Below, piece by piece: positions 1 through 64,000 of a stretch of DNA of 64,000 nt (position 1 is the first letter of the stretch; every line of letters begins with the position of its first letter). The position numbers and the translations under genes were made by a program. Origin of the DNA: an uncultured Bacteroidota bacterium (GTDB taxonomy: Bacteria > Bacteroidota > Bacteroidia > AKYH767-A > OLB10); contig CAINEC010000162.1 in assembly GCA_903847585.1 (NCBI GenBank), positions 33,427 to 97,426 on the forward strand, read 5' to 3'. Under the pieces are notes generated by a model that was not told where the DNA came from, made no database searches, and saw only the letters and a program-made list of their open reading frames with translations.

Positions 1-672
1 AGAAGCAGCTAGCCAATCAAAAATACTATCATTATGATAAAAACAAATCATACCTGAAACCATTTCTCCATTCAATTCAGCAACCCACATATAAACTCCA
101 TTAATAGTCCATAAATCAGCTATCATTTCTTTAGAATAAACAGTTTTACTTCCCCATCTTCTGGCTGAATCTTCATATAACTTATAATATTCCTTAAAAT
201 AAAATGAATCTTTCGTGCGGAATACATTTAATTTCCCATATTTTAAATAGCGTTTAATATGCTTTCTTCGCGTTTCGTTAAATTTACCTAATAGTCCTTC
301 TAAATTTGTATCGCACTTGAATATATGACAATACCTTTCTATTAATTTATAATTATTTTTTTTAGCTATAATACTCAAATCTTCTTTACTAAAATTACTC
401 TCTGGTCCGATGTTAATAATTCCAAGACTTAATCCTTTTTTTGTAAATTCAATCAAAACCTTTTCTAATTGACCTAAAGAAATTACAGGGCAATACAAAC
501 CGAAAGGGGAAGAAAAAGTATATAAAAATCCATTTTTTTGAGTCTTAATGTAGGGTACTGAAAATCCATCACAGAGGACACTTTCAAATTCATATCCCGA
601 TACAAACTTAGAGACATAAATAATAAACTCTTCATAATTAAAAACCTCTGTAAAACTAATCTCTTTCACCAT
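1..672 (-). CDS. GNAT/FemAB-like acyltransferase, 3'-truncated by the window edge (not in ORF track)
   Basis: Manual translation from ATG at 672 is open to position 1: MVKEISFTEV...SSPFGLYCPV...FNETRRKHIKR...YYKLYEDSARRWG...MWVAELNGEMVSGMICFY...DWLAAS. This pattern is typical of FemAB/Acetyltransf_6 proteins in polysaccharide loci. Confidence 0.75.
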   Translation of the reverse strand, partial: MVKEISFTEVFNYEEFIIYVSKFVSGYEFESVLCDGFSVPYIKTQKNGFLYTFSSPFGLYCPVISLGQLEKVLIEFTKKGLSLGIINIGPESNFSKEDLSIIAKKNNYKLIERYCHIFKCDTNLEGLLGKFNETRRKHIKRYLKYGKLNVFRTKDSFYFKEYYKLYEDSARRWGSKTVYSKEMIADLWTINGVYMWVAELNGEMVSGMICFYHNDSIFDWLAAS

Positions 673-752
673 ATGAGCTGTCTTTCATTGATATACTAAT
701 TAAGTTAATCATCTGTATTATTTTTTAATTTTAAATAGCATATTAACTAAGA

Positions 753-1544
753 TTATTTAAAAAAATTAAATTTGATCCCTTCCTTTATCCTTATAATATT
801 ATCAATTGTATTTTCTATAGGTGAAGCACTCCAATGACGAGGATGGCTTAACAAATATATTACTTTATATCTTTCTTCAATTGCATTGAATGGATTCGAA
901 GGACGATAAAATAATGGATAATGAGTATCAGATAGAATCACACTAAAACTCTGCAACAAACGATCATCATAACATTCAAATTTTATATTGCATTTCTTCA
1001 TCAACTCACGAGTCATAAATTCATGATTGGGCATTCCTAATTTCCTATTTACAAAATCACCATGAGATGCAACAGATTTAATTTTAAATCCACATTTATT
1101 TTCAATGCGAGAATAATTATCAAAAAAAATATTTTCTATTTCCTGAATACGACTTTTAATTAAAGAAGGATTAGAAATATTATTGTCCTTACAAAATTGC
1201 GATAGCTCTTCATAATGATAGCCCACATCACTACCATAATCATTAATTTCCCTCATCAAATCAAAATCAAGCGTATTGAGTCGGAAATAATAACTTGACT
1301 TAACACCTAACTTCTTTTCGATTTCAAACATTTTTCTAGCTGTGCGAACGTCAGTATCAATATCATGACGGTGCAAAAAACAATATCCCAAATCAACACC
1401 AGCTAATAACTTCTCAAAATAATCAGAAAGCGTAATATGTAAATATCCTTTATCAATAGCCATTTTTAATAGGCGTTCATATTCAAATAATCTTGAAGGC
1501 ATTAAATAGTCTGCATAAAAACGATTAGTTATCTGTTTTATCAT
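753..1544 (-). CDS. polysaccharide deacetylase-like (NodB/CE4-like) protein
   Basis: Motifs RHDIDTD, SSYYFRL, GYHYE, SHGD and LSHPRHW. Start placed at 1544 because of an ATGA overlap with the upstream stop. Confidence 0.65.
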   Translation of the reverse strand: MIKQITNRFYADYLMPSRLFEYERLLKMAIDKGYLHITLSDYFEKLLAGVDLGYCFLHRHDIDTDVRTARKMFEIEKKLGVKSSYYFRLNTLDFDLMREINDYGSDVGYHYEELSQFCKDNNISNPSLIKSRIQEIENIFFDNYSRIENKCGFKIKSVASHGDFVNRKLGMPNHEFMTRELMKKCNIKFECYDDRLLQSFSVILSDTHYPLFYRPSNPFNAIEERYKVIYLLSHPRHWSASPIENTIDNIIRIKEGIKFNFFK

Positions 1545-2221
1545 AGCATCCATTTTACGCGGTAAGGTTTGAAACCACAACGGGTTTTAAACATTTTTAA
1601 TCCATCACTTGCACCAAAAAATGTATCGTACATCACAAAATGAGTTTTACTTTTAGCACTTAACTCATATTCAATATACGATAAAATCATAAAATACATT
1701 ATACCATCTTTCAAAAAATCATGATGACCAAGCAATCTATTTAAAATAGCTAACTCACCAGATTTAACTACCCATAAATAGGAAACAAGAATATCCTCTT
1801 TGTAAACACCGAAATACAAATTATTCTCGTTAACAGGATAAATACTAAGATTCTTATATGACTTATCCATTTCTTTTCCTTGTCGAAATGCTACCGAATT
1901 GTTTATCTCAAAAACCTCGTTAGTTAATTTATTAATATCAATAGATTTAAAAACATATCCAGCTTTAACAGCTTTCCTTGAAAAATATGCAGCAGAATTT
2001 TTTCCGTTAACGGACTTAATGTAATCTTCAGCATGATTAAAATCCTTCAATTTTATTAATGCAATACCAATAGATTTTTGTTTAATAAATAAATATCGAG
2101 AATGAATTTTATTAAAAGAACTGTGTATTCGACGCCCCTCCATGGAATTATCCAATGTTATCTTTAACAAAGGTAACTTAACGATTTTGTAAATTAATTT
2201 GAAATATTTGTTAATTTCCAT
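1541..2221 (-). CDS. GNAT-like hypothetical protein of the polysaccharide locus
   Basis: C-terminal GNAT-like pattern (YFGVYKEDILVSYLW...LLGHHDFLKDGIMYFM...GLKMFKTRCGF). Likely ATG at 2221. Confidence 0.55.
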   Translation of the reverse strand: MEINKYFKLIYKIVKLPLLKITLDNSMEGRRIHSSFNKIHSRYLFIKQKSIGIALIKLKDFNHAEDYIKSVNGKNSAAYFSRKAVKAGYVFKSIDINKLTNEVFEINNSVAFRQGKEMDKSYKNLSIYPVNENNLYFGVYKEDILVSYLWVVKSGELAILNRLLGHHDFLKDGIMYFMILSYIEYELSAKSKTHFVMYDTFFGASDGLKMFKTRCGFKPYRVKWML

Positions 2222-3497
2222 AATCAATATTTGAATTACTAACAGCAATTGAATAATACCAAAAAATAGCTGTTATCATCAATGAACTGCACGAAAAAGA
2301 AATAATTTTAAATGACAACAAATAATCATTCTTCAAACCACCTAGTATAAGTGCAAATAATCGTACAGATGAATCTAAAATAGTAAATATAAAACCCTGA
2401 AACTGCTTATTACAAACTAAGGTAATTGACGAAACTGGCGATACGATAAAATTTAAAAAAAGCCATGGAGTCAAAATACTCGCAATAACACCTGCTTCAT
2501 ACCACTTAGCACCAAAAAGCAATGAAAACAATTCTGGACTATAAAAATACAAAATCGCAAATCCTGGTAATCCAAGAATAAACATTCTTAAAAACATGTT
2601 TTTTACTAATGGTCTTAAATCACTTCCTTCATTTTTGGCATGCGACAATTTTTGATAAAATACTTGGTAAAAAGCGGATCCTATCAAACCTACGGGAGCC
2701 TTTAAAATTCTAAATGCAAATGAATACCACCCTGTAACAGCAGGTATAAAATAATAGCTCATTAAATAAACAACACCATTGTCTTGTAATGAATCTAGTA
2801 AAGCATGAGGACTATTAATTTTAATAAATGAAATATGCTTTTTAAATTGTTCTTTAATGCCTTTGAAATTTACATCTTGAAAAAGATTTTTATTTCCCCT
2901 CCAGTAAGGCGAAGAAATCACAATAGTTGCTACAATTTGACCAATAAAAAAACCCAAGATTAATCCTTTGGGGCCGAAATGATAATATCCGAACGTAACA
3001 CTTGTAATAGAGGTAAAAACTGCTAATGCAATTCTTCCGTATGAATTTAATTTATACGTTTTCATACGAGTAGACCAAAAATTAAATGCATTATAAACCC
3101 CTGTAGAAAAAACAATAAGTGGAATTAAATAATACCAAACAATGTATTGTCCAATGTTATTCCTGATTGCGTAGATATGATATAAAAACACAAAAATCAG
3201 AGCGCATACCGAAACGATAAAACTTATTAAAATTGAAAGGGCTAAAACAGATTTAGCATCATCATCCTTTTTTTCTAAAGGAATAGCTAATTCATATCGT
3301 GCAGTTGCAATTACAGAAATTATCGCTACTGTAGAGGTAAATAATGCAAAAACAGAGAAGTCTGTTGGATCATAAAATCGAGATAATGCAGGAGCAGCTA
3401 ATATTGAAATTAACTGCGCTATAGTTGTACCAGTTACTAATGTTAGTACATTTTTTGCAAATTCTGTTTTAAAATGCCTCTTGATCAAAATTATCAT
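2211..3497 (-). CDS. wzx: O-antigen/polysaccharide flippase (Wzx)
   Basis: 428-aa polytopic membrane protein with N-terminal KNVLTLVTGTTIAQLI...P.LSRFY.P.DF and TARYELAIPL motifs. Confidence 0.85.
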   Translation of the reverse strand: MIILIKRHFKTEFAKNVLTLVTGTTIAQLISILAAPALSRFYDPTDFSVFALFTSTVAIISVIATARYELAIPLEKKDDDAKSVLALSILISFIVSVCALIFVFLYHIYAIRNNIGQYIVWYYLIPLIVFSTGVYNAFNFWSTRMKTYKLNSYGRIALAVFTSITSVTFGYYHFGPKGLILGFFIGQIVATIVISSPYWRGNKNLFQDVNFKGIKEQFKKHISFIKINSPHALLDSLQDNGVVYLMSYYFIPAVTGWYSFAFRILKAPVGLIGSAFYQVFYQKLSHAKNEGSDLRPLVKNMFLRMFILGLPGFAILYFYSPELFSLLFGAKWYEAGVIASILTPWLFLNFIVSPVSSITLVCNKQFQGFIFTILDSSVRLFALILGGLKNDYLLSFKIISFSCSSLMITAIFWYYSIAVSNSNIDYGN

Positions 3498-3563
3498 TCA
3501 TTAAATTAAATACCGAAATCAATACCAATTACGATATAGTTAATTAATAATTGATTTATGAAA

Positions 3564-5123
3564 TTACTTAGCATAATTCACTGCTCTCGTCTCACGAATA
3601 ACAGTCACCTTTACCTGACCAGGATACGTCATTTCCGTTTGAATGCGGTTAGCGATATCAAATGATAATTGCTCTGTTGCTTTATCATCTAACTTCTCAC
3701 TTTCTACAATCACACGTAACTCACGACCAGCTTGAATAGCAAATGCTTTTTCAACTCCTTTATATCCTTGAGCAAGATTTTCCATTTCTTTTAATCGCTT
3801 CATGTATTGCTCAACGATTTCACGACGAGCACCTGGACGAGCACCACTGATAGCATCACAAACCTGAACGATAGGAGAGATCATACTTGTCATTTCGATC
3901 TCATCATGATGGGCTCCAATCGCATTGATAACTTCCGCGTTTTCCTTGCTGCGTTCAGCCATCTTCATACCTGCAATAGCATGTGGAAGCTCTGTATCTT
4001 CTTCAGCAACTTTACCAATATCGTGTAATAAACCTGCTCGCTTAGCTAACTTCACATTCAAGCCTAATTCAGCAGCCATTAATGCACAAAGGTTCGCTAC
4101 TTCGCGAGAGTGTTGTAATAAATTTTGTCCGTAAGATGAACGATATTTCATTCTACCTACCATACGAATTAACTCTGGTGCTAATCCGTGAATTCCTAAA
4201 TCGATAGCAGTACGCTTACCGATCTCAATAATTTCTTCGTCTAACTGACGACGAACTTTCGCCACTACCTCTTCAATTCTCGCAGGGTGAATACGTCCGT
4301 CAGATACTAACTGATGCAACGCTAAACGCGCTAACTCTCTTCTTACCGGATCAAAACCAGAAAGGATAATTGCTTCTGGAGTATCATCCACAATAATTTC
4401 AATTCCTGTTGCTGCTTCTAATGCACGAATATTTCTTCCTTCACGTCCGATTACACGGCCTTTTACTTCATCATTATCAATATGGAAAACAGTCACCGCG
4501 TTTTCAATTGCATGCTCTGTAGCCACACGTTGAATCGTTTGAATAACGATGCGCTTCGCTTCTTTATTAGCAGTTAATTTAGCTTCGTCGATAGAGTCCT
4601 TAATAAACGACATTGCTTCTGTTTTAGCTTCAGCTTTTAAGGCTTCTACTAATTGTGCTTTTGCATCTTCTGCTGATAGTCCTGCAATTTTCTCTAATGC
4701 ATGAACCTGCTTTTGATGTGCTTTCTCTAACTCTTCCTTACGGCGATTGATGACTTCTAACTGAGCATTTAAGTTTGTTTGAATCGTTTCAACTTCCGTT
4801 TGCTTTCTCTTGTTTTGCTCTAATTGCTGATTAAGCGTTGTTTCTTTTTGTTTGATTCTGTTTTCAGCAGCTAAGATGGCTTTATCTTTTTCCGTGATAT
4901 GCTTCTCATGCTCTGTCTTCATTTGATAAAAGCGATCTTTCGCTTCCATCGTTTTATCTTTCAGATACAATTCGCCTTTCGCCTGTGCTTCTTTAATAAT
5001 TGCTTGTGCTTTTTCTTCTGCAGCAGCAACAATTCCGTTGTTGTTTTTTCTGGTAACTATAAATGTTAATACTCCGCCTACTGCAAGTCCCGCAAGTGCG
5101 AGTATGATAGAAATTGGTTCCAT
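3564..5123 (-). CDS. rny: ribonuclease Y
   Basis: N-terminal TM anchor, coiled coil, KH domain ([16 protein letters not shown]) and HD domain (LLHDIGK). Confidence 0.97.
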
Positions 5124-5182
5124 AATTTAATTTTTGTTTGTTTATATAGTGATTTGTCATGCGACAATAATTGCTTTTTTAT

Positions 5183-5349
5183 CGAAGCTCCGCATCCACC
5201 CTGGGAGAATTAAAACCCATTAGATAGGGTCGGAGTACACCCCATTGATTCATGCTTTCCTTGCGGACATGCAATCGGCAACGCAAAATGCCTCCTAAGT
5301 GTTTGAATGTTGATTTTAATCTGCGACCAGAATGGTATGCGGATCTTCT
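5183..5349 (-). ncRNA. ssrS: 6S RNA
   Basis: Lies between zapA and rny, a known 6S context. On the minus strand the 5' end GAAGAUCCGCAUACCAUUCUGG pairs with the 3' end CCAGGGUGGAUGCGGAGCUUC, and there is an A/C-rich central-bubble strand AAAAUCAACAUUCAAACAC. Ends approximate. Confidence 0.85.
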
Positions 5350-5394
5350 TACTATTTTTTATCCCTTTTCGGGTGATGATCAAAGAACGAAGAA

Positions 5395-5694
5395 CTATTG
5401 ATTATCAGGCCCGAAAGCAGTCACCAATTCAGAAAGCTTGGTCAGCTCACTCGCCAACTCTTGTTCTTTCTTATCTCTATTGTTGTTGGCAGTAATAATA
5501 TCTGCTGCCTGTTGTAACGCACACATCGCCAAAATATCCTGAGGCTCCTTTAAATTGAAAGACGATTGATAGGTTTTAAGTTGCTCAGCAACCTTCGCAG
5601 CTGCTTTTTGCAAGATTTCAACCTGATCCTCTTTCACCTTGAGAGGGTAGGACTTATTGGCAATTTGTACCTGTATAGAGACGGTTTTGCTCAC
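5395..5694 (-). CDS. zapA: cell division protein ZapA
   Basis: I.V.IANKSYPLKV...LQKAA...QDILAMCALQ pattern, GTG start, upstream of 6S RNA and rny. Confidence 0.9.
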   Translation of the reverse strand: MSKTVSIQVQIANKSYPLKVKEDQVEILQKAAAKVAEQLKTYQSSFNLKEPQDILAMCALQQAADIITANNNRDKKEQELASELTKLSELVTAFGPDNQ

Positions 5695-5697
5695 CTT

Positions 5698-5994
5698 TTA
5701 ATCTTTGTTCAACAACGACAAACAACGGTCGATTTCGCGTAAGTAGTTGTTAATTTGAATTTTAAGCTCTCGGGTTTCCGTTTTCTCCGGTACCGCTAAA
5801 GCCTGTGCTAATTTAATTGTTTTCAACTGTTCTTTTAGTGCCTCACACTCATTAATTGCAACTTCTTTTTCAACCTGCAACTGTTCATTTTGTGATGCCA
5901 GTTTTGAATTCTCTTTCTGTAATTTATGATGCTGCTCCACCGCCAATTTTATTTGCGATTTCAACTTTTGTATTTGATCCATTACAGAATTCAT
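5698..5994 (-). CDS. ZapB-like coiled-coil protein
   Basis: Heptad-rich 98 aa ending INNYLREIDRCLSLLN, directly upstream of zapA. TACATTTG -7 element on the minus strand at 6020-6027. Confidence 0.7.
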   Translation of the reverse strand: MNSVMDQIQKLKSQIKLAVEQHHKLQKENSKLASQNEQLQVEKEVAINECEALKEQLKTIKLAQALAVPEKTETRELKIQINNYLREIDRCLSLLNKD

Positions 5995-6104
5995 AAATCA
6001 GTGATTTTGAACAATGAAACAAATGTAATTGAATATATGGTTTTAACCAAAAAATTGCGTTTATTTATAGGAAGTGGAAATATTATTCTATTTTCATAGC
6101 CCGT

Positions 6105-7766
6105 ATGATGCTTCGAAATAACTTCTTTTATTCATTGGTCTGCCTCTTTTTAGGGATTACTTTTTCTTCATTAGGACAAAATAACAAGCCCGATTTTAGA
6201 TCGCCGGTGGATATTCCGATTTCACTGGCAGGCAATTTTTGTGAAATCAGACCCAATCATTTTCATTCGGGTATCGATATCCGAACAAACGGAAAGGAAG
6301 GCTTGCCCATCTTCGCAATTGGTGATGGATATGTTTCAAGAATCAAGGTGAGTCCAACAGGATTTGGAAGAGTCGTTTATATCAACCATCCCGAAGGATA
6401 TACCTCCGTTTATGCCCATTTATCTTCTTTCAATTCTCCGTTGGATGCTTTTGTTGACTCCATTCAAAAGGCCAACGAATCATACGATATGGAAGAATTT
6501 CCCGATGCTAAAAGATTCAAAGTCAAAAAAGGGGATTGCATAGGATTCAGCGGTAACTCTGGTTCGAGTTCATCGCCACATCTACATTTCGAAATTCGTG
6601 ATTTGAATTCGGAAGAGCCATTGAATCCGCTGGCATTTTTAAATTATGAAGATTCTATTGCACCAGTTATTGAACGGATTAGAATAGTCCATATCAATTT
6701 AGATAAAGTTTATCAACCAATAACTGATATCTCAACTTCAGATTATTTAATAACTGTAATCACTGGCATTGATTATGGGGATTATTATTTTGAATTAAAA
6801 GGAAGTGACAATAGTGGAGATTCGTATATGAACTTTTATTCCATTAACGTAATGACAAATAAAGGCGATACACTATTTGATTGTAAGTTCGACCGATTTA
6901 ATTTCGACGAAACAAGAATGGTAAATTCATTTATTAATTACTCTTCATTAGTAAACGATAAAGAAGAATGGCAAAGACTTTACAAGCTACCCTCCAACAC
7001 AGCTACACTATTTAAAAACTGTATTTCGAAACCACTTACCATTTCGGATGATAATGATACAATATATTTTAAAGTTACTGACTATAGTGGCAATTCAACA
7101 GTTGAACAAGTCATACTATACGGATTTAAACAAGAAGAAATAATAGGAGATTATAAAGAATCAATTTGCAGATATTACAATGAAAGTTTTACCATTCCTT
7201 TTAAATATGGATTCATGAATATCCCTGCTAGTGGAATAGATCAATCACTTTGTTACGAGTTAACCGATTACGATACGCTTCCGGATTCAACAACCTTTTT
7301 AATTGGTGATCCGTCTGTCCCTTTAATCAAGAATGCAACGGTGGTGATTCAAAAAAAACTGGGCACTAACTTTTGGCTTTGCGAACGAAATTGGAAGAAT
7401 GAATTGACCGGAACCTCCTTCAAGTTAGACAGTGCGAAATACGGTTATCAAACAAGCATTAAAAAAATGGGATGGTACTCGGTAGAATGCGATAGTGTAG
7501 CACCACAACTCATAAAAGTAATATCAGAAAAAGACCCTATCATCAAGGAACAGAAAAACATATTATTAAAAATCAGCGATGATATTTCAGGAGTTAAAAA
7601 AGCCAATGTATTCATTAATGGAAATTTCCTTCCATGCGAATTTGATTTGAAACGTAGCAGCGTTGTGATTAAAGGAAGTCAACTCAAAAAAGGTGATATC
7701 ATCCAATTAAAATTAATCGACTATCAAGGAAATACTAATTTAATAGAAAATGTCGATTGGAATTGA
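6105..7766 (+). CDS. M23 family metallopeptidase (exported)
   Basis: Signal peptide and motifs HFHSGIDI, YAHL, GNSGSSSSPHLHFE. Confidence 0.9.
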   Translation: MMLRNNFFYSLVCLFLGITFSSLGQNNKPDFRSPVDIPISLAGNFCEIRPNHFHSGIDIRTNGKEGLPIFAIGDGYVSRIKVSPTGFGRVVYINHPEGYTSVYAHLSSFNSPLDAFVDSIQKANESYDMEEFPDAKRFKVKKGDCIGFSGNSGSSSSPHLHFEIRDLNSEEPLNPLAFLNYEDSIAPVIERIRIVHINLDKVYQPITDISTSDYLITVITGIDYGDYYFELKGSDNSGDSYMNFYSINVMTNKGDTLFDCKFDRFNFDETRMVNSFINYSSLVNDKEEWQRLYKLPSNTATLFKNCISKPLTISDDNDTIYFKVTDYSGNSTVEQVILYGFKQEEIIGDYKESICRYYNESFTIPFKYGFMNIPASGIDQSLCYELTDYDTLPDSTTFLIGDPSVPLIKNATVVIQKKLGTNFWLCERNWKNELTGTSFKLDSAKYGYQTSIKKMGWYSVECDSVAPQLIKVISEKDPIIKEQKNILLKISDDISGVKKANVFINGNFLPCEFDLKRSSVVIKGSQLKKGDIIQLKLIDYQGNTNLIENVDWN

Positions 7767-7829
7767 TAAGGGTCATTCGCTTACTATGATGTAAGTCATT
7801 TTAAAATGTTATTCGTCGCTGTACTTTTG
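7764..7829 (+). promoter_or_regulatory. tandem FNR-like boxes plus -7 promoter element driving a short transcript
   Basis: TGATAAGGGTCA (7764-7775), TGATGTAAGTCA (7787-7798), 23-nt gap, TACTTTTG (7822-7829). Confidence 0.8.
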
Positions 7830-7834
7830 ATTTC

Positions 7835-7921
7835 GAGATGGAGACATCCCAACGTACTAGAATAATAGTACCATAGTTTACTGGTTTGGTTAGAGCTGTC
7901 GAAGGACAGCTCTACTTTTTT
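7835..7921 (+). ncRNA. candidate small RNA (or 12-aa peptide mRNA) under Crp/Fnr-type control
   Basis: Has its own promoter upstream. Hairpins GATG-GAGA-CATC and GTACTA-GAATAA-TAGTAC, a single-stranded UGGUUUGGU linker and a perfect 10-bp terminator. The next gene has a separate -7-like element (TACATTCG, 7925-7932). Confidence 0.65.
7891..7921 (+). terminator. intrinsic terminator
   Basis: TAGAGCTGTC-GAAG-GACAGCTCTA followed by CTTTTTT. Confidence 0.9.
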
Positions 7922-7942
7922 CCGTACATTCGCAATAGAATT

Positions 7943-8665
7943 ATGCTTGTTTTATTTTACTTTTTAGCGTTAGTGGCAGAGGTTGTTGGAACGATAGGTG
8001 GGTTTGGCTCCTCGATTTTTTTCGTACCTATTGCTTCTTTCTTTTTTGAACCGAAACTAGTATTAGGCATCACTGCATTTTTTCATGTGTTTAGTAATAT
8101 TTCAAAACTCATTTTGTTTGGCAAGCATATCAAAATGAAAATCGCCATCAAGTTTATTATTCCGAGTGTGATTGGAGTTATCATTGGAGCATTATTAATC
8201 GCTAATCAGTCGGGAGAACTATTTTCATTAGCCATCGGAATCTTCCTCATTCTATTTGCGCTATACTTTTTGATATTCCCTTCTCAAGCAATTGAAGCCT
8301 CTAATAAAAACATAATAATAGGAGGGAGCAGCGCAGGATTTTTAGCCGGATTTCTTGGAACAGGCGGAGTCATTCGTGGAGCAGCAATGGCAGCTTTTAA
8401 TCTCGAAAAGAATTGCTTTGTTGCTACCTCTGCATTTATCGATTTATTCGTTGATATTAGTCGTTCTGCAATCTACTATCAAAATGAATTTATCGCTCGT
8501 GATAAATTGTATTATATCCTTCCGTTGATTTTAATATCATTTGCTGGAAGCTATATTGGGAAATTAATTCTTGAAAAATTAAACCAAGATAAGTTCAGAA
8601 GAATAGTTTTAATTTTAATTTCGATAATGGGAACGGTATCGGTAATTCGATTTATATGCCAGTAA
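7943..8665 (+). CDS. sulfite exporter TauE/SafE family membrane protein
   Basis: GTIGGFGSSIFFVP and GFLAGFLGTGGVIRG repeats, about 8 TM segments. ATG at 7943 preferred because the longer ORF would start inside a terminator. Confidence 0.85.
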   Translation: MLVLFYFLALVAEVVGTIGGFGSSIFFVPIASFFFEPKLVLGITAFFHVFSNISKLILFGKHIKMKIAIKFIIPSVIGVIIGALLIANQSGELFSLAIGIFLILFALYFLIFPSQAIEASNKNIIIGGSSAGFLAGFLGTGGVIRGAAMAAFNLEKNCFVATSAFIDLFVDISRSAIYYQNEFIARDKLYYILPLILISFAGSYIGKLILEKLNQDKFRRIVLILISIMGTVSVIRFICQ

Positions 8666-9654
8666 AGGATAAAAATTTCAGGACAAAAGTAAATGCCATT
8701 TCTGTGGTGCTGGCACTTTCTGTTTTGATCATGCTCATCAAATTCGTTGCATATTACGTTACGAAATCGAATGCATTATTATCAGATGCCCTTGAATCGT
8801 TTATCAATATTGCCACCAGCTCTTTTACGCTTTACAGTATTTATTATTCTGCAAAATTAAAAGACCATGATCATCCTTACGGACATGGAAAAATTGAATA
8901 CCTCGCTGTAGGATTTGAAGGTGCCTTGATTTTAGGAACGGGCGTTTACATTTTATATGAAGCCTTTAATCATTTCATCCATCCAGAGCCTTTGCAAAAT
9001 GTAGATCTAGGAATTATGATTACTGCATCCACTGGACTATTCATGTATTTCATTGGATCGTTTCTTAAAAAGAAAGGGCGCGAGCTTGATTCCATTACAC
9101 TCGTTGCAGATGGAGAACATTTTCACTTGGATACGATAACCAGCATCGCACTAATTGTTGGATTAGTTTTATATCACTTAACTAAGTTACCATGGATTGA
9201 TCCATTGCTGGCTGCTTTATTAGCTGTACATATTATGATGAGTGGTTACAAGCTAACAAAAGAATCCATTGATCGTTTATTGGATAAAGCCGATTTCGAT
9301 ACGATACAAAATGTAGTAAACTCGTTAAATAAAAATCGTAAAGCAACTTGGATAGACATTCATAATTTACGAATGCAGCGATTCGGGAATATTATTCATA
9401 TCGATTGTCATCTGACGCTTCCATTTTATTACGCACTCGATCAAGTGCACAATGAAATTAAAAATTTAGAAGCTGATATCAATAAAGACTTCAATCAAGA
9501 AGTTGAATTTTTTGTTCATACAGATCCTTGTAATGAAGAATTCCCTTGCAAGCTATGTAATGTAGAAGAATGTGCTTTTCGAAAGTTCGAACACCTTCAA
9601 ACAGTTGATTGGGATATTAAAAATCTAATGGCTAATAAAAAGCATCAGCTGTAA
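8656..9654 (+). CDS. cation diffusion facilitator (CDF) transporter
   Basis: SNALLSDALES, DHDHPYGHGKIEY and ADGEHFHLD motifs, plus a C-terminal dimerisation domain with a Cys-rich tail. Confidence 0.92.
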   Translation: MPVKDKNFRTKVNAISVVLALSVLIMLIKFVAYYVTKSNALLSDALESFINIATSSFTLYSIYYSAKLKDHDHPYGHGKIEYLAVGFEGALILGTGVYILYEAFNHFIHPEPLQNVDLGIMITASTGLFMYFIGSFLKKKGRELDSITLVADGEHFHLDTITSIALIVGLVLYHLTKLPWIDPLLAALLAVHIMMSGYKLTKESIDRLLDKADFDTIQNVVNSLNKNRKATWIDIHNLRMQRFGNIIHIDCHLTLPFYYALDQVHNEIKNLEADINKDFNQEVEFFVHTDPCNEEFPCKLCNVEECAFRKFEHLQTVDWDIKNLMANKKHQL

Positions 9655-9696
9655 AATTTTTATTTGTATTAATATAAAATTAATTATTTTAGTCGA

Positions 9697-12600
9697 ATGG
9701 CATTATTTCAAGAGGCGATTATAAAAAAGCATTTGAGCTTAATTGATGAAAAAATCATTGATGCAGCTTTTAGTGAATATAAGCGCGTTTACTCGCCCGA
9801 CAAAATAAAAAATATCAGAGTTGCCAAGGAAGAGCAATACCAGGAAGGATTTATTAAAGATGTATTTGGATCTGTGTTGGGATACTCTGTTTATCCAGAG
9901 CATCCGTATAATATCGAAACAGAGAAGAAGAATGAATCAGATGCTAAAAAAGCCGATGGTGCTATATTAAAGGATGAAAAAGTAGTTGGGGTTATTGAGT
10001 TAAAAGATAATAAAACTAAAAATCTTGATGCCGTAAAGGATCAGGCCTTTGGGTATAAGCACAATCATAAAGAATGTAGTTATGTCATCTCTTCTAATTT
10101 TCATAAGCTGCGTTTTTATATTGATGATGCCACCGATTACGAAGAGTTTGATTTATACAATTTAGACAAAGAAACCTTTAAGCGTTTTTACCTCTATCTG
10201 CGCAAAGAAGGTTTATTAGATAAGAACTTACCTAAGCTTCTTCGACAAGAAACGAAGTTTCACGAAGAAGAGATTTCTAAAAAGCTTTATAAGGATTACT
10301 CTAATTTCAAACGAAGCTTTTACGAGAATGCGGTAAAGAATAATCCGCAGCACGATAAACTTATCTTATTTAAGAAAAGTCAGAAGTTTTTAGACCGAAT
10401 TTTATTTTTATTGTTTGCAGAAGATAAAGGTTTAGTTGGAACTAATTCAATTGTGAACATAGTAGATAAATGGGCGGAAGCCGATGATGATTATTACCAA
10501 CCACTCTACGAAATGGTGAACAAATATTTTGGTCACTTGTATCGAGGATATACTTATCAGAAAACAGGTGAGGTGATACCTCAGTTTGGTGGTGAATTGT
10601 TTGCGCCGGATGATGTTTTAGAAACCCTCAAAATTGATGATGAGATTTTGAAGAATGATTTATTGGTGCTTTCTAAATACGATTTTAATACAGATGTAGA
10701 TGTAAATATCCTGGGACATATTTTTGAACATTCCTTGAATGAAATTGATGATGTAGAGGCGGAGCTACGTGGGGAACAGTTAGACAAAACTAAAAGTAAG
10801 CGTAAGAAAGACGGGGTGTTTTACACTCCTAAATACATCACTAAATACATTGTTGATAATACCCTTGGTAAATTATGTGCTGAGAAAAAAGCGGAGTTAC
10901 AATTAGACCAGGACATTGCCATATTTGAATATCAGAAAGCAGATGGCAAGCTGAATGAAAAAGGAAGAGAATTATTTGAACGATTAAATAATTATAAAGA
11001 CTGGTTGCTGACTATTAAAGTATGTGATCCCGCATGTGGAAGTGGAGCCTTCTTAAACCAGGCACTTTCTTTTTTTATTGAAGAACATAAGTTGGTGGAT
11101 GATATTATAGCAGAACTAACCAATACGCCTTTACGTTTATTTGATACCGACTTGCAAATTTTAGAGAACAATATTTTTGGTGTTGACATTAACGAAGAAA
11201 GTATTGAGATTGCTAAACTCTCCTTATGGTTACGCACGGCACAGCCAGGTAGAAAACTTTCTGATTTATCCAATAACATTAAATGTGGGAACTCATTAAT
11301 TGATGATCCTGCAATAGCTGGCGACAAAGCATTTAATTGGGAAAAAGAGTTTCCGATTGTTTTTAATAAAGGTGGGTTTGATGTGGTGATTGGAAATCCG
11401 CCGTATGTGAGAAAGCAAGGCTTAATGGAACATTATCCAGAAATGTGCACTTATTACGAAAAGACTTTTAAAGCAGCCACAGCTAATTATGATGTGTACG
11501 CAATTTTCATGGAAAGGAGCTTCAACTTAATTAATGAAAAAGGTGTAGTTTCTTTTATTCTTCCACATAAATTTTTAGTTACAGATTTTGGTGTTGGCAT
11601 TCGTTCGTTTTTTAAAGAAAATACTTGTGTGGAATCATTAATTCATTTTGGCTCCCATTTAGTTTTTAATGATGCATCTACCTATACTTGTATTATTAAT
11701 CTGACAAAAACAAATAAGCAAAAGGTGTTATTTAAAAAATTAATTCCAGAAGAATTATTGACACAATTTGATTGGGATTATATGTACTATAAAAATCTTA
11801 CATCAAACAATTGGGATTTGCAAAGTGAGAAAGTTTTTGATGTCATATCAAAACTAAATACACAACCTTATAAAGTTGAAGATGTTTTTGATAAGATTTT
11901 TCAAGGAATAGCCACCAGCTTGGATGAGGTTTATGTTTTTCAAGGAAAAAAGGAGGGTAATATTATTAAAGGATATAACTCTAAATATGATTATCATTTT
12001 GAAATAGAGTCTGGACTTGTGAAGCCATTTATTAAAGGTAATCAACTATCCAGAAATTGTAATCCTCAAATAACTAATTATGTTGTTTTTCCATACATTA
12101 TTGAATCTGATTCACCACTTTCAATGAATGAAAGCTTTATTAAAAGTAATTTCCCTTTAGGTTATTCATATTTGAAATATTTTGAAACTCAAATAAGAGG
12201 ACGTGAAAACGGCAAAATGGATAGAGAGGATGATTGGTTTCTCTATATATATCCTAAGAATTTAACCAAGTTCCAACATCCTAAAATTATGACTCAAGAA
12301 ATTTCTTTGGGTTGTAATATGACTTACGATAAGGATGGGGTATATTATCATCCAACAACAATTTATTCATTTGTAAAAAATGAGAAATTTAAAATAGATG
12401 ATAAATTTTATCTTGGAGTACTTAATTCCAAAGTAATGTGGTTCTTTTTGAAGAATACAGGTACTGAATTAGGGGGTGGTTATTTCAGATTCAAAACAAA
12501 TTATCTCAAACCGTTTCCCTTACCAGCAATTCCCCAAAATGCTGATGAAATTATATTCAAAGTTCAATTTGCATTAGAAATAAATAAAGAATCTCAATCA

Positions 12601-12912
12601 ATTGAATCGCGATTTACCAACTACTTCGTAAATCAACATAATATTTCAAAACTTACAGGCAAACTCGAAAGTTGGTATGAACTCTCTTTCACCGAATTCA
12701 TCAATGAACTCAACAAAGCCATCAAAGCAAATAAGGGCACAGCATTAACCAAGAAAGATGAATTTGAGTGGATGGAATTGTTCGAGGAGAACAAGAAAAA
12801 AGTACTAGAACTCAAAGCTCAAATAGACCAAACCGACCGAGAGATTGATCGTATGGTGTATGAGCTGTATGAATTAACGGAAGAGGAGATACAGATTGTA
12901 GAGAATAGTTGA
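9697..12912 (+). CDS. Type IIG restriction-modification enzyme (Eco57I/TaqI-C-like; fused nuclease, N6-adenine MTase and TRD)
   Basis: N-terminal nuclease motif KKADGAI...VIELKD, GVFYTP, motif I DPACGSGAFL, motif IV GNPPY, C-terminal LGVLNS...GGYFRFK..YL..FPLP. Confidence 0.9.
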   Translation: MALFQEAIIKKHLSLIDEKIIDAAFSEYKRVYSPDKIKNIRVAKEEQYQEGFIKDVFGSVLGYSVYPEHPYNIETEKKNESDAKKADGAILKDEKVVGVIELKDNKTKNLDAVKDQAFGYKHNHKECSYVISSNFHKLRFYIDDATDYEEFDLYNLDKETFKRFYLYLRKEGLLDKNLPKLLRQETKFHEEEISKKLYKDYSNFKRSFYENAVKNNPQHDKLILFKKSQKFLDRILFLLFAEDKGLVGTNSIVNIVDKWAEADDDYYQPLYEMVNKYFGHLYRGYTYQKTGEVIPQFGGELFAPDDVLETLKIDDEILKNDLLVLSKYDFNTDVDVNILGHIFEHSLNEIDDVEAELRGEQLDKTKSKRKKDGVFYTPKYITKYIVDNTLGKLCAEKKAELQLDQDIAIFEYQKADGKLNEKGRELFERLNNYKDWLLTIKVCDPACGSGAFLNQALSFFIEEHKLVDDIIAELTNTPLRLFDTDLQILENNIFGVDINEESIEIAKLSLWLRTAQPGRKLSDLSNNIKCGNSLIDDPAIAGDKAFNWEKEFPIVFNKGGFDVVIGNPPYVRKQGLMEHYPEMCTYYEKTFKAATANYDVYAIFMERSFNLINEKGVVSFILPHKFLVTDFGVGIRSFFKENTCVESLIHFGSHLVFNDASTYTCIINLTKTNKQKVLFKKLIPEELLTQFDWDYMYYKNLTSNNWDLQSEKVFDVISKLNTQPYKVEDVFDKIFQGIATSLDEVYVFQGKKEGNIIKGYNSKYDYHFEIESGLVKPFIKGNQLSRNCNPQITNYVVFPYIIESDSPLSMNESFIKSNFPLGYSYLKYFETQIRGRENGKMDREDDWFLYIYPKNLTKFQHPKIMTQEISLGCNMTYDKDGVYYHPTTIYSFVKNEKFKIDDKFYLGVLNSKVMWFFLKNTGTELGGGYFRFKTNYLKPFPLPAIPQNADEIIFKVQFALEINKESQSIESRFTNYFVNQHNISKLTGKLESWYELSFTEFINELNKAIKANKGTALTKKDEFEWMELFEENKKKVLELKAQIDQTDREIDRMVYELYELTEEEIQIVENS

Positions 12913-12999
12913 TAGAATATTTGCTCTTAAAATAGTTTCTTTTTACTTACAATTATTAGAAAACATATTAGACTTAATTAATTTGAAAAATTAACTGCC

Positions 13000-13365
13000 A
13001 TGTATCATAAAGAACATTATACGAGTGGTGAATTAAAATGTGAAGGAGAATTATTAGAACTTATTGATTGTACAAGTAGAGGTAGTGGTCGTCAAATCGA
13101 AATTGATGATCACAAATTCTGTGTGGAATGTGTATTGGGTTCAAAATTTAGAAAAAAAGGAGAATGGAAGTACTATAATAAAAATGGGCAGTTAATTGCT
13201 ATTGGTGAATATGTGGTATTAGATTATTGGTTTGTCCCAAGTGAAAAAAATGGAATTTGGTCGACCTTTCGTGAAGATGGTAACTTACTCCAACAAACCG
13301 TATATGATCAAGGTAAAATAATTGAGGTTTCTATTTTTGATGATGATAATATTAAAATCGACTGA
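13000..13365 (+). CDS. hypothetical protein with MORN-like repeats (YwqK-like)
   Basis: Repeats KKGEWKYYNKNGQLIAIGEY and KNGIWSTFREDGNLLQQTVYDQGK. Confidence 0.6.
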   Translation: MYHKEHYTSGELKCEGELLELIDCTSRGSGRQIEIDDHKFCVECVLGSKFRKKGEWKYYNKNGQLIAIGEYVVLDYWFVPSEKNGIWSTFREDGNLLQQTVYDQGKIIEVSIFDDDNIKID

Positions 13366-13399
13366 GCCAACTAAAAAACTCCAATAAATCGAGTTTCTT

Positions 13400-14104
13400 T
13401 CACTTACACATCTGATGTGTATTCAGTCTTTCATCCTTGCAACAATCACCATCGCCACTTTTCATGGTACTGCCTCGATGAATTAAAAACAAAGCTAAGG
13501 CTATTGCAATAAACGGAGATAGTTTGTTGATGGATAATTTTACTTTAGGACTAAAAATATTTTGAGATACTGCCACTAGGTACATCAATGGTAGGGTGCC
13601 TAATCCAAACAATAACATATAGAGCGCGGCATTGGTTATACCTCCATAGCTGATTGCACCTGCCATGGCTAAGTAAACAAATCCACAAGGTAATATTCCG
13701 TTTGCTAGTCCTACAACATACATTGCAGTAAATGATTTCTTCTTGATGTAATTTCCGATAACTGATTTTATCTTAAAAGACATTTTTACTAAACGTCCAT
13801 TGACTTTACTCAATAGTTTATCGTTTAAAAACAATACAACCAGGATGATTAATATTCCAGAGAAAATACTCAAATCACTTTGCAATCCTTTTAATTGAAA
13901 ACTAATTCCAATTAATCCTGCTATCACACCCAACAGCATATACATCGTAACACGACCGAGTTGGTACATCAAGCGACCAAGATAAAAATGTCTTGCATCA
14001 CCATCAACAACAGGTAATGATAACGCAATTGGTCCGCACATACCAAGGCAATGAAAACTCCCTAAAAATCCGAGCGACAACGCGCTGATCAGATAATAAT
14101 TCAT
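13400..14104 (-). CDS. DsbD_2/TauE-like membrane protein of the cbb3 assembly cluster
   Basis: GSFHCLGMCGPI, NGILPCGFVY and FGLGTLP motifs. Last gene of the cco cluster. Confidence 0.88.
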   Translation of the reverse strand: MNYYLISALSLGFLGSFHCLGMCGPIALSLPVVDGDARHFYLGRLMYQLGRVTMYMLLGVIAGLIGISFQLKGLQSDLSIFSGILIILVVLFLNDKLLSKVNGRLVKMSFKIKSVIGNYIKKKSFTAMYVVGLANGILPCGFVYLAMAGAISYGGITNAALYMLLFGLGTLPLMYLVAVSQNIFSPKVKLSINKLSPFIAIALALFLIHRGSTMKSGDGDCCKDERLNTHQMCK

Positions 14105-14105
14105 T

Positions 14106-14537
14106 TTACTGCATCATCAATTTTTCTTCTTGCAAATATTCTTTTCCATCACAACTCCATGCAATGGTCAATCGCCAGTAGCCTCCCGATAATTTATCCG
14201 ACTGAACCAGCATTTTACCGTTATCGTTTTTGATGTTCATTGTAAAATCCTTTTGCTTATCATTAGGACGATAAAATGTCAATGTGCCTTTTATGGCACG
14301 ATTAGCAAATTCAGAAGGAAAAGATAACTCAAGTGATTTGTCATTAACAGAATTACATACTACAGTTGCGGTAGCGGCATTCTGCATTTTATTATAACGG
14401 TCCTGATATTTTACTTCCTGATCGTAATAATTATCAGCAACTAATTCTGTGTTTTGTTGCGTGCATTTGTAAACCAATGTCAACATACCAACAACAAACA
14501 ACACATAAACAAACATTATTTTATATCCCCAATTCAT
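14106..14537 (-). CDS. ccoH: FixH/CcoH family protein
   Basis: MNWG.KI...TM helix, ELVADNYYDQE, G.LTFYRP.D. Follows ccoG. Confidence 0.85.
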   Translation of the reverse strand: MNWGYKIMFVYVLFVVGMLTLVYKCTQQNTELVADNYYDQEVKYQDRYNKMQNAATATVVCNSVNDKSLELSFPSEFANRAIKGTLTFYRPNDKQKDFTMNIKNDNGKMLVQSDKLSGGYWRLTIAWSCDGKEYLQEEKLMMQ

Positions 14538-14539
14538 AG

Positions 14540-15952
14540 CTATTTTATTTTTACAGGACCAATGAAATTAGTCTTGATCGTTTCAATTAATTTGTTGCCA
14601 GATTTTACTTCTAATACAATAGGCAGTCTTGCATCTACAATTTGATTTTGATTAATCATCACAAAGAATTCTCCATCAGCGCTACCTTGACCGTCTAATT
14701 TTGTAATCCCATCGCCAACCCATTTCACCGAGCCTGATGGTTGCACCAATTTAATTTCAACGGGCATCTGATCGAATGTTTTGTTAATCAGATTCACGGT
14801 ATATAAATTCGAATAGATGCTATCATTTTGTTGTTGGTAGATCATACCAGGAGTACGCAGTATAGTAGATTCCACATCGGAACGCATAATTAAAAGTGAC
14901 AATAGGGTAGTTAGCAAAACGAAGAGCACAAATGAATACGCTTTTATTCTTCCTGTTATTTGAAATTTCGTCCCTTCAGCAATAGAATTTTCACTTGTAT
15001 AACGAATTAGACCTTGTGGCTTTTTGATTTTATCCATGATGCCATCACAAGCATCAATACAAGCAGTACAATTTACACATTCGAGCTGCGTACCATTACG
15101 GATATCGATACCGGTAGGACAAACATTCACACATTGATGACAATCGATGCAATCACCAAATTTAGATTCAGCAGTCTTTTGCAATTTACCTCTTGGCTCT
15201 CCGCGTTTATAATCGTACGCAATAACCACCGAATTTTTATCAAGCAAAACACCTTGTAATCTTCCATAAGGACAAACAATTAAACAAGCCTGCTCGCGAA
15301 AACGCATATACACAGCAAAGAAGACGAATGTAAAAACGAGAATCGCTATTAATCCACCAACGTGATTGAATGGATCATCCAAAACAATTTGTTTTAATTC
15401 ATCGATGCCAATGATGTAAGCAAGAAATGTATTTGCAATGATAAATGAAATCAGAAAAAAGATACTTCCTTTTAAAATTCGCTTTCTGAATTTTTCGGGA
15501 GATGGAGGAGCATTCTTCAATGCCTTTTGTTGCGCTGCATCACCTTCAATCCAGTATTCAATTTTACGAAAGACCATTTCCATAAAAATGGTTTGCGGAC
15601 AAGCCCAACCACACCATAGTCGACCAAACAACGCTGTAAATACAATAATAAAAACAACGAACGTAAGCATCGCCAACACGAACAAGTAAAAGTCCTGTGG
15701 CCAAAATGCAATTCCGAATAAAATAAATTTTCGCTCAACAACATTTAATAACATGAATGGGTGTCCGTTTAATTTAATAAACGGACCCACAAACATGACT
15801 GCTAATAAGAAATAACTAAATAATGTCCTTTTATTATAAAAGCGACCTTTGGGTTTCTTCGGAAAAATCCAATTACGGTTACCGTCTTTAGAAATAGTTG
15901 AAATACTATCTCTAAAACTATCGGCTTCGTCGTAAATAGCGGGATCCATCAT
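14540..15952 (-). CDS. ccoG: cytochrome c oxidase accessory protein CcoG
   Basis: GRLWCGWACPQT, CLIVCPYGRLQ, CIDCHQCVNVCPTGIDIR and CVNCTACIDAC. Confidence 0.96.
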   Translation of the reverse strand: MMDPAIYDEADSFRDSISTISKDGNRNWIFPKKPKGRFYNKRTLFSYFLLAVMFVGPFIKLNGHPFMLLNVVERKFILFGIAFWPQDFYLFVLAMLTFVVFIIVFTALFGRLWCGWACPQTIFMEMVFRKIEYWIEGDAAQQKALKNAPPSPEKFRKRILKGSIFFLISFIIANTFLAYIIGIDELKQIVLDDPFNHVGGLIAILVFTFVFFAVYMRFREQACLIVCPYGRLQGVLLDKNSVVIAYDYKRGEPRGKLQKTAESKFGDCIDCHQCVNVCPTGIDIRNGTQLECVNCTACIDACDGIMDKIKKPQGLIRYTSENSIAEGTKFQITGRIKAYSFVLFVLLTTLLSLLIMRSDVESTILRTPGMIYQQQNDSIYSNLYTVNLINKTFDQMPVEIKLVQPSGSVKWVGDGITKLDGQGSADGEFFVMINQNQIVDARLPIVLEVKSGNKLIETIKTNFIGPVKIK

Positions 15953-15960
15953 TATAATTA

Positions 15961-16926
15961 TTAGTTAGCTGTAGTAGTAACTGTAGTTGCTGTTGAGTCA
16001 GTAGCAGTAGGAGCAGAGTCATCTACCCAAACATCACCTTGCGCTGGTTTTGGATTAGCAGGATTCGAATTCTGCATTGACAAAATATAACTTGAAACAG
16101 CTTGAATATTCTTAGGTGTTAATTGCGTTTTCCAGCTGATCATTCCTTTTAAAGGAACGCCATTCGTGATTGTTCTAAAAACATTTTTTATTCCACCACC
16201 ATGAATCCAATTAGGGTCCGTTAAATTGGGTCCTATGTTACCTTCCAAATTTTGACCGTGACAAGAAGTACAGTTTTTATTAAAAATTTCTTTTCCTTCA
16301 CTTAAAACAGTAGCATCTGCAATGAACTTAACATTTTCAGCAGTAACCATGTCCGCCATTTTTTCATTTCTAATTCGTTGAGCTTCATCAGCAGCTTGAA
16401 CAGAAGCAATGTACTCCTGATCTTGACTATAACCTGTTTTGAAAACATGGAAATGAAACACATAAATTACAGCCCATATAATGGTGAAGTAAAAACCCCA
16501 TTTCCACCAAGGAGGTAAATTATTATCTAACTCACGAATGCCATCATAGTCATGATGAAGCATGATGTCCTCTTCCTTTTCAACGGGTACTGCTTGCGTT
16601 AAAACGTTACGATCAAAGCGAGACCAAAACGATTCTGTCTGAACAAGCTTTACCGTTTCTGATTTTAACTGCTGCTCTTTTTGAGGAGCCATTCCTCTTG
16701 CAATAACTAGTAACGTTCTTGCCATAACGAAAATGGCAATCAAGAGAATCAGAATAAAAATAGCCAGGTAATAAAAAGAAGGTTGGTAGAATAGTGGATC
16801 AACGGTTTTAAAGTATTGTCCACTGTTCGCTACTGTTGTACTATCTGTTATCGCTTGTGCATGCACTGTTGTATTCATAAACATCAGGCCTGCAATAAAT
16901 CCTATAGAGATGATATGTTTTTTCAT
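15961..16926 (-). CDS. ccoP: cbb3-type cytochrome c oxidase subunit CcoP
   Basis: HDYDGIRELDNNLPPWW, a single CTSCH haem motif, GPNLTD. Start probably MKKHII at 16926. Confidence 0.93.
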   Translation of the reverse strand: MKKHIISIGFIAGLMFMNTTVHAQAITDSTTVANSGQYFKTVDPLFYQPSFYYLAIFILILLIAIFVMARTLLVIARGMAPQKEQQLKSETVKLVQTESFWSRFDRNVLTQAVPVEKEEDIMLHHDYDGIRELDNNLPPWWKWGFYFTIIWAVIYVFHFHVFKTGYSQDQEYIASVQAADEAQRIRNEKMADMVTAENVKFIADATVLSEGKEIFNKNCTSCHGQNLEGNIGPNLTDPNWIHGGGIKNVFRTITNGVPLKGMISWKTQLTPKNIQAVSSYILSMQNSNPANPKPAQGDVWVDDSAPTATDSTATTVTTTAN

Positions 16927-16936
16927 GATAATCAAT

Positions 16937-17113
16937 TTATGCGTTATTGGTTTCGTCGTTGCTTAATGGCAACCTGCTTATTTCATTTAACTCTTCTTTG
17001 TTTGCCTTTACCACATAAACAATCAAGGCAGTAAAGAATACGAAGAATACCAGCAGAGAGAACATAGGATAAATACCTACGTCAGTAATTTGTTCTAAAT
17101 ATTGTTTAAACAT
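16937..17113 (-). CDS. ccoQ: cbb3-type oxidase subunit CcoQ (58 aa; not in ORF track)
   Basis: Manual translation MFKQYLEQITDVGIYPMFSLLVFFVFFTALIVYVVKANKEELNEISRLPLSNDETNNA*. One TM helix plus LPL, located between ccoNO and ccoP. Confidence 0.9.
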   Translation of the reverse strand: MFKQYLEQITDVGIYPMFSLLVFFVFFTALIVYVVKANKEELNEISRLPLSNDETNNA

Positions 17114-17121
17114 ATGCTTGC

Positions 17122-19254
17122 TTATTTTGTAGTTGAATTATCAGAAACTTTATTTGCTTTAATGTCGACACCTAATCGTTGTAAGTAGGCAATCATTGCT
17201 ACTAACTCTTTATTTGCATCGATAGGAGCACCACTCTTATTTAAGTCAGCAGCAATTTCATTTGCTTGCTTCATCAAATCAGCATTGGCTTGTTGATCAT
17301 ACCCTTTTGTGTAAGGAACACCTAACGTAATCATTGCTCTGATTTTTGCTGGAGTAGAAGCAGTATCTAAATTATTTTCTGCAAGAAAAGCATACGGAGG
17401 CATGATAGAACCTGGCGACATAGTTCGAGGATCAATCATATGATGATAATGCCATACGTTTTGATATTTTCCTCCTACACGTAATAAATCTGGACCTGTT
17501 CGCTTAGAACCCCATTGGAAAGGATGATCATACACAAACTCTCCAGCTTTAGCATATTCACCATAACGTTCTGTTTCGTGACGGAACGGACGCACCATTT
17601 GCGAGTGACAAGTGTAACAACCTTCACGGATATAAATATCACGACCTTGTAATTCAAGTGGAGTATAAGGCTTCACAGATGCAATCGTTGGAATATTTTC
17701 TTTAATCATGAATGTTGGAATCATCTCCACTAATCCACCAATTAAAATCAACACCGTTGCAAACAACATCATCTGAATTGGTCTTCTTTCAATCCAACGA
17801 TGCCAGTGACCACCTTCATGAACAGGAACGGCTTCTAATGCTGGAGCTTCTGCTGGTTCATTCGCTAATAAATCGCCCGTCTTCATCGTCATCACTAAAT
17901 TGTAAACCATCGTTAACGCACCTGCTAAATACAATGTACCACCAACAGCACGTAACTTATACATCGGCATTAACTTCGTTACCGTTGCTAAAAAGTTTGG
18001 ATATTTTAATAATCCATCATCTGTAAATTGTTGCCACATCATGTATTGTTCAAACCCTGCCCAATACATCGGAATGGCATAGAATAAAATTCCTAACGTT
18101 GCTAACCAGAAGTGATAGCTTGCTAATTTTTTAGAGTATAACTCGGTTTGATAAATGCGAGGGATTAACCAATATAAAATACCAAACGTTAACATACCAT
18201 TCCATCCTAGTCCACCAATGTGCACGTGAGCGATAGTCCAATCTGTAAAGTGAGAAATTGCATTCACTGATTTCAATGATAACATCGGACCTTCAAATGT
18301 TGCCATACCGTAAGCAGTGATTGCAACAACCATAAACTTCAATACAACACTTTCACGAACACGATCCCATGCACCACGTAATGTCAACAGTCCGTTAATC
18401 ATACCACCCCAGCTCGGAGCAATTAACATGATAGAGAAAACAGTTCCTAATGATTGCGCCCAATCAGGTAATGCAGTATATAATAAGTGATGAGGACCAG
18501 CCCAGATGTAAATAAAAATTAAAGCCCAAAAGTGAATGATTGATAATCGATAAGAATACACCGGACGATTAGCAGCCTTCGGAACGAAATAATACATCAA
18601 ACCTAAATACGGCGTAGTTAAAAAGAAGGCTACTGCATTATGTCCGTACCACCATTGCACTAACGCATCTTGCACACCTGCATATACAGGATAACTCTTT
18701 AAAAGACTTACTGGAATTTCAATACTATTTACAATGTGAAGTACTGCAACAGTAACCACCGTTGCAATATAAAACCAAATGGCAACATATAGATGTCGCT
18801 CGCGACGTTTGATAATAGTACCAAACATATTCACCGCAAATACAACCCAAGTAAGTGTGATCAAGATATCAATCGGCCATTCTAATTCAGCATATTCTTT
18901 ACCTGTAGTATGTCCTGTAATTAATGTTAATGCAGCAAGCACAATAATCGATTGCCACATCCAGAAATGAAGCTTGCCTAACAAGTCACTAAATAATCTC
19001 GCTTTCGTTAAACGTTGAAGGGAATAATACAATCCCATAAAAATTCCATTACCTACAAAGGCAAAAATGATTGCGTTGGTATGTATAGGTCGTACGCGAC
19101 CAAATGTAACATACTCACCTGCGTTTAAACCAGGAAAAGGAATTTGAAGGGCTGCAATTAAACCCACCAACATTCCTACAATTCCCCAGATAATTGTCGC
19201 AATTGCAAAATTCCTAACAATGCGATTGTCGTAGCTATACTTCTCAATTGTCAT
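17122..19254 (-). CDS. ccoN: fused cbb3 oxidase subunits I/II (CcoN-CcoO)
   Basis: CcoN motifs QWWYGHNAVAF, WAGPHHL and AHVH. CcoO motifs EGCYTCHSQMVR and WGSKRTGPDL. Confidence 0.97.
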   Translation of the reverse strand: MTIEKYSYDNRIVRNFAIATIIWGIVGMLVGLIAALQIPFPGLNAGEYVTFGRVRPIHTNAIIFAFVGNGIFMGLYYSLQRLTKARLFSDLLGKLHFWMWQSIIVLAALTLITGHTTGKEYAELEWPIDILITLTWVVFAVNMFGTIIKRRERHLYVAIWFYIATVVTVAVLHIVNSIEIPVSLLKSYPVYAGVQDALVQWWYGHNAVAFFLTTPYLGLMYYFVPKAANRPVYSYRLSIIHFWALIFIYIWAGPHHLLYTALPDWAQSLGTVFSIMLIAPSWGGMINGLLTLRGAWDRVRESVVLKFMVVAITAYGMATFEGPMLSLKSVNAISHFTDWTIAHVHIGGLGWNGMLTFGILYWLIPRIYQTELYSKKLASYHFWLATLGILFYAIPMYWAGFEQYMMWQQFTDDGLLKYPNFLATVTKLMPMYKLRAVGGTLYLAGALTMVYNLVMTMKTGDLLANEPAEAPALEAVPVHEGGHWHRWIERRPIQMMLFATVLILIGGLVEMIPTFMIKENIPTIASVKPYTPLELQGRDIYIREGCYTCHSQMVRPFRHETERYGEYAKAGEFVYDHPFQWGSKRTGPDLLRVGGKYQNVWHYHHMIDPRTMSPGSIMPPYAFLAENNLDTASTPAKIRAMITLGVPYTKGYDQQANADLMKQANEIAADLNKSGAPIDANKELVAMIAYLQRLGVDIKANKVSDNSTTK

Positions 19255-19426
19255 AATGATTGATTTTTGATTTTTCGTTTGATGTTATTTCATTATCCAT
19301 TAATATGCGAACTGCAGGGGAAGTATCATCATCAAATTGCCCTGTTTTTACAGACCAGAAAAATGCAATCAGAAATCCGATAGCAACGGTTAAACTGGCA
19401 ATGATTAAAAGGATGATTACTTTCAT
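19244..19426 (-). CDS. ccoS: cbb3 assembly protein CcoS
   Basis: TM helix followed by FFWSVKTGQFDD..SPAVRIL. Confidence 0.93.
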   Translation of the reverse strand: MKVIILLIIASLTVAIGFLIAFFWSVKTGQFDDDTSPAVRILMDNEITSNEKSKINHYDN

Positions 19427-19434
19427 AACGGGAG

Positions 19435-19499
19435 CAAATCTATTTCGAGAGTGGGATTAATTAAATGACCGCTATTAGGGTGATTTATGATAATTGTCA
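19435..19499 (-). promoter_or_regulatory. tandem FNR-like boxes plus -7 element for ccoS-NOQPGH
   Basis: -7 element TAGATTTG (minus, 19435-19442), 23-nt gap, boxes at 19466-19477 (TGACCGCTATTA) and 19488-19499 (TGATAATTGTCA). Confidence 0.8.
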
Positions 19500-19501
19500 A
19501 C

Positions 19502-21919
19502 CTACTTCGTGAAACCTAATTGACGTGCTTTTATCGAGCTGGCCACTACCGTATATATCACTAAACTGCTCGTACTGATAGGCATTAAAATAGCCGCAAT
19601 TACAGGCGACAAAGTTCCTTGTACGGCAAACCATAATCCCAGAAAATTATACACCAGTGATATGATAAAACTGATGATGATAATTCGGTTAGCTGACTTG
19701 GCAAGACGAATTAACTTCTCCAATTTTGATAAATTACTTCCAATAATAATAGCATCACATGCAGGAGTAAAGTTGTTGATGTCGTTTGAAATGGCAATTC
19801 CTACATGGCCATGCATTAACGCACCAGCATCATTTAATCCATCACCAACCATCATCGTTTTAAATCCATGTTGATTAAGTTCATTGATGTAATTTAATTT
19901 ATCAATGGGTTTGCAATGAAAGCGCATATGCGTTCCTTCGGGAAGAATTGTACTTAGGTTGATTCGCTCATGCTCATCATCACCGCTGATCACACCTAAT
20001 TGAATATTGTGATTTGATAAGTCGGAAGTTAACTCCTTAACACCTTCGCGATATTTATTTTGAATTGCGAAATAGCCGTATATTTCATTATCAATTCCAA
20101 TATATACTCGTGTTGACTTTAATGTATCGAGTTGTTTTTTTCCTGTCAGGTATTCTTCACTTCCAATTTTATAGTGATGTCCGAAAATCATGGCCGTTAA
20201 TCCTTGACCAGGAAATTCTTCAATATGAATAGATGTATCTGCGAATGCTTTTAATTTCAAATATTTCGATAATACAATACTTAATGGATGAGTAGAAGAC
20301 GATACTATTGTATAGATAGCACGTAAATGAAAATCGCTCAATTCAACACCGACATAATTTATCTGATTAGATTCAGGCTCTGTTAATGTGCCTGTCTTAT
20401 CAAATATAACAGTATCAATATCCGCCAACTTTTCAATCACCTGAACATTGCGTAGATAAATTCCTTTCTTACCAAGCAATCGAATGATATTTCCGAAGGT
20501 AAACGGAGCAGATAATGCTAATGCACAAGCACAAGCAATAACCAACACCGCAGTGAAAGCATTAATTGCTCTTGTAAAATCCTGATGATACCAATAAGCA
20601 AATGATGATATAGCAATAACAACAGTTACCAAGACAAACCAACGGCTAATGGTATTCACCATTTTTTGAAAATAACTGGTCTGATTAACTTTATCACTTT
20701 GTTGATTCCAAAGTTTAGTCAAGTAACTATTAGAGGTAGCCTGATCTACCATCACGTCAATAGGACCATTCAATAATTTAGCTCCCGCATAAATCAATTC
20801 ACCTTTATTGACTTTAACTGGTGTCGATTCTCCAGAAACAAAACTATAATCAATATGAGCCGATTGATTTAAGAGTTTTACATCCGCAGGAATAATCTCA
20901 TGATTACGAATCTTCAGACGATCACCTTTAACAACATCATTAACTAAAACAGTTTCTTCTTTAATGCCATTGTATCTCGTAACAGCAATAGGGAAGTAGG
21001 AGGTATAATCCCTGTTAAAAGAAAGCCATTGATAGGTTTTATCTTGAAAATTTCTTCCAATAAGCATGAAGAAGATAAGTCCGGTCATACTATCAAAATA
21101 GCCAGGGCCAGTACCAGAAACAATTTCGTACAAGCTTCTTAAAAACATGGCTAAAATACCAATGGCAATAGGCACATCAATATTGACAACCTTTTGTCGG
21201 AAGCTTCTGAAAGAGTTTATAAAAAATTCACTTGCAGAATAAAAGAAAACCGGCAATGCTAAAACCACAATCACATATCGAAATAATTGTCGGAAGTCCT
21301 CAGCGCCAAAAACACCTCCCGATAAATATTCAGGAAAACTCAACAACATAATATTTCCAAAAGCAAATCCCGCTAAACCGATTTTATAAATCCTTGCATT
21401 CGATTTTTTAGCGAACTGATGATTGCTGACTTTATTTAAATTCAATTCTGGCTCGTAACCAATTAAAGTAAGTTGTTCAACTATATTGCGAAGGGAAGTT
21501 GCCGACGAATTAAAAACAATCAATATTTCCTTACTTACAAAATCAACTTGTGATCGTACCACGCCCTTATCGATTCTTGAAAAATTCTCTAACAACCAAA
21601 TACAACTACTACAATGCATATTCGGAATATGGAAACGAATATGAACTTCATTCTTAGATTTAAAACTGATTAACTTCTCAATAATTTGCTCTTCCTCTAA
21701 AAAAGCAAAGCGATTACCGAGATAACTGTTCTTACGATTTATGCCAGGGTTATCGGAAATAGCGTAATAATTACAAAGGTTGTTTTCATTCAGTACTTCA
21801 TATACTAACTTACAGCCTACGCAACAAAAGTCTTTATCATCAAATTTAACTTTGTCTTCTTCACACTTTTCGTGACAATGATAACAATTGGTAACTACTG
21901 AAGTATTTGTTAATGACAT
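19502..21919 (-). CDS. ccoI: CcoI/FixI-type P1B heavy-metal ATPase
   Basis: N-terminal CYHC...FCCVGC, MHCSSC metal-binding domain, DKTGTLT, HP and GDGLND. Adjacent to the cco genes. Confidence 0.92.
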   Translation of the reverse strand: MSLTNTSVVTNCYHCHEKCEEDKVKFDDKDFCCVGCKLVYEVLNENNLCNYYAISDNPGINRKNSYLGNRFAFLEEEQIIEKLISFKSKNEVHIRFHIPNMHCSSCIWLLENFSRIDKGVVRSQVDFVSKEILIVFNSSATSLRNIVEQLTLIGYEPELNLNKVSNHQFAKKSNARIYKIGLAGFAFGNIMLLSFPEYLSGGVFGAEDFRQLFRYVIVVLALPVFFYSASEFFINSFRSFRQKVVNIDVPIAIGILAMFLRSLYEIVSGTGPGYFDSMTGLIFFMLIGRNFQDKTYQWLSFNRDYTSYFPIAVTRYNGIKEETVLVNDVVKGDRLKIRNHEIIPADVKLLNQSAHIDYSFVSGESTPVKVNKGELIYAGAKLLNGPIDVMVDQATSNSYLTKLWNQQSDKVNQTSYFQKMVNTISRWFVLVTVVIAISSFAYWYHQDFTRAINAFTAVLVIACACALALSAPFTFGNIIRLLGKKGIYLRNVQVIEKLADIDTVIFDKTGTLTEPESNQINYVGVELSDFHLRAIYTIVSSSTHPLSIVLSKYLKLKAFADTSIHIEEFPGQGLTAMIFGHHYKIGSEEYLTGKKQLDTLKSTRVYIGIDNEIYGYFAIQNKYREGVKELTSDLSNHNIQLGVISGDDEHERINLSTILPEGTHMRFHCKPIDKLNYINELNQHGFKTMMVGDGLNDAGALMHGHVGIAISNDINNFTPACDAIIIGSNLSKLEKLIRLAKSANRIIIISFIISLVYNFLGLWFAVQGTLSPVIAAILMPISTSSLVIYTVVASSIKARQLGFTK

Positions 21920-21938
21920 ATCATTTAAATCTTGAATA

Positions 21939-22003
21939 CAAGATTATTCAATGTATACACCTATACTAATGACAAATGTCAGTTGCTATTTTGATAGTGG
22001 TCA
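21939..22003 (-). promoter_or_regulatory. tandem FNR-like boxes plus -7 element for ccoI
   Basis: -7-like TAATCTTG (minus, 21939-21946), 23-nt gap, boxes TGACAAATGTCA (21970-21981) and TGATAGTGGTCA (21992-22003). Confidence 0.8.
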
Positions 22004-22024
22004 CAAAACATTTTTTCCAAAAAG

Positions 22025-22089
22025 TGGTTTAAATTATATCTATGAATGACGTAGGTCATTTGCAACTCATCTTGAATAAAGCAATTTTG
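22025..22089 (+). promoter_or_regulatory. FNR-like box(es) plus -7-like element for the divergent hypothetical gene
   Basis: TGACGTAGGTCA (22047-22058), 23-nt gap, CAATTTTG (22082-22089). Degenerate upstream box TGGTTTAAATTA at 22025-22036. Confidence 0.65.
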
Positions 22090-22109
22090 CAAATACATAA
22101 TTGAACAAC

Positions 22110-22511
22110 ATGTTATCCGAAACAAAAGCGTCGAGCTCGCTACACCTTTACATCGATTTAAACTCAAGACTTTCTGAAATCCAAAGAGAGTTCAATTCTT
22201 ATTTCCCATTCTTAAAGATTGAATTTTTTAAAGCACCTCATAAAATCGGACAAGGATTAAAGAAAGATCTAATCATCAATTCGAATAAATTAGTGAAGGA
22301 TTGTTCAACTATCAAAAAGGGTGGTGTAATTGAATTTACCAATATCACTCCTGTAAGCGATTTAGAAACGAAATTTTTCAAAGACTTTAAATTATCTGTG
22401 CAGGTATTTAGAAAGGCAGGTAGGGTATGGTTAGAAACAACTGCAACAGATAGCTGGACCTTAGCGCAACAAAATGAAGAAGGCGCTGAATTCTCAACGC
22501 CATCTAAATAA
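22110..22511 (+). CDS. hypothetical protein (133 aa) in the microaerobic cluster
   Basis: Clean ORF containing FPFLKIEFF and VQVFRKAGRVWLETTATDSWTLAQQN, preceded by an FNR-like box. ATG at 22110. Confidence 0.75.
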   Translation: MLSETKASSSLHLYIDLNSRLSEIQREFNSYFPFLKIEFFKAPHKIGQGLKKDLIINSNKLVKDCSTIKKGGVIEFTNITPVSDLETKFFKDFKLSVQVFRKAGRVWLETTATDSWTLAQQNEEGAEFSTPSK

Positions 22512-22524
22512 TTTGATCTTCCTT

Positions 22525-23583
22525 TTAAGCTTTTAAATGACGAAGCTTTTCATCATTGATGATTTTAATTTTTCCGTCTTTAATCTCAATTAACTTTTCT
22601 TCTTTAAAATCACTAAGCGTTCTAATCAACGACTCTGTAGCTGTCCCAACAATATTGGCTAAATCTTCACGAGCGATTGCCATAGCAAAATGAGATGCAT
22701 CAGTCGTCTTGTACTTATCTTGTAATAAAATCAATGCCTCGGCAGTTCTCTTTCTAACAGAACTGTAAGCCAATTCTAATAGACGTTCTTGCTTATCGAT
22801 AACACCCTTTGTTAAAAAACGAATGAAGTTCTTCGTAACGGCATGGTTGCTATAAACCAGATTGAAAAATTCTTCCTTAGGAATAAAAATCACTTCTGAC
22901 TCTTCTAATGTTTCAGCACTTTCAATATAAGGCTTTTCTTCTAACAGTGATACATATCCGAAGAAATCACCTTCTTTCAACAAATCAGTGATCAACTCTT
23001 TACCATACTCATGCGTCTTAGTAATTTTTACTTTACCTGACTTCACATAATAAATTCCGTTAGGGTAGTGGTGCTCCTGATAAATCTTTTCTTTCTTTTT
23101 ATAATGATTCACTTTTTTGCCATCCAGGAATTTCTTCAAGGCTGCATCACCAGCCACATCACTGATGAAATGACTTAGTCCATCAAAGTCAGGTTGATAA
23201 TCTTTCTTAAGTGCATCAGCTCTTTTCAAACGACTTTCAATAGCATTTAATAGCTCCGTCTTATCAAAAGGTTTGGTGATATAATCATCGGCACCTAAAT
23301 CCATTCCTTTACGCATATCGCTACGTTCTGCTTTTGCTGTCAGGAAGATAAATGGAACTGAGTTTAAATCGGTATCCTTGCTCAGTAAATGTAAAACTCC
23401 ATAGCCATCTAAACCTGGCATCATGATATCACAGATAATCAAATCTGGTTTTTCCTTACGAGCCATTTCAACACCATCTTTTCCATCAGGTGCTGTACAA
23501 ACTGTATAATTCGCCAGCTCTAAAATCTCAGCTGTATTTTCTCTTACATCCAGATTGTCTTCAATTAATAAAATCTTTTTCAT
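22525..23583 (-). CDS. response regulator: REC domain fused to Crp/Fnr cNMP-binding and HTH domains
   Basis: REC (LLIEDN, CDIMMP, FLTAK, KPF), cNMP-like (YYVKSGKVKI, GDFFG) and Crp-HTH (REDLANIVGTATESLIRTLSDF). Confidence 0.93.
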   Translation of the reverse strand: MKKILLIEDNLDVRENTAEILELANYTVCTAPDGKDGVEMARKEKPDLIICDIMMPGLDGYGVLHLLSKDTDLNSVPFIFLTAKAERSDMRKGMDLGADDYITKPFDKTELLNAIESRLKRADALKKDYQPDFDGLSHFISDVAGDAALKKFLDGKKVNHYKKKEKIYQEHHYPNGIYYVKSGKVKITKTHEYGKELITDLLKEGDFFGYVSLLEEKPYIESAETLEESEVIFIPKEEFFNLVYSNHAVTKNFIRFLTKGVIDKQERLLELAYSSVRKRTAEALILLQDKYKTTDASHFAMAIAREDLANIVGTATESLIRTLSDFKEEKLIEIKDGKIKIINDEKLRHLKA

Positions 23584-23587
23584 AGCA

Positions 23588-24829
23588 TTAATTTATTTGA
23601 TTCGGAAAAGTGATCTCGATCCTTGTTCCTTCGTTTAGTTTACTAGTTAAATGTAAATGACCTTTCATAATGTCAACATAGTTGCCCACAATATGTAACC
23701 CTAATCCTGTACCTTGAATATTAAATGCATTTTTTCCTCTATAGAAACGTTCAAACAAATGCTTCAAATCTTCCTCGCTAATTCCAATTCCCTGATCTTG
23801 CACCACCATTTTTATTTCATTGGAATTCACATCTGCATCCAATGTTATAGACTTGCCTTCTGATGAAAATTTAATAGCATTACTTAAAAGATTAAAAAGA
23901 ATATTCTTGATTAGCTTAGCATCAAGAAACACCAAATTATCACCATGATAATTAATAACTATTTCCTGTCCTGCTTTTGTATTCTGACGCATATCACTCG
24001 CAATTTCATTCATCAGAATATTCAAATCGAACATACTCATATCTGCATGAATCTTTCCTTCTTCTAATTTACTGATAGATAGAAAATCACTTAAGATATC
24101 ATTCAGGTTATTAACTGAAGACTGAATTCGTTTGATATGCTTTTGCTTTTTCTCTTCTTGCTCGGGAGTTTTATATTCTGAAATCAAAACAGCAGAAGAA
24201 AGGATAGTGGTGAGTGGTGTACGAAACTCATGCGATGCCATTGAAATAAATCGCGACTTTAAATCATTCAGGTCTTTTTCTTTTTCGAGGGCCATACTTA
24301 ATTCTGATCTCGACTTCTCTAATTCCAAAATTGCTTCTTGCAAAACGCTGGTACGATCAGAAACCTTACGTTCTAAATCTTCATTCGACTTTTGCAAGGT
24401 AAGTGCAATCTGCTCAAGCTCTAATTGTTTTTCCCTTACAGAAGCTTCAATCTTCTTTCTAACAGAAATATCAATCAAAAAGGCAATGATGTATTTGCGA
24501 TCATCCTTAAAAATAGGACTCAAGCTAATCTCTATTGGGAACAAGGTGCCATCTTTTCTCAATGCATGTAAATCTAAACCTAATCCCATCGGACGAGCAT
24601 GTGGCTTATCGATATACGATTTACGATGATGTTCATGATGTCCTTTGATGTTCTTAGGTACTAATACATCAATCGATTCATTTAATAATTCATTCGACTC
24701 ATATCCGAACATCTTACATGCTGCTGGATTCATCAATTGAATCAATCCACTTTCATTGGAAATAATAATCCCTTCAGTAGCATGATTGAACAGGGCATCG
24801 AGTAACTCGACTTTCTCAAAATTCTGCAT
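23588..24829 (-). CDS. cytoplasmic PAS histidine kinase, FixL-like
   Basis: PAS (MNPAACKMFGY...LVP...HHEHHRKSY...RKDGTLFPIEISLS), HisKA (ASHEFRTPL) and HATPase (NLLSNAIKF, DQGIGI, GTGLGL). No TM segment. Confidence 0.92.
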   Translation of the reverse strand: MQNFEKVELLDALFNHATEGIIISNESGLIQLMNPAACKMFGYESNELLNESIDVLVPKNIKGHHEHHRKSYIDKPHARPMGLGLDLHALRKDGTLFPIEISLSPIFKDDRKYIIAFLIDISVRKKIEASVREKQLELEQIALTLQKSNEDLERKVSDRTSVLQEAILELEKSRSELSMALEKEKDLNDLKSRFISMASHEFRTPLTTILSSAVLISEYKTPEQEEKKQKHIKRIQSSVNNLNDILSDFLSISKLEEGKIHADMSMFDLNILMNEIASDMRQNTKAGQEIVINYHGDNLVFLDAKLIKNILFNLLSNAIKFSSEGKSITLDADVNSNEIKMVVQDQGIGISEEDLKHLFERFYRGKNAFNIQGTGLGLHIVGNYVDIMKGHLHLTSKLNEGTRIEITFPNQIN

Positions 24830-24878
24830 TTGACTAAAATAAGTAAGCTCTAAAAATAAACATTTTTAATGCGCTCTA

Positions 24879-25058
24879 TTATTTATTGCTGCTATATCCT
24901 GCTAAATAATACAACGGACAAAATCCAGAAGCACCTGTTACAAACGGGATTAAACCCGAAATTGCCCAAAATGAATTATGATAGATAAAAAAAGACGCGA
25001 CAGTTACTCCAGCAACTAAGCGAATAACTCGTTCATTAAAATTTTCATTGGTTACCAT
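24879..25058 (-). CDS. DUF2892/YgaP-like small membrane protein (59 aa; not in ORF track)
   Basis: Manual translation MVTNENFNERVIRLVAGVTVASFFIYHNSFWAISGLIPFVTGASGFCPLYYLAGYSSNK*, matching the N...ER.IR...G....TG..GFCPLY..G signature. Confidence 0.85.
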   Translation of the reverse strand: MVTNENFNERVIRLVAGVTVASFFIYHNSFWAISGLIPFVTGASGFCPLYYLAGYSSNK

Positions 25059-25080
25059 AGTGATATTTATTTGTTGAATC

Positions 25081-25145
25081 CAAAAGTAGATGCTCCATCC
25101 AACGAAATAAATTACGCTAATCAGTACACGTTATGATAAATGTCA
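25081..25145 (-). promoter_or_regulatory. tandem FNR-like boxes plus -7 element for DUF2892 (and probably the kinase/regulator)
   Basis: -7 element TACTTTTG (minus, 25081-25088), 23-nt gap, boxes at 25112-25123 (TTACGCTAATCA) and 25134-25145 (TGATAAATGTCA). Confidence 0.8.
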
Positions 25146-25146
25146 C

Positions 25147-26547
25147 TTAAATCTGAAAAGAAGCCCCATCTTCAGGAATTTCAATATTCGAAAAGCCTAA
25201 CTCTTCCAATCGCTCTTTGAAAGCTGTTGCCGCTTCTAATTCACCATGAACAAGGAAAACATTTTGCGTCAACTTCGGATTCTGACAAGTAATAAATTGA
25301 ATTAACTCATCGGCATCCGCATGTGCAGAATAAGAATCAATCACTTCAATCTTAGCGTTCACATTATACAAATCACCAAAAATCTTCACTTGCGTATCTC
25401 CATTTTTCAAACGGCCTCCCATACTGTTGGGCGTAACATACCCAACAATTAAAATGGTATTTTTAGCATCTTCAATATTATTCTTGATATGATGTTTAAC
25501 ACGACCAGCTTCCATCATTCCAGAGGCTGAAATGATAATGCAAGGATCATCGCTTTCATTTAACATTTTTGAATCCTCTACATCACGTATATAGCTTACA
25601 TCATCATATCCGAAAGGATTGTCATCCTTTACCATATATTCTAAAATATCTCCATTAAACGACTCTGTATGTTTCTTCATAATTTCTGTCGCGTTAATCG
25701 ACAATGGAGAATCAACATACACAGGCACGTGAGGCATTTTACCTTCTGTATGTGCACGGTCTAACGCATAAATAATTTCTTGCGTTCGGCCTAAACTAAA
25801 CGCTGGGATAATCACTTTTCCTTTACGATTTACGCAGGTATCAATCACAATATCTAACAAGCGATTTTCTGCATCGTTCGTATGTTCGTGCAAACGATTA
25901 CCATAGGTCGTTTCCATTAAGATAATATCCGCCTGTGGAAAATCTTCTGGAGCTCTTAATATTTTATCATTATATCTTCCAACGTCACCACTAAAAAACA
26001 CTTTTCTGATTTTATTTCCTTCGTTCACCAATACATTCACACATGCGCTTCCTAAGATATGTCCCGCCTCCGAAAAATGAAACGAAAGTTCTTTATCTAT
26101 TTTAGTGAGCTCATGCAATCGAACAGGAACAAATTGTTTTAGAGCTTGATTAACATCATCAATCGTATAAATAGGCTTTAACAATTCCTGATGTTTTCTT
26201 GCTCTGCGCTTATTCAAATACTGCACATCGTATTCTTGAATATGAGCACTATCCGCCAACATAATACGACATAAATCGATGGTAGCAGGCGTTGCGAATA
26301 TCGGTCCCGTATAGCCGCTCTTAACCAGCTGAGGAATATTACCAGCATGATCAGCATGCGCATGCGAAAGGATTAGATAATCGATGGTAGTTGGATCAAA
26401 TCCGAAATGACGATTAAGCGACTCCGTTTCAGAGCCACGACCTTGAAACAAACCACAATCGAGTAATAAGTTTTTTCCACCTTCGGTAGTAATTAAATGT
26501 TTACTGCCTGTAACAGTTTGCGCAGCTCCGTAAAAAGTAATTTTCAT
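25147..26547 (-). CDS. MBL-fold beta-CASP ribonuclease
   Basis: GAAQTVTGS, LLDCG, SHAHADHAG, AGHILGS, IPAFSLGRTQE and YSAHAD motifs. Confidence 0.92.
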   Translation of the reverse strand: MKITFYGAAQTVTGSKHLITTEGGKNLLLDCGLFQGRGSETESLNRHFGFDPTTIDYLILSHAHADHAGNIPQLVKSGYTGPIFATPATIDLCRIMLADSAHIQEYDVQYLNKRRARKHQELLKPIYTIDDVNQALKQFVPVRLHELTKIDKELSFHFSEAGHILGSACVNVLVNEGNKIRKVFFSGDVGRYNDKILRAPEDFPQADIILMETTYGNRLHEHTNDAENRLLDIVIDTCVNRKGKVIIPAFSLGRTQEIIYALDRAHTEGKMPHVPVYVDSPLSINATEIMKKHTESFNGDILEYMVKDDNPFGYDDVSYIRDVEDSKMLNESDDPCIIISASGMMEAGRVKHHIKNNIEDAKNTILIVGYVTPNSMGGRLKNGDTQVKIFGDLYNVNAKIEVIDSYSAHADADELIQFITCQNPKLTQNVFLVHGELEAATAFKERLEELGFSNIEIPEDGASFQI

Positions 26548-26557
26548 AGCAATGAAT

Positions 26558-27607
26558 TTAAAATATTAATACTTCGGTAGCACCAATTCCATACTTTGAA
26601 AAATCGGCAGGCCGGTAATTTAATTGCAACTCTTTTAATTCTGAAATAATAGCATCCTTCAACTTACCATTTCCAACACCATGTATAAACACAATAGTTT
26701 GCATTCGCGAAACCATGGCTTTATCCAATTCGCTTCTGAAATGATTTAACTGAATGCGGATTAGTTCACTATTTGAATAACCTTCGGGAAATTCGATTAG
26801 TGACTCAATATGTAAATCGACAATACTATTCACACCCGACAAACCATACTTCCTTAGCAAATTGCCTTCTTGCTTTTTTACTTTCGCTTCGTGAGGCTTG
26901 CTCACTTGATTCGATTTCGGATTAGTCGTTGGATTATATTTATCTTTCAATAAATCTAGTGGTAGATCTTCACTAGAATTAGCCGTTTTATATATTTCAT
27001 GACTACATGCAAAGCAGAACGGTGCGGTTAACTTTGGGAATAGCTGAACGAGTCCTGGATATTCAATGGTTATTTCCTTACTGCCTGATGAGAACATCTC
27101 ATTATCAGAGTAAACATAAGATACCACAAATGAATCAAACGACATTAACTGTTCACGAGTAAACTCAAATAATTCACTTTGCTGGTTAGTACTTAAAGAG
27201 AAAATAGCTATTCGCTTCAATTTATTCTTTTGCTTTTCAAAGCAAGCTCCTTGAATTTGTCCACCAAGCGCATTCACCAGGATAAACTTAATCTTTCCTG
27301 TTAGCACTGCAGATTGCTCGGGCACCGCTAAAAGTACTACGGAGGCATTTTCAATATGACTTGAAAAATCAGGAGTAGGGGAAAGGGCAGTTGTTTTATC
27401 GGTAGACTTATTATCAATAGGTTTTACACCCATTGCCTTTTCCTGAGAGGACTTAACAACTACAATTTCTTTAGAAAGGACATCGAGGGTAAAGCCATCT
27501 TCAATTTCCACAACAACAATATTATTGGCCTTAAAGCCTAAAACAATTCCGTTTTGTTTTTCATTAATAAATGTGACTGAATCGCCTATATTAAATACTG
27601 CTGACAT
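26558..27607 (-). CDS. Smr domain protein (DUF2027-like)
   Basis: C-terminal VDLHIE...IVFIHGVGNGKLK...YGIGATEV. Confidence 0.85.
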   Translation of the reverse strand: MSAVFNIGDSVTFINEKQNGIVLGFKANNIVVVEIEDGFTLDVLSKEIVVVKSSQEKAMGVKPIDNKSTDKTTALSPTPDFSSHIENASVVLLAVPEQSAVLTGKIKFILVNALGGQIQGACFEKQKNKLKRIAIFSLSTNQQSELFEFTREQLMSFDSFVVSYVYSDNEMFSSGSKEITIEYPGLVQLFPKLTAPFCFACSHEIYKTANSSEDLPLDLLKDKYNPTTNPKSNQVSKPHEAKVKKQEGNLLRKYGLSGVNSIVDLHIESLIEFPEGYSNSELIRIQLNHFRSELDKAMVSRMQTIVFIHGVGNGKLKDAIISELKELQLNYRPADFSKYGIGATEVLIF

Positions 27608-27708
27608 ATAACTGCAAAATAAAGCATTTAAAGTATGTCATTTTAACGAATGATCTTTTTTATCTGACAATTAAAATATGCCACGTATTCACTATTTTCG
27701 TGACTCCC

Positions 27709-28284
27709 ATGGCAAGAGAGAAAGATTATAGTAAAATTGATAAAATCTTTGAAGCGACCCTTCGATTAGTTTATGAAAAAGGCTTTGCCGGCATCAAACT
27801 AACGGACGTTGCACGCCTTTCAGGAATTGCTATTGGAACTATCTACTTGTACTTTAAGGATAAAGATGATTTGGTTAGTCAGCTATACCAATACATCCAA
27901 CGGAAAAAGAAGCAAGAGGTAAATATTGAAATTGACTTAAACAGACCAGCTATTGAATTGATAAAAGAATTGTGGATGGCTTATTATCAGGCGGTATTTG
28001 ATGATTTGAAAGCAGCCGATTTTTTTTATCAGTATCAACAAAGCAATGCAGTTGTGAAAATCATCAACGAACATGATTTGTTTGTTTTCACTAATTTAAG
28101 GCGAGTTTTATCGAAAGGAGTGATGGAAGGAAAGATTAAAAATATGGATGCGGATATTCTCTACACCATTTTAATTGGACCTATACACGAATTGGCAAAA
28201 CATGCATTAAGAAATAATTTTAAAGCAACATTCGAAGAAAAAGAAGAACTATTTAATTGTCTTATCAATAGCATCAAAATATAA
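27709..28284 (+). CDS. TetR/AcrR family regulator
   Basis: HTH IFEATLRLVYEKGF...DVARLSGIAIGTIYLYFKDKDDL. Confidence 0.92.
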   Translation: MAREKDYSKIDKIFEATLRLVYEKGFAGIKLTDVARLSGIAIGTIYLYFKDKDDLVSQLYQYIQRKKKQEVNIEIDLNRPAIELIKELWMAYYQAVFDDLKAADFFYQYQQSNAVVKIINEHDLFVFTNLRRVLSKGVMEGKIKNMDADILYTILIGPIHELAKHALRNNFKATFEEKEELFNCLINSIKI

Positions 28285-28322
28285 GTCCAATCAACCAAAA
28301 ACAATACAACCAAAATAATCCA

Positions 28323-31300
28323 ATGAAAAAATCACTTTTAACTTTTATCGTAGTAATTACCTCGATAACATTCAGCAAGGCAGATGTCTCTGACTGGTTT
28401 AAGCCTGTGAAGCAGGAGTCAATCAAAAATGAAAAATTAGCTCGTAGAAATTCAACTCCTTCTTCAGCTTATTTTTATGAAATTGATTTACAGAAATTAA
28501 AGAATGAATTAGCAACTGCTCCGCTAAGAGGAACAATCAATGCAACTCCAGTGGTCATTAATTTCCCTAATGCCTACGGAAAAATTGAGCAATTCAAAGT
28601 GTATGAGTCGCCAATTATGCATCGTGATTTAGCGAGCAAATATCCGATGATAAAAACGTATGCAGCGCAAGGCATCACTGATCCAACCTCAACGATGCGT
28701 TTTAGTATTACGCAATTCGGGTTACATACAATGACAATTTCAGGCTTGCATGCTTCGAATTATATCGATCCATATACGAGCAATGGAAATTTCATTATTG
28801 TATACGATAAGCATTCGTTGTCTTCTAGTAATCAAAATTTCGAATGTACTACTCCTGATGCTGCTGAATTACCTTCGTTAAGAAATGGTGGTTCGCCCAT
28901 GCAGTTTGATGCGAATGATCAAATATTCAGAACGTACCGATTAGCACAATCATGTACTGCTGAGTACGGAAATATTTTCGCTTTAACACCGGGACAAGAG
29001 GTGGCAGATATTCAAGCGCAAATGACGATCACCATGAATCGCGTGAATGGAGTTTTTGAAAGAGATTTGGCTGTTACAATGGAATTTGTTCCGGACAATG
29101 ACACCTTGATTTTTTATGGAAGCACAACAGCTGACCCATGGTCGAATGAGTGGAATACAAAAACGGCTCAAACAATTGATGCAAGAATTGGAGTAAACAA
29201 CTATGACATCGGACATAATTTTAATACTACAGGTGGTGGAAATGCAGGTTGTATTGCTTGCGTTTGTTTGAGTACATCACAATCAGGCACACATAAGGGT
29301 AGAGGTATGACAGGTTCTCCTAATCCTACAGGTGATCCATTTGATATTGACTATGTAGCGCATGAAATGGGACATCAATTTGGAGGATATCATGTCATGA
29401 ACACGTGTTCGAGAAGCGGAAGTGGTAATACGGAAGTAGAACCAGCAAGTGGAAGTTCAATTATGGGTTACGCCGGTATTTGTTCAAGTAATGTTCAATC
29501 TAATAGCGATGATGATTTCAACTATGTAAACGTTCGTGATATCACAGCGAATATTCAAACAGGCAATAGTACGTGTGCCTTTCAATCACCAATTACGAAT
29601 CAACCACCAACTGCTGATGCAGGTCCAAACTATACGATTCCTAAAGGAACAGCTTTTATATTAGAAGGAATAGCTACTGATCCAGATGGTATCGCTTCGT
29701 TAACTTATAATTGGGGACAAAATGATCCAGCGCAATCACCTGGAAATGCAGCACCACAACCAACCTATAATGTTGGACCGATGTACAGAAGTATTTCTCC
29801 GCAACCATCTCCTAATCGTTATATGCCTAATTTAAGAAGTGTGGTATTGAACAACCTAACGCCAACTTGGGAAGTAACGCCATCGGTAGCTCGTACAATG
29901 AACTTTTCGTTTCTTGTTCGCGACAATGATATTCAGGGTGGACAAACAGCTTCTGATTTAATGACGGTAACAGTTGATAATGCAGGTCCGTTTGTAGTGA
30001 CATCACAAAACACAACAGTTACTTGGAATGCAGGTACTAGTGAAACAATTACATGGAATGTTGCCAATACAAATAACGCTACTGTAAATTGTCAGAATGT
30101 AAACATTTATTTATCGTTGGATAGCGGTTACACCTATCCTTATACGTTAGCGACAGGAGTTCCAAACAATGGTTCTGCACTGGTTACAATACCTGCTGGA
30201 GCAACAACTACTACAGGACGTATTATGGTGCGTGGAGAAGGAAATATTTTCTATGCTTTAAATGCAGCATTGATAACAATTCAATCATCCGAGTTCGTAA
30301 TGAATTTTAGCACTGCTAATCAAAATTTATGTTTACCGAATGATGCTCTTTACAATTTCAATTATCAAACATTCTTATCGTTCAGTGATACAACAACCTT
30401 CTCTGTTTCGGGTTTACCAAGTGGAGCTACAGCGACGTTTAACCCTGCAACGGCAGTTAACGATGGCACTCCTGTTTTGTTAACTATTTCAGGATTGACG
30501 AATTCGATGGTGGGTAATTATAACTTGACGATTACAGGAACATCTGCCTCTGTGACTAAATCAACTAATGTTGCTTTAAATATTCTAGAAAGCAATTTAA
30601 ATGCTGTTACATTAACATCTCCAAGCAACAGCGCTACAGGAATTGCAACGGCTGCTCAATTAAGCTGGACAACAAGTACAAGTCCGGGAGTAACTTATGC
30701 TGTTGAAATTTCAACCGACAGTTTATTCTCCAATATTGTAGCAAGTGCATCAAATATTACTTCAGGAAATTATACAGCAACAGGATTATTACCAAGCAGT
30801 ACGTATTACTGGCATGTAACCGCAAACAACGATTGTGGTTCATCTCCAGTTTCTGTATTCTATAGTTTCACAACAAATGCTTGTGCTAATAATTTAAGTT
30901 TAAATGTTCCTATTTCTATCTCTCAAAATGGTTCTCCTAGTTACACATCTACGTTAACAGTTAATCTATCTGGAACCATTAACGATATCAATGTAATTGG
31001 ATTAGCTGGTACACATTCTTGGATTAATGATATGACTTTTAGTCTGACAGGTCCTAACGGGGCTGTATGTACGCTATTCGATCGGATTTGTGATGATGAA
31101 GATGACTTTAATGTAAACTTTGATGATCAAGCATCACCAGGAGCATTACCTTGTCCTCCAGTTGGTGGCGGTACATTCCAACCTGGCACACCACTTTCGA
31201 TATTCAACGGAATTGCAGCAAGTGGTACATGGACACTAAACATAATTGATAATGCAAATCAAGATGGTGGTTCGGTTGATAATTGGGGATTAGAAATTTG

Positions 31301-31583
31301 CACTAACAATAGTGTAGGAGTAGAGACTTTCACAACGAGCAATGGCTTTGTAGTATTCCCAAATCCTTCAACAGCTATTTTTCATATCCGTAAGAACACT
31401 TTAACAAGTGAAAAAAGTAATTTACGTTTGACAAATACGCTTGGACAAACAATTGTTGCGAATGAAATAATGACCAATCAGAATTACGATATGGATTTAA
31501 GCAACCTAGAAAGCGGAATCTATTTTATAACGGTTACCACTAACGAAAAGTCGGAAACCCAAAAGATTTATCTGGCAAAGTAA
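28323..31583 (+). CDS. T9SS-secreted reprolysin-like (M12B) zinc metalloprotease with FN3-like and proprotein-convertase P domains
   Basis: Signal peptide, HEMGHQFGGYH zinc motif, SSIMGYAG Met-turn, P-domain (GTWTL.I.D....DGG....W.L) and CTD (VFPNPS...GIYFITV...KIYL). Confidence 0.9.
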   Translation: MKKSLLTFIVVITSITFSKADVSDWFKPVKQESIKNEKLARRNSTPSSAYFYEIDLQKLKNELATAPLRGTINATPVVINFPNAYGKIEQFKVYESPIMHRDLASKYPMIKTYAAQGITDPTSTMRFSITQFGLHTMTISGLHASNYIDPYTSNGNFIIVYDKHSLSSSNQNFECTTPDAAELPSLRNGGSPMQFDANDQIFRTYRLAQSCTAEYGNIFALTPGQEVADIQAQMTITMNRVNGVFERDLAVTMEFVPDNDTLIFYGSTTADPWSNEWNTKTAQTIDARIGVNNYDIGHNFNTTGGGNAGCIACVCLSTSQSGTHKGRGMTGSPNPTGDPFDIDYVAHEMGHQFGGYHVMNTCSRSGSGNTEVEPASGSSIMGYAGICSSNVQSNSDDDFNYVNVRDITANIQTGNSTCAFQSPITNQPPTADAGPNYTIPKGTAFILEGIATDPDGIASLTYNWGQNDPAQSPGNAAPQPTYNVGPMYRSISPQPSPNRYMPNLRSVVLNNLTPTWEVTPSVARTMNFSFLVRDNDIQGGQTASDLMTVTVDNAGPFVVTSQNTTVTWNAGTSETITWNVANTNNATVNCQNVNIYLSLDSGYTYPYTLATGVPNNGSALVTIPAGATTTTGRIMVRGEGNIFYALNAALITIQSSEFVMNFSTANQNLCLPNDALYNFNYQTFLSFSDTTTFSVSGLPSGATATFNPATAVNDGTPVLLTISGLTNSMVGNYNLTITGTSASVTKSTNVALNILESNLNAVTLTSPSNSATGIATAAQLSWTTSTSPGVTYAVEISTDSLFSNIVASASNITSGNYTATGLLPSSTYYWHVTANNDCGSSPVSVFYSFTTNACANNLSLNVPISISQNGSPSYTSTLTVNLSGTINDINVIGLAGTHSWINDMTFSLTGPNGAVCTLFDRICDDEDDFNVNFDDQASPGALPCPPVGGGTFQPGTPLSIFNGIAASGTWTLNIIDNANQDGGSVDNWGLEICTNNSVGVETFTTSNGFVVFPNPSTAIFHIRKNTLTSEKSNLRLTNTLGQTIVANEIMTNQNYDMDLSNLESGIYFITVTTNEKSETQKIYLAK

Positions 31584-31596
31584 ATTGCCACAAACT

Positions 31597-31630
31597 AAAA
31601 AAGGTGATTCTTTCGAATCACCTTTTTTTT
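31597..31630. terminator. bidirectional intrinsic terminator
   Basis: AAAAAAGGTGATTC-TTTC-GAATCACCTTTTTTTT between convergent genes. Confidence 0.9.
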
Positions 31631-31643
31631 GAAATACTATTTT

Positions 31644-32534
31644 TTACTTTTTGAAATTATCAGCTACAACAGTATCCTTACTTCCTTTAGTGTACTTATA
31701 AAATCCTTGTCCTGATTTAACACCTAAATTACCACTCACAACCATATTCACTAATAGCGGACATGGAGCGTACTTAGGATTTCCAAATCCATCGTGCAAT
31801 ACACGCATGATGCTTAAACAAGTATCTAATCCGATAAAGTCAGCTAATTGCAAAGGTCCCATTGGATGAGCCATACCTAACTTCATTACCGTATCAATTT
31901 CTTCTACACCAGCAACACCTTCAAAAAGTGTATTGATAGCTTCGTTAATCATCGGCATTAAAATTCTGTTGGCCACAAAGCCTGGATAATCATTTACCTC
32001 TACAGGTACTTTTCCTAATTTCTGAGCAGTTTCAAAAATCAATTTCGTTACCTCATCCGACGTATTATAACCTCTGATAACCTCAACCAATTTCATCACT
32101 GGAACAGGATTCATAAAGTGCATTCCGATTACTTTATCACCACGATTTGTGACAGAAGCAATTTTTGTAATAGAGATAGAAGAAGTATTAGAAGCAAGAA
32201 TACAATCCGGTTTTGTATTCGCATCAAGCTCTTTAAAAATGAATAATTTCAAATCGATATTTTCAGTTGCCGCTTCCACTACTAAATCCGCATTGGAAAC
32301 ACCCGCTTTCATATCCGTTGTTGTTTCAATATTACCTAGTGTAAGTGACTTTACATCTTCTGAAATTAACCCTTTCGATAACTGACGATCTAAATTGTTA
32401 GAGATCGTTTGAACTGCTCTCGCTAAAGCATCTTCTTTGATATCAATCAAAGTAACTTTAAAACCATTTTGAGCAAATACGTGAGCAATACCATTACCCA
32501 TCTGCCCAGAACCAATAACTGAAATATTTTTCAT
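31644..32534 (-). CDS. hbd: 3-hydroxybutyryl-CoA dehydrogenase
   Basis: GSGQMGNGIA, EAATEN, SNTSSISIT, GMHFMNP and HPMGPL. -7 element TAGTTTTG at 32553-32560. Confidence 0.95.
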   Translation of the reverse strand: MKNISVIGSGQMGNGIAHVFAQNGFKVTLIDIKEDALARAVQTISNNLDRQLSKGLISEDVKSLTLGNIETTTDMKAGVSNADLVVEAATENIDLKLFIFKELDANTKPDCILASNTSSISITKIASVTNRGDKVIGMHFMNPVPVMKLVEVIRGYNTSDEVTKLIFETAQKLGKVPVEVNDYPGFVANRILMPMINEAINTLFEGVAGVEEIDTVMKLGMAHPMGPLQLADFIGLDTCLSIMRVLHDGFGNPKYAPCPLLVNMVVSGNLGVKSGQGFYKYTKGSKDTVVADNFKK

Positions 32535-32584
32535 ATGCTAGAATTATAACTGCAAAACTATAAAATTGAATAAAGCAAAAGGAG

Positions 32585-32872
32585 TTAAATTAACTCCTCC
32601 ATACTAAACGCTTCGGGTTTAGCTACAAATAATGGTTTAACCTTCTCCCAGGTCGATTTAAAAACTTCCGAATCGCGATAGACATTTAGATGATCTTCGC
32701 TTTCCCATTTACTGAAGGTAATAACTACGCCTTCATGATTTATATCTGCATGAAGTGACAAATCGCAACAGCCCGGAAAATTCCTGATTTTAGTATATGA
32801 TTCCTTAAAATAATTTTGAAAGGTAGACACATTTTCAGGAGCTACTTTCATTCTCACAATACGAACAATCAT
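32585..32872 (-). CDS. antibiotic biosynthesis monooxygenase (ABM) family protein
   Basis: MIVRIVRM...IRNFPGC..L.L...FSKWESE..L..YR.S..F...W. Confidence 0.85.
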   Translation of the reverse strand: MIVRIVRMKVAPENVSTFQNYFKESYTKIRNFPGCCDLSLHADINHEGVVITFSKWESEDHLNVYRDSEVFKSTWEKVKPLFVAKPEAFSMEELI

Positions 32873-33639
32873 TTTATATCAATACGAATAGGGTCGTTCA
32901 TTTTAATTCCGATAAGCTTATTCGCCATACCTTGATTTTGTGCAATTTCAAGTAAGCCTGCATCATTAAACAAGGCCACCATATTTCCTGTATCAACATC
33001 CGTATAATTGGAGAGTATTTTTGTAGTAGAAAACTTACGAATATTAATTTCAAATTTTCTATCCTTCACCTGATTGTAAAATAAATCGCGGTGAATATTA
33101 GAGACTGCATTTCCGAAACTATCAATGTAAATAATAGTACCACGAATTACATCTTCTTCCAATACTGGTTCAAAGCCTTTACGCACAACATAATCATCTG
33201 GTCGACTACCTAACTCAAATACATTTTGTCCAGATAGCAGGTGAGTAGCCACGAACGTAAGCACCTCTAAATCGTATCCTGGCTTCTGATCAATATCTAA
33301 CTTAACAGCAACCATATTTGAAGGAGGCTGATCGCCAAATACCAATGAAAATAAGCCATCATTCATTCCCACAAATCCAAACCCATCTTTCTTAATTGCC
33401 AACAAATCTGTTTTAACAGGTCCTGAATTTTGAACCGCAACTATATGAACTGTCCCTTCGGGAAAGCGTTTATACACATTGCTAAAAAGATAAGCTGCCT
33501 GTTGAATAGAGAAGTGCGGAATATCATGCGAAATGTCTACAACCAGCACATGTGGGAAAACACTATAAAGTAATCCTTTTAAAGCACCAACATGATGATC
33601 ATTCGTACCCCAATCGGTGGTCAGCGTTATTATCTTCAT
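32869..33639 (-). CDS. SAM hydrolase/SAM-dependent halogenase family (DUF62)
   Basis: IITLTTDWG..D, VDISH, FPEGTVH, YIDSFGNA.SN and LLEIA.N motifs. Confidence 0.88.
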   Translation of the reverse strand: MKIITLTTDWGTNDHHVGALKGLLYSVFPHVLVVDISHDIPHFSIQQAAYLFSNVYKRFPEGTVHIVAVQNSGPVKTDLLAIKKDGFGFVGMNDGLFSLVFGDQPPSNMVAVKLDIDQKPGYDLEVLTFVATHLLSGQNVFELGSRPDDYVVRKGFEPVLEEDVIRGTIIYIDSFGNAVSNIHRDLFYNQVKDRKFEINIRKFSTTKILSNYTDVDTGNMVALFNDAGLLEIAQNQGMANKLIGIKMNDPIRIDIK

Positions 33640-33720
33640 TGTTGTCAAATATAAATTATTTTATAGTTTAAATCGGAAGTATTATTTCCTTTATTCAACA
33701 ATTTTTTCCACCTTCGTTGA

Positions 33721-34011
33721 ATGCGTAGAACAAACGAAAAAGCATTAGGAAAAATTCTTGAGGAAGTCATTAAGGATAATAACCTTGGTGATGGAATTAC
33801 GCAGGCAAAAATTAATGAGATATGGGTTGAGCTTATGAGCAGACCTATTATTTCCAGAACGACAAAACTTCGATTTTATAATAAGACGCTTACTATTTAC
33901 CTCACCTCATCAGTAATCAGAAACGAACTCGACTATCAAAAGGAAGAATTGAAAAAGCAATTCAACGATCGATTAGGAGAGATGATAATTGAAAAAATCG
34001 AGTTCAAATAA
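33721..34011 (+). CDS. DUF721/DciA family protein
   Basis: W..LM...I...T..L.....L.I.L.SSVIRNEL...K..L pattern. Confidence 0.85.
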   Translation: MRRTNEKALGKILEEVIKDNNLGDGITQAKINEIWVELMSRPIISRTTKLRFYNKTLTIYLTSSVIRNELDYQKEELKKQFNDRLGEMIIEKIEFK

Positions 34012-34041
34012 AAAGGGCCTTTACAATGTAAAAGCCCTCTC
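34010..34041. terminator. intrinsic terminator between convergent genes
   Basis: AAAAAGGGCCTTTACA-A-TGTAAAAGCCCTCT hairpin. Confidence 0.7.
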
Positions 34042-34058
34042 TAATAATCTAGTTTTTA

Positions 34059-34478
34059 TTAAAACTTCTCTTGTGTAGAGAAATAAAAGTTTCCTTCGAT
34101 TTCTGCATTCTCGTCACTATCAGAACCGTGAACTGCATTTGCATCAATTGACTTTGCATATAAATTACGGATTGTTCCTGGCTCTGCTTTAGCAGGATCA
34201 GTTGCTCCGATAATCTTACGGAAGTCCTCCACCGCATTTTCCTTCTCAAGAATAGCAGCTACGATTGGTCCTGAAGACATATAGCTAACTAAATCCTTGT
34301 AAAAAGGACGCTCCTTATGTACTTCGTAAAACTTACCAGCTGATTCAGCAGATAGCTTAGTGTATTTCATGGCAACGATTTTAAAACCTGCCTTTGTAAT
34401 GTGATCCAAGATAGCTCCGATATGTCCGTTTTCAACAGCATCAGGCTTAAGCATGGTAAATGTGCGATTAGTTCTCAT
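34059..34478 (-). CDS. ndk: nucleoside-diphosphate kinase
   Basis: [25 protein letters not shown] and NAVHGSDS. Confidence 0.97.
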
Positions 34479-34537
34479 CTTATTTTATTGTCTTTTATTG
34501 GGCTGCAAAGGTAATTGGATTAAATTTGACACACAAT

Positions 34538-35554
34538 ATGAAACCCCATTTTGATCAAAATAAAATAGAATCTGTTAAATCGCTGATTCTTAACAGTAAG
34601 CGTATTGTAATTACAACGCATTACAAGCCAGATGGCGATGCATTGGGCTCTTCATTAGGATTATGGGCGTATTTAAAGTCGTTGAACATTCAGGCAGAGG
34701 TGGTTTTACCGAGTGAATTTCCCAATTTTCTGAAATGGATGCACGGTAGCGTAGAAACAATTGACTTTTCGAAATCGCCGGAGCAAGCAACCAATTTAAT
34801 TGATAAGGCAGATCTTCTTTTTTGTTTGGATTTTAATGATCCTACAAGAACAGAAGGAATGAGTGATTTACTTGTTAAGTCATCTGCTAAAAAAATAATG
34901 ATTGATCATCATTTAGCTCCTAAAGATTTTTGCGATTATACTTTTTCATTTCCTGAAATAGGATCGACGTGTGAGTTAATTGTCCATTTTATTGAAGCTT
35001 TAGAAGGACTTTCACAAATCACGATGGATAGTGCAGCCTGCCTTTATGCGGGAATCATGACGGATACGGGAAGCTTTCGATTTAGCAGCGTTACCGCGGA
35101 GACACATCGCGTAGTGGGAATTTTATTGAATACAGGAATGCGTAACGACTTCGTGCATGAAGCTGTTTATGATACGTCTTCGGAAGACCGTCTGCGATTT
35201 TTAGGACATGTATTACTCAATAATATGTTTGTTTTGAACGAACATAAGGCCGTCTATTTTCAATGTACCAGAGAGGATATGAAGCGATTTAATCATCAGT
35301 CGGGCGACCTTGAAGGCATAGTGAATTACGGATTAAGCATTGATGGAATTAAAATGGCTGTGCTCTTTAGCGAGCGCGACGGAATAATTAAAATTTCTTT
35401 CCGTTCTAAAGGGGATTACTCTGTGAAAGATTTAGCCGAAAAACATTTCGAAGGCGGTGGCCATAAGAATGCTGCGGGAGGGAAATCCAATCTTTCTTTA
35501 GAAGATACCGTTCAGAAGTTTAAGAATATACTTAAGGAAAATCACCATGCATAA
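34538..35554 (+). CDS. nrnA: DHH family phosphoesterase NrnA
   Basis: HYKPDGDALGS, IDHH, DTGSF and GGGHKNAAG. Divergent -7 elements at 34506-34513 and 34521-34528. Confidence 0.92.
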   Translation: MKPHFDQNKIESVKSLILNSKRIVITTHYKPDGDALGSSLGLWAYLKSLNIQAEVVLPSEFPNFLKWMHGSVETIDFSKSPEQATNLIDKADLLFCLDFNDPTRTEGMSDLLVKSSAKKIMIDHHLAPKDFCDYTFSFPEIGSTCELIVHFIEALEGLSQITMDSAACLYAGIMTDTGSFRFSSVTAETHRVVGILLNTGMRNDFVHEAVYDTSSEDRLRFLGHVLLNNMFVLNEHKAVYFQCTREDMKRFNHQSGDLEGIVNYGLSIDGIKMAVLFSERDGIIKISFRSKGDYSVKDLAEKHFEGGGHKNAAGGKSNLSLEDTVQKFKNILKENHHA

Positions 35555-36113
35555 ATTATCATCTTCAATACTTCGATTGCTTGCGATATGTATTCCATTG
35601 ATATACGCATGTGGAGGCACAGAAGGAACAAATGGAAGTGATAACGAAGTCATCTATAGCGGTAACGAACAAATTAATCCGAAGGATAAAGAATCACTGA
35701 TTGATAGAAATAAAAAAATGATTCTTTTAGAGCAAGAAAAAATCGATTCTTTCATTGCTCAGAAGAATTATAAAATGGAGAAAACCAAAACAGGAATCCA
35801 TTATATCATCGACGAAACAGGAAAAGGAGAAAAGCCGAAAAATCTAGCAGAGGTTGAATTAAAATATACCATTCGCTTATTAAACGGCGACTACTGCTAT
35901 TCGAGTGATAGCTCAGGAGTAATGCAGATTAAAATAGGGCAGAGTAACGAACCAACAGGATTACAAGAAGCACTTCAACAAATTCCATGTGGCTCTAAAG
36001 CAACGATCATCATTCCTTCTTATTTAGCTTATGGCATTAGCGGAGATGGAAATAAAATCGGAAGCCAGGCAAGCTTAGTATACAATATCGAATTATTAAA
36101 AGTAAAAAATTAA
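35547..36113 (+). CDS. FKBP-type PPIase lipoprotein (GldI-like)
   Basis: Lipobox IYAC and FKBP features (TKTGIHY, GLQEAL, IIPSYLAYG). Confidence 0.85.
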   Translation: MHKLSSSILRLLAICIPLIYACGGTEGTNGSDNEVIYSGNEQINPKDKESLIDRNKKMILLEQEKIDSFIAQKNYKMEKTKTGIHYIIDETGKGEKPKNLAEVELKYTIRLLNGDYCYSSDSSGVMQIKIGQSNEPTGLQEALQQIPCGSKATIIIPSYLAYGISGDGNKIGSQASLVYNIELLKVKN

Positions 36114-36118
36114 TACCC

Positions 36119-36991
36119 ATGATTCAACGCAGTAAGTCAATTGCATTTTTAATATTAACAGTAATCATCAGCATTACACTCCTTACTTCGTGTAATAAAA
36201 ACGGATACGAGAAAACAGAAAGTGGTTTAGAATATAAAATCATTGAATCAAAAAAAGGCCGTAAGCCTAAACTAACCGATGTCTTACGAATGAATATCAA
36301 ATTCACGAGCCAGTCGGACTCTACATTTTCCGATAACAAACTTTTCATTACCGAATTATTCCAACCCTCATTTGTTGGTGGACTAGAAGAAGGATTCGCG
36401 TTAATGACGGAAGGGGACTCTGCATGTTTTTTAATCCCATCGGACTCTGTATTTAAATACATTTTCAAACAACCATTGCCTGCGTTTATTAAGACAGGTG
36501 AGAAAATCAGAATCGATGTTCGTTTGTTGGAAGTAAAAACAAAAGAAGAATTTGAGAAGCTTGCAAACGCTGAAATCAACGAATTTATTCAGCAAGATAA
36601 ACTGGAGATCGAAAATTTCATGGCACAGAATAGCTTATCAGGAACACAAATTTCTCCTGGATGTCAGTTTATTATTTTAAAAGAGGGAAGTGGAAGCTTC
36701 CCCGCTGCAGGCGATACAGTAAGAATTCGTTTTACTGCTAAAATTATAACAGGTGAAATTTTCGAATCATCTAAACTAATCGGCAAGGACTTTCAATATG
36801 TAATGGGTGCACCTGAGGTTCCTACTATTTGGGATATATCTACTGCGAACTTAAAAGTAGGTGGACTTTACAGAATTATTTTCGATACTAAAAACAGAAA
36901 AGGACTTCCAGGAACTAATAAATTAAAAGGACCTGGTGCTGTGATATATGATGTTGAGTTAGTATCTATAAATGGAAAAGCCTCTGTATAA
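36119..36991 (+). CDS. FKBP-type PPIase lipoprotein (two FKBP domains)
   Basis: Lipobox LTSC, KTESGLEYKI, GLEEGF, and a second degenerate FKBP domain. Confidence 0.85.
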   Translation: MIQRSKSIAFLILTVIISITLLTSCNKNGYEKTESGLEYKIIESKKGRKPKLTDVLRMNIKFTSQSDSTFSDNKLFITELFQPSFVGGLEEGFALMTEGDSACFLIPSDSVFKYIFKQPLPAFIKTGEKIRIDVRLLEVKTKEEFEKLANAEINEFIQQDKLEIENFMAQNSLSGTQISPGCQFIILKEGSGSFPAAGDTVRIRFTAKIITGEIFESSKLIGKDFQYVMGAPEVPTIWDISTANLKVGGLYRIIFDTKNRKGLPGTNKLKGPGAVIYDVELVSINGKASV

Positions 36992-37003
36992 ACAGAGGCC
37001 TTT
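36976..37003. terminator. terminator hairpin overlapping the FKBP stop codon
   Basis: AAAAGCCTCTGT-ATAA-ACAGAGGCCTTT. Confidence 0.7.
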
Positions 37004-37026
37004 CTAAATAAATTTTCAAGTTGTTG

Positions 37027-38277
37027 TTACGATATTGAAGTAACAATCTTATCCAGATTATATTTTCCTGCTTGTAAATTCTTCTTAATGTCTTTGAAGG
37101 CATTAATTGTATAAGTAACATCTTCTAACGTATGAACCGCTGTTGGAATCAAACGTAACATGATTACTCCTTTAGGAACAACCGGATAAACTACCATTGA
37201 ACAGAAGATATCATAGTTCTCACGTAAATCAAGAATTAAGTTAGTCGCTTCCGGGATTGTACCATTTAAGTATACTGGAGTAACTGGAGAATCTGTATTT
37301 CCTAATTCAAAACCTTCTGCTTTTAATCCTGATTGAAGAGCATTTGTAATCTCCCACAATTTGTTTTTAAGTTCAGGCTGCGTTCTTAATAATTCAAGAC
37401 GCTTTAAAGCACCAATAACAAGTGGCATAGGTAACGACTTAGCAAAAATCTGCGAACGCATATTGTAACGTAGGTACTCAACCACTTGCTCTTCGCTGCT
37501 AATGAAAGCTCCAATTAAAGCCATCGATTTAGCAAACGTTCCGAAGTAAATATCAACTCCATCTTGTACACCTTGATGTTCTGCAGTACCAGCACCAGTT
37601 TTTCCCATCGTACCGAATCCATGAGCATCATCAACGAATAAACGGAAATTGAACTTCTTCTTTAATTCAACGATTTCTTTTAATTTACCTTGATCTCCCG
37701 ACATTCCGAAAACACCTTCTGTAATTACCAGGATAGCACCGTTGGTATTTTCAACCAATTTCGTTGCTCTCTCTAATTGCTTTTGAAGGTTAGCGATATC
37801 GTTATGAGGATAAACAAAACGTTTACCCATATGAAGACGTAATCCATCGATAATACAAGCGTGAGCTTCAGAATCGTAAACAATCACATCATGACGATCT
37901 ACAAGTGCATCAATCGCACTCACCATTCCTTGATATCCGAAGTTTAATAAGATAGTATCTTCTTTACTCATGAAGCTTGATAATTCTGCTTCCAGCTTTT
38001 CGTGCGGATTTGAATTACCAGACATCATACGAGCACCCATAGGTAAGGCAAAGCCATACATTTTAGCACCTTCTTCGTCTGCTTTTCTTACTTCTGGATG
38101 GTTGGCTAAACCAAGATAGTTGTTTAAGCTCCACACTAATCTTTCCTTCCCACGGAAAATCATCTTGTTCGAAATATCTCCCTCTAACTTTGGAAATGTA
38201 AAATAACCATGAGCATCCTTTGCATGCATCCCTAATGGTCCGCGGTTTTGCTTTAGCTTTTCAAATAAATCAATCAT
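37027..38277 (-). CDS. PLP-dependent alpha-oxoamine synthase, probable cysteate acyl-ACP transferase (SulA/CapB type)
   Basis: WSLNNYLGLANHP, AHACIIDG, DDAHG, GTFAKS (PLP Lys), RYNMRSQIFAKSLP and N-terminal GPLG...HGYFTFPKLEG. ATG at 38277. Confidence 0.8.
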   Translation of the reverse strand: MIDLFEKLKQNRGPLGMHAKDAHGYFTFPKLEGDISNKMIFRGKERLVWSLNNYLGLANHPEVRKADEEGAKMYGFALPMGARMMSGNSNPHEKLEAELSSFMSKEDTILLNFGYQGMVSAIDALVDRHDVIVYDSEAHACIIDGLRLHMGKRFVYPHNDIANLQKQLERATKLVENTNGAILVITEGVFGMSGDQGKLKEIVELKKKFNFRLFVDDAHGFGTMGKTGAGTAEHQGVQDGVDIYFGTFAKSMALIGAFISSEEQVVEYLRYNMRSQIFAKSLPMPLVIGALKRLELLRTQPELKNKLWEITNALQSGLKAEGFELGNTDSPVTPVYLNGTIPEATNLILDLRENYDIFCSMVVYPVVPKGVIMLRLIPTAVHTLEDVTYTINAFKDIKKNLQAGKYNLDKIVTSIS

Positions 38278-38437
38278 TCTATTTTTTTTAAGTTTTAATT
38301 CGATTAAAATTCGCTTCAAAAGTGAGCACAAAATTAACTTTTAATTGCTTATTAATTACAATATTTTTAACAAGTTCTTGTTTAATGAGGGATTTTTGAT
38401 GGTCTAAATAGTTAAATTTGCGCATATTTTAGATAAA

Positions 38438-39247
38438 ATGAAGAAAGGAATAGCCTTCCTCGTAATGGTTTTGGTGATATCATCATGCAGTAAGTTTCAG
38501 AAGCTTACTAAAAATCCAGATATGGATGCCAAGTATAATGGAGCTGTGAAATACTACGAGAAGAAGGATTATTACCATGCCTTACAACTTTTTGAAGAGC
38601 TTATTTCCGTTTACCGAGGTACTTCAAAAGCAGAAGATTCTTACTACTACTACGCTTATTGTACTTTCTATGTAGATGATTATCAGACGGCGGCGTATTA
38701 TTTCAATAATTTCGTTCAGACATTCCCCAATAGCAAACATGCTGAAGAAGCACAATACATGTTTGCTTACTGTTATTATTTGGATAGTCCTATTTCTAGT
38801 CTTGATCAAACGTCAACGCTTGAGGCCATTGAAAAATTCCAGCTTTTCATTAACCGATATCCTTCGGGAACAAAGGTAGGTGAGGCCAATATTCGCATCG
38901 ATGAATTACGTAAAAAACTGGAAGACAAGTCGTTTGATATTGCAAAATTGTACTACGACATGGAAGAATACAAAGCCTCTGTTGTCGCATTCGAGAACCT
39001 AATAACGAATTATCCGGGGACAGAATACAAAGAAACAGCACTTTTCACGATGTTAAAAGCCCAATTTACTTATGCAGGTATGAGCATCGATTCAAAAAAA
39101 GAGGAGCGATTTAAAAATACTTTAGATATCTATTACAAATTAGTAGATAATTTCCCACAAAGTAGGTATCTTCGCGACGCAGAAAAAATATTCGAAGCGG
39201 CTAAGGCTGAATTGAAAAAGATGGATGCACCAGTAAAAAATTCATAA
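38438..39247 (+). CDS. bamD: outer membrane assembly factor BamD
   Basis: Lipobox ISSC, TPR repeats, LDQT.T..AI..FQLFIN.YP. Confidence 0.92.
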   Translation: MKKGIAFLVMVLVISSCSKFQKLTKNPDMDAKYNGAVKYYEKKDYYHALQLFEELISVYRGTSKAEDSYYYYAYCTFYVDDYQTAAYYFNNFVQTFPNSKHAEEAQYMFAYCYYLDSPISSLDQTSTLEAIEKFQLFINRYPSGTKVGEANIRIDELRKKLEDKSFDIAKLYYDMEEYKASVVAFENLITNYPGTEYKETALFTMLKAQFTYAGMSIDSKKEERFKNTLDIYYKLVDNFPQSRYLRDAEKIFEAAKAELKKMDAPVKNS

Positions 39248-39268
39248 AAACGAAAATTATTCATAAAC

Positions 39269-39592
39269 ATGGCAAACTATAAATCTTCTACCAACACAAC
39301 TGTTACTCGCGACCTGTTGAACTTTGAAGAAAAGACAGGAAACATCTACGAATCAATTGTAGTTTTATCACGTCGTTCAAATCACATCGCAGCAGAGATG
39401 AAAGAAGAATTAACAGATAAATTATCTGAATTCGCTTCTGCAACAGACAACCTAGAAGAGATTTTCGAAAACCGTGAACAAATTGAGATTTCTAAGCACT
39501 ATGAGCGTTTACCAAAGCCAACTTTGGTATCTATTCAGGAGTTTTTAGACGGAAAAATCTATCACAGAAATCCGCTTAAGGATCAAGAATAA
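39269..39592 (+). CDS. rpoZ: RNA polymerase omega subunit (Bacteroidota type)
   Basis: TGNIYESIVV.S.R, ENREQIEISKHYERLPKPT. Between bamD and coaBC. Confidence 0.9.
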   Translation: MANYKSSTNTTVTRDLLNFEEKTGNIYESIVVLSRRSNHIAAEMKEELTDKLSEFASATDNLEEIFENREQIEISKHYERLPKPTLVSIQEFLDGKIYHRNPLKDQE

Positions 39593-39598
39593 TTCATT

Positions 39599-40795
39599 AT
39601 GCGGTTATCCGGTAAAAATATCCTGCTCGGGATTACCGGCAGCATCTCAGCTTATAAATCCGCAGATCTTTGCCGTTTACTAGTAAAAGAAGGAGCGACC
39701 GTTCGTGTTGTAATGACACCATCGGCCACTGAATTTATTAGTCCATTAACACTTTCAACTTTATCAAAAAACACTGTTTTTCATACCATGGTTTCAGAAG
39801 ATGAGACCTGGAATAATCATGTTGAATTAGGTCTTTGGGCCGACTTACTTTTAATTGCACCTGCATCGGCAAACACCATCGCTCATTTTGCAACAGGAAT
39901 TTGCGAATCACTTTTAGATGCGGTTTACTTATCTGCACGTTGTCCCGTAATGATGGCACCAGCCATGGACCATGACATGTATCTGCATGCTTCAACGCAG
40001 GAGAACCTTACTGTTTTAAAAACAAGAGGACATCAAATCGTTGGTCCGGCGCAAGGAGAACTTGCAAGTGGATTAATAGGAGAGGGCCGCTTGGTTGAAC
40101 CTGCAGACATTGTTACTGAGGTAGTGAATTTCCTTTATGCTGATTTACCACTTCGTGGAAAGAAAATAATTGTGACTGCTGGACCTACTCGCGAAGCTAT
40201 TGATCCAGTAAGATACATTAGCAATCATTCGACAGGTAAAATGGGGATTGCCATTGCAAAAGAATTAGTGGCTAATGGTGCTGATGTTATTCTTGTATTA
40301 GGACCAGTGGCTATAGATATCCCGAGAGGAGTTTCGGTAATTCCAGTTAGTAGTGCTTCCGACATGTACAAGGCTGTAATGGATAATTTTGAAGATGCTA
40401 CAGGAGCGGTCTTAACTGCTGCAGTAGCTGATTATACTCCGGAAGTCACTTCAAGTACGAAAATAAAAAAGTCGGATAATGATATGAATCTTGCATTGGT
40501 GAAAACAAAAGACATCGCTGCAAGTGTGGGACAGATTAAAAAAGCTGATCAGTTTTTAGTTGGATTTGCACTGGAAACAAACGACGAAATAAATAATGCA
40601 AAGAATAAATTAAAATCGAAGAATTTAGATTTAATTATCTTAAATTCGCTTAACGATGAAGGAGCTGGTTTTGGTGCCGATACGAATAAAATTACATTCA
40701 TCAGTAATACTGAAACAACAGAACTTCCGTTAAAATTAAAATCTGATTTAGCAAAAGACATAGTAAACAAAATAAAAGAGTTGGTGCATGCGTAA
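39599..40795 (+). CDS. coaBC: phosphopantothenoylcysteine decarboxylase/ligase
   Basis: GITGSISAYK, PASANT, PAMD, TAGPTREAIDPVRYISNHSTGKMG and GFALET. Confidence 0.96.
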   Translation: MRLSGKNILLGITGSISAYKSADLCRLLVKEGATVRVVMTPSATEFISPLTLSTLSKNTVFHTMVSEDETWNNHVELGLWADLLLIAPASANTIAHFATGICESLLDAVYLSARCPVMMAPAMDHDMYLHASTQENLTVLKTRGHQIVGPAQGELASGLIGEGRLVEPADIVTEVVNFLYADLPLRGKKIIVTAGPTREAIDPVRYISNHSTGKMGIAIAKELVANGADVILVLGPVAIDIPRGVSVIPVSSASDMYKAVMDNFEDATGAVLTAAVADYTPEVTSSTKIKKSDNDMNLALVKTKDIAASVGQIKKADQFLVGFALETNDEINNAKNKLKSKNLDLIILNSLNDEGAGFGADTNKITFISNTETTELPLKLKSDLAKDIVNKIKELVHA

Positions 40796-41693
40796 AATTT
40801 TATTTCTATTCTTATTTTTTTTATCCTCCACAACTATTTTCGCTCAGGAATTTACGTGTCAGGTGAACGTACTTACACCTAGAATTCAAAGCTCTGATAA
40901 GAAAATTTATACGACGCTTCAAACTGCTATTTATGAGTTCATGAATAACACGCGTTGGACAAACGATAAATTTAAAGCGGAAGAAAAAATCGAGTGTTCT
41001 ATTCAGATAGAGATTACAGAGCGCGTGTCAACAGATGAATTTAAAGGATCTATTCAAGTATCAGCACGTCGTCCCGTTTTCGGTACATCATATAATTCAC
41101 CTTTGATTAATTATAAGGACGATGATTTCACATTTCGTTATGTTGAATTTCAAACCTTAGACTATGCTGGTGAAGCTGGAAGAAATCCGAATTTGGTTTC
41201 AGTACTCGCTTTCTATGCAAATATTATTTTAGGATTAGATTACGATTCTTATTCCAAATATGGTGGAGGAGAGTATTTTGCAAAAGCTCAATCTATCGTA
41301 GCAAATAGTACCAATGCATCGGAGCCAGGATGGAAAGCATTTGAGGCTAACCGTAACCGTTATTGGTTATGTGAGAATATTAATAATCCTATTTACAAGC
41401 CTATTCGTGCTTTGTACTATGATTTCCATCGTAAAGGATTAGATACCATGTCGAAGACCAGAGATGAATCGATTCGTACATGTGCTGACGCAATAGAAAA
41501 TGTAAGAAGAGTTCATAATGACAAGCCTCAGTCTGTTTTTATGAAAACTTTATTCGATGCTAAAGCAGATGAAGTAGTAAATATTTTTTCAGGTGCATCG
41601 GGAGATATTAAATCGAATATGGTTTTAATATTATCTGAGATAGACCCTTCGAACGCTACAAAGTATAATAAAATTCAAACTGGCGGTAATTAA
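40788..41693 (+). CDS. porD: DUF4835 family protein (PorD)
   Basis: Signal peptide, QEF.C.V, RPVFGTSY.S, GLDYDSY. Located between coaBC and recN. Confidence 0.8.
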   Translation: MRKILFLFLFFLSSTTIFAQEFTCQVNVLTPRIQSSDKKIYTTLQTAIYEFMNNTRWTNDKFKAEEKIECSIQIEITERVSTDEFKGSIQVSARRPVFGTSYNSPLINYKDDDFTFRYVEFQTLDYAGEAGRNPNLVSVLAFYANIILGLDYDSYSKYGGGEYFAKAQSIVANSTNASEPGWKAFEANRNRYWLCENINNPIYKPIRALYYDFHRKGLDTMSKTRDESIRTCADAIENVRRVHNDKPQSVFMKTLFDAKADEVVNIFSGASGDIKSNMVLILSEIDPSNATKYNKIQTGGN

Positions 41694-41716
41694 TTTTTAG
41701 GTTAAGAACTGTTACA

Positions 41717-43381
41717 ATGCTAAAGAGATTATTTGTTAAGAATTATATTCTGATTGATGAACTTGATATTTCCTTCGATAAGGGAATGTCGGTCATAACC
41801 GGTGAGACAGGCGCGGGTAAATCAATTCTTTTGGGTGCATTGGAATTAATTCTCGGACAAAGAGCTGACTCTGGAACTTTGTTACATAAAAAGACTAAGT
41901 GTATTATTGAAGGGACCTTTCAACTTTCTAAAGATGCTTATGCTGATTTCTTTGAAAAGAATGATCTAGATTTTGAAAGCGAGACACATATCAGAAGAGA
42001 AATAACTCCCGAAGGTAAATCGCGTGCATTTATCAATGATTCCCCTGTCAATCTTGCGACCCTAAAAGAGCTTACGCAGCAACTGGTAGATATCCATTCG
42101 CAACATGAAACAATGTTGTTAAACTCTGGAGCATTTCAGTTGCAGTTGGTCGATGCATACGCTAAGAACAGTAAATATCTCGTAAATTATAAAAGTCTTT
42201 TTTCAAAACTAAAAAGTGAAAAACAACAACTTGAAACGTTAAAAGAATTAGAAGCAAAAGGGAAAGCTGACCTCGACTATTTCAATTTTCAATTAACGGA
42301 GTTAGGAGAAGCACTTTTAAAAAATCCTGATGAACAATCGCAGCTTGAACAAGATCTTGAAAAACTTGAAAATGCGGAAGAAATAAAGGAGAAATTATTC
42401 AGTGCTTATCAGAGTATAAATGGTGGAGAAGTCACCTTGCTTTCAAATTTAAAATCATGCGCTTCTCAATTACAGTCATTGATAAAATTTGATGTGAGGT
42501 ATCAAGAATTCTACAATCGCTTAAACAGCAGTTGTGTGGAACTGAAAGACATTGCCGACGAATTAGAAGATGCAGCCAATGATATCAATTCCGATAGCCA
42601 ACAATTACAAATTATTACAGATCGACTAAATCTCATTTATCGCTTGCAGCAAAAACACCGAGTGAGTAGCGTGCAAGAGTTGATGAATATTGAATCAGAT
42701 TTGGCGGAAAAAGTAACGAACATTGGCTCTTTACAAGATAAAATTGAAAGCATCGAAAAGCAACTTATCGTTCTTAATAAAGAATTAATTGCCAGTGCAG
42801 ATGTTTTAAGTGCCAACAGAAAAAAAGCCATTCCGAAGATTGAGACAGAGATTAATAAAATGTTGGTGGAAGTAGCAATGTCTGCCGCATCCATTAAAAT
42901 TGAATGTCTCGATTTATCAATTGAGGATTTTAATAGTGAGGGAGCTAACCAGATTAAGTTCTTGTTTTCTGCGAATAAAGGTGGAACACATAAAGAGATT
43001 AGCAAAGTGGCTTCTGGTGGTGAGTTATCCCGTTTGATGCTTTGCATAAAAGCCATGATGGCAGAATTATCGGATATGCCAACCGTTATATTTGATGAAA
43101 TTGACACTGGAATATCAGGTGAAACTGCAGCTAAGGTGGGAGGTATTGTAAAGAAAATGGCCGAAAATCACCAGGTGATTGCCATTACCCATTTACCGCA
43201 AATGGCTGGAAAAGGACATCATCATTACTTTGTTTACAAGACGGAAGGAAAGGACAAAACACATACATCCCTTAAATTACTGAATGATAGCGAAAGAATC
43301 CAGGAAATTGCAAGGATGCTATCTGGCGAACAATTGACCGATGCGGCAATTGATAATGCAAAAGCATTGATCGCCAACTAA
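41717..43381 (+). CDS. recN: DNA repair protein RecN
   Basis: TGETGAGKS, ASGGELSR, FDEIDTG, ITHLPQ and EIARMLSG. Confidence 0.96.
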   Translation: MLKRLFVKNYILIDELDISFDKGMSVITGETGAGKSILLGALELILGQRADSGTLLHKKTKCIIEGTFQLSKDAYADFFEKNDLDFESETHIRREITPEGKSRAFINDSPVNLATLKELTQQLVDIHSQHETMLLNSGAFQLQLVDAYAKNSKYLVNYKSLFSKLKSEKQQLETLKELEAKGKADLDYFNFQLTELGEALLKNPDEQSQLEQDLEKLENAEEIKEKLFSAYQSINGGEVTLLSNLKSCASQLQSLIKFDVRYQEFYNRLNSSCVELKDIADELEDAANDINSDSQQLQIITDRLNLIYRLQQKHRVSSVQELMNIESDLAEKVTNIGSLQDKIESIEKQLIVLNKELIASADVLSANRKKAIPKIETEINKMLVEVAMSAASIKIECLDLSIEDFNSEGANQIKFLFSANKGGTHKEISKVASGGELSRLMLCIKAMMAELSDMPTVIFDEIDTGISGETAAKVGGIVKKMAENHQVIAITHLPQMAGKGHHHYFVYKTEGKDKTHTSLKLLNDSERIQEIARMLSGEQLTDAAIDNAKALIAN

Positions 43382-43425
43382 GATTTCAAATATTTAAACT
43401 ACTTTTGACCCATAAAATAAATACT

Positions 43426-44241
43426 ATGGCTACTAACCTTTTAAAAGGAAAAAGAGGAATTATTTTCGGAGCATTGGACCCTAATTCAATTGCTTGGAAA
43501 GTTGCTGAACGCTGTCATGAAGAAGGAGCAACATTTACTTTAACAAATGCACCAGTTGCATTAAGAATGGGTGCAATTAACGAGCTTGCTACAAAATGTA
43601 ATGCTCAGGTGATTGGTGCAGATGCAACAAGCATTGAAGATTTAGAAAACTTATTTACTAAGTCGCAAGAAATATTAGGTGGTAAAATCGATTTCGTATT
43701 ACACTCAATTGGTATGTCGCCTAATGTTCGTAAAGGAAGAACCTACACTGATTTAGACTACGATTATTACCATAAAACAGTTGATATTTCTGCAATGTCG
43801 TTACACAAAACACTTCAAACTGCGATGCGTTTAGACGCTATTTCAGAATGGGGTAGTGTAGTTGCTTTATCATACATTGCTGCTCAACGCGTATTCCCTG
43901 ATTACGGTGATATGGCGGATGCTAAATCGTTATTAGAAAGCATCACACGTAGCTTTGGATATCACTATGGAAAAGCAAAGAAAGTTCGTATCAATACGAT
44001 TTCTCAGTCGCCAACTAAAACAACAGCTGGACAAGGAGTAAAAGGATTTGATGGATTTTATAATTATGCCGATGCAATGTCGCCATTAGGAAATGCAAGT
44101 GCTGAAGCTTGTGCTGATTATTGCTTGACCATGTTTAGTGATTATACTAAGATGGTAACTATGCAGAATTTATTTCACGATGGTGGATTCTCATTTGCAG
44201 GAGTTAGCAATGAAGTAATGGAGAAGTTTTCTGAACAATAA
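43426..44241 (+). CDS. fabI: enoyl-ACP reductase
   Basis: GKRGIIFGAL..NSIAW, LHSIGMS, YIAAQR.FPDY.DM..AK and QNLFHDGG. TACTTTTG at 43400-43407. Confidence 0.92.
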   Translation: MATNLLKGKRGIIFGALDPNSIAWKVAERCHEEGATFTLTNAPVALRMGAINELATKCNAQVIGADATSIEDLENLFTKSQEILGGKIDFVLHSIGMSPNVRKGRTYTDLDYDYYHKTVDISAMSLHKTLQTAMRLDAISEWGSVVALSYIAAQRVFPDYGDMADAKSLLESITRSFGYHYGKAKKVRINTISQSPTKTTAGQGVKGFDGFYNYADAMSPLGNASAEACADYCLTMFSDYTKMVTMQNLFHDGGFSFAGVSNEVMEKFSEQ

Positions 44242-44260
44242 TTAAAATATTAGTCCAAAT

Positions 44261-44290
44261 AAAAAGAGCGACCATTTGGCCGCTCTTTTT
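44261..44290. terminator. bidirectional intrinsic terminator
   Basis: AAAAAGAGCGACCA-TT-TGGCCGCTCTTTTT. Confidence 0.85.
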
Positions 44291-44307
44291 ATTTTATTCA
44301 AATCTGA

Positions 44308-46845
44308 TTAAGACTCTTCTTTTTTCTTTTTCGAAGTTTTACCAGGCTTCACAATATTAATCTTAAGATGATCTAATTCTGCTTCGTGTGTTAGTTCAAG
44401 CGTATCGCCTTCCACTAATTCACCTTTGATGATTTCTTCAGCCATTGGATCTTCAATATACTTTTGAATTGCACGCTTTAAAGGACGAGCCCCGTAGCTG
44501 GAATCATAACCTCTGTCAGTTAAGAATTCTTTTGCTTCATCCGTTAATTTTAATTTATATCCTAATTCATTAACGCGCTTGAACAATCCTGATAATTCAA
44601 TATCAATAATCTTGAAGATATCTTCTTTAGTAAGGCTATTAAACATTACTACGTCATCAATACGATTTAAGAATTCAGGAGCAAATGCTTTCTTCAATGA
44701 ACTTTCGATTACGCTCTTTGCATGCTCATCAGACTGACTAGAACGTGCTGTTGTATTAAATCCAACTCCTTGTCCGAATTCTTTCAACTGGCGAGAACCA
44801 ATATTAGAAGTCATGATGATAATCGTGTTCTTGAAATCAATCTTACGACCAAGGCTATCTGTCAACTGACCATCGTCTAATACCTGAAGTAATAAGTTGA
44901 ATACATCTGGATGGGCTTTTTCAATCTCATCTAACAATACGATAGAGTATGGCTTACGACGTACTTTTTCTGTCAACTGACCACCTTCTTCATATCCAAC
45001 GTATCCCGGAGGCGCTCCAATTAAACGAGACACCGCAAATTTTTCCATGTACTCGCTCATATCGATGCGGATTAATGCATCTTCAGTGTCGAATAAATAT
45101 CTACTTAATACTTTTGCTAATTCTGTTTTACCAACTCCAGTAGGACCAAGGAAAATGAATGTTCCGATTGGCTTGTTAGGATCTTTTAATCCTGCGCGAT
45201 TACGCTGAATAGCTTTCACTACTTTCTTAACCGCTTCATCTTGTCCAATTACTTTACCTTTCAATTCATCTGGCATCTTTAATAGACGAGCTGTTTCCGC
45301 TTGAGCGATACGCGTAACTGGAATTCCACTCATCATCGCAACAACATTTGCGACATCTTCAACATCTACTGTATAACGTTGCGTTTTTGTTTCTTCTTCC
45401 CAAGCCTTTTTAGCAGCTTCAAGTTGCTCGATTAATTGCTTTTCAGTATCACGTAAGCGAGCAGCCTCTTCGTACTTCTGACTACGAACTACACGATTTT
45501 TCTCCTGCTTAATATCTGAAACTTTATTTTCTAAATCGATAATATTTTGAGGAACGTGAATATTCGAAATATGCACACGAGAACCAGCCTCATCTAAAGC
45601 GTCAATTGCTTTATCTGGAAGGAAACGATCGGTGATATAACGGCTAGTTAACTTAACACAAGCATCAATTGCAGCAGGAGTATAGTTAACGTGGTGATGT
45701 TCTTCGTAACGTTCTTTGATATTATTTAAAATCTGAACTGTTTCATCTACGGAAGTAGGATCAACAATTACCTTTTGAAAACGACGGTCTAACGCTCCAT
45801 CTTTCTCAATATACTGACGATACTCGTCAAGTGTAGTAGCACCGATACATTGAATTTCGCCACGTGCTAATGCTGGTTTAAACATGTTAGATGCATCTAA
45901 TGAACCTGAAGCTCCACCAGCACCAATAATCGTATGAATCTCATCGATGAATAAAATTACATCAGGCGATTTTTCAAGCTCATTCATAACTGCTTTCATA
46001 CGCTCTTCAAACTGACCGCGGTATTTTGTACCGGCAACTAAAGAGGCAAGATCTAAAGTAACGATGCGCTTATTAAATAAAACACGAGAAACTTTACGTT
46101 GAATGATGCGAAGGGCTAAACCTTCTGCAATTGCTGACTTACCAACTCCTGGCTCGCCAATTAAAATTGGGTTGTTCTTTTTACGACGAGAAAGAATCTG
46201 CGATACACGCTCGATTTCTTTTTCGCGACCAACGATAGGGTCAAGTTTACCTTCTTCAGCGGCTTTCGTTAAGTCGCGACCGAAGTTGTCTAGTACCGGA
46301 GTTTTCGACTTACTATCAGTTGTTTTTTTAGTTTGTCCGAATGATGGACCTTCATCATCCTTTGAATAAGGATCATCATCACCTGATTGAGGTGACTCGG
46401 AACGGATGTTCGATTTGAACATGTCTAGTTCTTCACGCATAATGTCGTAGGTTACGCCAAACTGATTTAGGATTTGAGTAGCAATATTGTCTTCGTCTTT
46501 TAAAATTGCTAGCAACAAATGTTCTGTCCCAATGATTTCAGATTTGAAAATTTTAGCTTCCAAATAAGTAATCTTAAGCGCCTTTTCAGCTTGCTTGGTT
46601 AAAGGAATATTAGTTAGATTATTAGAGGTCGTTGTGTTGCCTTTTACAGCGTTTTCAACAGACTTACGAAGTTCGACAAGGTTAATACTAAGGGATTTTA
46701 AAAATTTAATGGCCATTCCTTCTCCCTCGCGGATAAGCCCTAATAACAAATGCTCAGTGCCTATATATTCATGGCCTAAACGTAATGCTTCTTCTCGGCT
46801 AAAGGAGATAACATCTTTTACTCTCGGAGAAAATTTTGCTTCCAT
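44308..46845 (-). CDS. clpC: ATP-dependent Clp protease ATPase subunit ClpC
   Basis: Clp N repeats, two AAA+ modules ([16 protein letters not shown]), UVR motif and VGF loop. Confidence 0.96.
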
Positions 46846-47162
46846 GGTGTTTTTTAATTTCGGTTTTTTAACGGACAGTTTTTAAAAAGGTTTTGGTTTT
46901 ATTTGGCCTAAACGATTTATTTCAAAAATCATTTTAATTTTTCAAATTTCAACAACCACTTAACCATTTTTTATCACCAATTTTTATAGCCGTTTTTGTT
47001 AATAATTACTCTTGATTTTGCTCAAAAATATGCTTCCATTTAATTAACTTCGTGGCTTATCGTTGGGGATTTATCAACATTCTTATTAATAGCTATAAAC
47101 AGCTGTTTTTCAACGGTATTTCGTTACTAACAAAAACAATTAAAAACAACTTATAAAAACCA

Positions 47163-49772
47163 ATGGCTGAAGGCGAAAAGATTATTCGAATTAATATCGA
47201 AGATGAAATGAAGACGGCATACATCGACTACTCGATGTCTGTTATTGTGTCACGTGCATTACCTGATGTAAGAGATGGATTAAAACCTGTACATCGTCGT
47301 GTGTTATTCGGAATGCAGGAACTAGGAGTGATGTCCAACCGCCCTTATAAAAAGTCGGCGAGAATTGTAGGAGAGGTACTAGGAAAGTACCATCCACATG
47401 GTGACAGTTCTGTTTATGATACGATGGTTCGTATGGCCCAGGAATGGTCTTTACGTTATACTTTAGTAGATGGACAAGGAAACTTTGGATCTGTAGATGG
47501 AGATAGTCCTGCAGCTATGCGTTATACTGAGGCAAGATTAAAGAAGATTGCTGAGGAGATGTTGAATGATATTGACAAGGATACAGTTGATTTTCGTTTG
47601 AACTTCGATGATACCTTGGAAGAGCCAACCGTTTTACCTGCTAAAATTCCTAATCTTTTAGTAAATGGTGCGGCTGGTATTGCAGTAGGTATGGCTACAA
47701 ATATGGCTCCGCATAACTTAACGGAAGTTTTACATGCCATTATCGCTTATATCGACAATAAAGATATTACGATTGAGGAGTTGATGAAGTTTGTAAAGGC
47801 TCCTGATTTCCCTACTGGTGGAATTATTTACGGATATACGGGTGTGAAGGATGCATTAGAGACGGGTAGAGGACGTATCGTTATTCGCGCAAAAGCTATT
47901 ATTGAGAATTTAGATAATGGTCGTGAGCGTATTATTGTAACAGAAATCCCTTATCAGGTTAATAAGGCGGAAATGATTAAGAAAACCGCTGATTTGATTA
48001 ACGAGAAGAAGATTGAAGGAATCTCCGATATTCGTGATGAGTCCGATCGTGATGGTATGCGCGTCGTTTATGAAATTAAGCGCGATGCAATGGCCAATGT
48101 GGTTTTAAACAACCTTTATAAGTACACCGATTTACAAAATTCTTTTAGCGTAAATAATATTGCCTTAGTTGGTGGCCGTCCAATGATGTTAAATCTTAGA
48201 GATTTAATTCATCATTATGTGGAGCATCGTCATGAGGTTTTAATCCGCAAGACGCGCTACGAATTAGCGGAAGCTGAAAAGAGAGCACATATCTTAGAAG
48301 GTTTATTAATTGCCTTAGACCACTTAGATGAGGTAATCGCTTTAATTCGTAAGTCGCAAACTCCAGATGAAGCAAAATCTGGCTTAATGACTAATTTCCA
48401 ATTGAGCGAGATTCAATCGAAGGCTATCCTTGAAATGCGTTTACAGCGTTTAACAGGATTAGAGCGCGACAAAATCCGTGATGAGTACGCTGAAATCATG
48501 AAGATGATTGAGAATTTCAAGGCAATTCTTGCTGATGAAGGCTTGAGAATGACCATCTTAAAAGGCGAAATGAATGAAATGCTGGAGAAGTATGGTGATG
48601 AAAGAAGAACAGAAATCGTTTATATGGCAGATGATATCTCTATGGAAGATATGATTGCTGATGAAGCGGTGGTTGTAACGATTTCACATCTTGGATATAT
48701 CAAGAGAACTCCACTAAATGAGTACCGCACGCAAAGCAGAGGTGGAAAAGGAGCGATGGGAACGGCGACACGTGATGAAGACTTTGTTGAACACTTGTTT
48801 GTGGCGACCAACCATAACTACTTATTGTTATTTACTGAAAAAGGTAAGTGCTTCTGGCTACGAATATTTGAAATTCCGGAAGGAACCAAAACATCGAAAG
48901 GCCGTGCTCTTCAAAACCTAATCAATATTTCAGCAGATGATAAGGTGAGAGCGTTCGTAAACGTAAACAACTTAGACCAGGAAGACTACCTGAATAACAA
49001 CTATATCATCCTTTGTACAAAAGAAGGTACGATCAAAAAGACGCAATTAGAAGCTTATTCTCGTCCGCGTCAGAATGGTATTAATGCAATCACGATTAAT
49101 GAAGGAGATGAGTTATTAGAAGCAAGATTGACTAACGGAACCAACGAAATTTTATTAGCAGTGAAGTCGGGTAGAGCAATTCGCTTTAACGAAAGCACTG
49201 TTCGTCCAATGGGCCGTAATGCTGCCGGAGTTCGTGGGGTATCGTTTGATGAGGCAAATGATGAGGTAATCGGAATGGTTTGTATATCCGACCAAAATAA
49301 AGAGACCATTTTAGTCGTTTCAGAAAAAGGCTACGGAAAGCGATCAGATATCGAAGATTATCGCGTTACTAACCGTGGTGGAAAAGGTGTTAAAACGCTT
49401 CAAGTGACTGAAAAAACGGGAAATCTGGTAGGCATTAAATCGGTAGTTGATGGCGATGAGTTAATGATTATCACCAAAAATGGTATCACCATCCGTATGT
49501 CGGTAAACGATTTAAGGGTAATGGGTCGTGCGACTCAAGGTGTTAAAGTAATCAAGTTGGGCGATGATGACGATATCGCTTCAGTTGCTAAAATTGAAGA
49601 AAGCGTTTTAGCGGCGGAAGGGCAAACTGAAAATGGAGAAGACATAATCGCGGTTGTTACAGAAGATGGAACAACTTCGGAAACTGCTCCAAATGAGGAG
49701 TCAGCACCTGAATCGAGTGATAATCCAACAGAAAACAACGATAATAATCCAGAAGAAAATACTGAAATCTAA
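47163..49772 (+). CDS. gyrA: DNA gyrase subunit A
   Basis: [17 protein letters not shown], GyrA-box QSRGGKG and an acidic tail. Confidence 0.98.
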
Positions 49773-49802
49773 ACTTTAGCTAAAATTCATAAAACAATCT
49801 AA

Positions 49803-50954
49803 ATGAAAAAGTTATCTAAAATATTTGCATTACTAATTTTTGTCGGATTCAACTCATTTGCTCAAAAAGCGGAGTTGCAATCTGCAATGAACTACGTTAA
49901 ATGGAACGATTTAGAAAAAGCAAAAACTTCCATTGACAATTGTACAGCCAACGAATCGACCATGGGTATGGCGAAGACTTGGTACTGGAGCGGTTTTATA
50001 TACCAAGCAATTGCTGACAGCAAAGATGAGAAGTTAGCAGCGTTAAAACCAGGAGCATTGGAGCAGGCATTAAAATCCTACAAAAAAGCATTGGAACTAG
50101 ACGTCAAATCAAATGATTACACGCAAGAGATCACTGATAAAATGCGAAATATAGCCTATAACTATATGGAGCAAGGTATCACTAACTTCCAGGAAAAGAA
50201 GTACGAAGATGCTTTGAAGAACTTCGAGATCGGTATAGCGGTTAAGAAAGATTTCTTTAATCAGACGGATACAAACGGTATAAACAACTGCGCTTTGTCA
50301 GCTTATAAGTCGGGCCAGTACGCTAAAGCAGCGTTATATTACAATCAAGTAATCAGTTTAAATGCTGGCGATGCAAGAACTTTTATGGCATTATCGAGCA
50401 CGTATTTAAATCAAAATGATACAACATCAGCATTAAAAGCATTAGGCCAAGGAATTTCGAAATACCCTCAGGATAAGGACCTTGCGAGTCGTCAATTCAA
50501 CTTATACTTGATAAGCGGGAAAGCAAGTGAGGCGTATGTAGAGGCTGAAAAATCAATTCAATTAGACCCAACAAACGCTAATTTATACCTTAATAAAGGA
50601 ATCTTAGCTGAACAATTGAATAAACCAGAAGACGCAGAAGCATCTTACAAGAAAGCTATTGAGTTAAATCCTGGATTATTTGATGCTCAATACAATATGG
50701 GAACTTTCTATTACAATCAAGGGGTAGAAATGAACCGTAAGGCCAATGACATTAAAGACAATAAGAAGTACGAAGCAGCTAAGAAACAAGCTGACGAGAA
50801 GTTCAAAGTAGCATTGCCATATTTAGAGAAAGCATTTGAGCTTAACAGAAAAGATACTGGCGTTTTACAATCACTGAAAGTGTTGTATTCTAGAGCAGGG
50901 AATCAGGAGAAAGTGAACATGATTAACAAGGCGATCGAAGAAGCCAAGAAATAA
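49803..50954 (+). CDS. exported tetratricopeptide repeat protein
   Basis: Signal peptide and multiple TPR repeats (YKKALELD, YKKAIELNP, YLEKAFEL). Confidence 0.88.
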   Translation: MKKLSKIFALLIFVGFNSFAQKAELQSAMNYVKWNDLEKAKTSIDNCTANESTMGMAKTWYWSGFIYQAIADSKDEKLAALKPGALEQALKSYKKALELDVKSNDYTQEITDKMRNIAYNYMEQGITNFQEKKYEDALKNFEIGIAVKKDFFNQTDTNGINNCALSAYKSGQYAKAALYYNQVISLNAGDARTFMALSSTYLNQNDTTSALKALGQGISKYPQDKDLASRQFNLYLISGKASEAYVEAEKSIQLDPTNANLYLNKGILAEQLNKPEDAEASYKKAIELNPGLFDAQYNMGTFYYNQGVEMNRKANDIKDNKKYEAAKKQADEKFKVALPYLEKAFELNRKDTGVLQSLKVLYSRAGNQEKVNMINKAIEEAKK

Positions 50955-50968
50955 AGCAATTACTTCAT

Positions 50969-50992
50969 AAGAGGGCCTAAACCCCTCTTTTT
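50969..50992 (+). terminator. intrinsic terminator
   Basis: AAGAGGG-CCTAAAC-CCCTCTTTTT. Confidence 0.75.
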
Positions 50993-51032
50993 GAAGCAAT
51001 TGCTATTTAACATAATATTAATTATATAACAA

Positions 51033-51449
51033 CTATAGGTCGTTATAAAGGCCGGTATTGCGGAATCCTTTGGGCTTACGGCGGGCCGTTTCAAAGTCAA
51101 CGCTACCCGGTGAAATCATCACAAACTTCGACTTATCCTTGGTAGTATATTCGTAATCGTAAATGCAATAAGTAATTGAATCACGGTTCATTTTTTTGTG
51201 CGTGAAGTATTGAAAATTGAAATCCATTTCAATAAGCAAACCTTTATGAATCTGCTTATCGCCCATTTTAAATAAGGAATCCAGAATCCTTCGGTTCTTG
51301 CGCAAGACATTATTTACGTTCCTGACGTAATTGTTGACATTGCCATTTACACGGTTGTTGTAAACATTTCTGCAGGAATCGCCACAGAACTTCTTGTCAT
51401 AACGGCCCCTTAATGGCTCCGAACATTCTAAACAGTAATTTGTAATCAT
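51033..51449 (-). CDS. Cys4 zinc-ribbon hypothetical protein (DUF2116-like)
   Basis: CLEC...GR.DKKFCGDSCRN.YNN, N.LRKNRRIL and FNF.YFTH. Confidence 0.8.
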   Translation of the reverse strand: MITNYCLECSEPLRGRYDKKFCGDSCRNVYNNRVNGNVNNYVRNVNNVLRKNRRILDSLFKMGDKQIHKGLLIEMDFNFQYFTHKKMNRDSITYCIYDYEYTTKDKSKFVMISPGSVDFETARRKPKGFRNTGLYNDL

Positions 51450-51685
51450 AGTTATTAGGTTTAAAATTAAAGTGCTTTACCTATTTAGCATCGATTCTGA
51501 AGTATTACAAAAACATCCAAAATCAAATGTTGAAATCAAAATTATTAGCGACTTTAAAAATTTCAAGTCCCTGATTAATTTTACTATTAACAGGCTTTTG
51601 TTAAATATCCTAAACCCACCATAATCCCTTTTTTCATTCGTAAATCAAGGCCCAAAATACCAATTTTAAGCTCAAAAAACCACAT

Positions 51686-51726
51686 TAAACGTTTGTAAAC
51701 GACTATAAGTACTTAATAACCGAATA
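51686..51726 (+). repeat. ~10-bp periodic direct repeats upstream of ssb (possible operator)
   Basis: TAAACGTTTG TAAACGACTA TAAGTACTTA A TAACCGAATA. Confidence 0.55.
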
Positions 51727-51804
51727 ATCGGTCAAGGCCATATTTACTTTGCGGTGTTCATTAATCAGGGTTTCCGGAGACCCCGATAAACAAATTAAAA
51801 TAAC

Positions 51805-52158
51805 ATGAAAAACCTAAAAAACAGAGTCAATTTAATTGGCAACCTGGGCACCGACCCAGAAATCAAAACGCTGGATGGCGGACAAAAGCTGGCTAAAATA
51901 GCCATTGCTACTAACGAAAGTTACAAAAACACCAAGGGTGAAAAAGTAACTGAAACCCAATGGCATAACCTGGTTGCCTGGGGAAAGACAGCGGAGTATT
52001 TCGAGAAATATGCAAAAACTGGAAGTAAGGCTGTGATTGAAGGGAAATTGGTTAACCGAAACTACACCGACAAAAATGGGATCAAACGTTACATCACGGA
52101 AATTGTGGTTGATGAAGTGATGTTGTTTGGTTCAAGTGTGCGAAATGAGGTTGATTGA
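51805..52158 (+). CDS. ssb: single-stranded DNA-binding protein (short, no acidic tail)
   Basis: NRVNLIGNLGTDPE, ATNE, TQWH..V.WG, IEGKL..R and RYITEIV. Confidence 0.92.
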   Translation: MKNLKNRVNLIGNLGTDPEIKTLDGGQKLAKIAIATNESYKNTKGEKVTETQWHNLVAWGKTAEYFEKYAKTGSKAVIEGKLVNRNYTDKNGIKRYITEIVVDEVMLFGSSVRNEVD

Positions 52159-52236
52159 TTGATTTTGGCGAGGCTTTTTGATTGTCGGGCTCTTTCATTT
52201 TTTTAAAAATATAGGCCTTGATTTTTATCAAAAAGC

Positions 52237-52277
52237 AAAAAAGTCGGTGTTTAACATTCGTTAGGCACCGCTTTTTT
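52237..52277. terminator. bidirectional intrinsic terminator
   Basis: AAAAAAGTCGGTGTTTAAC-ATTC-GTTAGGCACCGCTTTTTT. Confidence 0.8.
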
Positions 52278-52280
52278 ATT

Positions 52281-53387
52281 TTATGAAATAAACTCGACAA
52301 TTTTGTCAGCCGCTCTTTGTGAAGCCCCAGCGCCACCAAGCTTTTCTTTTAATAATTGGTAGTCGACTAAAACACGTGATCGCACATCATCTGTTAAAAT
52401 TTCGTTCAACTCCGCTACAATATTGGGTGTGTTTAGTTCCGACTGAATAAGTTCCTTAACCACCATTTTATCCATGATTAAATTAACCAAGGATATGTAC
52501 TTTACCTTAATTATCCGCTTGGCAATTTCGTAGGATATTTTACTTCCTTTATAACAAACCACTTCGGGTACATTAAATAAGGCCGTTTCTAAAGTAGCCG
52601 TTCCGCTGGTGACTAATGCTGCATGGGCATTTTGCAACAAGGAATAGGTTTTACCCTGAACCAGTTTTACCGGATACTTTTCTGTAAATGGTTGATAGAA
52701 ATCCAATTCTTGTCCTGGAGCAACCGCAACCACAAACTGATAATCGAGAAAGTCGTTTGATACCGATAGCATAATCGGCAACATCGAATTTATTTCCTGC
52801 TTACGACTTCCTGGCAACAAAGCAATAATTGGTTTTTCTGAAAGTCCGTTTTTTGCTTTCCAATAACCATCCGAATTATCTAAGGAATGAATCGCATCTA
52901 AAAGCGGATGACCTACAAAATCAACCTTACAATCGAACCGCTCATAAAACTCCTTTTCGAAAGGTAAAATCACCAGCATTTTATCAATATCTCTTTTGAT
53001 CTGATGAACCCGGGATTGTTTCCAGGCCCAGATTTGAGGAGAGATATAATAAACCGTCTTTATATTATGTTCTTTGACAAATGAAGCTATCCGAAGATTA
53101 AATCCAGGATAATCGATAAAGATTACCACATCCGGAGAAAACTGTAGAATATCGCTTTTGCAAAATTTAATATTTTTGGTAATGGTCGGAAGGTTTTTCA
53201 CCACTTCAATAAATCCCATAAATGCCAAATCGCGATAATGCTTTACGACTTCAGCACCCTGAGCCTGCATCAAATCGCCACCCCAACAACGAAAAATAGC
53301 TTGCGGATCTTTTTCTTTAATGGCCTTAATAAGATTTGCGCCATGTAAATCGCCCGAAGCTTCGCCAGCAATTATGTAATACTTCAT
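52281..53387 (-). CDS. lpxB: lipid-A-disaccharide synthase
   Basis: AGEASGDLHG, IDYPGFN, YYISPQIWAW, FVGHPL, LPGSR and SGTATLE. Confidence 0.96.
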   Translation of the reverse strand: MKYYIIAGEASGDLHGANLIKAIKEKDPQAIFRCWGGDLMQAQGAEVVKHYRDLAFMGFIEVVKNLPTITKNIKFCKSDILQFSPDVVIFIDYPGFNLRIASFVKEHNIKTVYYISPQIWAWKQSRVHQIKRDIDKMLVILPFEKEFYERFDCKVDFVGHPLLDAIHSLDNSDGYWKAKNGLSEKPIIALLPGSRKQEINSMLPIMLSVSNDFLDYQFVVAVAPGQELDFYQPFTEKYPVKLVQGKTYSLLQNAHAALVTSGTATLETALFNVPEVVCYKGSKISYEIAKRIIKVKYISLVNLIMDKMVVKELIQSELNTPNIVAELNEILTDDVRSRVLVDYQLLKEKLGGAGASQRAADKIVEFIS

Positions 53388-53432
53388 GATCGATTTACCA
53401 TTACCATTTATAATTCAAAAGTATTTATTTAA

Positions 53433-54251
53433 TCAATGCCACTTAACAGAATTCAAATGCTGAATTGCATAGTGAGCGGTCAAATCAAATTGAACCGGCA
53501 CCAACGAAACATATCCATTTTTCAGAGCCCATTCATCGGTGTCATCGCCTTTATCAAGATTTACAAAATCACCTTTCATCCAATAATACTTTCTTTTATG
53601 AGGATCCAGTCTTTCATCAAAAGTCTCTACATATTTAGCATTAGCCTGGCGACAAACTTTTATGCCTTTTACTTTTGACATTGGCAATTTAGGAATGTTC
53701 ACATTTAACAGTGTTCCTTCTTGCAAACCGATTTTCAGAATTCGCTTGACAATAATTTTAGCATAATGCTTCGCGACTGTAAAATCAGCATCAATATTAA
53801 AATCACAAAGACTAAATCCTATAGATGGAATTCCTTCGATGGCGCCTTCAACGGCTGCCGACATTGTTCCTGAATAAATCACATTAATCGAAGAATTGGA
53901 TCCGTGATTAATTCCCGAAACCAAGATATCTGGTTTACGATGTAAAACTCTATTGACCGCCAACTTAACACAATCAGCAGGAGTTCCCGAACATTGATAG
54001 GAATCTACCCCACTAAAAACACTAACCTTATCAAGACGCAAAGGTTTATTGATAGTAATTGCGTGTCCCATTCCTGACTGAGGACTATCGGGCGCTACAA
54101 CAACTACCTCCCCTATCGTTTTCATAACTTCTACCAGATTACGTAAACCTGGAGCAGTGATTCCGTCGTCGTTGGTAATAAGGATAATAGGCTTACTGCT
54201 TTTTTTAGTAGCAGTTTTAGCAGGATTAACTTTCTTATTGGTGGTTTTCAT
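53433..54251 (-). CDS. surE: 5'/3'-nucleotidase SurE
   Basis: ILITNDDG, GTPADCV, SGINHG and YSGT. Confidence 0.96.
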   Translation of the reverse strand: MKTTNKKVNPAKTATKKSSKPIILITNDDGITAPGLRNLVEVMKTIGEVVVVAPDSPQSGMGHAITINKPLRLDKVSVFSGVDSYQCSGTPADCVKLAVNRVLHRKPDILVSGINHGSNSSINVIYSGTMSAAVEGAIEGIPSIGFSLCDFNIDADFTVAKHYAKIIVKRILKIGLQEGTLLNVNIPKLPMSKVKGIKVCRQANAKYVETFDERLDPHKRKYYWMKGDFVNLDKGDDTDEWALKNGYVSLVPVQFDLTAHYAIQHLNSVKWH

Positions 54252-54262
54252 GCCTTGCGATT

Positions 54263-54913
54263 TTATCTTGATTTTTCGGCTAACATTGGTACGAACTTGA
54301 ACTTTGTTAACTCGATAATTTCTGTTTCTGTAGCTGATTTTTTTAATACTGTGGTCATGATTTGCTCACTTCCACTTCCAACAGGAATAACCATTAGTCC
54401 TCCAACTTTTAACTGATCTACTAATGCTTGTGGAATCATAGGTGCGCCGCAGGTAACAAGAATTTTATCATAGGGAGCAAACGCAGGATGCCCTTTAAAT
54501 CCATCACCAAAAAACGATTTAATTGTTTTATAACCAAGTCGCTCAAATTGCTTTTTAGCCTGATCATGTAATTCACGAAAACGCTCCATCGTGAATAGTT
54601 TAACACCTATTTCAGCTAACACGCAGGACTGATACCCTGAACCGGTTCCGATTTCAAGCACTTTTTCATTCTTCTGAGGATCGAGCAATTGCGTTTGAAA
54701 TGCCACGGTATAAGGCTGTGAAATTGTTTGTCCGCAGGAAATAGGAAACGCTTTATCATCCTGATAGGCAAAATCAAGGAAAGCATTATCCATAAAAAAA
54801 TGTCGCGGAATTTTATCAATTGCCTCTAAAACGGCCTTGTTTTCAATACCTTTCTCCTTTAATTGCGTCACTAGCTTTCTACGCAGTCCCTGATGTTTAA
54901 ACGAATCTACCAT
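54263..54913 (-). CDS. pcm: protein-L-isoaspartate O-methyltransferase
   Basis: GQTISQP, VLEIGTGSGY, APYDKI and QLKVGG. Confidence 0.95.
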   Translation of the reverse strand: MVDSFKHQGLRRKLVTQLKEKGIENKAVLEAIDKIPRHFFMDNAFLDFAYQDDKAFPISCGQTISQPYTVAFQTQLLDPQKNEKVLEIGTGSGYQSCVLAEIGVKLFTMERFRELHDQAKKQFERLGYKTIKSFFGDGFKGHPAFAPYDKILVTCGAPMIPQALVDQLKVGGLMVIPVGSGSEQIMTTVLKKSATETEIIELTKFKFVPMLAEKSR

Positions 54914-55035
54914 ATTCACTCTACAAAATTAGAAGCTATCTGCTTTGTATTACTCTCGTAAAAAAATATCTTCCAATAGTTTTTAACAATGAAAATTGCC
55001 GAAAAAATATGGTAATTTTGCAGAAAATTTGAGCG

Positions 55036-56010
55036 ATGCTAAAGATTGGTGTTTTAGGTGCAGGTCATTTGGGTAAGATTCATATCAACCTACTAAAAGA
55101 AATTAGTGCTTTTGAGCTGGTAGGGTTTTACGATCCTGATCAAGATAAGGCTGATCAAATTAAAGATGTAAAGTATTTTTCATCAATGGACGAGTTGATG
55201 GAAGAATGTGATGTAATCGATATCGTTACTCCAACAGTGAACCATTACGAATGTGCCGTAAAAGCACTTCGAAACTCAAAGCATATTTTTATTGAGAAAC
55301 CACTAGCCAATACCATCCAAGAGGCGAAGGATATGATGGGACTTGCTGAAGAAGCTAATGTAAAAGTGCAGGTAGGACATGTTGAGCGTTTTAATCCAGC
55401 ATTCATCGCCGCACAAGGATTCATTAAGCAACCGCTATTTATAGAAACACATCGATTAGCACAGTTTAATCCGAGGGGTACAGATGTATCTGTCGTTTTA
55501 GACTTGATGATTCATGATATCGACATTGTATTAAGCACTGTTAAATCGACGATTAAAAAAATCAGTACTAGTGGTGTTGCCGTAGTAAGTGACACACCAG
55601 ATATTGCAAACGCGAGAATTGAATTTGATAATGGTTGCGTAGCGAATTTAACAGCATCGAGAATTTCTTTGAAGAACATGCGCAAGACAAGATTCTTTCA
55701 GAAGGATGCTTATATCTCCGTTGACTTTTTGAAGAAGTCATCAGAAATTGTTCGACTTAAAGAAGTAGAAGGAACACCTGATCCATTTGCTATGACAATC
55801 GACTTAGGCGAAGGAAAAGGTAGCAAACAAATTTATTTTGAGAATCCTAAAATTCAGGAGTCGAATGCAATTAAAGAAGAGCTCACTTCATTTGCTGAGT
55901 CAATCCTTAACGATAAAGTTCCGATGGTATCTATTCACGATGGATATGAAGCATTAGTGGTTGCTCATCAGATCGCTGACAAATTAAAATCAGTTCCTCC
56001 AATCGCATAA
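55036..56010 (+). CDS. Gfo/Idh/MocA oxidoreductase (possible GnnA)
   Basis: GAGHLG, IEKP, GHVERFNP and DLMIHDID. Confidence 0.85.
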   Translation: MLKIGVLGAGHLGKIHINLLKEISAFELVGFYDPDQDKADQIKDVKYFSSMDELMEECDVIDIVTPTVNHYECAVKALRNSKHIFIEKPLANTIQEAKDMMGLAEEANVKVQVGHVERFNPAFIAAQGFIKQPLFIETHRLAQFNPRGTDVSVVLDLMIHDIDIVLSTVKSTIKKISTSGVAVVSDTPDIANARIEFDNGCVANLTASRISLKNMRKTRFFQKDAYISVDFLKKSSEIVRLKEVEGTPDPFAMTIDLGEGKGSKQIYFENPKIQESNAIKEELTSFAESILNDKVPMVSIHDGYEALVVAHQIADKLKSVPPIA

Positions 56011-56012
56011 TC

Positions 56013-56879
56013 ATGAAATATTCCCATTCACTTTTACTATTACTATTGGTGGCATTTGTAATTACAAGTTGCAATCCTGACGAAAGAGAACCTGCTTATT
56101 TAATTATAAACAACGTAAGCGTATCTTCTAATCCTCAGACCCAAGGAAGTAACTGCAGCAACGTAAAAGATGTTTGGGTGTATGTAGACAATCAGTATCT
56201 CGGAACGTATCAACTACCTGCAAGAATTCCAGTTTTAGAGGAAGGAACCAAGAATGTTATTTTGCGAGCTGGCATTTTAGAGAATGGTATTTCTGCAACA
56301 CATAGTGCTTATCCGTTATATAAATCTGATACACGAAGTATAAATTTTATTCCTGGACAAGAAACAACGATAGACACTTTCAATGTAGCCTACTTTCCAG
56401 CGTTGATCTACACTTGGTATGAAGACTTTGAGAAAGACGCTATTGGTGGAGGATTCAGTTTGTCACCTGAGCCAAATAATAATCTAGCTCCATTAGCTAC
56501 AGACTCTGTAGATGTTTTTGAAGGTGTTCGTTGTTTGAAGATGAAAGTCGATGGAACCAACTATGTTTCAGATATAGAGACTAACGGCGATGGATATGTA
56601 CTTTATCGTGGCAAAGACATTTATCTTGAAATGAACTATAAGTGCGACCATGAATTTACTGTTGGATTAAGAGGAATGTTGGCGAATGACAAACGAAATA
56701 TTCCAGTATTATTATTCAATCCATCATATACTTGGAAGAAAATTTACATCAACGTAAGTAAGTTTGTAAATAGTAATTACGACGTACCGAAATTCAAAGT
56801 TTACTTTTATCTAACAACACCTCCAGGAGGCTCGGAAGCTACAGTATATCTCGATAATTTAAAACTCATCAGTAACTAA
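56013..56879 (+). CDS. hypothetical lipoprotein
   Basis: Lipobox ITSC, beta-rich sequence, no recognised family. Confidence 0.7.
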   Translation: MKYSHSLLLLLLVAFVITSCNPDEREPAYLIINNVSVSSNPQTQGSNCSNVKDVWVYVDNQYLGTYQLPARIPVLEEGTKNVILRAGILENGISATHSAYPLYKSDTRSINFIPGQETTIDTFNVAYFPALIYTWYEDFEKDAIGGGFSLSPEPNNNLAPLATDSVDVFEGVRCLKMKVDGTNYVSDIETNGDGYVLYRGKDIYLEMNYKCDHEFTVGLRGMLANDKRNIPVLLFNPSYTWKKIYINVSKFVNSNYDVPKFKVYFYLTTPPGGSEATVYLDNLKLISN

Positions 56880-56882
56880 ACC

Positions 56883-58295
56883 ATGAACAAGACTTTACAG
56901 GTTGTTAAATATGTGGTTGCTGATTTAATATCGGCAACAATTGCCTGGGGTATATTTTACTTTTACAGAAAAGCGCAAATAGAGTCGGTTTTATTTGGCT
57001 ATATCCCATTTCAGCCTGATGATAATTTCTTTTTAGGCATTACTTTACTCCCAATCTTATGGGTTGTTGTTTATGCCTTAATGGGTACTTACAACGACAT
57101 TTATCGCAAGTCGAGATTAAAAGAATTCGGACAAACATTTATGGTAGCACTCATAGGATGTTTGATCATATTTTTCACTTTATTACTCGACGATACTATT
57201 ATTTCATACAAGAGTTATTATAGCTCATTCGTAACTTTATTCCTCTTGCAATTTGGAATAACCTTCACTGTTCGATTTATCATCACCACCCTTACTGCAA
57301 GAAAAATCAAGAGTCGCAAAATTGGTTTTAATACAATTATTATTGGCAGCTCTCAAAAAGCAGTAAGTTTATTCAATGAATTAGAATCAGAGCCATTAAG
57401 TCAAGGATACAAGTTTATAGGGTTCGTTCATGTTGATAATACAAACGGAAAATACTTTAAAGAACAACTTCCACATTTAGGCGGAATAGAAGATGTTGGA
57501 AAAATTATTGAAGAAAATAAAATTGAAGAAGTACTCATTGCAATTGAGTCGAGCGAGCACGAGTTTATTGGTAGAATAATAAATGATTTAGAGGACAAAG
57601 ACATCATCATTAAGATCATGCCTGATATGTACGATATCTTATCAGGATCTGTAAAGATGACTTCGATTTTCGGATCTCCATTAATCATTATCAATCCGAG
57701 CTTAATGCCTATTTGGCAACAATCGTTGAAGCGTATTATAGACATCGTTATATCATTGTTCTTTTTGATTTTGTTATCGCCATTGTATTTGGTTACAGGG
57801 TTAATCGTAAAGTTCACCTCTAAAGGTCCAGTGTTTTTTTCTCAGGAACGAATTGGATTACATGGAAATCCTTTTATCATTTTCAAATTCAGATCGATGT
57901 TTCTCGATGCCGAAAAAGGTGGTCCAATGTTATCGAGTTCAACTGACTCACGCATCACGAAGTTTGGTAAGTTCATGCGAAAAATAAGATTGGATGAAAT
58001 CCCTCAGTTTTATAATGTTCTAATTGGAGATATGTCGTTGGTTGGTCCTCGTCCAGAGCGACAATTTTTCATTGATCAGATCATGAAGGAAGCTCCTCAC
58101 TATCGACACTTACATAAAGTACGTCCGGGAATTACTTCATGGGGACAAGTAAAATACGGCTACGCGGAAAATGTACAACAGATGGTTCAACGTTTAAAGT
58201 TTGATATCATCTATATTGAGAACATGTCGTTAGCCCTTGATTTTAAGATTTTGTTTTATACCCTTAAAATCATTCTTCAACGTTCAGGAAAATAG
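56883..58295 (+). CDS. polyprenyl-phosphate glycosylphosphotransferase (WcaJ-like)
   Basis: KRIIDI, KFRSM, LDEIPQFYNVLIGDMSLVGPRPE and PGITSWGQV. Confidence 0.93.
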   Translation: MNKTLQVVKYVVADLISATIAWGIFYFYRKAQIESVLFGYIPFQPDDNFFLGITLLPILWVVVYALMGTYNDIYRKSRLKEFGQTFMVALIGCLIIFFTLLLDDTIISYKSYYSSFVTLFLLQFGITFTVRFIITTLTARKIKSRKIGFNTIIIGSSQKAVSLFNELESEPLSQGYKFIGFVHVDNTNGKYFKEQLPHLGGIEDVGKIIEENKIEEVLIAIESSEHEFIGRIINDLEDKDIIIKIMPDMYDILSGSVKMTSIFGSPLIIINPSLMPIWQQSLKRIIDIVISLFFLILLSPLYLVTGLIVKFTSKGPVFFSQERIGLHGNPFIIFKFRSMFLDAEKGGPMLSSSTDSRITKFGKFMRKIRLDEIPQFYNVLIGDMSLVGPRPERQFFIDQIMKEAPHYRHLHKVRPGITSWGQVKYGYAENVQQMVQRLKFDIIYIENMSLALDFKILFYTLKIILQRSGK

Positions 58296-58298
58296 TTT

Positions 58299-59435
58299 TT
58301 AGTTTAAACGCTCTACCCCATCAGCTTCACCAATTGGCAAGTTGGGCTTTGAGCAGTTGAAAATTTTAAGCGGCACATTTATTTTTTCAAAAACCTCACG
58401 GATATGCGTATCCGTAGTATCGGTAATAAATATTTGTCCGAATGTTTCGTTGCTCACTAATTCCATTAATCGTGTGATACGATGTACATCTAACTTATCG
58501 AAAATATCATCCAACAGTAATAATGGTTTCACTCCACTGTATTCACTTATCAATTCGAATTGTGCTAGTTTAATTGCTAATACAAATGACTTCTGTTGAC
58601 CTTGAGATCCGATTTTTCGAACAGAGTGATTATTAAGTAAAAGTTCCAGATCATCGCGATGAATACCAACAGATGTATATTGAAGTGCTAAGTCTTTATA
58701 AATACTTCCCTTTAGCAATTCAGATAATGGCTGTTCAAACAACTTCGACTCATATTGTAAATCGACGCGCTCTTTATCATCCGTAAGGAAAGAATAATAC
58801 TTATTAAAAATTGGAATAAAACGCTCAATAAACTCCTTACGCAATGTAAAAATCTGAGTCCCAGCGTTCGATAATTGCTCATCTATAATCTGCAATAACG
58901 ATTCATCGGGCATCATTCCTCGAGGAGTATTTTTGAGCAATGAATTTCGCTGTTGTAAAATACGGTTATAACTAACAAGCAAATCAAGATAATGATGGTT
59001 ATACTGACTGATAATACTATCCATCAACTTACGACGCTCTTCTCCCGAACCGGTGATTAAAACCTGATCAACAGGTGCAACCATAACAACCGGTAGAAGC
59101 CCAATATGTTCACTTAACTTCTGATATTCTTTATGATTTCGCTTAACAACTTTTTTGCTTCCTGATTTCATTCCGATAAAAACTTCATCGGCAAAATCAT
59201 TATCCTTTAGAAAGAATTTACCTCCGATAGAAAAATAATTACTTCCATGCATGATATTGATGCTATCGGTAGCATGAAAATAACTCTTACAAAGTCCTAA
59301 ATAATGTATTGCATCAAGGATATTCGTTTTACCTGATCCATTCGGTCCTGTAAGCGCATTAGCCCCTTGATCGAACTCGAATTCAGCTTCCTTATAATTT
59401 TTGAAAGAAAATATCGTTAACCTCTTTAAATACAT
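58299..59435 (-). CDS. recF: DNA replication/repair protein RecF
   Basis: GPNGSGKTN, GIHRDDL, GSQGQQKS and LLLDDIFDKLD. Confidence 0.96.
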   Translation of the reverse strand: MYLKRLTIFSFKNYKEAEFEFDQGANALTGPNGSGKTNILDAIHYLGLCKSYFHATDSINIMHGSNYFSIGGKFFLKDNDFADEVFIGMKSGSKKVVKRNHKEYQKLSEHIGLLPVVMVAPVDQVLITGSGEERRKLMDSIISQYNHHYLDLLVSYNRILQQRNSLLKNTPRGMMPDESLLQIIDEQLSNAGTQIFTLRKEFIERFIPIFNKYYSFLTDDKERVDLQYESKLFEQPLSELLKGSIYKDLALQYTSVGIHRDDLELLLNNHSVRKIGSQGQQKSFVLAIKLAQFELISEYSGVKPLLLLDDIFDKLDVHRITRLMELVSNETFGQIFITDTTDTHIREVFEKINVPLKIFNCSKPNLPIGEADGVERLN

Positions 59436-59506
59436 CTCTACAAAATTACATTTAAATTTAAACTCTTTAACCCTGATTAACCAATAAAAATTATATTTGA
59501 TTCATT

Positions 59507-61120
59507 ATGAAAAAATCAACCTTTAAAACTGCGCTTATTGCCCTTTTCCTGCTTAGCATCACAGCACGATTAAATGCGCAAAATATTATTCGATTAGACA
59601 ATTCGGAGATCGAAAAAATTAGAGTTTATCAGAACGGGGCCTTTGTAAGTCGGACTGTAAAAACAAGTCTTAATCCCGGATTAAATCAAGTAGTATTTGA
59701 TGGATTATCGCCGTACATCAACCCGAATAGTGTTACCGTAAAAGGCATGGGAGATGCAACCATTATTGGCGTTAATTTCCAACAGAATTATTTAAAGGAT
59801 CAGAAAAAATCGCCAGAGATTAACAAACTGGAAATGGAAAGAGATTCCTTAAATATTAAGCTGCGCTATATCCAAAATAAAACTGCTTCTACAAACGAAG
59901 GTATTACAGTACTGCAAGCAAACAAATCGATTGGAGGAACTAATGGCGTTGTTGCGAATGATTTAATTGCCATTGTAGATTACTATGTAAAAAAGATTAA
60001 CGCGCTTAAAGATGATTTGATTGACTTAAACTTAAAAGAATTAAAAGTGCAAGATCAAATCAATAAAATCAATCAGCAATTAGCAGTAATAAACAATAAA
60101 CAAAATCAGCCAGAAGGTAATATCGTTGTTACTGTTGATGCGAAAACAAAATCGGTTGCTACTTTTGATTTCTCTTATATGATTGCAAGCAATGTTAGCT
60201 GGACACCCATCTACGATGTGCGAGTTAAGAATATCAACAGCCCTATTGAATTTATTTTAAAAGCCAAGGTTTATCAAAGTACAGGCGAAGACTGGAACGA
60301 TGTAAGCCTTTCACTTAATACTGGTAATCCAACTGACGGAGCACAGAAACCTGTTTTATATCCCTGGTATATAAATTTCCAACAGTACAATTATAAAGTA
60401 AAGTCTATGAACCGAATGGATGCTGCACCTTCAATGATGATCCAAGGTGAAAGCAATGGACAAATGGCCGATGCAAAAATGGAATGGTCGAATACTCAAA
60501 TGATGGAAAACCAGTTGAGCAACGAATATGCAATTCAAAATAAATACACGCTAAAGAGTGGAAATCTGGAAACACAAATTGAGATTAATCGCACCAACGC
60601 AAACGCATATTACGAATATGCCTGCGCACCTAAATTGAATACCGATGCCTTTTTAATGGGACATATTCCTAACTGGGAAAATTTAAATTTATTAGATGCA
60701 GAAGGAACCGTTTATTTTGATGGTGCTTATGTGGGAATCTGTGCAATTCAAAATACAACTGTGAATGATACGATGCATATTTCACTTGGAAAAGATGAGC
60801 GCATTTCGGTTAAACGCACGAAAACAAATGAGGTGAATGGAAGTAATTTATTGGGCTCAATGAAAGAGAAGAAGTGCTTATATGATATCGTTGTTAAGAA
60901 CACTAAAAAAGAAGCGGTGACAATAACTTTAGAAGAACAACTTCCAATTAGTCAAGAAAAAGAAATTACAGTAAATGCACTTGAATTATCAGGAGGCGAA
61001 TTAAATGCTACTACCGGATTAGTGACCTGGAAAATTAGTCTTCAACCTGGAGAGAGTATTACCAAGAAATTTAATTTCTCTGTGAAATATCCGAAGGATA
61101 AAGTTATAAACGGACTTTAG
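59507..61120 (+). CDS. DUF4139/DUF4140 domain protein
   Basis: Signal peptide, V.VYQNGAFVSR, SWTPIYDVR, QSTGEDWNDV.LSL.TG and G.VTW. Confidence 0.88.
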   Translation: MKKSTFKTALIALFLLSITARLNAQNIIRLDNSEIEKIRVYQNGAFVSRTVKTSLNPGLNQVVFDGLSPYINPNSVTVKGMGDATIIGVNFQQNYLKDQKKSPEINKLEMERDSLNIKLRYIQNKTASTNEGITVLQANKSIGGTNGVVANDLIAIVDYYVKKINALKDDLIDLNLKELKVQDQINKINQQLAVINNKQNQPEGNIVVTVDAKTKSVATFDFSYMIASNVSWTPIYDVRVKNINSPIEFILKAKVYQSTGEDWNDVSLSLNTGNPTDGAQKPVLYPWYINFQQYNYKVKSMNRMDAAPSMMIQGESNGQMADAKMEWSNTQMMENQLSNEYAIQNKYTLKSGNLETQIEINRTNANAYYEYACAPKLNTDAFLMGHIPNWENLNLLDAEGTVYFDGAYVGICAIQNTTVNDTMHISLGKDERISVKRTKTNEVNGSNLLGSMKEKKCLYDIVVKNTKKEAVTITLEEQLPISQEKEITVNALELSGGELNATTGLVTWKISLQPGESITKKFNFSVKYPKDKVINGL

Positions 61121-61145
61121 TCCAACAACTTTCATAAACCTCTAT

Positions 61146-61180
61146 AAAATGCAAACGCGGCCCAAGAAGACCGCGAATGC
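61146..61180 (-). terminator. intrinsic terminator
   Basis: Minus strand GCATTCGCGGTC-TTCTT-GGGCCGCGTTTGCATTTT. Confidence 0.65.
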
Positions 61181-61205
61181 TCAATCAAACCATAAAAACA
61201 CATCT

Positions 61206-61589
61206 TTAACGCTTAACCTCTAAGGTCTTGCGAATATTTTCTGATCCTGAACGGATATTGTAGTAGTATAAACCATCTTCCAGATTTTCGGCGCTTACCT
61301 CAAATTGATAGATCACACCCTCTTCTGTATTATCATCAAATATTTGTGATACCAGCTTACCGCGACTATCAAACAATTCGATTTGAAGGTGATCAACTTT
61401 ATCTGATTTAATATAAAGCATTGAAGATTCTGAACATGGATTCGGATAAGTAATAGGAAATTGTCCCGGAGTACTTACCTTGGCAATAGAAGACAATACA
61501 AAAGGTATATTATCTGCTTTTGCCATACCTGTTGTTGCCAACTGATAAAAGACGATAATTAATACTGCGATATAATATTGTTTCCTCAT
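61206..61589 (-). CDS. small protein consisting of a signal peptide plus a T9SS type-A sorting-like domain
   Basis: TYPNP...I.LFDSRGKLV...L.DGLYYY.I...K.LEV. Confidence 0.75.
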   Translation of the reverse strand: MRKQYYIAVLIIVFYQLATTGMAKADNIPFVLSSIAKVSTPGQFPITYPNPCSESSMLYIKSDKVDHLQIELFDSRGKLVSQIFDDNTEEGVIYQFEVSAENLEDGLYYYNIRSGSENIRKTLEVKR

Positions 61590-61673
61590 GTGATGCAAAT
61601 TATATCAATCTGCTTGTAAGGCACACAATTTTTAGGTGAAAAACGAATAAAAAGGGGTAAATCTTTGATTTAT

Positions 61674-62831
61674 TTACTTGAAAGGATTACGCTGAATCCA
61701 ATCGGCACCTGATTTTTCAGGCAGTACATGACTGATTAATGAGTTGACAATTTTATTTTCAAATCGCATGAATGCTTTATACTCCACTGGGAAAGCACCA
61801 ACAGTTGATTTGATCTCTAAAGCTGTTCTACCGAAGGAAATCCGTAACATCTTATGCTGAATAGCTATTTCAATATAGTGATAAAGTATATTCTGATAAA
61901 TCGCTAAATTTTTATTGAGTGAGTAATCGAAGCCTATATGATGCGCCTCTAATTCATTCCCATTCAATATAACAGTCATGAATGCAATGATCTTCTTATC
62001 CTTCCAAAACGTTCGAAATATGATACGGTCGTTTGAAAGATTTAAGAGATTGAAAATGTAATCGATTTTACAAGAAAGCAATCGCACCGGAGATTTTTGC
62101 TGAACGCCTTTATACAATTCGTACAAGGTAGTTTTATGCTTTTTAAAATCATCCACATTAAAATCGCGAATCTCTACGCCCTCCATTTTCTTCATCACAT
62201 TGTTTGCACGTACTCGATACTTAGAGCTAAGCGACTGTAAATAATCTTCAAACTTCAGCCACTTTGGATTGACATCAAATTCCATTATAGGATCCATGAC
62301 CATTGGTAGGAATTTATGCTGCGGAAAATCTTCAACCATTTTATCCTCTTTCAGTAAGTCCTTAACTATAGTCGCCACCACTTTACCAGTTGCATTCAAT
62401 TCCTTTTTGATTAACTCAATAGACTCCAGCAAGGACTTGCTATCACGCTTATCTGAAATAACCCCATAATCACCACTCAATAAAATATTACCAGAAACAA
62501 TTAAGTAATGAGGTTTATTCCGCTTGATTCCAAAAATGAACTTATCCAATACCTGACTAAACACATTTAAGAGTTGTCCATAAGGATCAAGATTTAAAAT
62601 TGAATTTAAATCGCGCTGCGCTAAATCAACAATCTGAAAATAATGAAAGCTTATTTCTTTATTCGACTTATTTTTTTTGAAGATGTAATAAAAAGATAAA
62701 CCTTCGTAGCCTGCTTCTTCCACTGCATTCAGATAGGTTTTATCTAGAAAACAATTTCGATGCTGAAGCTGCATCCATAAATCGGAAGGAACTTCTTTTG
62801 CAGACCTAAAAACGCCAGTAATTGTATTCAA
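61674..62831 (-). CDS. GNAT-like hypothetical protein
   Basis: W..FEDYL..LSSKYR.R, IGFDY..N....IYQNILY and FGRTALEIKSTVGA. Confidence 0.7.
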   Translation of the reverse strand: MNTITGVFRSAKEVPSDLWMQLQHRNCFLDKTYLNAVEEAGYEGLSFYYIFKKNKSNKEISFHYFQIVDLAQRDLNSILNLDPYGQLLNVFSQVLDKFIFGIKRNKPHYLIVSGNILLSGDYGVISDKRDSKSLLESIELIKKELNATGKVVATIVKDLLKEDKMVEDFPQHKFLPMVMDPIMEFDVNPKWLKFEDYLQSLSSKYRVRANNVMKKMEGVEIRDFNVDDFKKHKTTLYELYKGVQQKSPVRLLSCKIDYIFNLLNLSNDRIIFRTFWKDKKIIAFMTVILNGNELEAHHIGFDYSLNKNLAIYQNILYHYIEIAIQHKMLRISFGRTALEIKSTVGAFPVEYKAFMRFENKIVNSLISHVLPEKSGADWIQRNPFK

Positions 62832-62890
62832 AATTTAATAGCTAATATGAGAGAGAAACAACAATAAGAACTAATAGTTTTATTCGCTAA

Positions 62891-64000
62891 TTATTTTTTC
62901 TCCGTCATTAATTGCTTGATATATTTTACTGGAGCAGATCCATAACTTAGGAATTGCTCATGGAATTTCTTCAAGTTAAAATCTTTTGATTTCAACGATT
63001 CTCTTAATTCATAAATTTCAGTAAAACCAGTATAATAACTTGTCAGCTGCACTTGTGTTAATCGCACGCGCTTCCATTTCCCTTGTGCTTCTGCAGTTTG
63101 TTGAAATGCGCCATCCACTAATAACTTCATTGCATCCTGCTCACTCATATTTTTTACATGCACACTATAATCAAGAATCGTATTACAAACCGAACGTAAA
63201 TGCCATTTATAATACATCAACCACATTTCAGGTTCATTATTTCCATAACCATTTTCCAACATCATACGCTCAGTATAAACAGCCCATCCTTCTACCATGG
63301 CTCCATTACCCATAATACTTTTAATGATGGATGGAGAATTATTGCTATATACCAACTGTGTGTAATGTCCCGGTATCGCTTCGTGAATATTTAATATTTG
63401 AAGAATATATTGATTGTATTCACGCAAATAACTTTCTGCTTGCTCAGGAGAATATCCAGTTAAAGGAGAAACATTGTAATAGGTATTTCCGCCTTTATCA
63501 TACGGTCCGGGTGCAGAGATAGAAGCACCTGCCCCACCACCTTCCATATAGGCGGGAGTCTTGCGTACAACTAGTGGTTTTGACGGATCGATATAAATCA
63601 AATCTTTGTCTTTAATGAACTTCACCAATGCTGGAATCTGTGCTTGAATGCTTTCTAGGAATGAATCACGATTAACATGTACAAGAGATAACTTATCAAT
63701 CATCTTTCTAATTAAAAGCAAACTATCTGTTGGCATTGCTTCCTTCGGGAAATACTTTGTCCACATCTGACGTGACAATTCCGCCATTTCATGATGTAAT
63801 TCTGATTTGCGTTTTAAAGCTTTATTGTAAATCTCTTCCGCAGTATAACTGGAAGCGATATCATACTTGAATTTCGTATCATATAACTCCTTGCCTATAC
63901 GAAAAGAGCGACTATTTTCAGGAGTCATGGATTTGCGCATTGTTTTTAAATAATCAGCATATCCGAGCATGGCTTTCTTAGCAGAATCGGCATACGCCAA
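62891..64000 (-). CDS. DUF885 family protein (5'-truncated by the window edge)
   Basis: HEAIPGHYTQ, VEGWAVYTE, SYYTG..EI..LR and F.LK.FH..FL..G. Confidence 0.88.
   Translation of the reverse strand: MAYADSAKKAMLGYADYLKTMRKSMTPENSRSFRIGKELYDTKFKYDIASSYTAEEIYNKALKRKSELHHEMAELSRQMWTKYFPKEAMPTDSLLLIRKMIDKLSLVHVNRDSFLESIQAQIPALVKFIKDKDLIYIDPSKPLVVRKTPAYMEGGGAGASISAPGPYDKGGNTYYNVSPLTGYSPEQAESYLREYNQYILQILNIHEAIPGHYTQLVYSNNSPSIIKSIMGNGAMVEGWAVYTERMMLENGYGNNEPEMWLMYYKWHLRSVCNTILDYSVHVKNMSEQDAMKLLVDGAFQQTAEAQGKWKRVRLTQVQLTSYYTGFTEIYELRESLKSKDFNLKKFHEQFLSYGSAPVKYIKQLMTEKK

Follow-up and report, generated by a model that had tools for sequence, protein, structure and literature searches.

Five promoters in a 64,000-nt stretch of DNA from an uncultured Bacteroidota bacterium (the window) share one layout, in which a TGAY-N4-RTCA box is followed at a distance of 23 nt by a -7 element of the TAnnTTTG type and, in four of the five, preceded by a second box. 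Comparison across related species confirmed that this layout is real, far beyond chance. We read it as the DNA target of a two-component low-oxygen switch, in which a FixL/DosP-like sensor kinase and a regulator fusing a receiver (REC) domain to a Crp/Fnr module would act on the tandem boxes, with a probability of about 60%.

Layout and geometry of the five promoters

The promoters precede the following genes and leader, assigned by Pfam unless stated otherwise.

7834..7921, + strand: structured leader with three hairpins (3 compensatory pairs)
7943..9654, + strand: TauE-family membrane protein and CDF cation-efflux protein
13400..19426, - strand: cbb3 operon (ccoS, ccoN-ccoO fusion, ccoP, ccoG, fixH, DsbD_2-family protein)
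19502..21919, - strand: ccoI/fixI P-type (copper) ATPase
22110..22511, + strand: orf136, hypothetical protein, convergent with the regulator gene (protein atlas)
24879..25058, - strand: small YgaP-like (DUF2892) membrane protein, first gene of the regulator operon

The likely TauE start is the ATG at 7943; relatives found by tblastn align from residue 20 of the longer ORF. The last hairpin of the leader is terminator-like, with a stem at 7891-7914 followed by a T run, and the leader has no Rfam match. The family of orf136 is found mainly in Bacteroidota according to the protein atlas; the protein has no Pfam or NCBIfam match, and its structure model (pLDDT 88) has no fold match in the PDB. A strict box was defined as TGAY-N4-RTCA and the -7 element as TAnnTTTG, giving these promoter elements:

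7764..7775, + strand: distal box of the TauE/CDF promoter, TGATAAGGGTCA, overlapping the M23 peptidase stop codon
7787..7798, + strand: proximal box of the TauE/CDF promoter, TGATGTAAGTCA, strict
7822..7829, + strand: -7 element of the TauE/CDF promoter, TACTTTTG, 23 nt past the proximal box
19488..19499, - strand: distal box of the ccoS-ccoNO promoter, TGACAATTATCA (- strand)
19466..19477, - strand: proximal box of the ccoS promoter, TAATAGCGGTCA (- strand), one mismatch
19435..19442, - strand: -7 element of the ccoS promoter, TAGATTTG, 23 nt past the proximal box and 8 nt ahead of the ccoS ATG
21992..22003, - strand: distal box of the ccoI promoter, TGACCACTATCA (- strand)
21970..21981, - strand: proximal box of the ccoI promoter, TGACATTTGTCA
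21939..21946, - strand: -7 element of the ccoI promoter, TAATCTTG, one conserved mismatch, 23 nt past the proximal box
22047..22058, + strand: single box of the orf136 promoter, TGACGTAGGTCA, without a conserved distal partner
22082..22089, + strand: -7 element of the orf136 promoter, CAATTTTG (CAnnTTTG conserved), 23 nt past the box
25134..25145, - strand: distal box of the regulator-operon promoter, TGACATTTATCA (- strand)
25112..25123, - strand: proximal box of the regulator-operon promoter, TGATTAGCGTAA (- strand), one mismatch
25081..25088, - strand: -7 element of the regulator-operon promoter, TACTTTTG, 23 nt past the proximal box

Direct reading and a script located strict boxes at 7764, 7787, 19488, 21970, 21992, 22047 and 25134, that is, at seven of the ten 12-mers named by the first-pass annotation. 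Two others, 19466 (TGACCGCTATTA) and 25112 (TTACGCTAATCA), deviate from the pattern at a single defined position each, a point not flagged before. The tenth, 22025 (TGGTTTAAATTA), misses two and is not kept in relatives, so that the orf136 promoter has one box and the two-box layout, claimed for all five promoters, stands in four. The claimed spacings were borne out: the boxes of the 7764/7787 pair start 23 bp from each other and those of every other pair 22 bp, and the spacer from the proximal box to the -7 element is exactly 23 nt in 5/5 promoters. TAnnTTTG itself occurs in three promoters, as TACTTTTG (7822), TAGATTTG (19435, reverse complement) and TACTTTTG (25081, reverse complement), and the resemblance holds to within one mismatch in TAATCTTG (21939, reverse complement) and CAATTTTG (22082). 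Both deviations are kept in orthologous promoters; the ccoI element reads TAATCTTG or TATTCTTG in 6/6 syntenic loci.

Individual boxes differ in how well they are kept. In the five genomes of the genus, the 7787 box is present in all, with variable N4, and the box at 7764 in three, being degenerate in two. The distal ccoS box is perfect in 8/8 ccoS-holding loci; its proximal partner keeps the form TAAT-N4-RTCA in the genus and is perfect in loci L045 and L046, and the half-degenerate form of the proximal box at 25112 is likewise conserved. Tandem pairs thus often consist of one perfect and one half-degenerate box, which suggests cooperative binding of two dimers. With flanks, the box consensus is (A/C)TGAY-N4-RTCA(T/G), the 5' outer base being A or C, with G in 14/108 sites.

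Bacteroidota sigma-A promoters carry the -7 element TAnnTTTG and, about 19 bp upstream, a -33 TTTG or TTG, and class II CRP/FNR activator sites are centred at about -41.5, where the activator contacts RNA polymerase. By their -7 elements the five promoters belong to the sigma-A type. The proximal box abuts the -33 slot, which is merely T-rich: T stands in 81, 63 and 52 of 108 sites in the tract right after the box, and TTTG follows the box in 3/109 sites. Weak or deviant -7 elements and no clear -33 TTTG are expected if the promoters are activator-dependent. In mapped Flavobacterium psychrophilum promoters, TAnnTTTG occupies -12..-5 (PMC9723704); this Flavobacterium rule, on which the figure rests, together with the 23-nt spacer predicts a proximal box centre of -41.5, the class II position. 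The same rule puts the distal box centre at about -63.5, and both boxes would then lie on roughly one helical face. By this rule, the earlier proposal of class II and class I positions on one face would hold for class II and for the face; -63.5 lies outside the canonical class I positions.

Enrichment and conservation of the layout

Within the window, 11 strict boxes stand against 5.9 +/- 2.5 in shuffles, and 5/100 shuffles reach 11, an excess that is weak when taken alone. The whole host genome (G000; a 2.99-Mb draft in 203 contigs, 99% complete) has 211 strict boxes and only two strict tandem pairs, both inside the window. When one mismatch in total was allowed, seven tandem pairs at 21-23 bp were found genome-wide, of which four are these promoters. 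With at most one mismatch, box-N23-(-7) occurs at 18 sites, five of them the promoters described here; most spacers in the ranges 8-22 and 26-44 nt give ~9, and 24 nt, with 25 sites, and 25 nt, with 17, are raised as well. Single-box sites of the host outside the window showed no excess over background in this genome-wide spacer scan.

The signal is sharp in 80 regulator-encoding loci of other species (888 kb in total). There, 109 sites have the 23-nt spacer against a mean of ~7 per other spacer, 93 tandem pairs are spaced by 22 bp against ~1, and 57/80 loci contain at least one site. The predicted positional enrichment is clear among relatives, as peaks at 23 nt and 22 bp. The box, the 22-bp pair spacing and the 23-nt spacer are conserved in relatives at ccoS (8/8 loci), ccoI (8/12), orf136 (10/13) and DUF2892 (9/10), and the TauE promoter layout in 5/5 genomes; upstream of the kinase-regulator operon, only 17/74 loci have a site that passes the strict threshold. 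Across Bacteroidia the box layout follows the regulator gene, in keeping with the proposed tie between the two.

The first genes behind the 109 sites include orf136 (11), the kinase (10), ccoI (6), ccoS (6), DUF2892 (2) and the regulator (1). Among 64 other first genes are Usp (9), HSP20 (7), DoxX (7), Pyridox_ox_2 (3), glutamyl-tRNA reductase (HemA, 2), a radical SAM protein (HemN-like, 1) and S30AE (1). Genes typical of low oxygen thus do lie behind the boxes, as anticipated: cbb3 and the copper ATPase here, HemN-like and HemA genes elsewhere. In F. psychrophilum, oxygen limitation induces cbb3 and haem synthesis, and the main text of that transcriptome study makes no mention of Fnr or Crp (PMC9723704).

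The regulator, the sensor kinase and alternative readings

The two proteins of the putative switch are encoded side by side.

22525..23583, - strand: response regulator with REC, cNMP-binding-like and HTH_Crp domains and helix TATESLIR (Pfam, alignment, fold comparison)
23588..24829, - strand: PAS-HisKA-HATPase sensor kinase, PAS resembling the haem-PAS of FixL/DosP (Pfam, structure-chain and orthologue alignments)

Pfam bears out the REC-Crp/Fnr fusion named by the first-pass annotation. The receiver domain (PF00072, 2.1e-30) identifies a two-component response regulator; across 40 sequences, its residues D9, D52, T82 and K104 never vary. The Crp/Fnr module (PF00027 6.4e-22, PF13545 1.1e-13, PF00325 1.7e-05) places the protein in the CRP/FNR superfamily; its C-terminal 210 residues superpose on CAP, GlxR, FNR and 2GAU (Foldseek, E ~1e-16 to 1e-14), the FNR structure 5E44 being among the matches. 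FNR proper is an oxygen sensor whose [4Fe-4S] cluster is ligated by an N-terminal cysteine cluster, and its recognition motif is E-x2-S-R. Here the N-terminus is a receiver domain with no Cys cluster, which sets the protein apart from FNR proper, and sensing would fall to a separate kinase via the fused receiver. The recognition helix TATESLIRTLSDF keeps E-x3-R, as had been noted, with E317 and R321 invariant and Ile (ESLIR) at the FNR Ser position. The fold, the helix E and R, and the TGA-N6-TCA core are otherwise those of FNR from E. coli and Aliivibrio fischeri, and the site centre predicted by the Flavobacterium rule, about -41.5, would be so too; tightly packed tandem sites with 22-bp spacing are usual here but exceptional in FNR.

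Stand-alone, Cys-rich FNR-like proteins occur in other Bacteroidia (genomes G017, G033, G029, G027 and G031). They have 236 aa, an N-terminal C-x2-C-x8-C and no receiver domain, are 38% identical to the Crp part of the regulator, carry the helix TATETTIR or TATETAIR, and have the same boxes 23 nt from -7-like elements; their genes adjoin nosZ-like, cytochrome c, HemN-like or RIC-like genes. G017 and G033, which are without the REC fusion, keep the boxes ahead of ccoS together with a stand-alone protein, implying that the box belongs to the subfamily and not to the fusion alone, and that tandem boxes do not need the receiver domain.

The regulator was found in 53/100 genomes of the host's class and in 3/300 from other classes, with cultured carriers including Chitinophaga filiformis, Adhaeribacter terrigena, Emticicia agri, Lacibacter sp. 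and Ferruginibacter sp. Cross-tabulated by hand in the 100 same-class genomes, regulator and cbb3 were both present in 39, the regulator alone in 14, cbb3 alone in 31 and neither in 16; their co-occurrence is not tight.

The kinase gene lies directly upstream of the regulator in 73/80 loci. FixL and DosP hold the closest solved PAS domains (E ~1e-13 to 1e-10), and H65 is the counterpart of the haem-ligand (proximal) His of FixL in the alignment; most of the 72 orthologues aligned also have His there. This homology points to a putative haem-binding oxygen sensor. The distal Arg with which FixL contacts oxygen is replaced by Leu85 (M, L or R in orthologues), and the ligand chemistry may therefore differ from that of FixL.

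That replacement leaves room for a kinase that senses NO or CO, redox state, haem availability, or an energy or stationary-phase cue, the boxes and their grammar being real and the regulon a dormancy or stress programme that includes cbb3. Such a signal would suit the many general stress genes among the targets (Usp, Hsp20, DoxX, S30AE) and the 14 of 53 same-class regulator genomes without a cbb3 match, and in relatives the Cys-rich FNR-like protein could be the true oxygen sensor. We nevertheless consider it unlikely: FixL and DosP are oxygen sensors, the axial His is aligned, the core targets are a high-affinity oxidase and its maturation genes, with HemN-like and HemA genes elsewhere, and the host genome has no other FNR-like protein.

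The last point also bears on whether another factor reads the boxes, with the REC-Crp linkage incidental. The regulator is the sole protein of its FNR-like subfamily found in the host and its only match to the Cys-rich relatives. One other Crp-family protein is present (contig C193, 209 aa), a gene could be absent from the draft assembly, and relatives do pair the same boxes with a non-fused protein. However, a search with the FNR-like query at E <= 0.001 gave no match to the C193 protein; that protein has the helix SREVISR, and next to its gene lies a site of the G/C-flanked GTGA-N6-TCAC type, unlike the boxes here. As the boxes also cluster around the REC-Crp gene in 57/80 loci, and E317 and R321 of its helix are invariant, this account appears improbable. 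That the boxes are repression operators or functionless chance matches, as the modest window count might allow, is barely credible given the sharp peaks across 80 species, conservation despite variable N4, the position of the box upstream of the promoter core and not over it, and promoter cores such as activator dependence would predict.

A putative low-oxygen switch and its relatives

In the two-component low-oxygen switch that we favour, falling oxygen or a closely linked haem or redox signal would be detected by the PAS domain of the soluble kinase (23588-24829), which would transfer phosphate to D52 in the receiver domain of the regulator next to it (22525-23583), whose other part is a complete Crp/Fnr module. 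The active dimer would bind the boxes, in four promoters as two cooperating dimers at the predicted positions of about -41.5 and -63.5, and the probable output is activation of the cbb3 operon, the CcoI copper ATPase, orf136, the TauE/CDF operon with its leader, and the regulator operon. The first-pass interpretation, in which the REC-Crp/Fnr fusion would read these boxes, is supported, each computationally testable part having held up; we infer that the regulator binds DNA and is phosphorylated by the kinase, that haem is bound, that oxygen is the signal, and where transcription begins.

In the alpha-proteobacterial FixL-FixJ-FixK cascade, a haem-PAS kinase, a receiver protein and a Crp/Fnr-type activator switch on fixNOQP (cbb3), fixGHIS and haem genes at low oxygen. 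Both systems combine a haem-PAS-type kinase, a receiver and a Crp/Fnr module with TGA-N6-TCA-type boxes and cbb3 targets. Here, receiver and Crp/Fnr module form one polypeptide, eliminating the FixJ-to-fixK transcription step; moreover, the box has A or C as its outer base where the FixK box has T, the promoters are of the Bacteroidota -33/-7 type, the distal Arg of FixL is lost, and the system is almost confined to one Bacteroidota class. The mycobacterial DosS/DosT-DosR system, a haem kinase pair with a response regulator, induces Usp, alpha-crystallin/Hsp20 and PNPOx-like proteins in hypoxia; it has GAF-haem sensors and a LuxR-type output, and homology is limited to the receiver and kinase cores. 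We rate the present system as a new variant of FixLJ-FixK/FNR control. The literature searched yielded no description of such a low-oxygen promoter layout or switch in Bacteroidia, consistent with the earlier statement that no description of this promoter grammar in Bacteroidota is known.

E. coli has a low-oxygen small RNA, FnrS. A wider reading, which we offer tentatively, is that in aerobic Bacteroidia a single protein unites the FixJ and FixK steps: directly phosphorylated by a haem-PAS kinase, the fusion would act as a cooperative dimer pair at -41.5/-63.5 of -33/-7 promoters and govern a regulon for hypoxia and dormancy that extends across the class (cbb3, haem synthesis, Usp, Hsp20, ribosome hibernation), and in this genus the conserved, terminator-ended 88-nt RNA may also act as a low-oxygen small RNA.

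The oxygen-sensing route of aerobic Bacteroidia (Chitinophagales, Cytophagales, Flavobacteriales and uncultured relatives) appears not to have been worked out. The finding offers a candidate pair of sensor and regulator, a predicted regulon, and a precise DNA code, box-N10-box-N23-TAnnTTTG, with which any genome or metagenome can be scanned. If the differently built -33/-7 promoters of Bacteroidota retain the -41.5 activator geometry known from proteobacterial promoters, as the Flavobacterium rule predicts, this would bear on the activator contacts of Bacteroidota sigma-A and RNA polymerase.

Gene content and promoter layout

The genes between 7.7 and 25.2 kb, with domains assigned by Pfam except for the YgaP-like protein, include the cbb3 oxidase operon and the operon of a response regulator fused to a Crp-type DNA-binding part.

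Genes of the 7.7-25.2 kb region (window coordinates, strand)
7886/7943-9654 (+): TauE-family gene and CDF cation-efflux gene
down to 13400 (-): ccoP, ccoG, fixH and a DsbD_2 protein, rest of the cbb3 oxidase operon
17122-19254 (-): ccoN-ccoO fusion, cbb3 oxidase operon
19244-19426 (-): ccoS, cbb3 oxidase operon
19502-21919 (-): ccoI, P-type ATPase
22101/22110-22511 (+): orf136, 136 aa, without a family
22525-23583 (-): response regulator with REC, cNMP-binding-like and HTH_Crp domains, in an operon with the kinase
23588-24829 (-): PAS-HisKA-HATPase kinase, in an operon with the YgaP-like protein and the regulator
24879-25058 (-): YgaP-like membrane protein, 59 aa, in an operon with the kinase and the regulator

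In NCBIfam, the regulator, the kinase, orf136, the DUF2892 protein and the DsbD_2 protein all scored below every model's cut-off. Between the CDF and DsbD_2 genes (9655-13399) lie a type IIG restriction-modification gene of the Eco57I/MmeI-like kind (9697-12912) and a MORN-repeat gene (13000-13365). Because the CDF and DsbD_2 genes are only 10 nt apart in a 99%-identical relative (G004, locus L031), this stretch of ~3.7 kb looks like a recent insertion into the cluster.

Direct reading of the sequence upheld the layout that the first-pass annotation had proposed for five promoters (TauE/CDF, ccoS, ccoI, orf136 and the regulator's own operon), in which an FNR-like 12-mer, TGAY-N4-RTCA, precedes a TAnnTTTG-like -7 element and a distal box lies 22-23 bp upstream of this proximal one. 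The claimed 23 nt between the end of the proximal box and the element is exact in all five. Seven of the 12-mers it named follow the consensus strictly (7764, 7787, 19488, 21970, 21992, 22047 and 25134), whereas 19466 and 25112 each deviate by one defined base and 22025 by two. Three of the five -7 elements are exact, and TAATCTTG (ccoI) and CAATTTTG (orf136) are each one base off. The degenerate partner box proposed at 22025 did not prove to be conserved, this distal position departing from the consensus by 2-5 bases in each of the seven nearest loci (the window and L031-L036); the orf136 promoter here is best read as a single-box promoter. A perfect distal box stands before orf136 in three more distant loci (L042, L045 and L046).

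The genome containing the window (G000; 2.99 Mb, 35.7% G+C) holds 211 strict boxes, below the 254 that base composition would predict; just two of its tandem pairs are strict, and these lie inside the window. Allowing one mismatch in total, there are seven tandem pairs 21-23 bp apart, four of them in these promoters and the remaining three on contigs C48, C114 and C131. With up to one mismatch, box-N23-(-7) occurs 18 times as against ~9 at most other spacers, and these promoters account for five of the 18; neighbouring spacers are also raised (25 sites at 24 nt and 17 at 25 nt), and beyond the window the single-box sites with the 23-nt spacer number 13, about background.

Conservation and geometry of the promoters

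About 35 of 41 same-order relatives have a full-length orthologue of the regulator, at 52-99% identity, and 20-kb loci from 20 of these relatives were compared. Synteny of the cco cluster is retained in these loci down to 60% regulator identity. At the 23-nt spacing, a box precedes ccoS in 8/8 loci, ccoI in 8/12 (a count that includes L040, whose 'CcoI' match at 22% identity is probably no orthologue), orf136 in 10/13, the DUF2892 gene in 9/10 and TauE in 5/5 genomes of the genus. Across orthologous promoters the box arms and the distances are fixed while the N4 core and the spacer sequence vary, a pattern characteristic of protein-binding sites. The one-base deviations in the ccoI and orf136 -7 elements are kept in the orthologous promoters, and the ccoS and own-operon promoters combine a perfect distal box with a proximal box that is a conserved half-site variant. 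At ccoS, the -7 element ends 8 nt before the ATG (19426-19442, -), as it does in all six closer-relative loci, and in two distant loci the distance is 14 nt; a start ~5 nt past the -7 element would leave the ccoS mRNA with almost no leader.

Scanning a single genome for each species yielded at least 594 relatives of the regulator, and the best 80 loci, 888 kb in all, were taken further. They come from MAGs labelled Chitinophagaceae, Cyclobacteriaceae, Flavobacteriales and Saprospirales, with Chitinophaga filiformis, Adhaeribacter terrigena, Emticicia agri, Lacibacter and Ferruginibacter among the cultured carriers. Positional enrichment of the motif was borne out in these loci, with 109 sites at 23 nt against 0-14 (mean ~7) at each of the other spacers of 8-44 nt, figures that are counts over 80 loci and not probabilities, related species not being independent. 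There are 22 exact matches at 23 nt and 6 at 22 nt, and tandem boxes 22 bp apart, start to start, number 93 against 0-4 at other distances. Base composition cannot produce peaks of this sharpness at 23 nt and 22 bp. At least one site is present in 57 of these best 80 loci; just 17 of 74 loci show a strict site ahead of the kinase-regulator operon.

For CRP and FNR, class II sites are centred at -41.5. In the mapped promoters described for Flavobacterium psychrophilum, the TAnnTTTG sigma-A element lies at -12 to -5 (PMC9723704), and because the 12-bp box ends 23 nt before the element, the proximal box would span -47 to -36 with its centre at -41.5. On the same Flavobacterium rule, the distal box would be centred at -63.5, about two helical turns from the proximal one. 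T occupies the three positions following the proximal box in 81, 63 and 52 of 108 sites, and the first position after the distal box in 29 of 64. The -33 element is TTTG, and we read the T-rich tract after the proximal box as a weak remnant of it; on that reading, the 23 nt would represent 4 plus the usual 19-bp spacer. A weak -33 element and deviant -7 elements would fit activator-dependent promoters.

The regulator, its kinase and other candidate binders

FNR reads DNA with E, S and R in one helix. The recognition helix of the regulator, TATESLIRTLSDF, keeps E and R and has Ile at the Ser position, in agreement with the earlier claim that the FNR Ser is missing; E317 and R321 are invariant (14 and 40 orthologues), as are D9, D52, T82 and K104 of the receiver. 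The FNR consensus has a T outside TGA; at the sites here this outer base is instead mostly A or C (A in 39, C in 42, G in 14 and T in 13 of 108). For the C-terminal ~210 residues, the structural model of the regulator (pLDDT 86) has fold matches in CAP, GlxR, A. fischeri FNR and P. gingivalis 2GAU, and among the top 50 solved matches no structure spans both receiver and Crp part.

In 73 of the best 80 loci (of at least 594), the kinase gene immediately precedes that of the regulator. The PAS domain of the kinase matches two haem-PAS types, FixL (E 1e-13 to 1e-10) and DosP/EcDOS (~1e-12). H65 aligns with the haem-ligand His of FixL, is His in most of 72 aligned orthologues and lies in a pattern conserved among them, H-x2-(H/Y)-R-x2-(Y/F)...R-x-M-G; the position of the FixL distal Arg is Leu85 here and M, L or R in orthologues. 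The PAS domain likely binds haem, and its ligand is inferred.

One other Crp-family protein of G000 exceeds the Pfam cut-off (209 aa, contig C193, helix SREVISR). Between its gene and OsmC-like and rhodanese genes, a palindrome with G/C flanks (GTGA-N6-TCAC), GTGATATTAGTCAC, lies 23 nt before CAACTTTG (L052:1483-1494, -). A G/C-flanked site is expected of a CRP-like Arg-Glu helix, and the palindrome is probably a CRP-type site for the paralogue itself, placed at the same promoter spacing.

An intact fusion is missing from five relatives (G016, G029, G013, G017 and G033). A CcoNO match is absent in G016 and G029. In G013, the regulator (C12:17671-18725) and ccoNO (C4:17193-19193) are both broken by stop codons or frame breaks, reflecting either decay of the whole system or an assembly error. 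G017 and G033 contain CcoNO and carry boxes before ccoS at the usual distances although they lack the intact fusion, and both encode a 236-aa FNR-like protein with an N-terminal C-x2-C-x8-C and the helix TATETTIR or TATETAIR. Because this unfused protein and the same boxes occur together there, the box is best assigned to an FNR-like subfamily with two forms, one Fe-S-type and one receiver-fused. Searching G000 with the 236-aa protein matched only the fused regulator (E 1.3e-41, 38% identity), which is the only candidate binder found in that genome. The notion that tandem boxes need the receiver domain is weakened by a tandem pair (L141) in G033, which has only the unfused FNR-like protein.

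Stand-alone FNR-like proteins, 236-271 aa (locus:coordinates, strand)
L140:2180-2890 (-)
L141:2092-2802 (+)
L142:2062-2817 (+)
L143:1751-2566 (+)
L144:2154-2864 (+)

These proteins share the N-terminal C-x2-C-x8-C and the helix TATET(T/A)IR, which is TARETAIR in L144. Box-N23 sites occur near their genes, whose neighbours, judged from translations, resemble NosZ, c-type cytochromes, HemN or RIC.

Distribution and predicted regulon

Across a phylum sample of 401 good genomes, the regulator, scored full length at E <= 1e-70, was found in 57, namely G000, 53 of 100 others of its class and 3 of 300 of other classes; CcoNO was found in 258 of the 401. A strict tie of the regulator to cbb3 is ruled out by the weak association in a hand cross-tabulation of the 100 class genomes, where cbb3 was found in 39 and not found in 14 with the regulator, and found in 31 and not found in 16 without it.

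The boxes predict the cbb3 operon, ccoI, orf136, TauE-CDF and the regulator's own operon as targets in the window. First genes behind the 109 sites of the best 80 loci are orf136 (11), the kinase (10), ccoI (6), ccoS (6), DUF2892 (2), the regulator (1), no ORF (2) and others (71). Pfam analysis of 64 of the others (ORFs of at least 75 aa, duplicates removed) identified Usp (9), HSP20 (7), DoxX (7), Pyridox_ox_2 (3) and glutamyl-tRNA reductase (2), with one each of radical SAM (HemN-like), hemerythrin (RIC-like), Rrf2, S30AE, rhodanese and OsmC. In F. psychrophilum, oxygen limitation is described as inducing cbb3 and haem synthesis (PMC9723704).

The gene most often behind a regulator-adjacent box, orf136 (22110-22511, +), is present in 25 of the 80 loci. 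It has no Pfam or NCBIfam family, and in the protein atlas it falls in hypothetical clusters only, commonest in Bacteroidota. Its model (pLDDT 88, pTM 0.82) has two beta-alpha-beta halves and no PDB fold match at E <= 0.001; the alignment, which omits the L045 row (stop codon), contains the conserved motif VFRKSGxxWLETxxTDxWTLxQQNxEG.

An 88-nt leader (7834-7921, +) between the TauE promoter and the ATG at 7943 folds into three hairpins (z-score -3.55), the last an intrinsic-terminator-like stem (7891-7914) with three compensatory pairs, followed by a T run. Five of 12 genomes in the genus share the leader almost unchanged, and the surrounding promoter diverges. An Rfam search of window positions 5000-28000 at E <= 1 gave no match, so the leader lies outside described RNA families; it may act on TauE-CDF as an attenuator or riboswitch, or else be a small RNA induced with the regulon.

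Full-text literature searches turned up no account of the regulator, box grammar or regulon for Bacteroidota; the supplementary promoter and regulon tables of PMC9723704 might list a motif before cbb3. In a CRP/FNR meta-regulon study, homologues from Flavobacteriales and Saprospiraceae were handled as MalR-like carbon sensors, and the text never uses the word 'receiver' (PMC8510549). Existing names for the protein are 'response regulator' or generic labels. As the logic of the system is that of FixLJ-FixK and FNR, it is a variant of known control, in a Bacteroidota version that, as far as found, has not been described previously. Compared with the contents of the FixK/FNR and DosR regulons, the predicted targets resemble FixK/FNR regulons and the mycobacterial DosR regulon combined, and would constitute a respiration-plus-dormancy set.

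What the first reader, a model, noticed from the sequence alone, without database searches (positions are those of the whole stretch)
7835..7921. Unannotated ~85-nt structured transcript: candidate oxygen-regulated sRNA (FnrS-like role)
Seen: a complete mini transcription unit lies between the M23 gene and tauE. It has two perfect boxes, TACTTTTG, hairpin GATG-GAGA-CATC (GNRA loop), hairpin GTACTA-GAATAA-TAGTAC, a single-stranded CAUAGUUUACUGGUUUGGU stretch, and a perfect 10-bp terminator with a U tract. tauE has its own -7-like element after the terminator, which argues against a leader role. Inference: a base-pairing sRNA induced together with cbb3, functionally like enterobacterial FnrS but in a phylum generally lacking Hfq. 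Its UUUGGUU stretch is complementary to AACCAAA, which occurs twice in the leader of the secreted protease gene (28285-28322). That target is speculative.
Basis: partly seen in the sequence, partly recalled or inferred. Interest (0 to 1): 0.85.

Follow-up and report, generated by a model that had tools for sequence, protein, structure and literature searches.

The report
Small RNA left by lost hsp20
The short promoter-to-terminator unit is real and strongly conserved, and it turns out to be what remains of a low-oxygen-type heat-shock gene (hsp20) whose coding part was deleted, probably surviving as a small regulatory RNA whose job is still unknown.

Summary
Rfam has no match.

The unit is conserved in all 8 same-genus genomes where the M23-tauE junction is assembled. 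Stems and a 19-nt single-stranded stretch are invariant, while loops and linkers vary and four-fold sites are saturated. Helices covary.

New result: in a sister genus the same slot holds an intact hsp20 gene. It has the same promoter (FNR/FixK-type boxes plus TAnnTTTG), the same 3'UTR motif UUUGCAGGUUUGG, a homologous terminator, and the same TAnnTTCG box before the downstream operon. The G000 unit is therefore hsp20's promoter fused to its last codons, 3'UTR and terminator. The ORF was lost at least twice independently.

It is not a tauE leader. There is no antiterminator, and the operon keeps its own promoter-like box.

Best reading: a stand-alone non-coding RNA, probably induced by low oxygen. 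Expression is unproven.

The parts
7764..7775 (+). FNR/FixK-type box 1 (TGATAAGGGTCA), overlapping the M23 stop codon. Its centre lies about -64.5 from the inferred start.
   Evidence: Pattern scan. The same position, right after the M23 stop, is seen in hsp20 promoters of relatives. Its spacing to the -7 box is 52.5 nt, against 51.5 nt at ccoS and at the kinase operon.
7787..7798 (+). FNR/FixK-type box 2 (TGATGTAAGTCA). Its centre lies about -41.5 from the inferred start.
   Evidence: The palindrome ATGAy-N4-rTCAT is kept in all 5 group-1 genomes. The -41.5 position follows from the -7 box lying at -12..-5 in Flavobacterium psychrophilum (PMC9723704, passages read).
7822..7829 (+). -7 promoter box TACTTTTG (Bacteroidota sigma-A consensus TAnnTTTG). 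The inferred transcription start is near 7834.
   Evidence: 7 of 8 columns are invariant in 5 genomes. TAnnTTTG is 8.7-fold enriched upstream of genes in this genome. The identical box is found in hsp20 promoters of relatives.
7837..7848 (+). Hairpin P1: a 4-bp stem with a GNRA loop (GAGA or GAAA).
   Evidence: stems invariant in group 1. In group 2 it is replaced by a different 6-bp hairpin at the same place. 4 of 4 pairs show changes on both sides.
7854..7871 (+). Hairpin P2: a 6-bp stem. Its 3' arm derives from the last hsp20 codons (I-I-V / I-V-V).
   Evidence: In group 2 the partner arm changes to match (GUACUA/UAGUAC against GUGAAAUUA/UAGUUUCAU). The in-frame reading R-E-I-I-V-V-S-stop was read and compared with the hsp20 C-termini.
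7872..7890 (+). Invariant single-stranded stretch CAUAGUUUACUGGUUUGGU. It consists of the former hsp20 stop codon (UAG at 7874-7876) plus the hsp20 3'UTR motif UUUrCwGGUUUGG.
   Evidence: 18 of 19 columns are invariant in group 1. It is conserved across two genera. In G077 the UAG is the stop codon of an intact Hsp20.
7891..7921 (+). Intrinsic terminator: a 10-bp stem, GAAG loop, then C plus U6.
   Evidence: 8 of 10 pairs show changes on both sides and 100% of cells are paired. It is homologous to the hsp20 terminator of relatives, sharing the (A/G)GCUG...CAGC(C/U) core.
7925..7932 (+). TACATTCG: a variant -7 box (TAnnTTCG) for the tauE-CDF operon.
   Evidence: Conserved in all 8 genus-g1 genomes. 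It is also present after the hsp20 terminator in relatives as TATATTCG, TACTTTCG, TATTTTCG or TAATTTCG. TAnnTTCG is 3.5-fold enriched upstream of genes, with the same positional peak as TAnnTTTG.
7943..9654 (+). Downstream operon: TauE/SafE-family transporter (7943-8665) overlapping a CDF cation-efflux gene (8656-9654). It is a neighbour, not part of the RNA.
   Evidence: Pfam. Synteny M23 - (hsp20 or remnant) - [DoxX] - [TauE] - CDF.

Best explanation
The unit at about 7834-7921 is the remnant of an hsp20 (small heat-shock protein) gene. In related genera this gene sits between the M23 peptidase gene and the (DoxX)-TauE-CDF operon. There it is driven by a promoter with FNR/FixK-type boxes, of the kind also found in front of the cbb3 oxidase genes.

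In this genus the coding region was deleted. What is left is the promoter, about 40 nt that fold into two hairpins, the last few codons with the stop codon, the G/U-rich 3'UTR motif, and the terminator. Together they make an RNA of about 88 nt.

Shown: the origin, the conservation, the covariation, and the absence of attenuator features.

Inferred: the RNA is made from its own promoter when the Crp/Fnr-type regulator is active, presumably at low oxygen. It then acts in trans through the invariant single-stranded stretch CAUAGUUUACUGGUUUGG. It would do so either by pairing with A/C-rich, Shine-Dalgarno-less start regions of mRNAs, or by binding a protein. The same 3' module probably already had this role as the 3' end of the hsp20 mRNA.
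For: Origin.
- Intact hsp20 orthologues in genus g8 lie in the same slot. Their promoter has a TGAy-N4-rTCA box right after the M23 stop, a second half-site, and TAnnTTTG, often TACTTTTG.
- They end ..I-K-V-S-stop followed by TTTGCAGGTTTrG, a homologous terminator, and a TAnnTTCG box.
- The in-frame reading of the remnant is R-E-I-I-V-V-S-stop in group 2 and R-T-R-I-I-V-P-stop in G000 (read). hsp20 C-termini read REIK(V/I)S-stop.
- G000 has no HSP20 domain anywhere at 99% completeness.
- On the M23 tree, g1 (8 of 8 remnant) and g8 are separate clades with 100/100 support. The two g8 remnant genomes pair inside g8, so there were at least two independent ORF losses that kept the 3' module.

Constraint.
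- Four-fold sites of tauE are 31-38% identical between G000 and G007/G001, which is saturated.
- Yet the P1 and P2 stems are 100% invariant and the 19-nt stretch is 95% invariant, while leader, linker and loops vary.
- 14 of 20 pairs change on both sides and 95.8% of cells are paired, against at most 51% when partners are slid; 0 of 500 shuffles reach the observed values.
- G088, G078 and G077 have M23 branch lengths of 1.3-1.4 changes per site. Their 3' modules are still 87-89% identical.

Independence from tauE.
- The best upstream-to-terminator-arm duplex is -3.7 to -7.7 kcal/mol, no better than shuffles. The terminator hairpins are -15 to -19 kcal/mol.
- The first downstream gene varies (tauE, doxX; tauE is absent in G077).

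Regulon.
- The same box lies 51.5 nt before the -7 box at ccoS/ccoN and at the PAS-kinase/REC-Crp operon.
- A REC-cNMP-HTH_Crp regulator and a PAS kinase are encoded at 22525-24829.
- Precedent: an FnrN-dependent, microaerobically induced sHSP with two anaeroboxes in Rhizobium (PMC11784457, passages read).
Against: - There is no evidence of a discrete transcript. The only metatranscriptome cover is one pair of 151-nt contigs (7581-7731 and 7732-7882, depth 2). They run from the M23 gene across the presumed promoter into the RNA, so they may be read-through or contaminating DNA.
- No target stands out. The best start-region duplex is -22.3 kcal/mol, and 5 of 30 shuffled seeds do as well or better; the tenth-best value is also ordinary, reached by 8 of 30.
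- No near-complementary site (15 of 18 bases or better) exists elsewhere in the genome.
- The genome has neither Hfq nor an RRM_1 (RbpB-type) protein.
- In the two g8 remnants no box or TAnnTTTG is visible upstream. There the module may only be the 3' end of the M23 transcript.
- The motif is weak or lost in some intact hsp20 genes (G018, G074, G076).
- The covariation count used an alignment fitted to the model. The genomes are kin, so the counts overstate independent events.
Confidence: 0.5

Rival explanations
1. The piece is a remnant kept for its DNA and termination services, with no RNA function of its own. The terminator insulates the tauE-CDF operon from M23 (and formerly hsp20) transcription. 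The old promoter may feed low-oxygen read-through into the operon. The motif is carried along beside the terminator.
For: The terminator and the TAnnTTCG box predate the deletion. In the g8 remnants only about 10 nt upstream of the stop, the motif and the terminator are alignable to G077, and no promoter is visible. An RNA-library contig pair runs from M23 into the unit. No target signal was found.
Against: Termination does not need an invariant 19-nt upstream stretch or two hairpins whose stems stay fixed while four-fold sites are saturated. G/U-rich sequence upstream of terminators is not general in this genome: GGTT occurs in 30 of 416 terminator upstream windows against 40 of 409 control windows. 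P1 and P2 are rebuilt with different sequences in group 2 at the same positions. The boxes and -7 box are kept in all 8 g1 genomes.
Confidence: 0.2
2. It is a cis-acting 3'-end element of the upstream mRNA: hsp20 where that gene is intact, M23 or the short remnant transcript here. It would be a binding site for a protein or nuclease that sets mRNA stability or processing, rather than a trans-acting regulator.
For: The motif always lies 1-4 nt before the terminator at the 3' end of a transcript. GGTT-containing G/U-rich 3' flanks occur in 20 of 28 distinct hsp20 3' flanks across the family, against 241 of 2376 genes of G000. A contig pair links the M23 3' end to the unit.
Against: In genus g1 a dedicated promoter directly upstream is conserved. 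A 3'UTR role for M23 does not explain that. hsp20 itself is absent from G000. Cognate 5'UTR-3'UTR pairing in hsp20 mRNAs was tested and not found: cognate mean -9.57 against non-cognate -10.37 kcal/mol, and 1858 of 2000 permutations were as low or lower.
Confidence: 0.17
3. It is a transcription attenuator or riboswitch leader that gates read-through from the box-bearing promoter into tauE-CDF.
For: It has the same orientation as the operon and lies immediately 5' of it in every genome, whatever the first gene is. The terminator is only 21 nt from the tauE ATG.
Against: No alternative pairing competes with the terminator. The same terminator ends a protein-coding gene in relatives. A conserved promoter-like box lies between the terminator and the ATG in all lineages. 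There is no Rfam match even at E = 10. The upstream hairpins are not conserved between genera.
Confidence: 0.08
4. It encodes a micropeptide from the ATG at 7838 (METSQRTRIIVP in G000).
For: An ATG followed by M-E-T-S is present in all 5 group-1 genomes (read).
Against: Indels shift the frame, so the peptide would be 12, 12, 9, 6 and 6 codons long with only METS shared (read). Group 2 has no such ATG. The ATG lies inside the P1 stem and only about 4 nt from the inferred start.
Confidence: 0.03

Closest known systems
FnrS (enterobacterial FNR-activated sRNA, Rfam RF01796; the accession and biology are recalled, not taken from a call)
   Same: A small promoter-to-terminator unit behind an FNR-type site centred near -41.5, co-regulated by inference with low-oxygen respiration genes. 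A single-stranded stretch is the likely business end.
   Different: No sequence or structure match. The organism has no Hfq. The regulator is probably a REC-cNMP-Crp fusion paired with a PAS kinase, not an iron-sulfur FNR. No targets are identified. It originates from an hsp20 gene.
3'UTR-derived sRNAs that share the terminator of a coding gene (e.g. CpxQ, DapZ, MicL, SroC; recalled)
   Same: In relatives the conserved module is the last codons, 3'UTR and terminator of hsp20, with the conserved stretch just upstream of the terminator hairpin.
   Different: Here the parent ORF is gone and the parent gene's own promoter now drives the 3' module directly. Processing or internal promoters in the intact genes were not examined beyond noting that none is evident in G077.
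Bacteroides thetaiotaomicron GibS / FopS sRNAs bound by RbpB (PMC11697453 and PMC7366714; passages of the first read, the second seen only in the listing)
   Same: The same phylum, Hfq-less. [quoted passage not shown]
   Different: No Rfam match to those families. G000 has no RRM_1 protein. There are two 5' hairpins. The family is restricted to two uncultured freshwater genera.
FnrN-dependent microaerobic sHSP RLV_1399 of Rhizobium leguminosarum (PMC11784457, passages read)
   Same: An hsp20 gene with two anaerobox-type sites, co-regulated with fixNOQP (cbb3). This matches the ancestral gene inferred here.
   Different: It is an alphaproteobacterial protein-coding gene. Nothing is known there about a 3'UTR element or a remnant RNA.

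Membership tests
Any Rfam 15 family (including FnrS, GibS, FopS, riboswitches) | Score against the family covariance model | tested here: not met
   0 matches at gathering score in the whole window. 0 matches at E up to 10 in 7600-8100.
FnrS-like oxygen-regulated sRNA (functional class) | FNR/CRP-family site at a class II position of its own promoter | tested here: met
   The TGAT-N4-GTCA box is centred 29.5 nt before the -7 box start, which is about -41.5 (the -12..-5 position comes from PMC9723704). Binding and oxygen response are not testable here.
FnrS-like oxygen-regulated sRNA (functional class) | Hfq-dependent pairing with defined mRNA targets | tested here: not met
   No Hfq in G000. 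The target scan shows no excess over shuffled seeds.
Transcription attenuator / riboswitch leader | A mutually exclusive antiterminator structure | tested here: not met
   The best duplex with the terminator 5' arm is -3.7 to -7.7 kcal/mol, within the shuffle range, in 8 of 8 genomes.
Transcription attenuator / riboswitch leader | The downstream gene depends on the leader's promoter | tested here: inconclusive
   A conserved TAnnTTCG box lies between terminator and ATG. That box type is 3.5-fold enriched upstream of genes. Its activity is untested.
hsp20 gene / pseudogene | HSP20 (alpha-crystallin) domain coding sequence | tested here: not met
   No PF00011 match in G000. Only about 8 terminal codons are recognisable.
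hsp20 gene / pseudogene | Orthologous position, promoter, C-terminal codons, 3'UTR and terminator shared with intact hsp20 | tested here: met
3'UTR-derived sRNA class | The RNA shares the 3' end and terminator of a coding gene | tested here: met
   This holds for the homologous module in 9 g8 genomes with intact hsp20. In G000 the ORF is absent, so the feature is met only historically.
Structured non-coding RNA (general) | Base pairs maintained by compensatory change | tested here: met
   14 of 20 pairs change on both sides. Caveat: the alignment was fitted to the model, and most of the signal lies in the terminator (8 of 10 pairs) and P1 (4 of 4 pairs).

The most novel reading that the evidence does not exclude
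A regulatory RNA was born from a protein gene. The G/U-rich 3'-end module of a low-oxygen-induced hsp20 mRNA was already a functional RNA element in this Bacteroidota family. After the chaperone ORF was deleted, at least twice independently, the gene's oxygen-responsive promoter and its 3' module fused into a stand-alone, structured sRNA. That sRNA works without Hfq or RRM-type chaperones.
Probability: 0.35. Interest if true: 0.7.

Novelty: new member of a known kind. Interest (0 to 1): 0.55.

Why it matters
Regulatory RNAs of Bacteroidota outside the gut Bacteroides are almost unknown, and the phylum lacks Hfq. This locus offers a clean, datable example of how a small RNA gene can arise. The promoter and 3' end of a stress gene survive loss of the coding part and stay under strong selection.

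It also flags an undescribed G/U-rich 3'UTR element of hsp20 genes. In addition it points to a FixK-like low-oxygen regulon (cbb3 oxidase, its sensor kinase and regulator, hsp20 or the remnant) in uncultured freshwater Bacteroidota. If the RNA is shown to act in trans, it would be a low-oxygen sRNA analogous to FnrS in a different phylum, with a different origin and no known chaperone.

Tried and rejected
1. Rfam: no match at gathering or permissive thresholds.

2. Expression: two metatranscriptome runs held small shares. The laid contigs covered 7359-7509, 7581-7882 and 8509-8700 only, at depth 2-4. This gives no start or end information, and DNA carry-over cannot be excluded. No discrete RNA could be shown or excluded.

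- AACCAAA does occur twice there, uniquely among 2353 start regions; 24 have one copy.
- The duplex is only -8.5 kcal/mol, rank 1211 of 2353. Rejected as a supported target.

4. Genome-wide start-region scan:
- The top hit, a 149-aa membrane protein on contig C64 at -22.3 kcal/mol, is not better than shuffled seeds (5 of 30 reach it).
- Its site is kept in 4 of 4 group-1 relatives (-18.3 to -22.3) but not in G011 (-9.5, start uncertain).
- It is kept only as a lead.

5. Pairing with the tauE start region: -6.6 kcal/mol, rank 1940.

6. 5'UTR-3'UTR pairing within hsp20 mRNAs (a thermometer-like idea): cognate pairs are no better than non-cognate pairs.

7. The G/U motif as a general terminator feature: not enriched.

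8. Exact-pattern scan of 185,579 species genomes with the 18-nt core:
- Of the 80 loci I read, 75 were coding or chance matches.
- Only 5 were true (L062, L078, L096, L098, L108), all from the same two genera.

9. CM R2 of the 3' module: intermediate hits (E 1e-4 to 1e-3) in other genera were generic terminators without the locus genes. 11 of the 13 loci L224-L236 were printed and inspected; L227 and L234 were too short for the script to print, and no locus genes were found in them either.

10. Earlier notes of this scan: nothing near or alike. The genome-wide notes were unrelated.

11. Literature: searches found no description of an hsp20 3'UTR element or an hsp20-derived sRNA in Bacteroidota. 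Supplements were not available and might list sRNAs of Flavobacterium or Bacteroides that I could not see.

Full report
OBSERVATION

The intergenic region 7767-7942 lies between an M23 peptidase gene (6105-7766) and a TauE/SafE transporter gene (7943-8665). The TauE gene overlaps a CDF cation-efflux gene (8656-9654).
- Two boxes of the form TGAY-N4-RTCA, at 7764-7775 and 7787-7798.
- TACTTTTG at 7822-7829.
- Hairpin GATG-GAGA-CATC at 7837-7848.
- Hairpin GTACTA-GAATAA-TAGTAC at 7854-7871.
- The unpaired stretch CATAGTTTACTGGTTTGGT at 7872-7890.
- A 10-bp terminator at 7891-7914 followed by C and T6. It is the only terminator-like site found in 7000-9000.
- TACATTCG at 7925-7932.

The RNA fold reproduces the three hairpins (z = -3.6; 1 of 200 shuffles as good). 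Rfam 15 gives no match, either in the whole window at gathering scores or in 7600-8100 at E up to 10.

CONSERVATION

BLAST of the spacer against 60 relatives found four clear homologues, all in the same genus g1. A covariance model (R1) then found more diverged copies in three further g1 genomes (G011, G006, G009) and in two genomes of another genus, g8 (G088, G078).

Every g1 genome in which the M23-tauE junction is assembled has the unit (8 of 8). In G002 the contig ends inside tauE. G003, G008 and G010 gave no tauE orthologue with this query.

Within the five closest genomes the pattern of variation is that of a structured RNA:
- P1 and P2 stems: 100% invariant columns.
- The 19-nt single-stranded stretch: 95% invariant.
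- 5' leader, linker and loops: 0-75% invariant.
- Terminator stems vary in a compensatory way.

This holds although four-fold degenerate sites of tauE are only 31-38% identical between G000 and G007 or G001, which is saturated.

The second g1 group has different hairpin sequences at the same two positions, with matching changes in both arms. On the model-fitted alignment of 11 sequences:
- 14 of 20 pairs show changes on both sides.
- 95.8% of cells are paired, against at most 51% when partners are slid.
- 0 of 500 shuffles reach the observed values.

Two caveats apply. The alignment is fitted to the structure, and the genomes are kin.

WHAT IT IS

A pattern scan of one genome per species returned mostly chance hits. 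It also returned one informative locus, L108 (which is G077, genus g8). There the core overlaps the stop codon of an intact 148-aa Hsp20. This is confirmed by Pfam HSP20 at 1.3e-24.

Searching that protein in the family showed orthologues (54-100% identity) in nine g8 genomes. All are followed by the same kind of 3' end..I-K-V-S-stop, then TTTGCAGGTTTrG (weaker in G018, absent in G074 and G076), then a terminator with the shared (A/G)GCUG core, then a TAnnTTCG box before the downstream operon.

Their promoters have a TGAy-N4-rTCA box directly after the M23 stop codon, a second half-site, and TAnnTTTG, frequently the identical TACTTTTG. This is the architecture of the G000 spacer.

Read in the frame of the former stop codon, the g1 remnants end R-E-I-I-V-V-S-stop (group 2) and R-T-R-I-I-V-P-stop (G000) (read). 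hsp20 C-termini in the family read (P)REIK(V/I)S-stop. G000 has no HSP20 domain anywhere at 99% completeness.

The unit is therefore an hsp20 gene that lost its coding region. It kept the promoter, about 8 terminal codons, the 3'UTR motif and the terminator.

On a tree of the neighbouring M23 protein, g1 (all remnants) and g8 are separate, fully supported clades. The two g8 remnant genomes pair inside g8 (94/89 support), among genomes with intact hsp20. A remnant cannot regenerate a gene, so the ORF was lost at least twice while the 3' module was kept.

In the g8 remnants only about 10 nt before the stop, the motif and the terminator still align to G077. That stretch is 87-89% identical, despite M23 branch lengths of 1.3-1.4 changes per site.

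NOT A LEADER OF tauE

- The terminator is the hsp20 terminator in relatives.
- A promoter-like TAnnTTCG box lies between it and the operon in all lineages. That box type is 3.5-fold enriched upstream of genes, with the same positional peak as TAnnTTTG, which is 8.7-fold enriched.
- The first gene of the operon varies: tauE in g1, doxX in g8, and no tauE in G077.
- No upstream segment can compete with the terminator. The best duplex is -3.7 to -7.7 kcal/mol, within the range of shuffles, against hairpins of -15 to -19 kcal/mol, in 8 of 8 genomes.
- A conserved peptide is excluded by frame-shifting indels (read).

REGULATION (INFERRED)

In Flavobacterium psychrophilum the TAnnTTTG box lies at -12 to -5 (PMC9723704, passages read). 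Applied here, this puts the start near 7834, box 2 at about -41.5, and box 1 at about -64.5.

Across the genome, box-to-(-7) spacings cluster at 29.5-30.5 and 51.5-52.5 nt. The 51.5-52.5 class holds four promoters:
- ccoS/ccoN.
- The operon of the PAS histidine kinase and the REC-cNMP-HTH_Crp regulator.
- One unknown gene on C196.
- This unit.

The regulator pair is encoded at 22525-24829, beside the cbb3 genes. A microaerobic, FnrN-dependent sHSP with two anaeroboxes, co-regulated with fixNOQP, is documented in Rhizobium (PMC11784457, passages read). Low-oxygen control of the ancestral hsp20, and hence of the remnant, is therefore plausible but untested.

FUNCTION (INFERRED, WEAK)

The invariant stretch sits just before the terminator, as seeds do in many 3'-derived sRNAs and in Bacteroides FopS and GibS (PMC11697453, passages read).

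The scan of 2353 start regions gave a best duplex of -22.3 kcal/mol, with a 149-aa membrane-protein gene on contig C64. However, 5 of 30 shuffled seeds do as well. The site is kept in 4 of 4 close relatives but not in G011.

No site with 15 or more of 18 complementary bases exists elsewhere in the genome.

Hfq and RRM_1 proteins are absent.

G/U-rich, GGTT-containing 3' flanks are a family-wide trait of hsp20 genes: 20 of 28 distinct flanks, against 241 of 2376 G000 genes. They are not a trait of terminators in general (30 of 416 against 40 of 409). Pairing of these flanks with their own 5'UTRs was tested and rejected.

EXPRESSION

Two metatranscriptome runs held parts of the stretch. One pair of 151-nt contigs (7581-7731 and 7732-7882, depth 2) bridges the M23 3' end and the unit. 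No ends can be read from contigs, and DNA carry-over is possible. This neither shows nor excludes a discrete RNA. If it is RNA, it indicates that M23 transcripts also run to this terminator.

VERDICT

It is an independent, conserved, probably low-oxygen-controlled non-coding unit and not an attenuator.
- Its proposed target is not supported.
- Its nature, an hsp20 remnant that retains that gene's 3'UTR element, was missed.
- The RNA family is undescribed and so far confined to two genera of uncultured freshwater Bacteroidota.

Noticed in passing
window 22525-24829 (- strand), with boxes at 19488, 21970, 21992, 22047 and 25134: A PAS histidine kinase sits next to a single-protein fusion of a receiver domain, a cNMP-binding domain and a Crp-type HTH, beside the cbb3 oxidase cluster. 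TGAY-N4-RTCA boxes lie in front of ccoS/ccoN, the copper ATPase, a 136-aa unknown ORF (22101-22511) and the kinase operon itself. It looks like a FixL/FixJ/FixK cascade compressed into two proteins.
   Followed up: partly
hsp20 loci L171-L200 (family f1): The 3' flanks of hsp20 genes across the family are G/U-rich and contain GGTT in 20 of 28 distinct cases, against about 10% of G000 genes. This may be an undescribed 3'UTR element specific to small heat-shock genes. Pairing with the genes' own 5'UTRs was not supported.
   Followed up: partly
own genome (G000), all contigs: No HSP20, Hfq or RRM_1 domain was found in a genome that is 99% complete. The lack of any small heat-shock protein is unusual for a free-living bacterium.
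   Followed up: partly
own genome, upstream regions; example at window 7925-7932: TAnnTTCG is 3.5-fold enriched upstream of genes, with the same positional peak as the canonical TAnnTTTG -7 box. It may be a weaker or differently regulated promoter variant.
   Followed up: partly
G000 contig C64, 83599-84048 (- strand): A 149-aa membrane protein with no Pfam family above cut-off. Its whole short 5'UTR and start codon are complementary to the RNA's single-stranded stretch (-22.3 kcal/mol). The site is kept in four relatives but is not significant against shuffled seeds.
   Followed up: partly
G000 contigs C3 near 16389 and C11 near 8354: Two nearly identical copies of a promoter region of about 90 nt. 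It carries a TGAT-N4-GTCA box and a TAGTTTTG box 55.5 nt downstream, and one copy lies in front of a large secreted-looking protein. This may be a duplicated regulatory region or an assembly duplicate.
   Followed up: no
window 9697-12912 (+): A 1071-aa single-chain restriction-modification enzyme of the Eco57I/MmeI type (type IIG/IIL) lies directly after the CDF gene.
   Followed up: no
L039 and L041 (G088, G078) and L108 (G077): In genus g8 a DoxX-family membrane protein is inserted between the terminator and tauE, and G077 lacks tauE altogether. The constant member of the downstream operon is the CDF transporter.
   Followed up: partly
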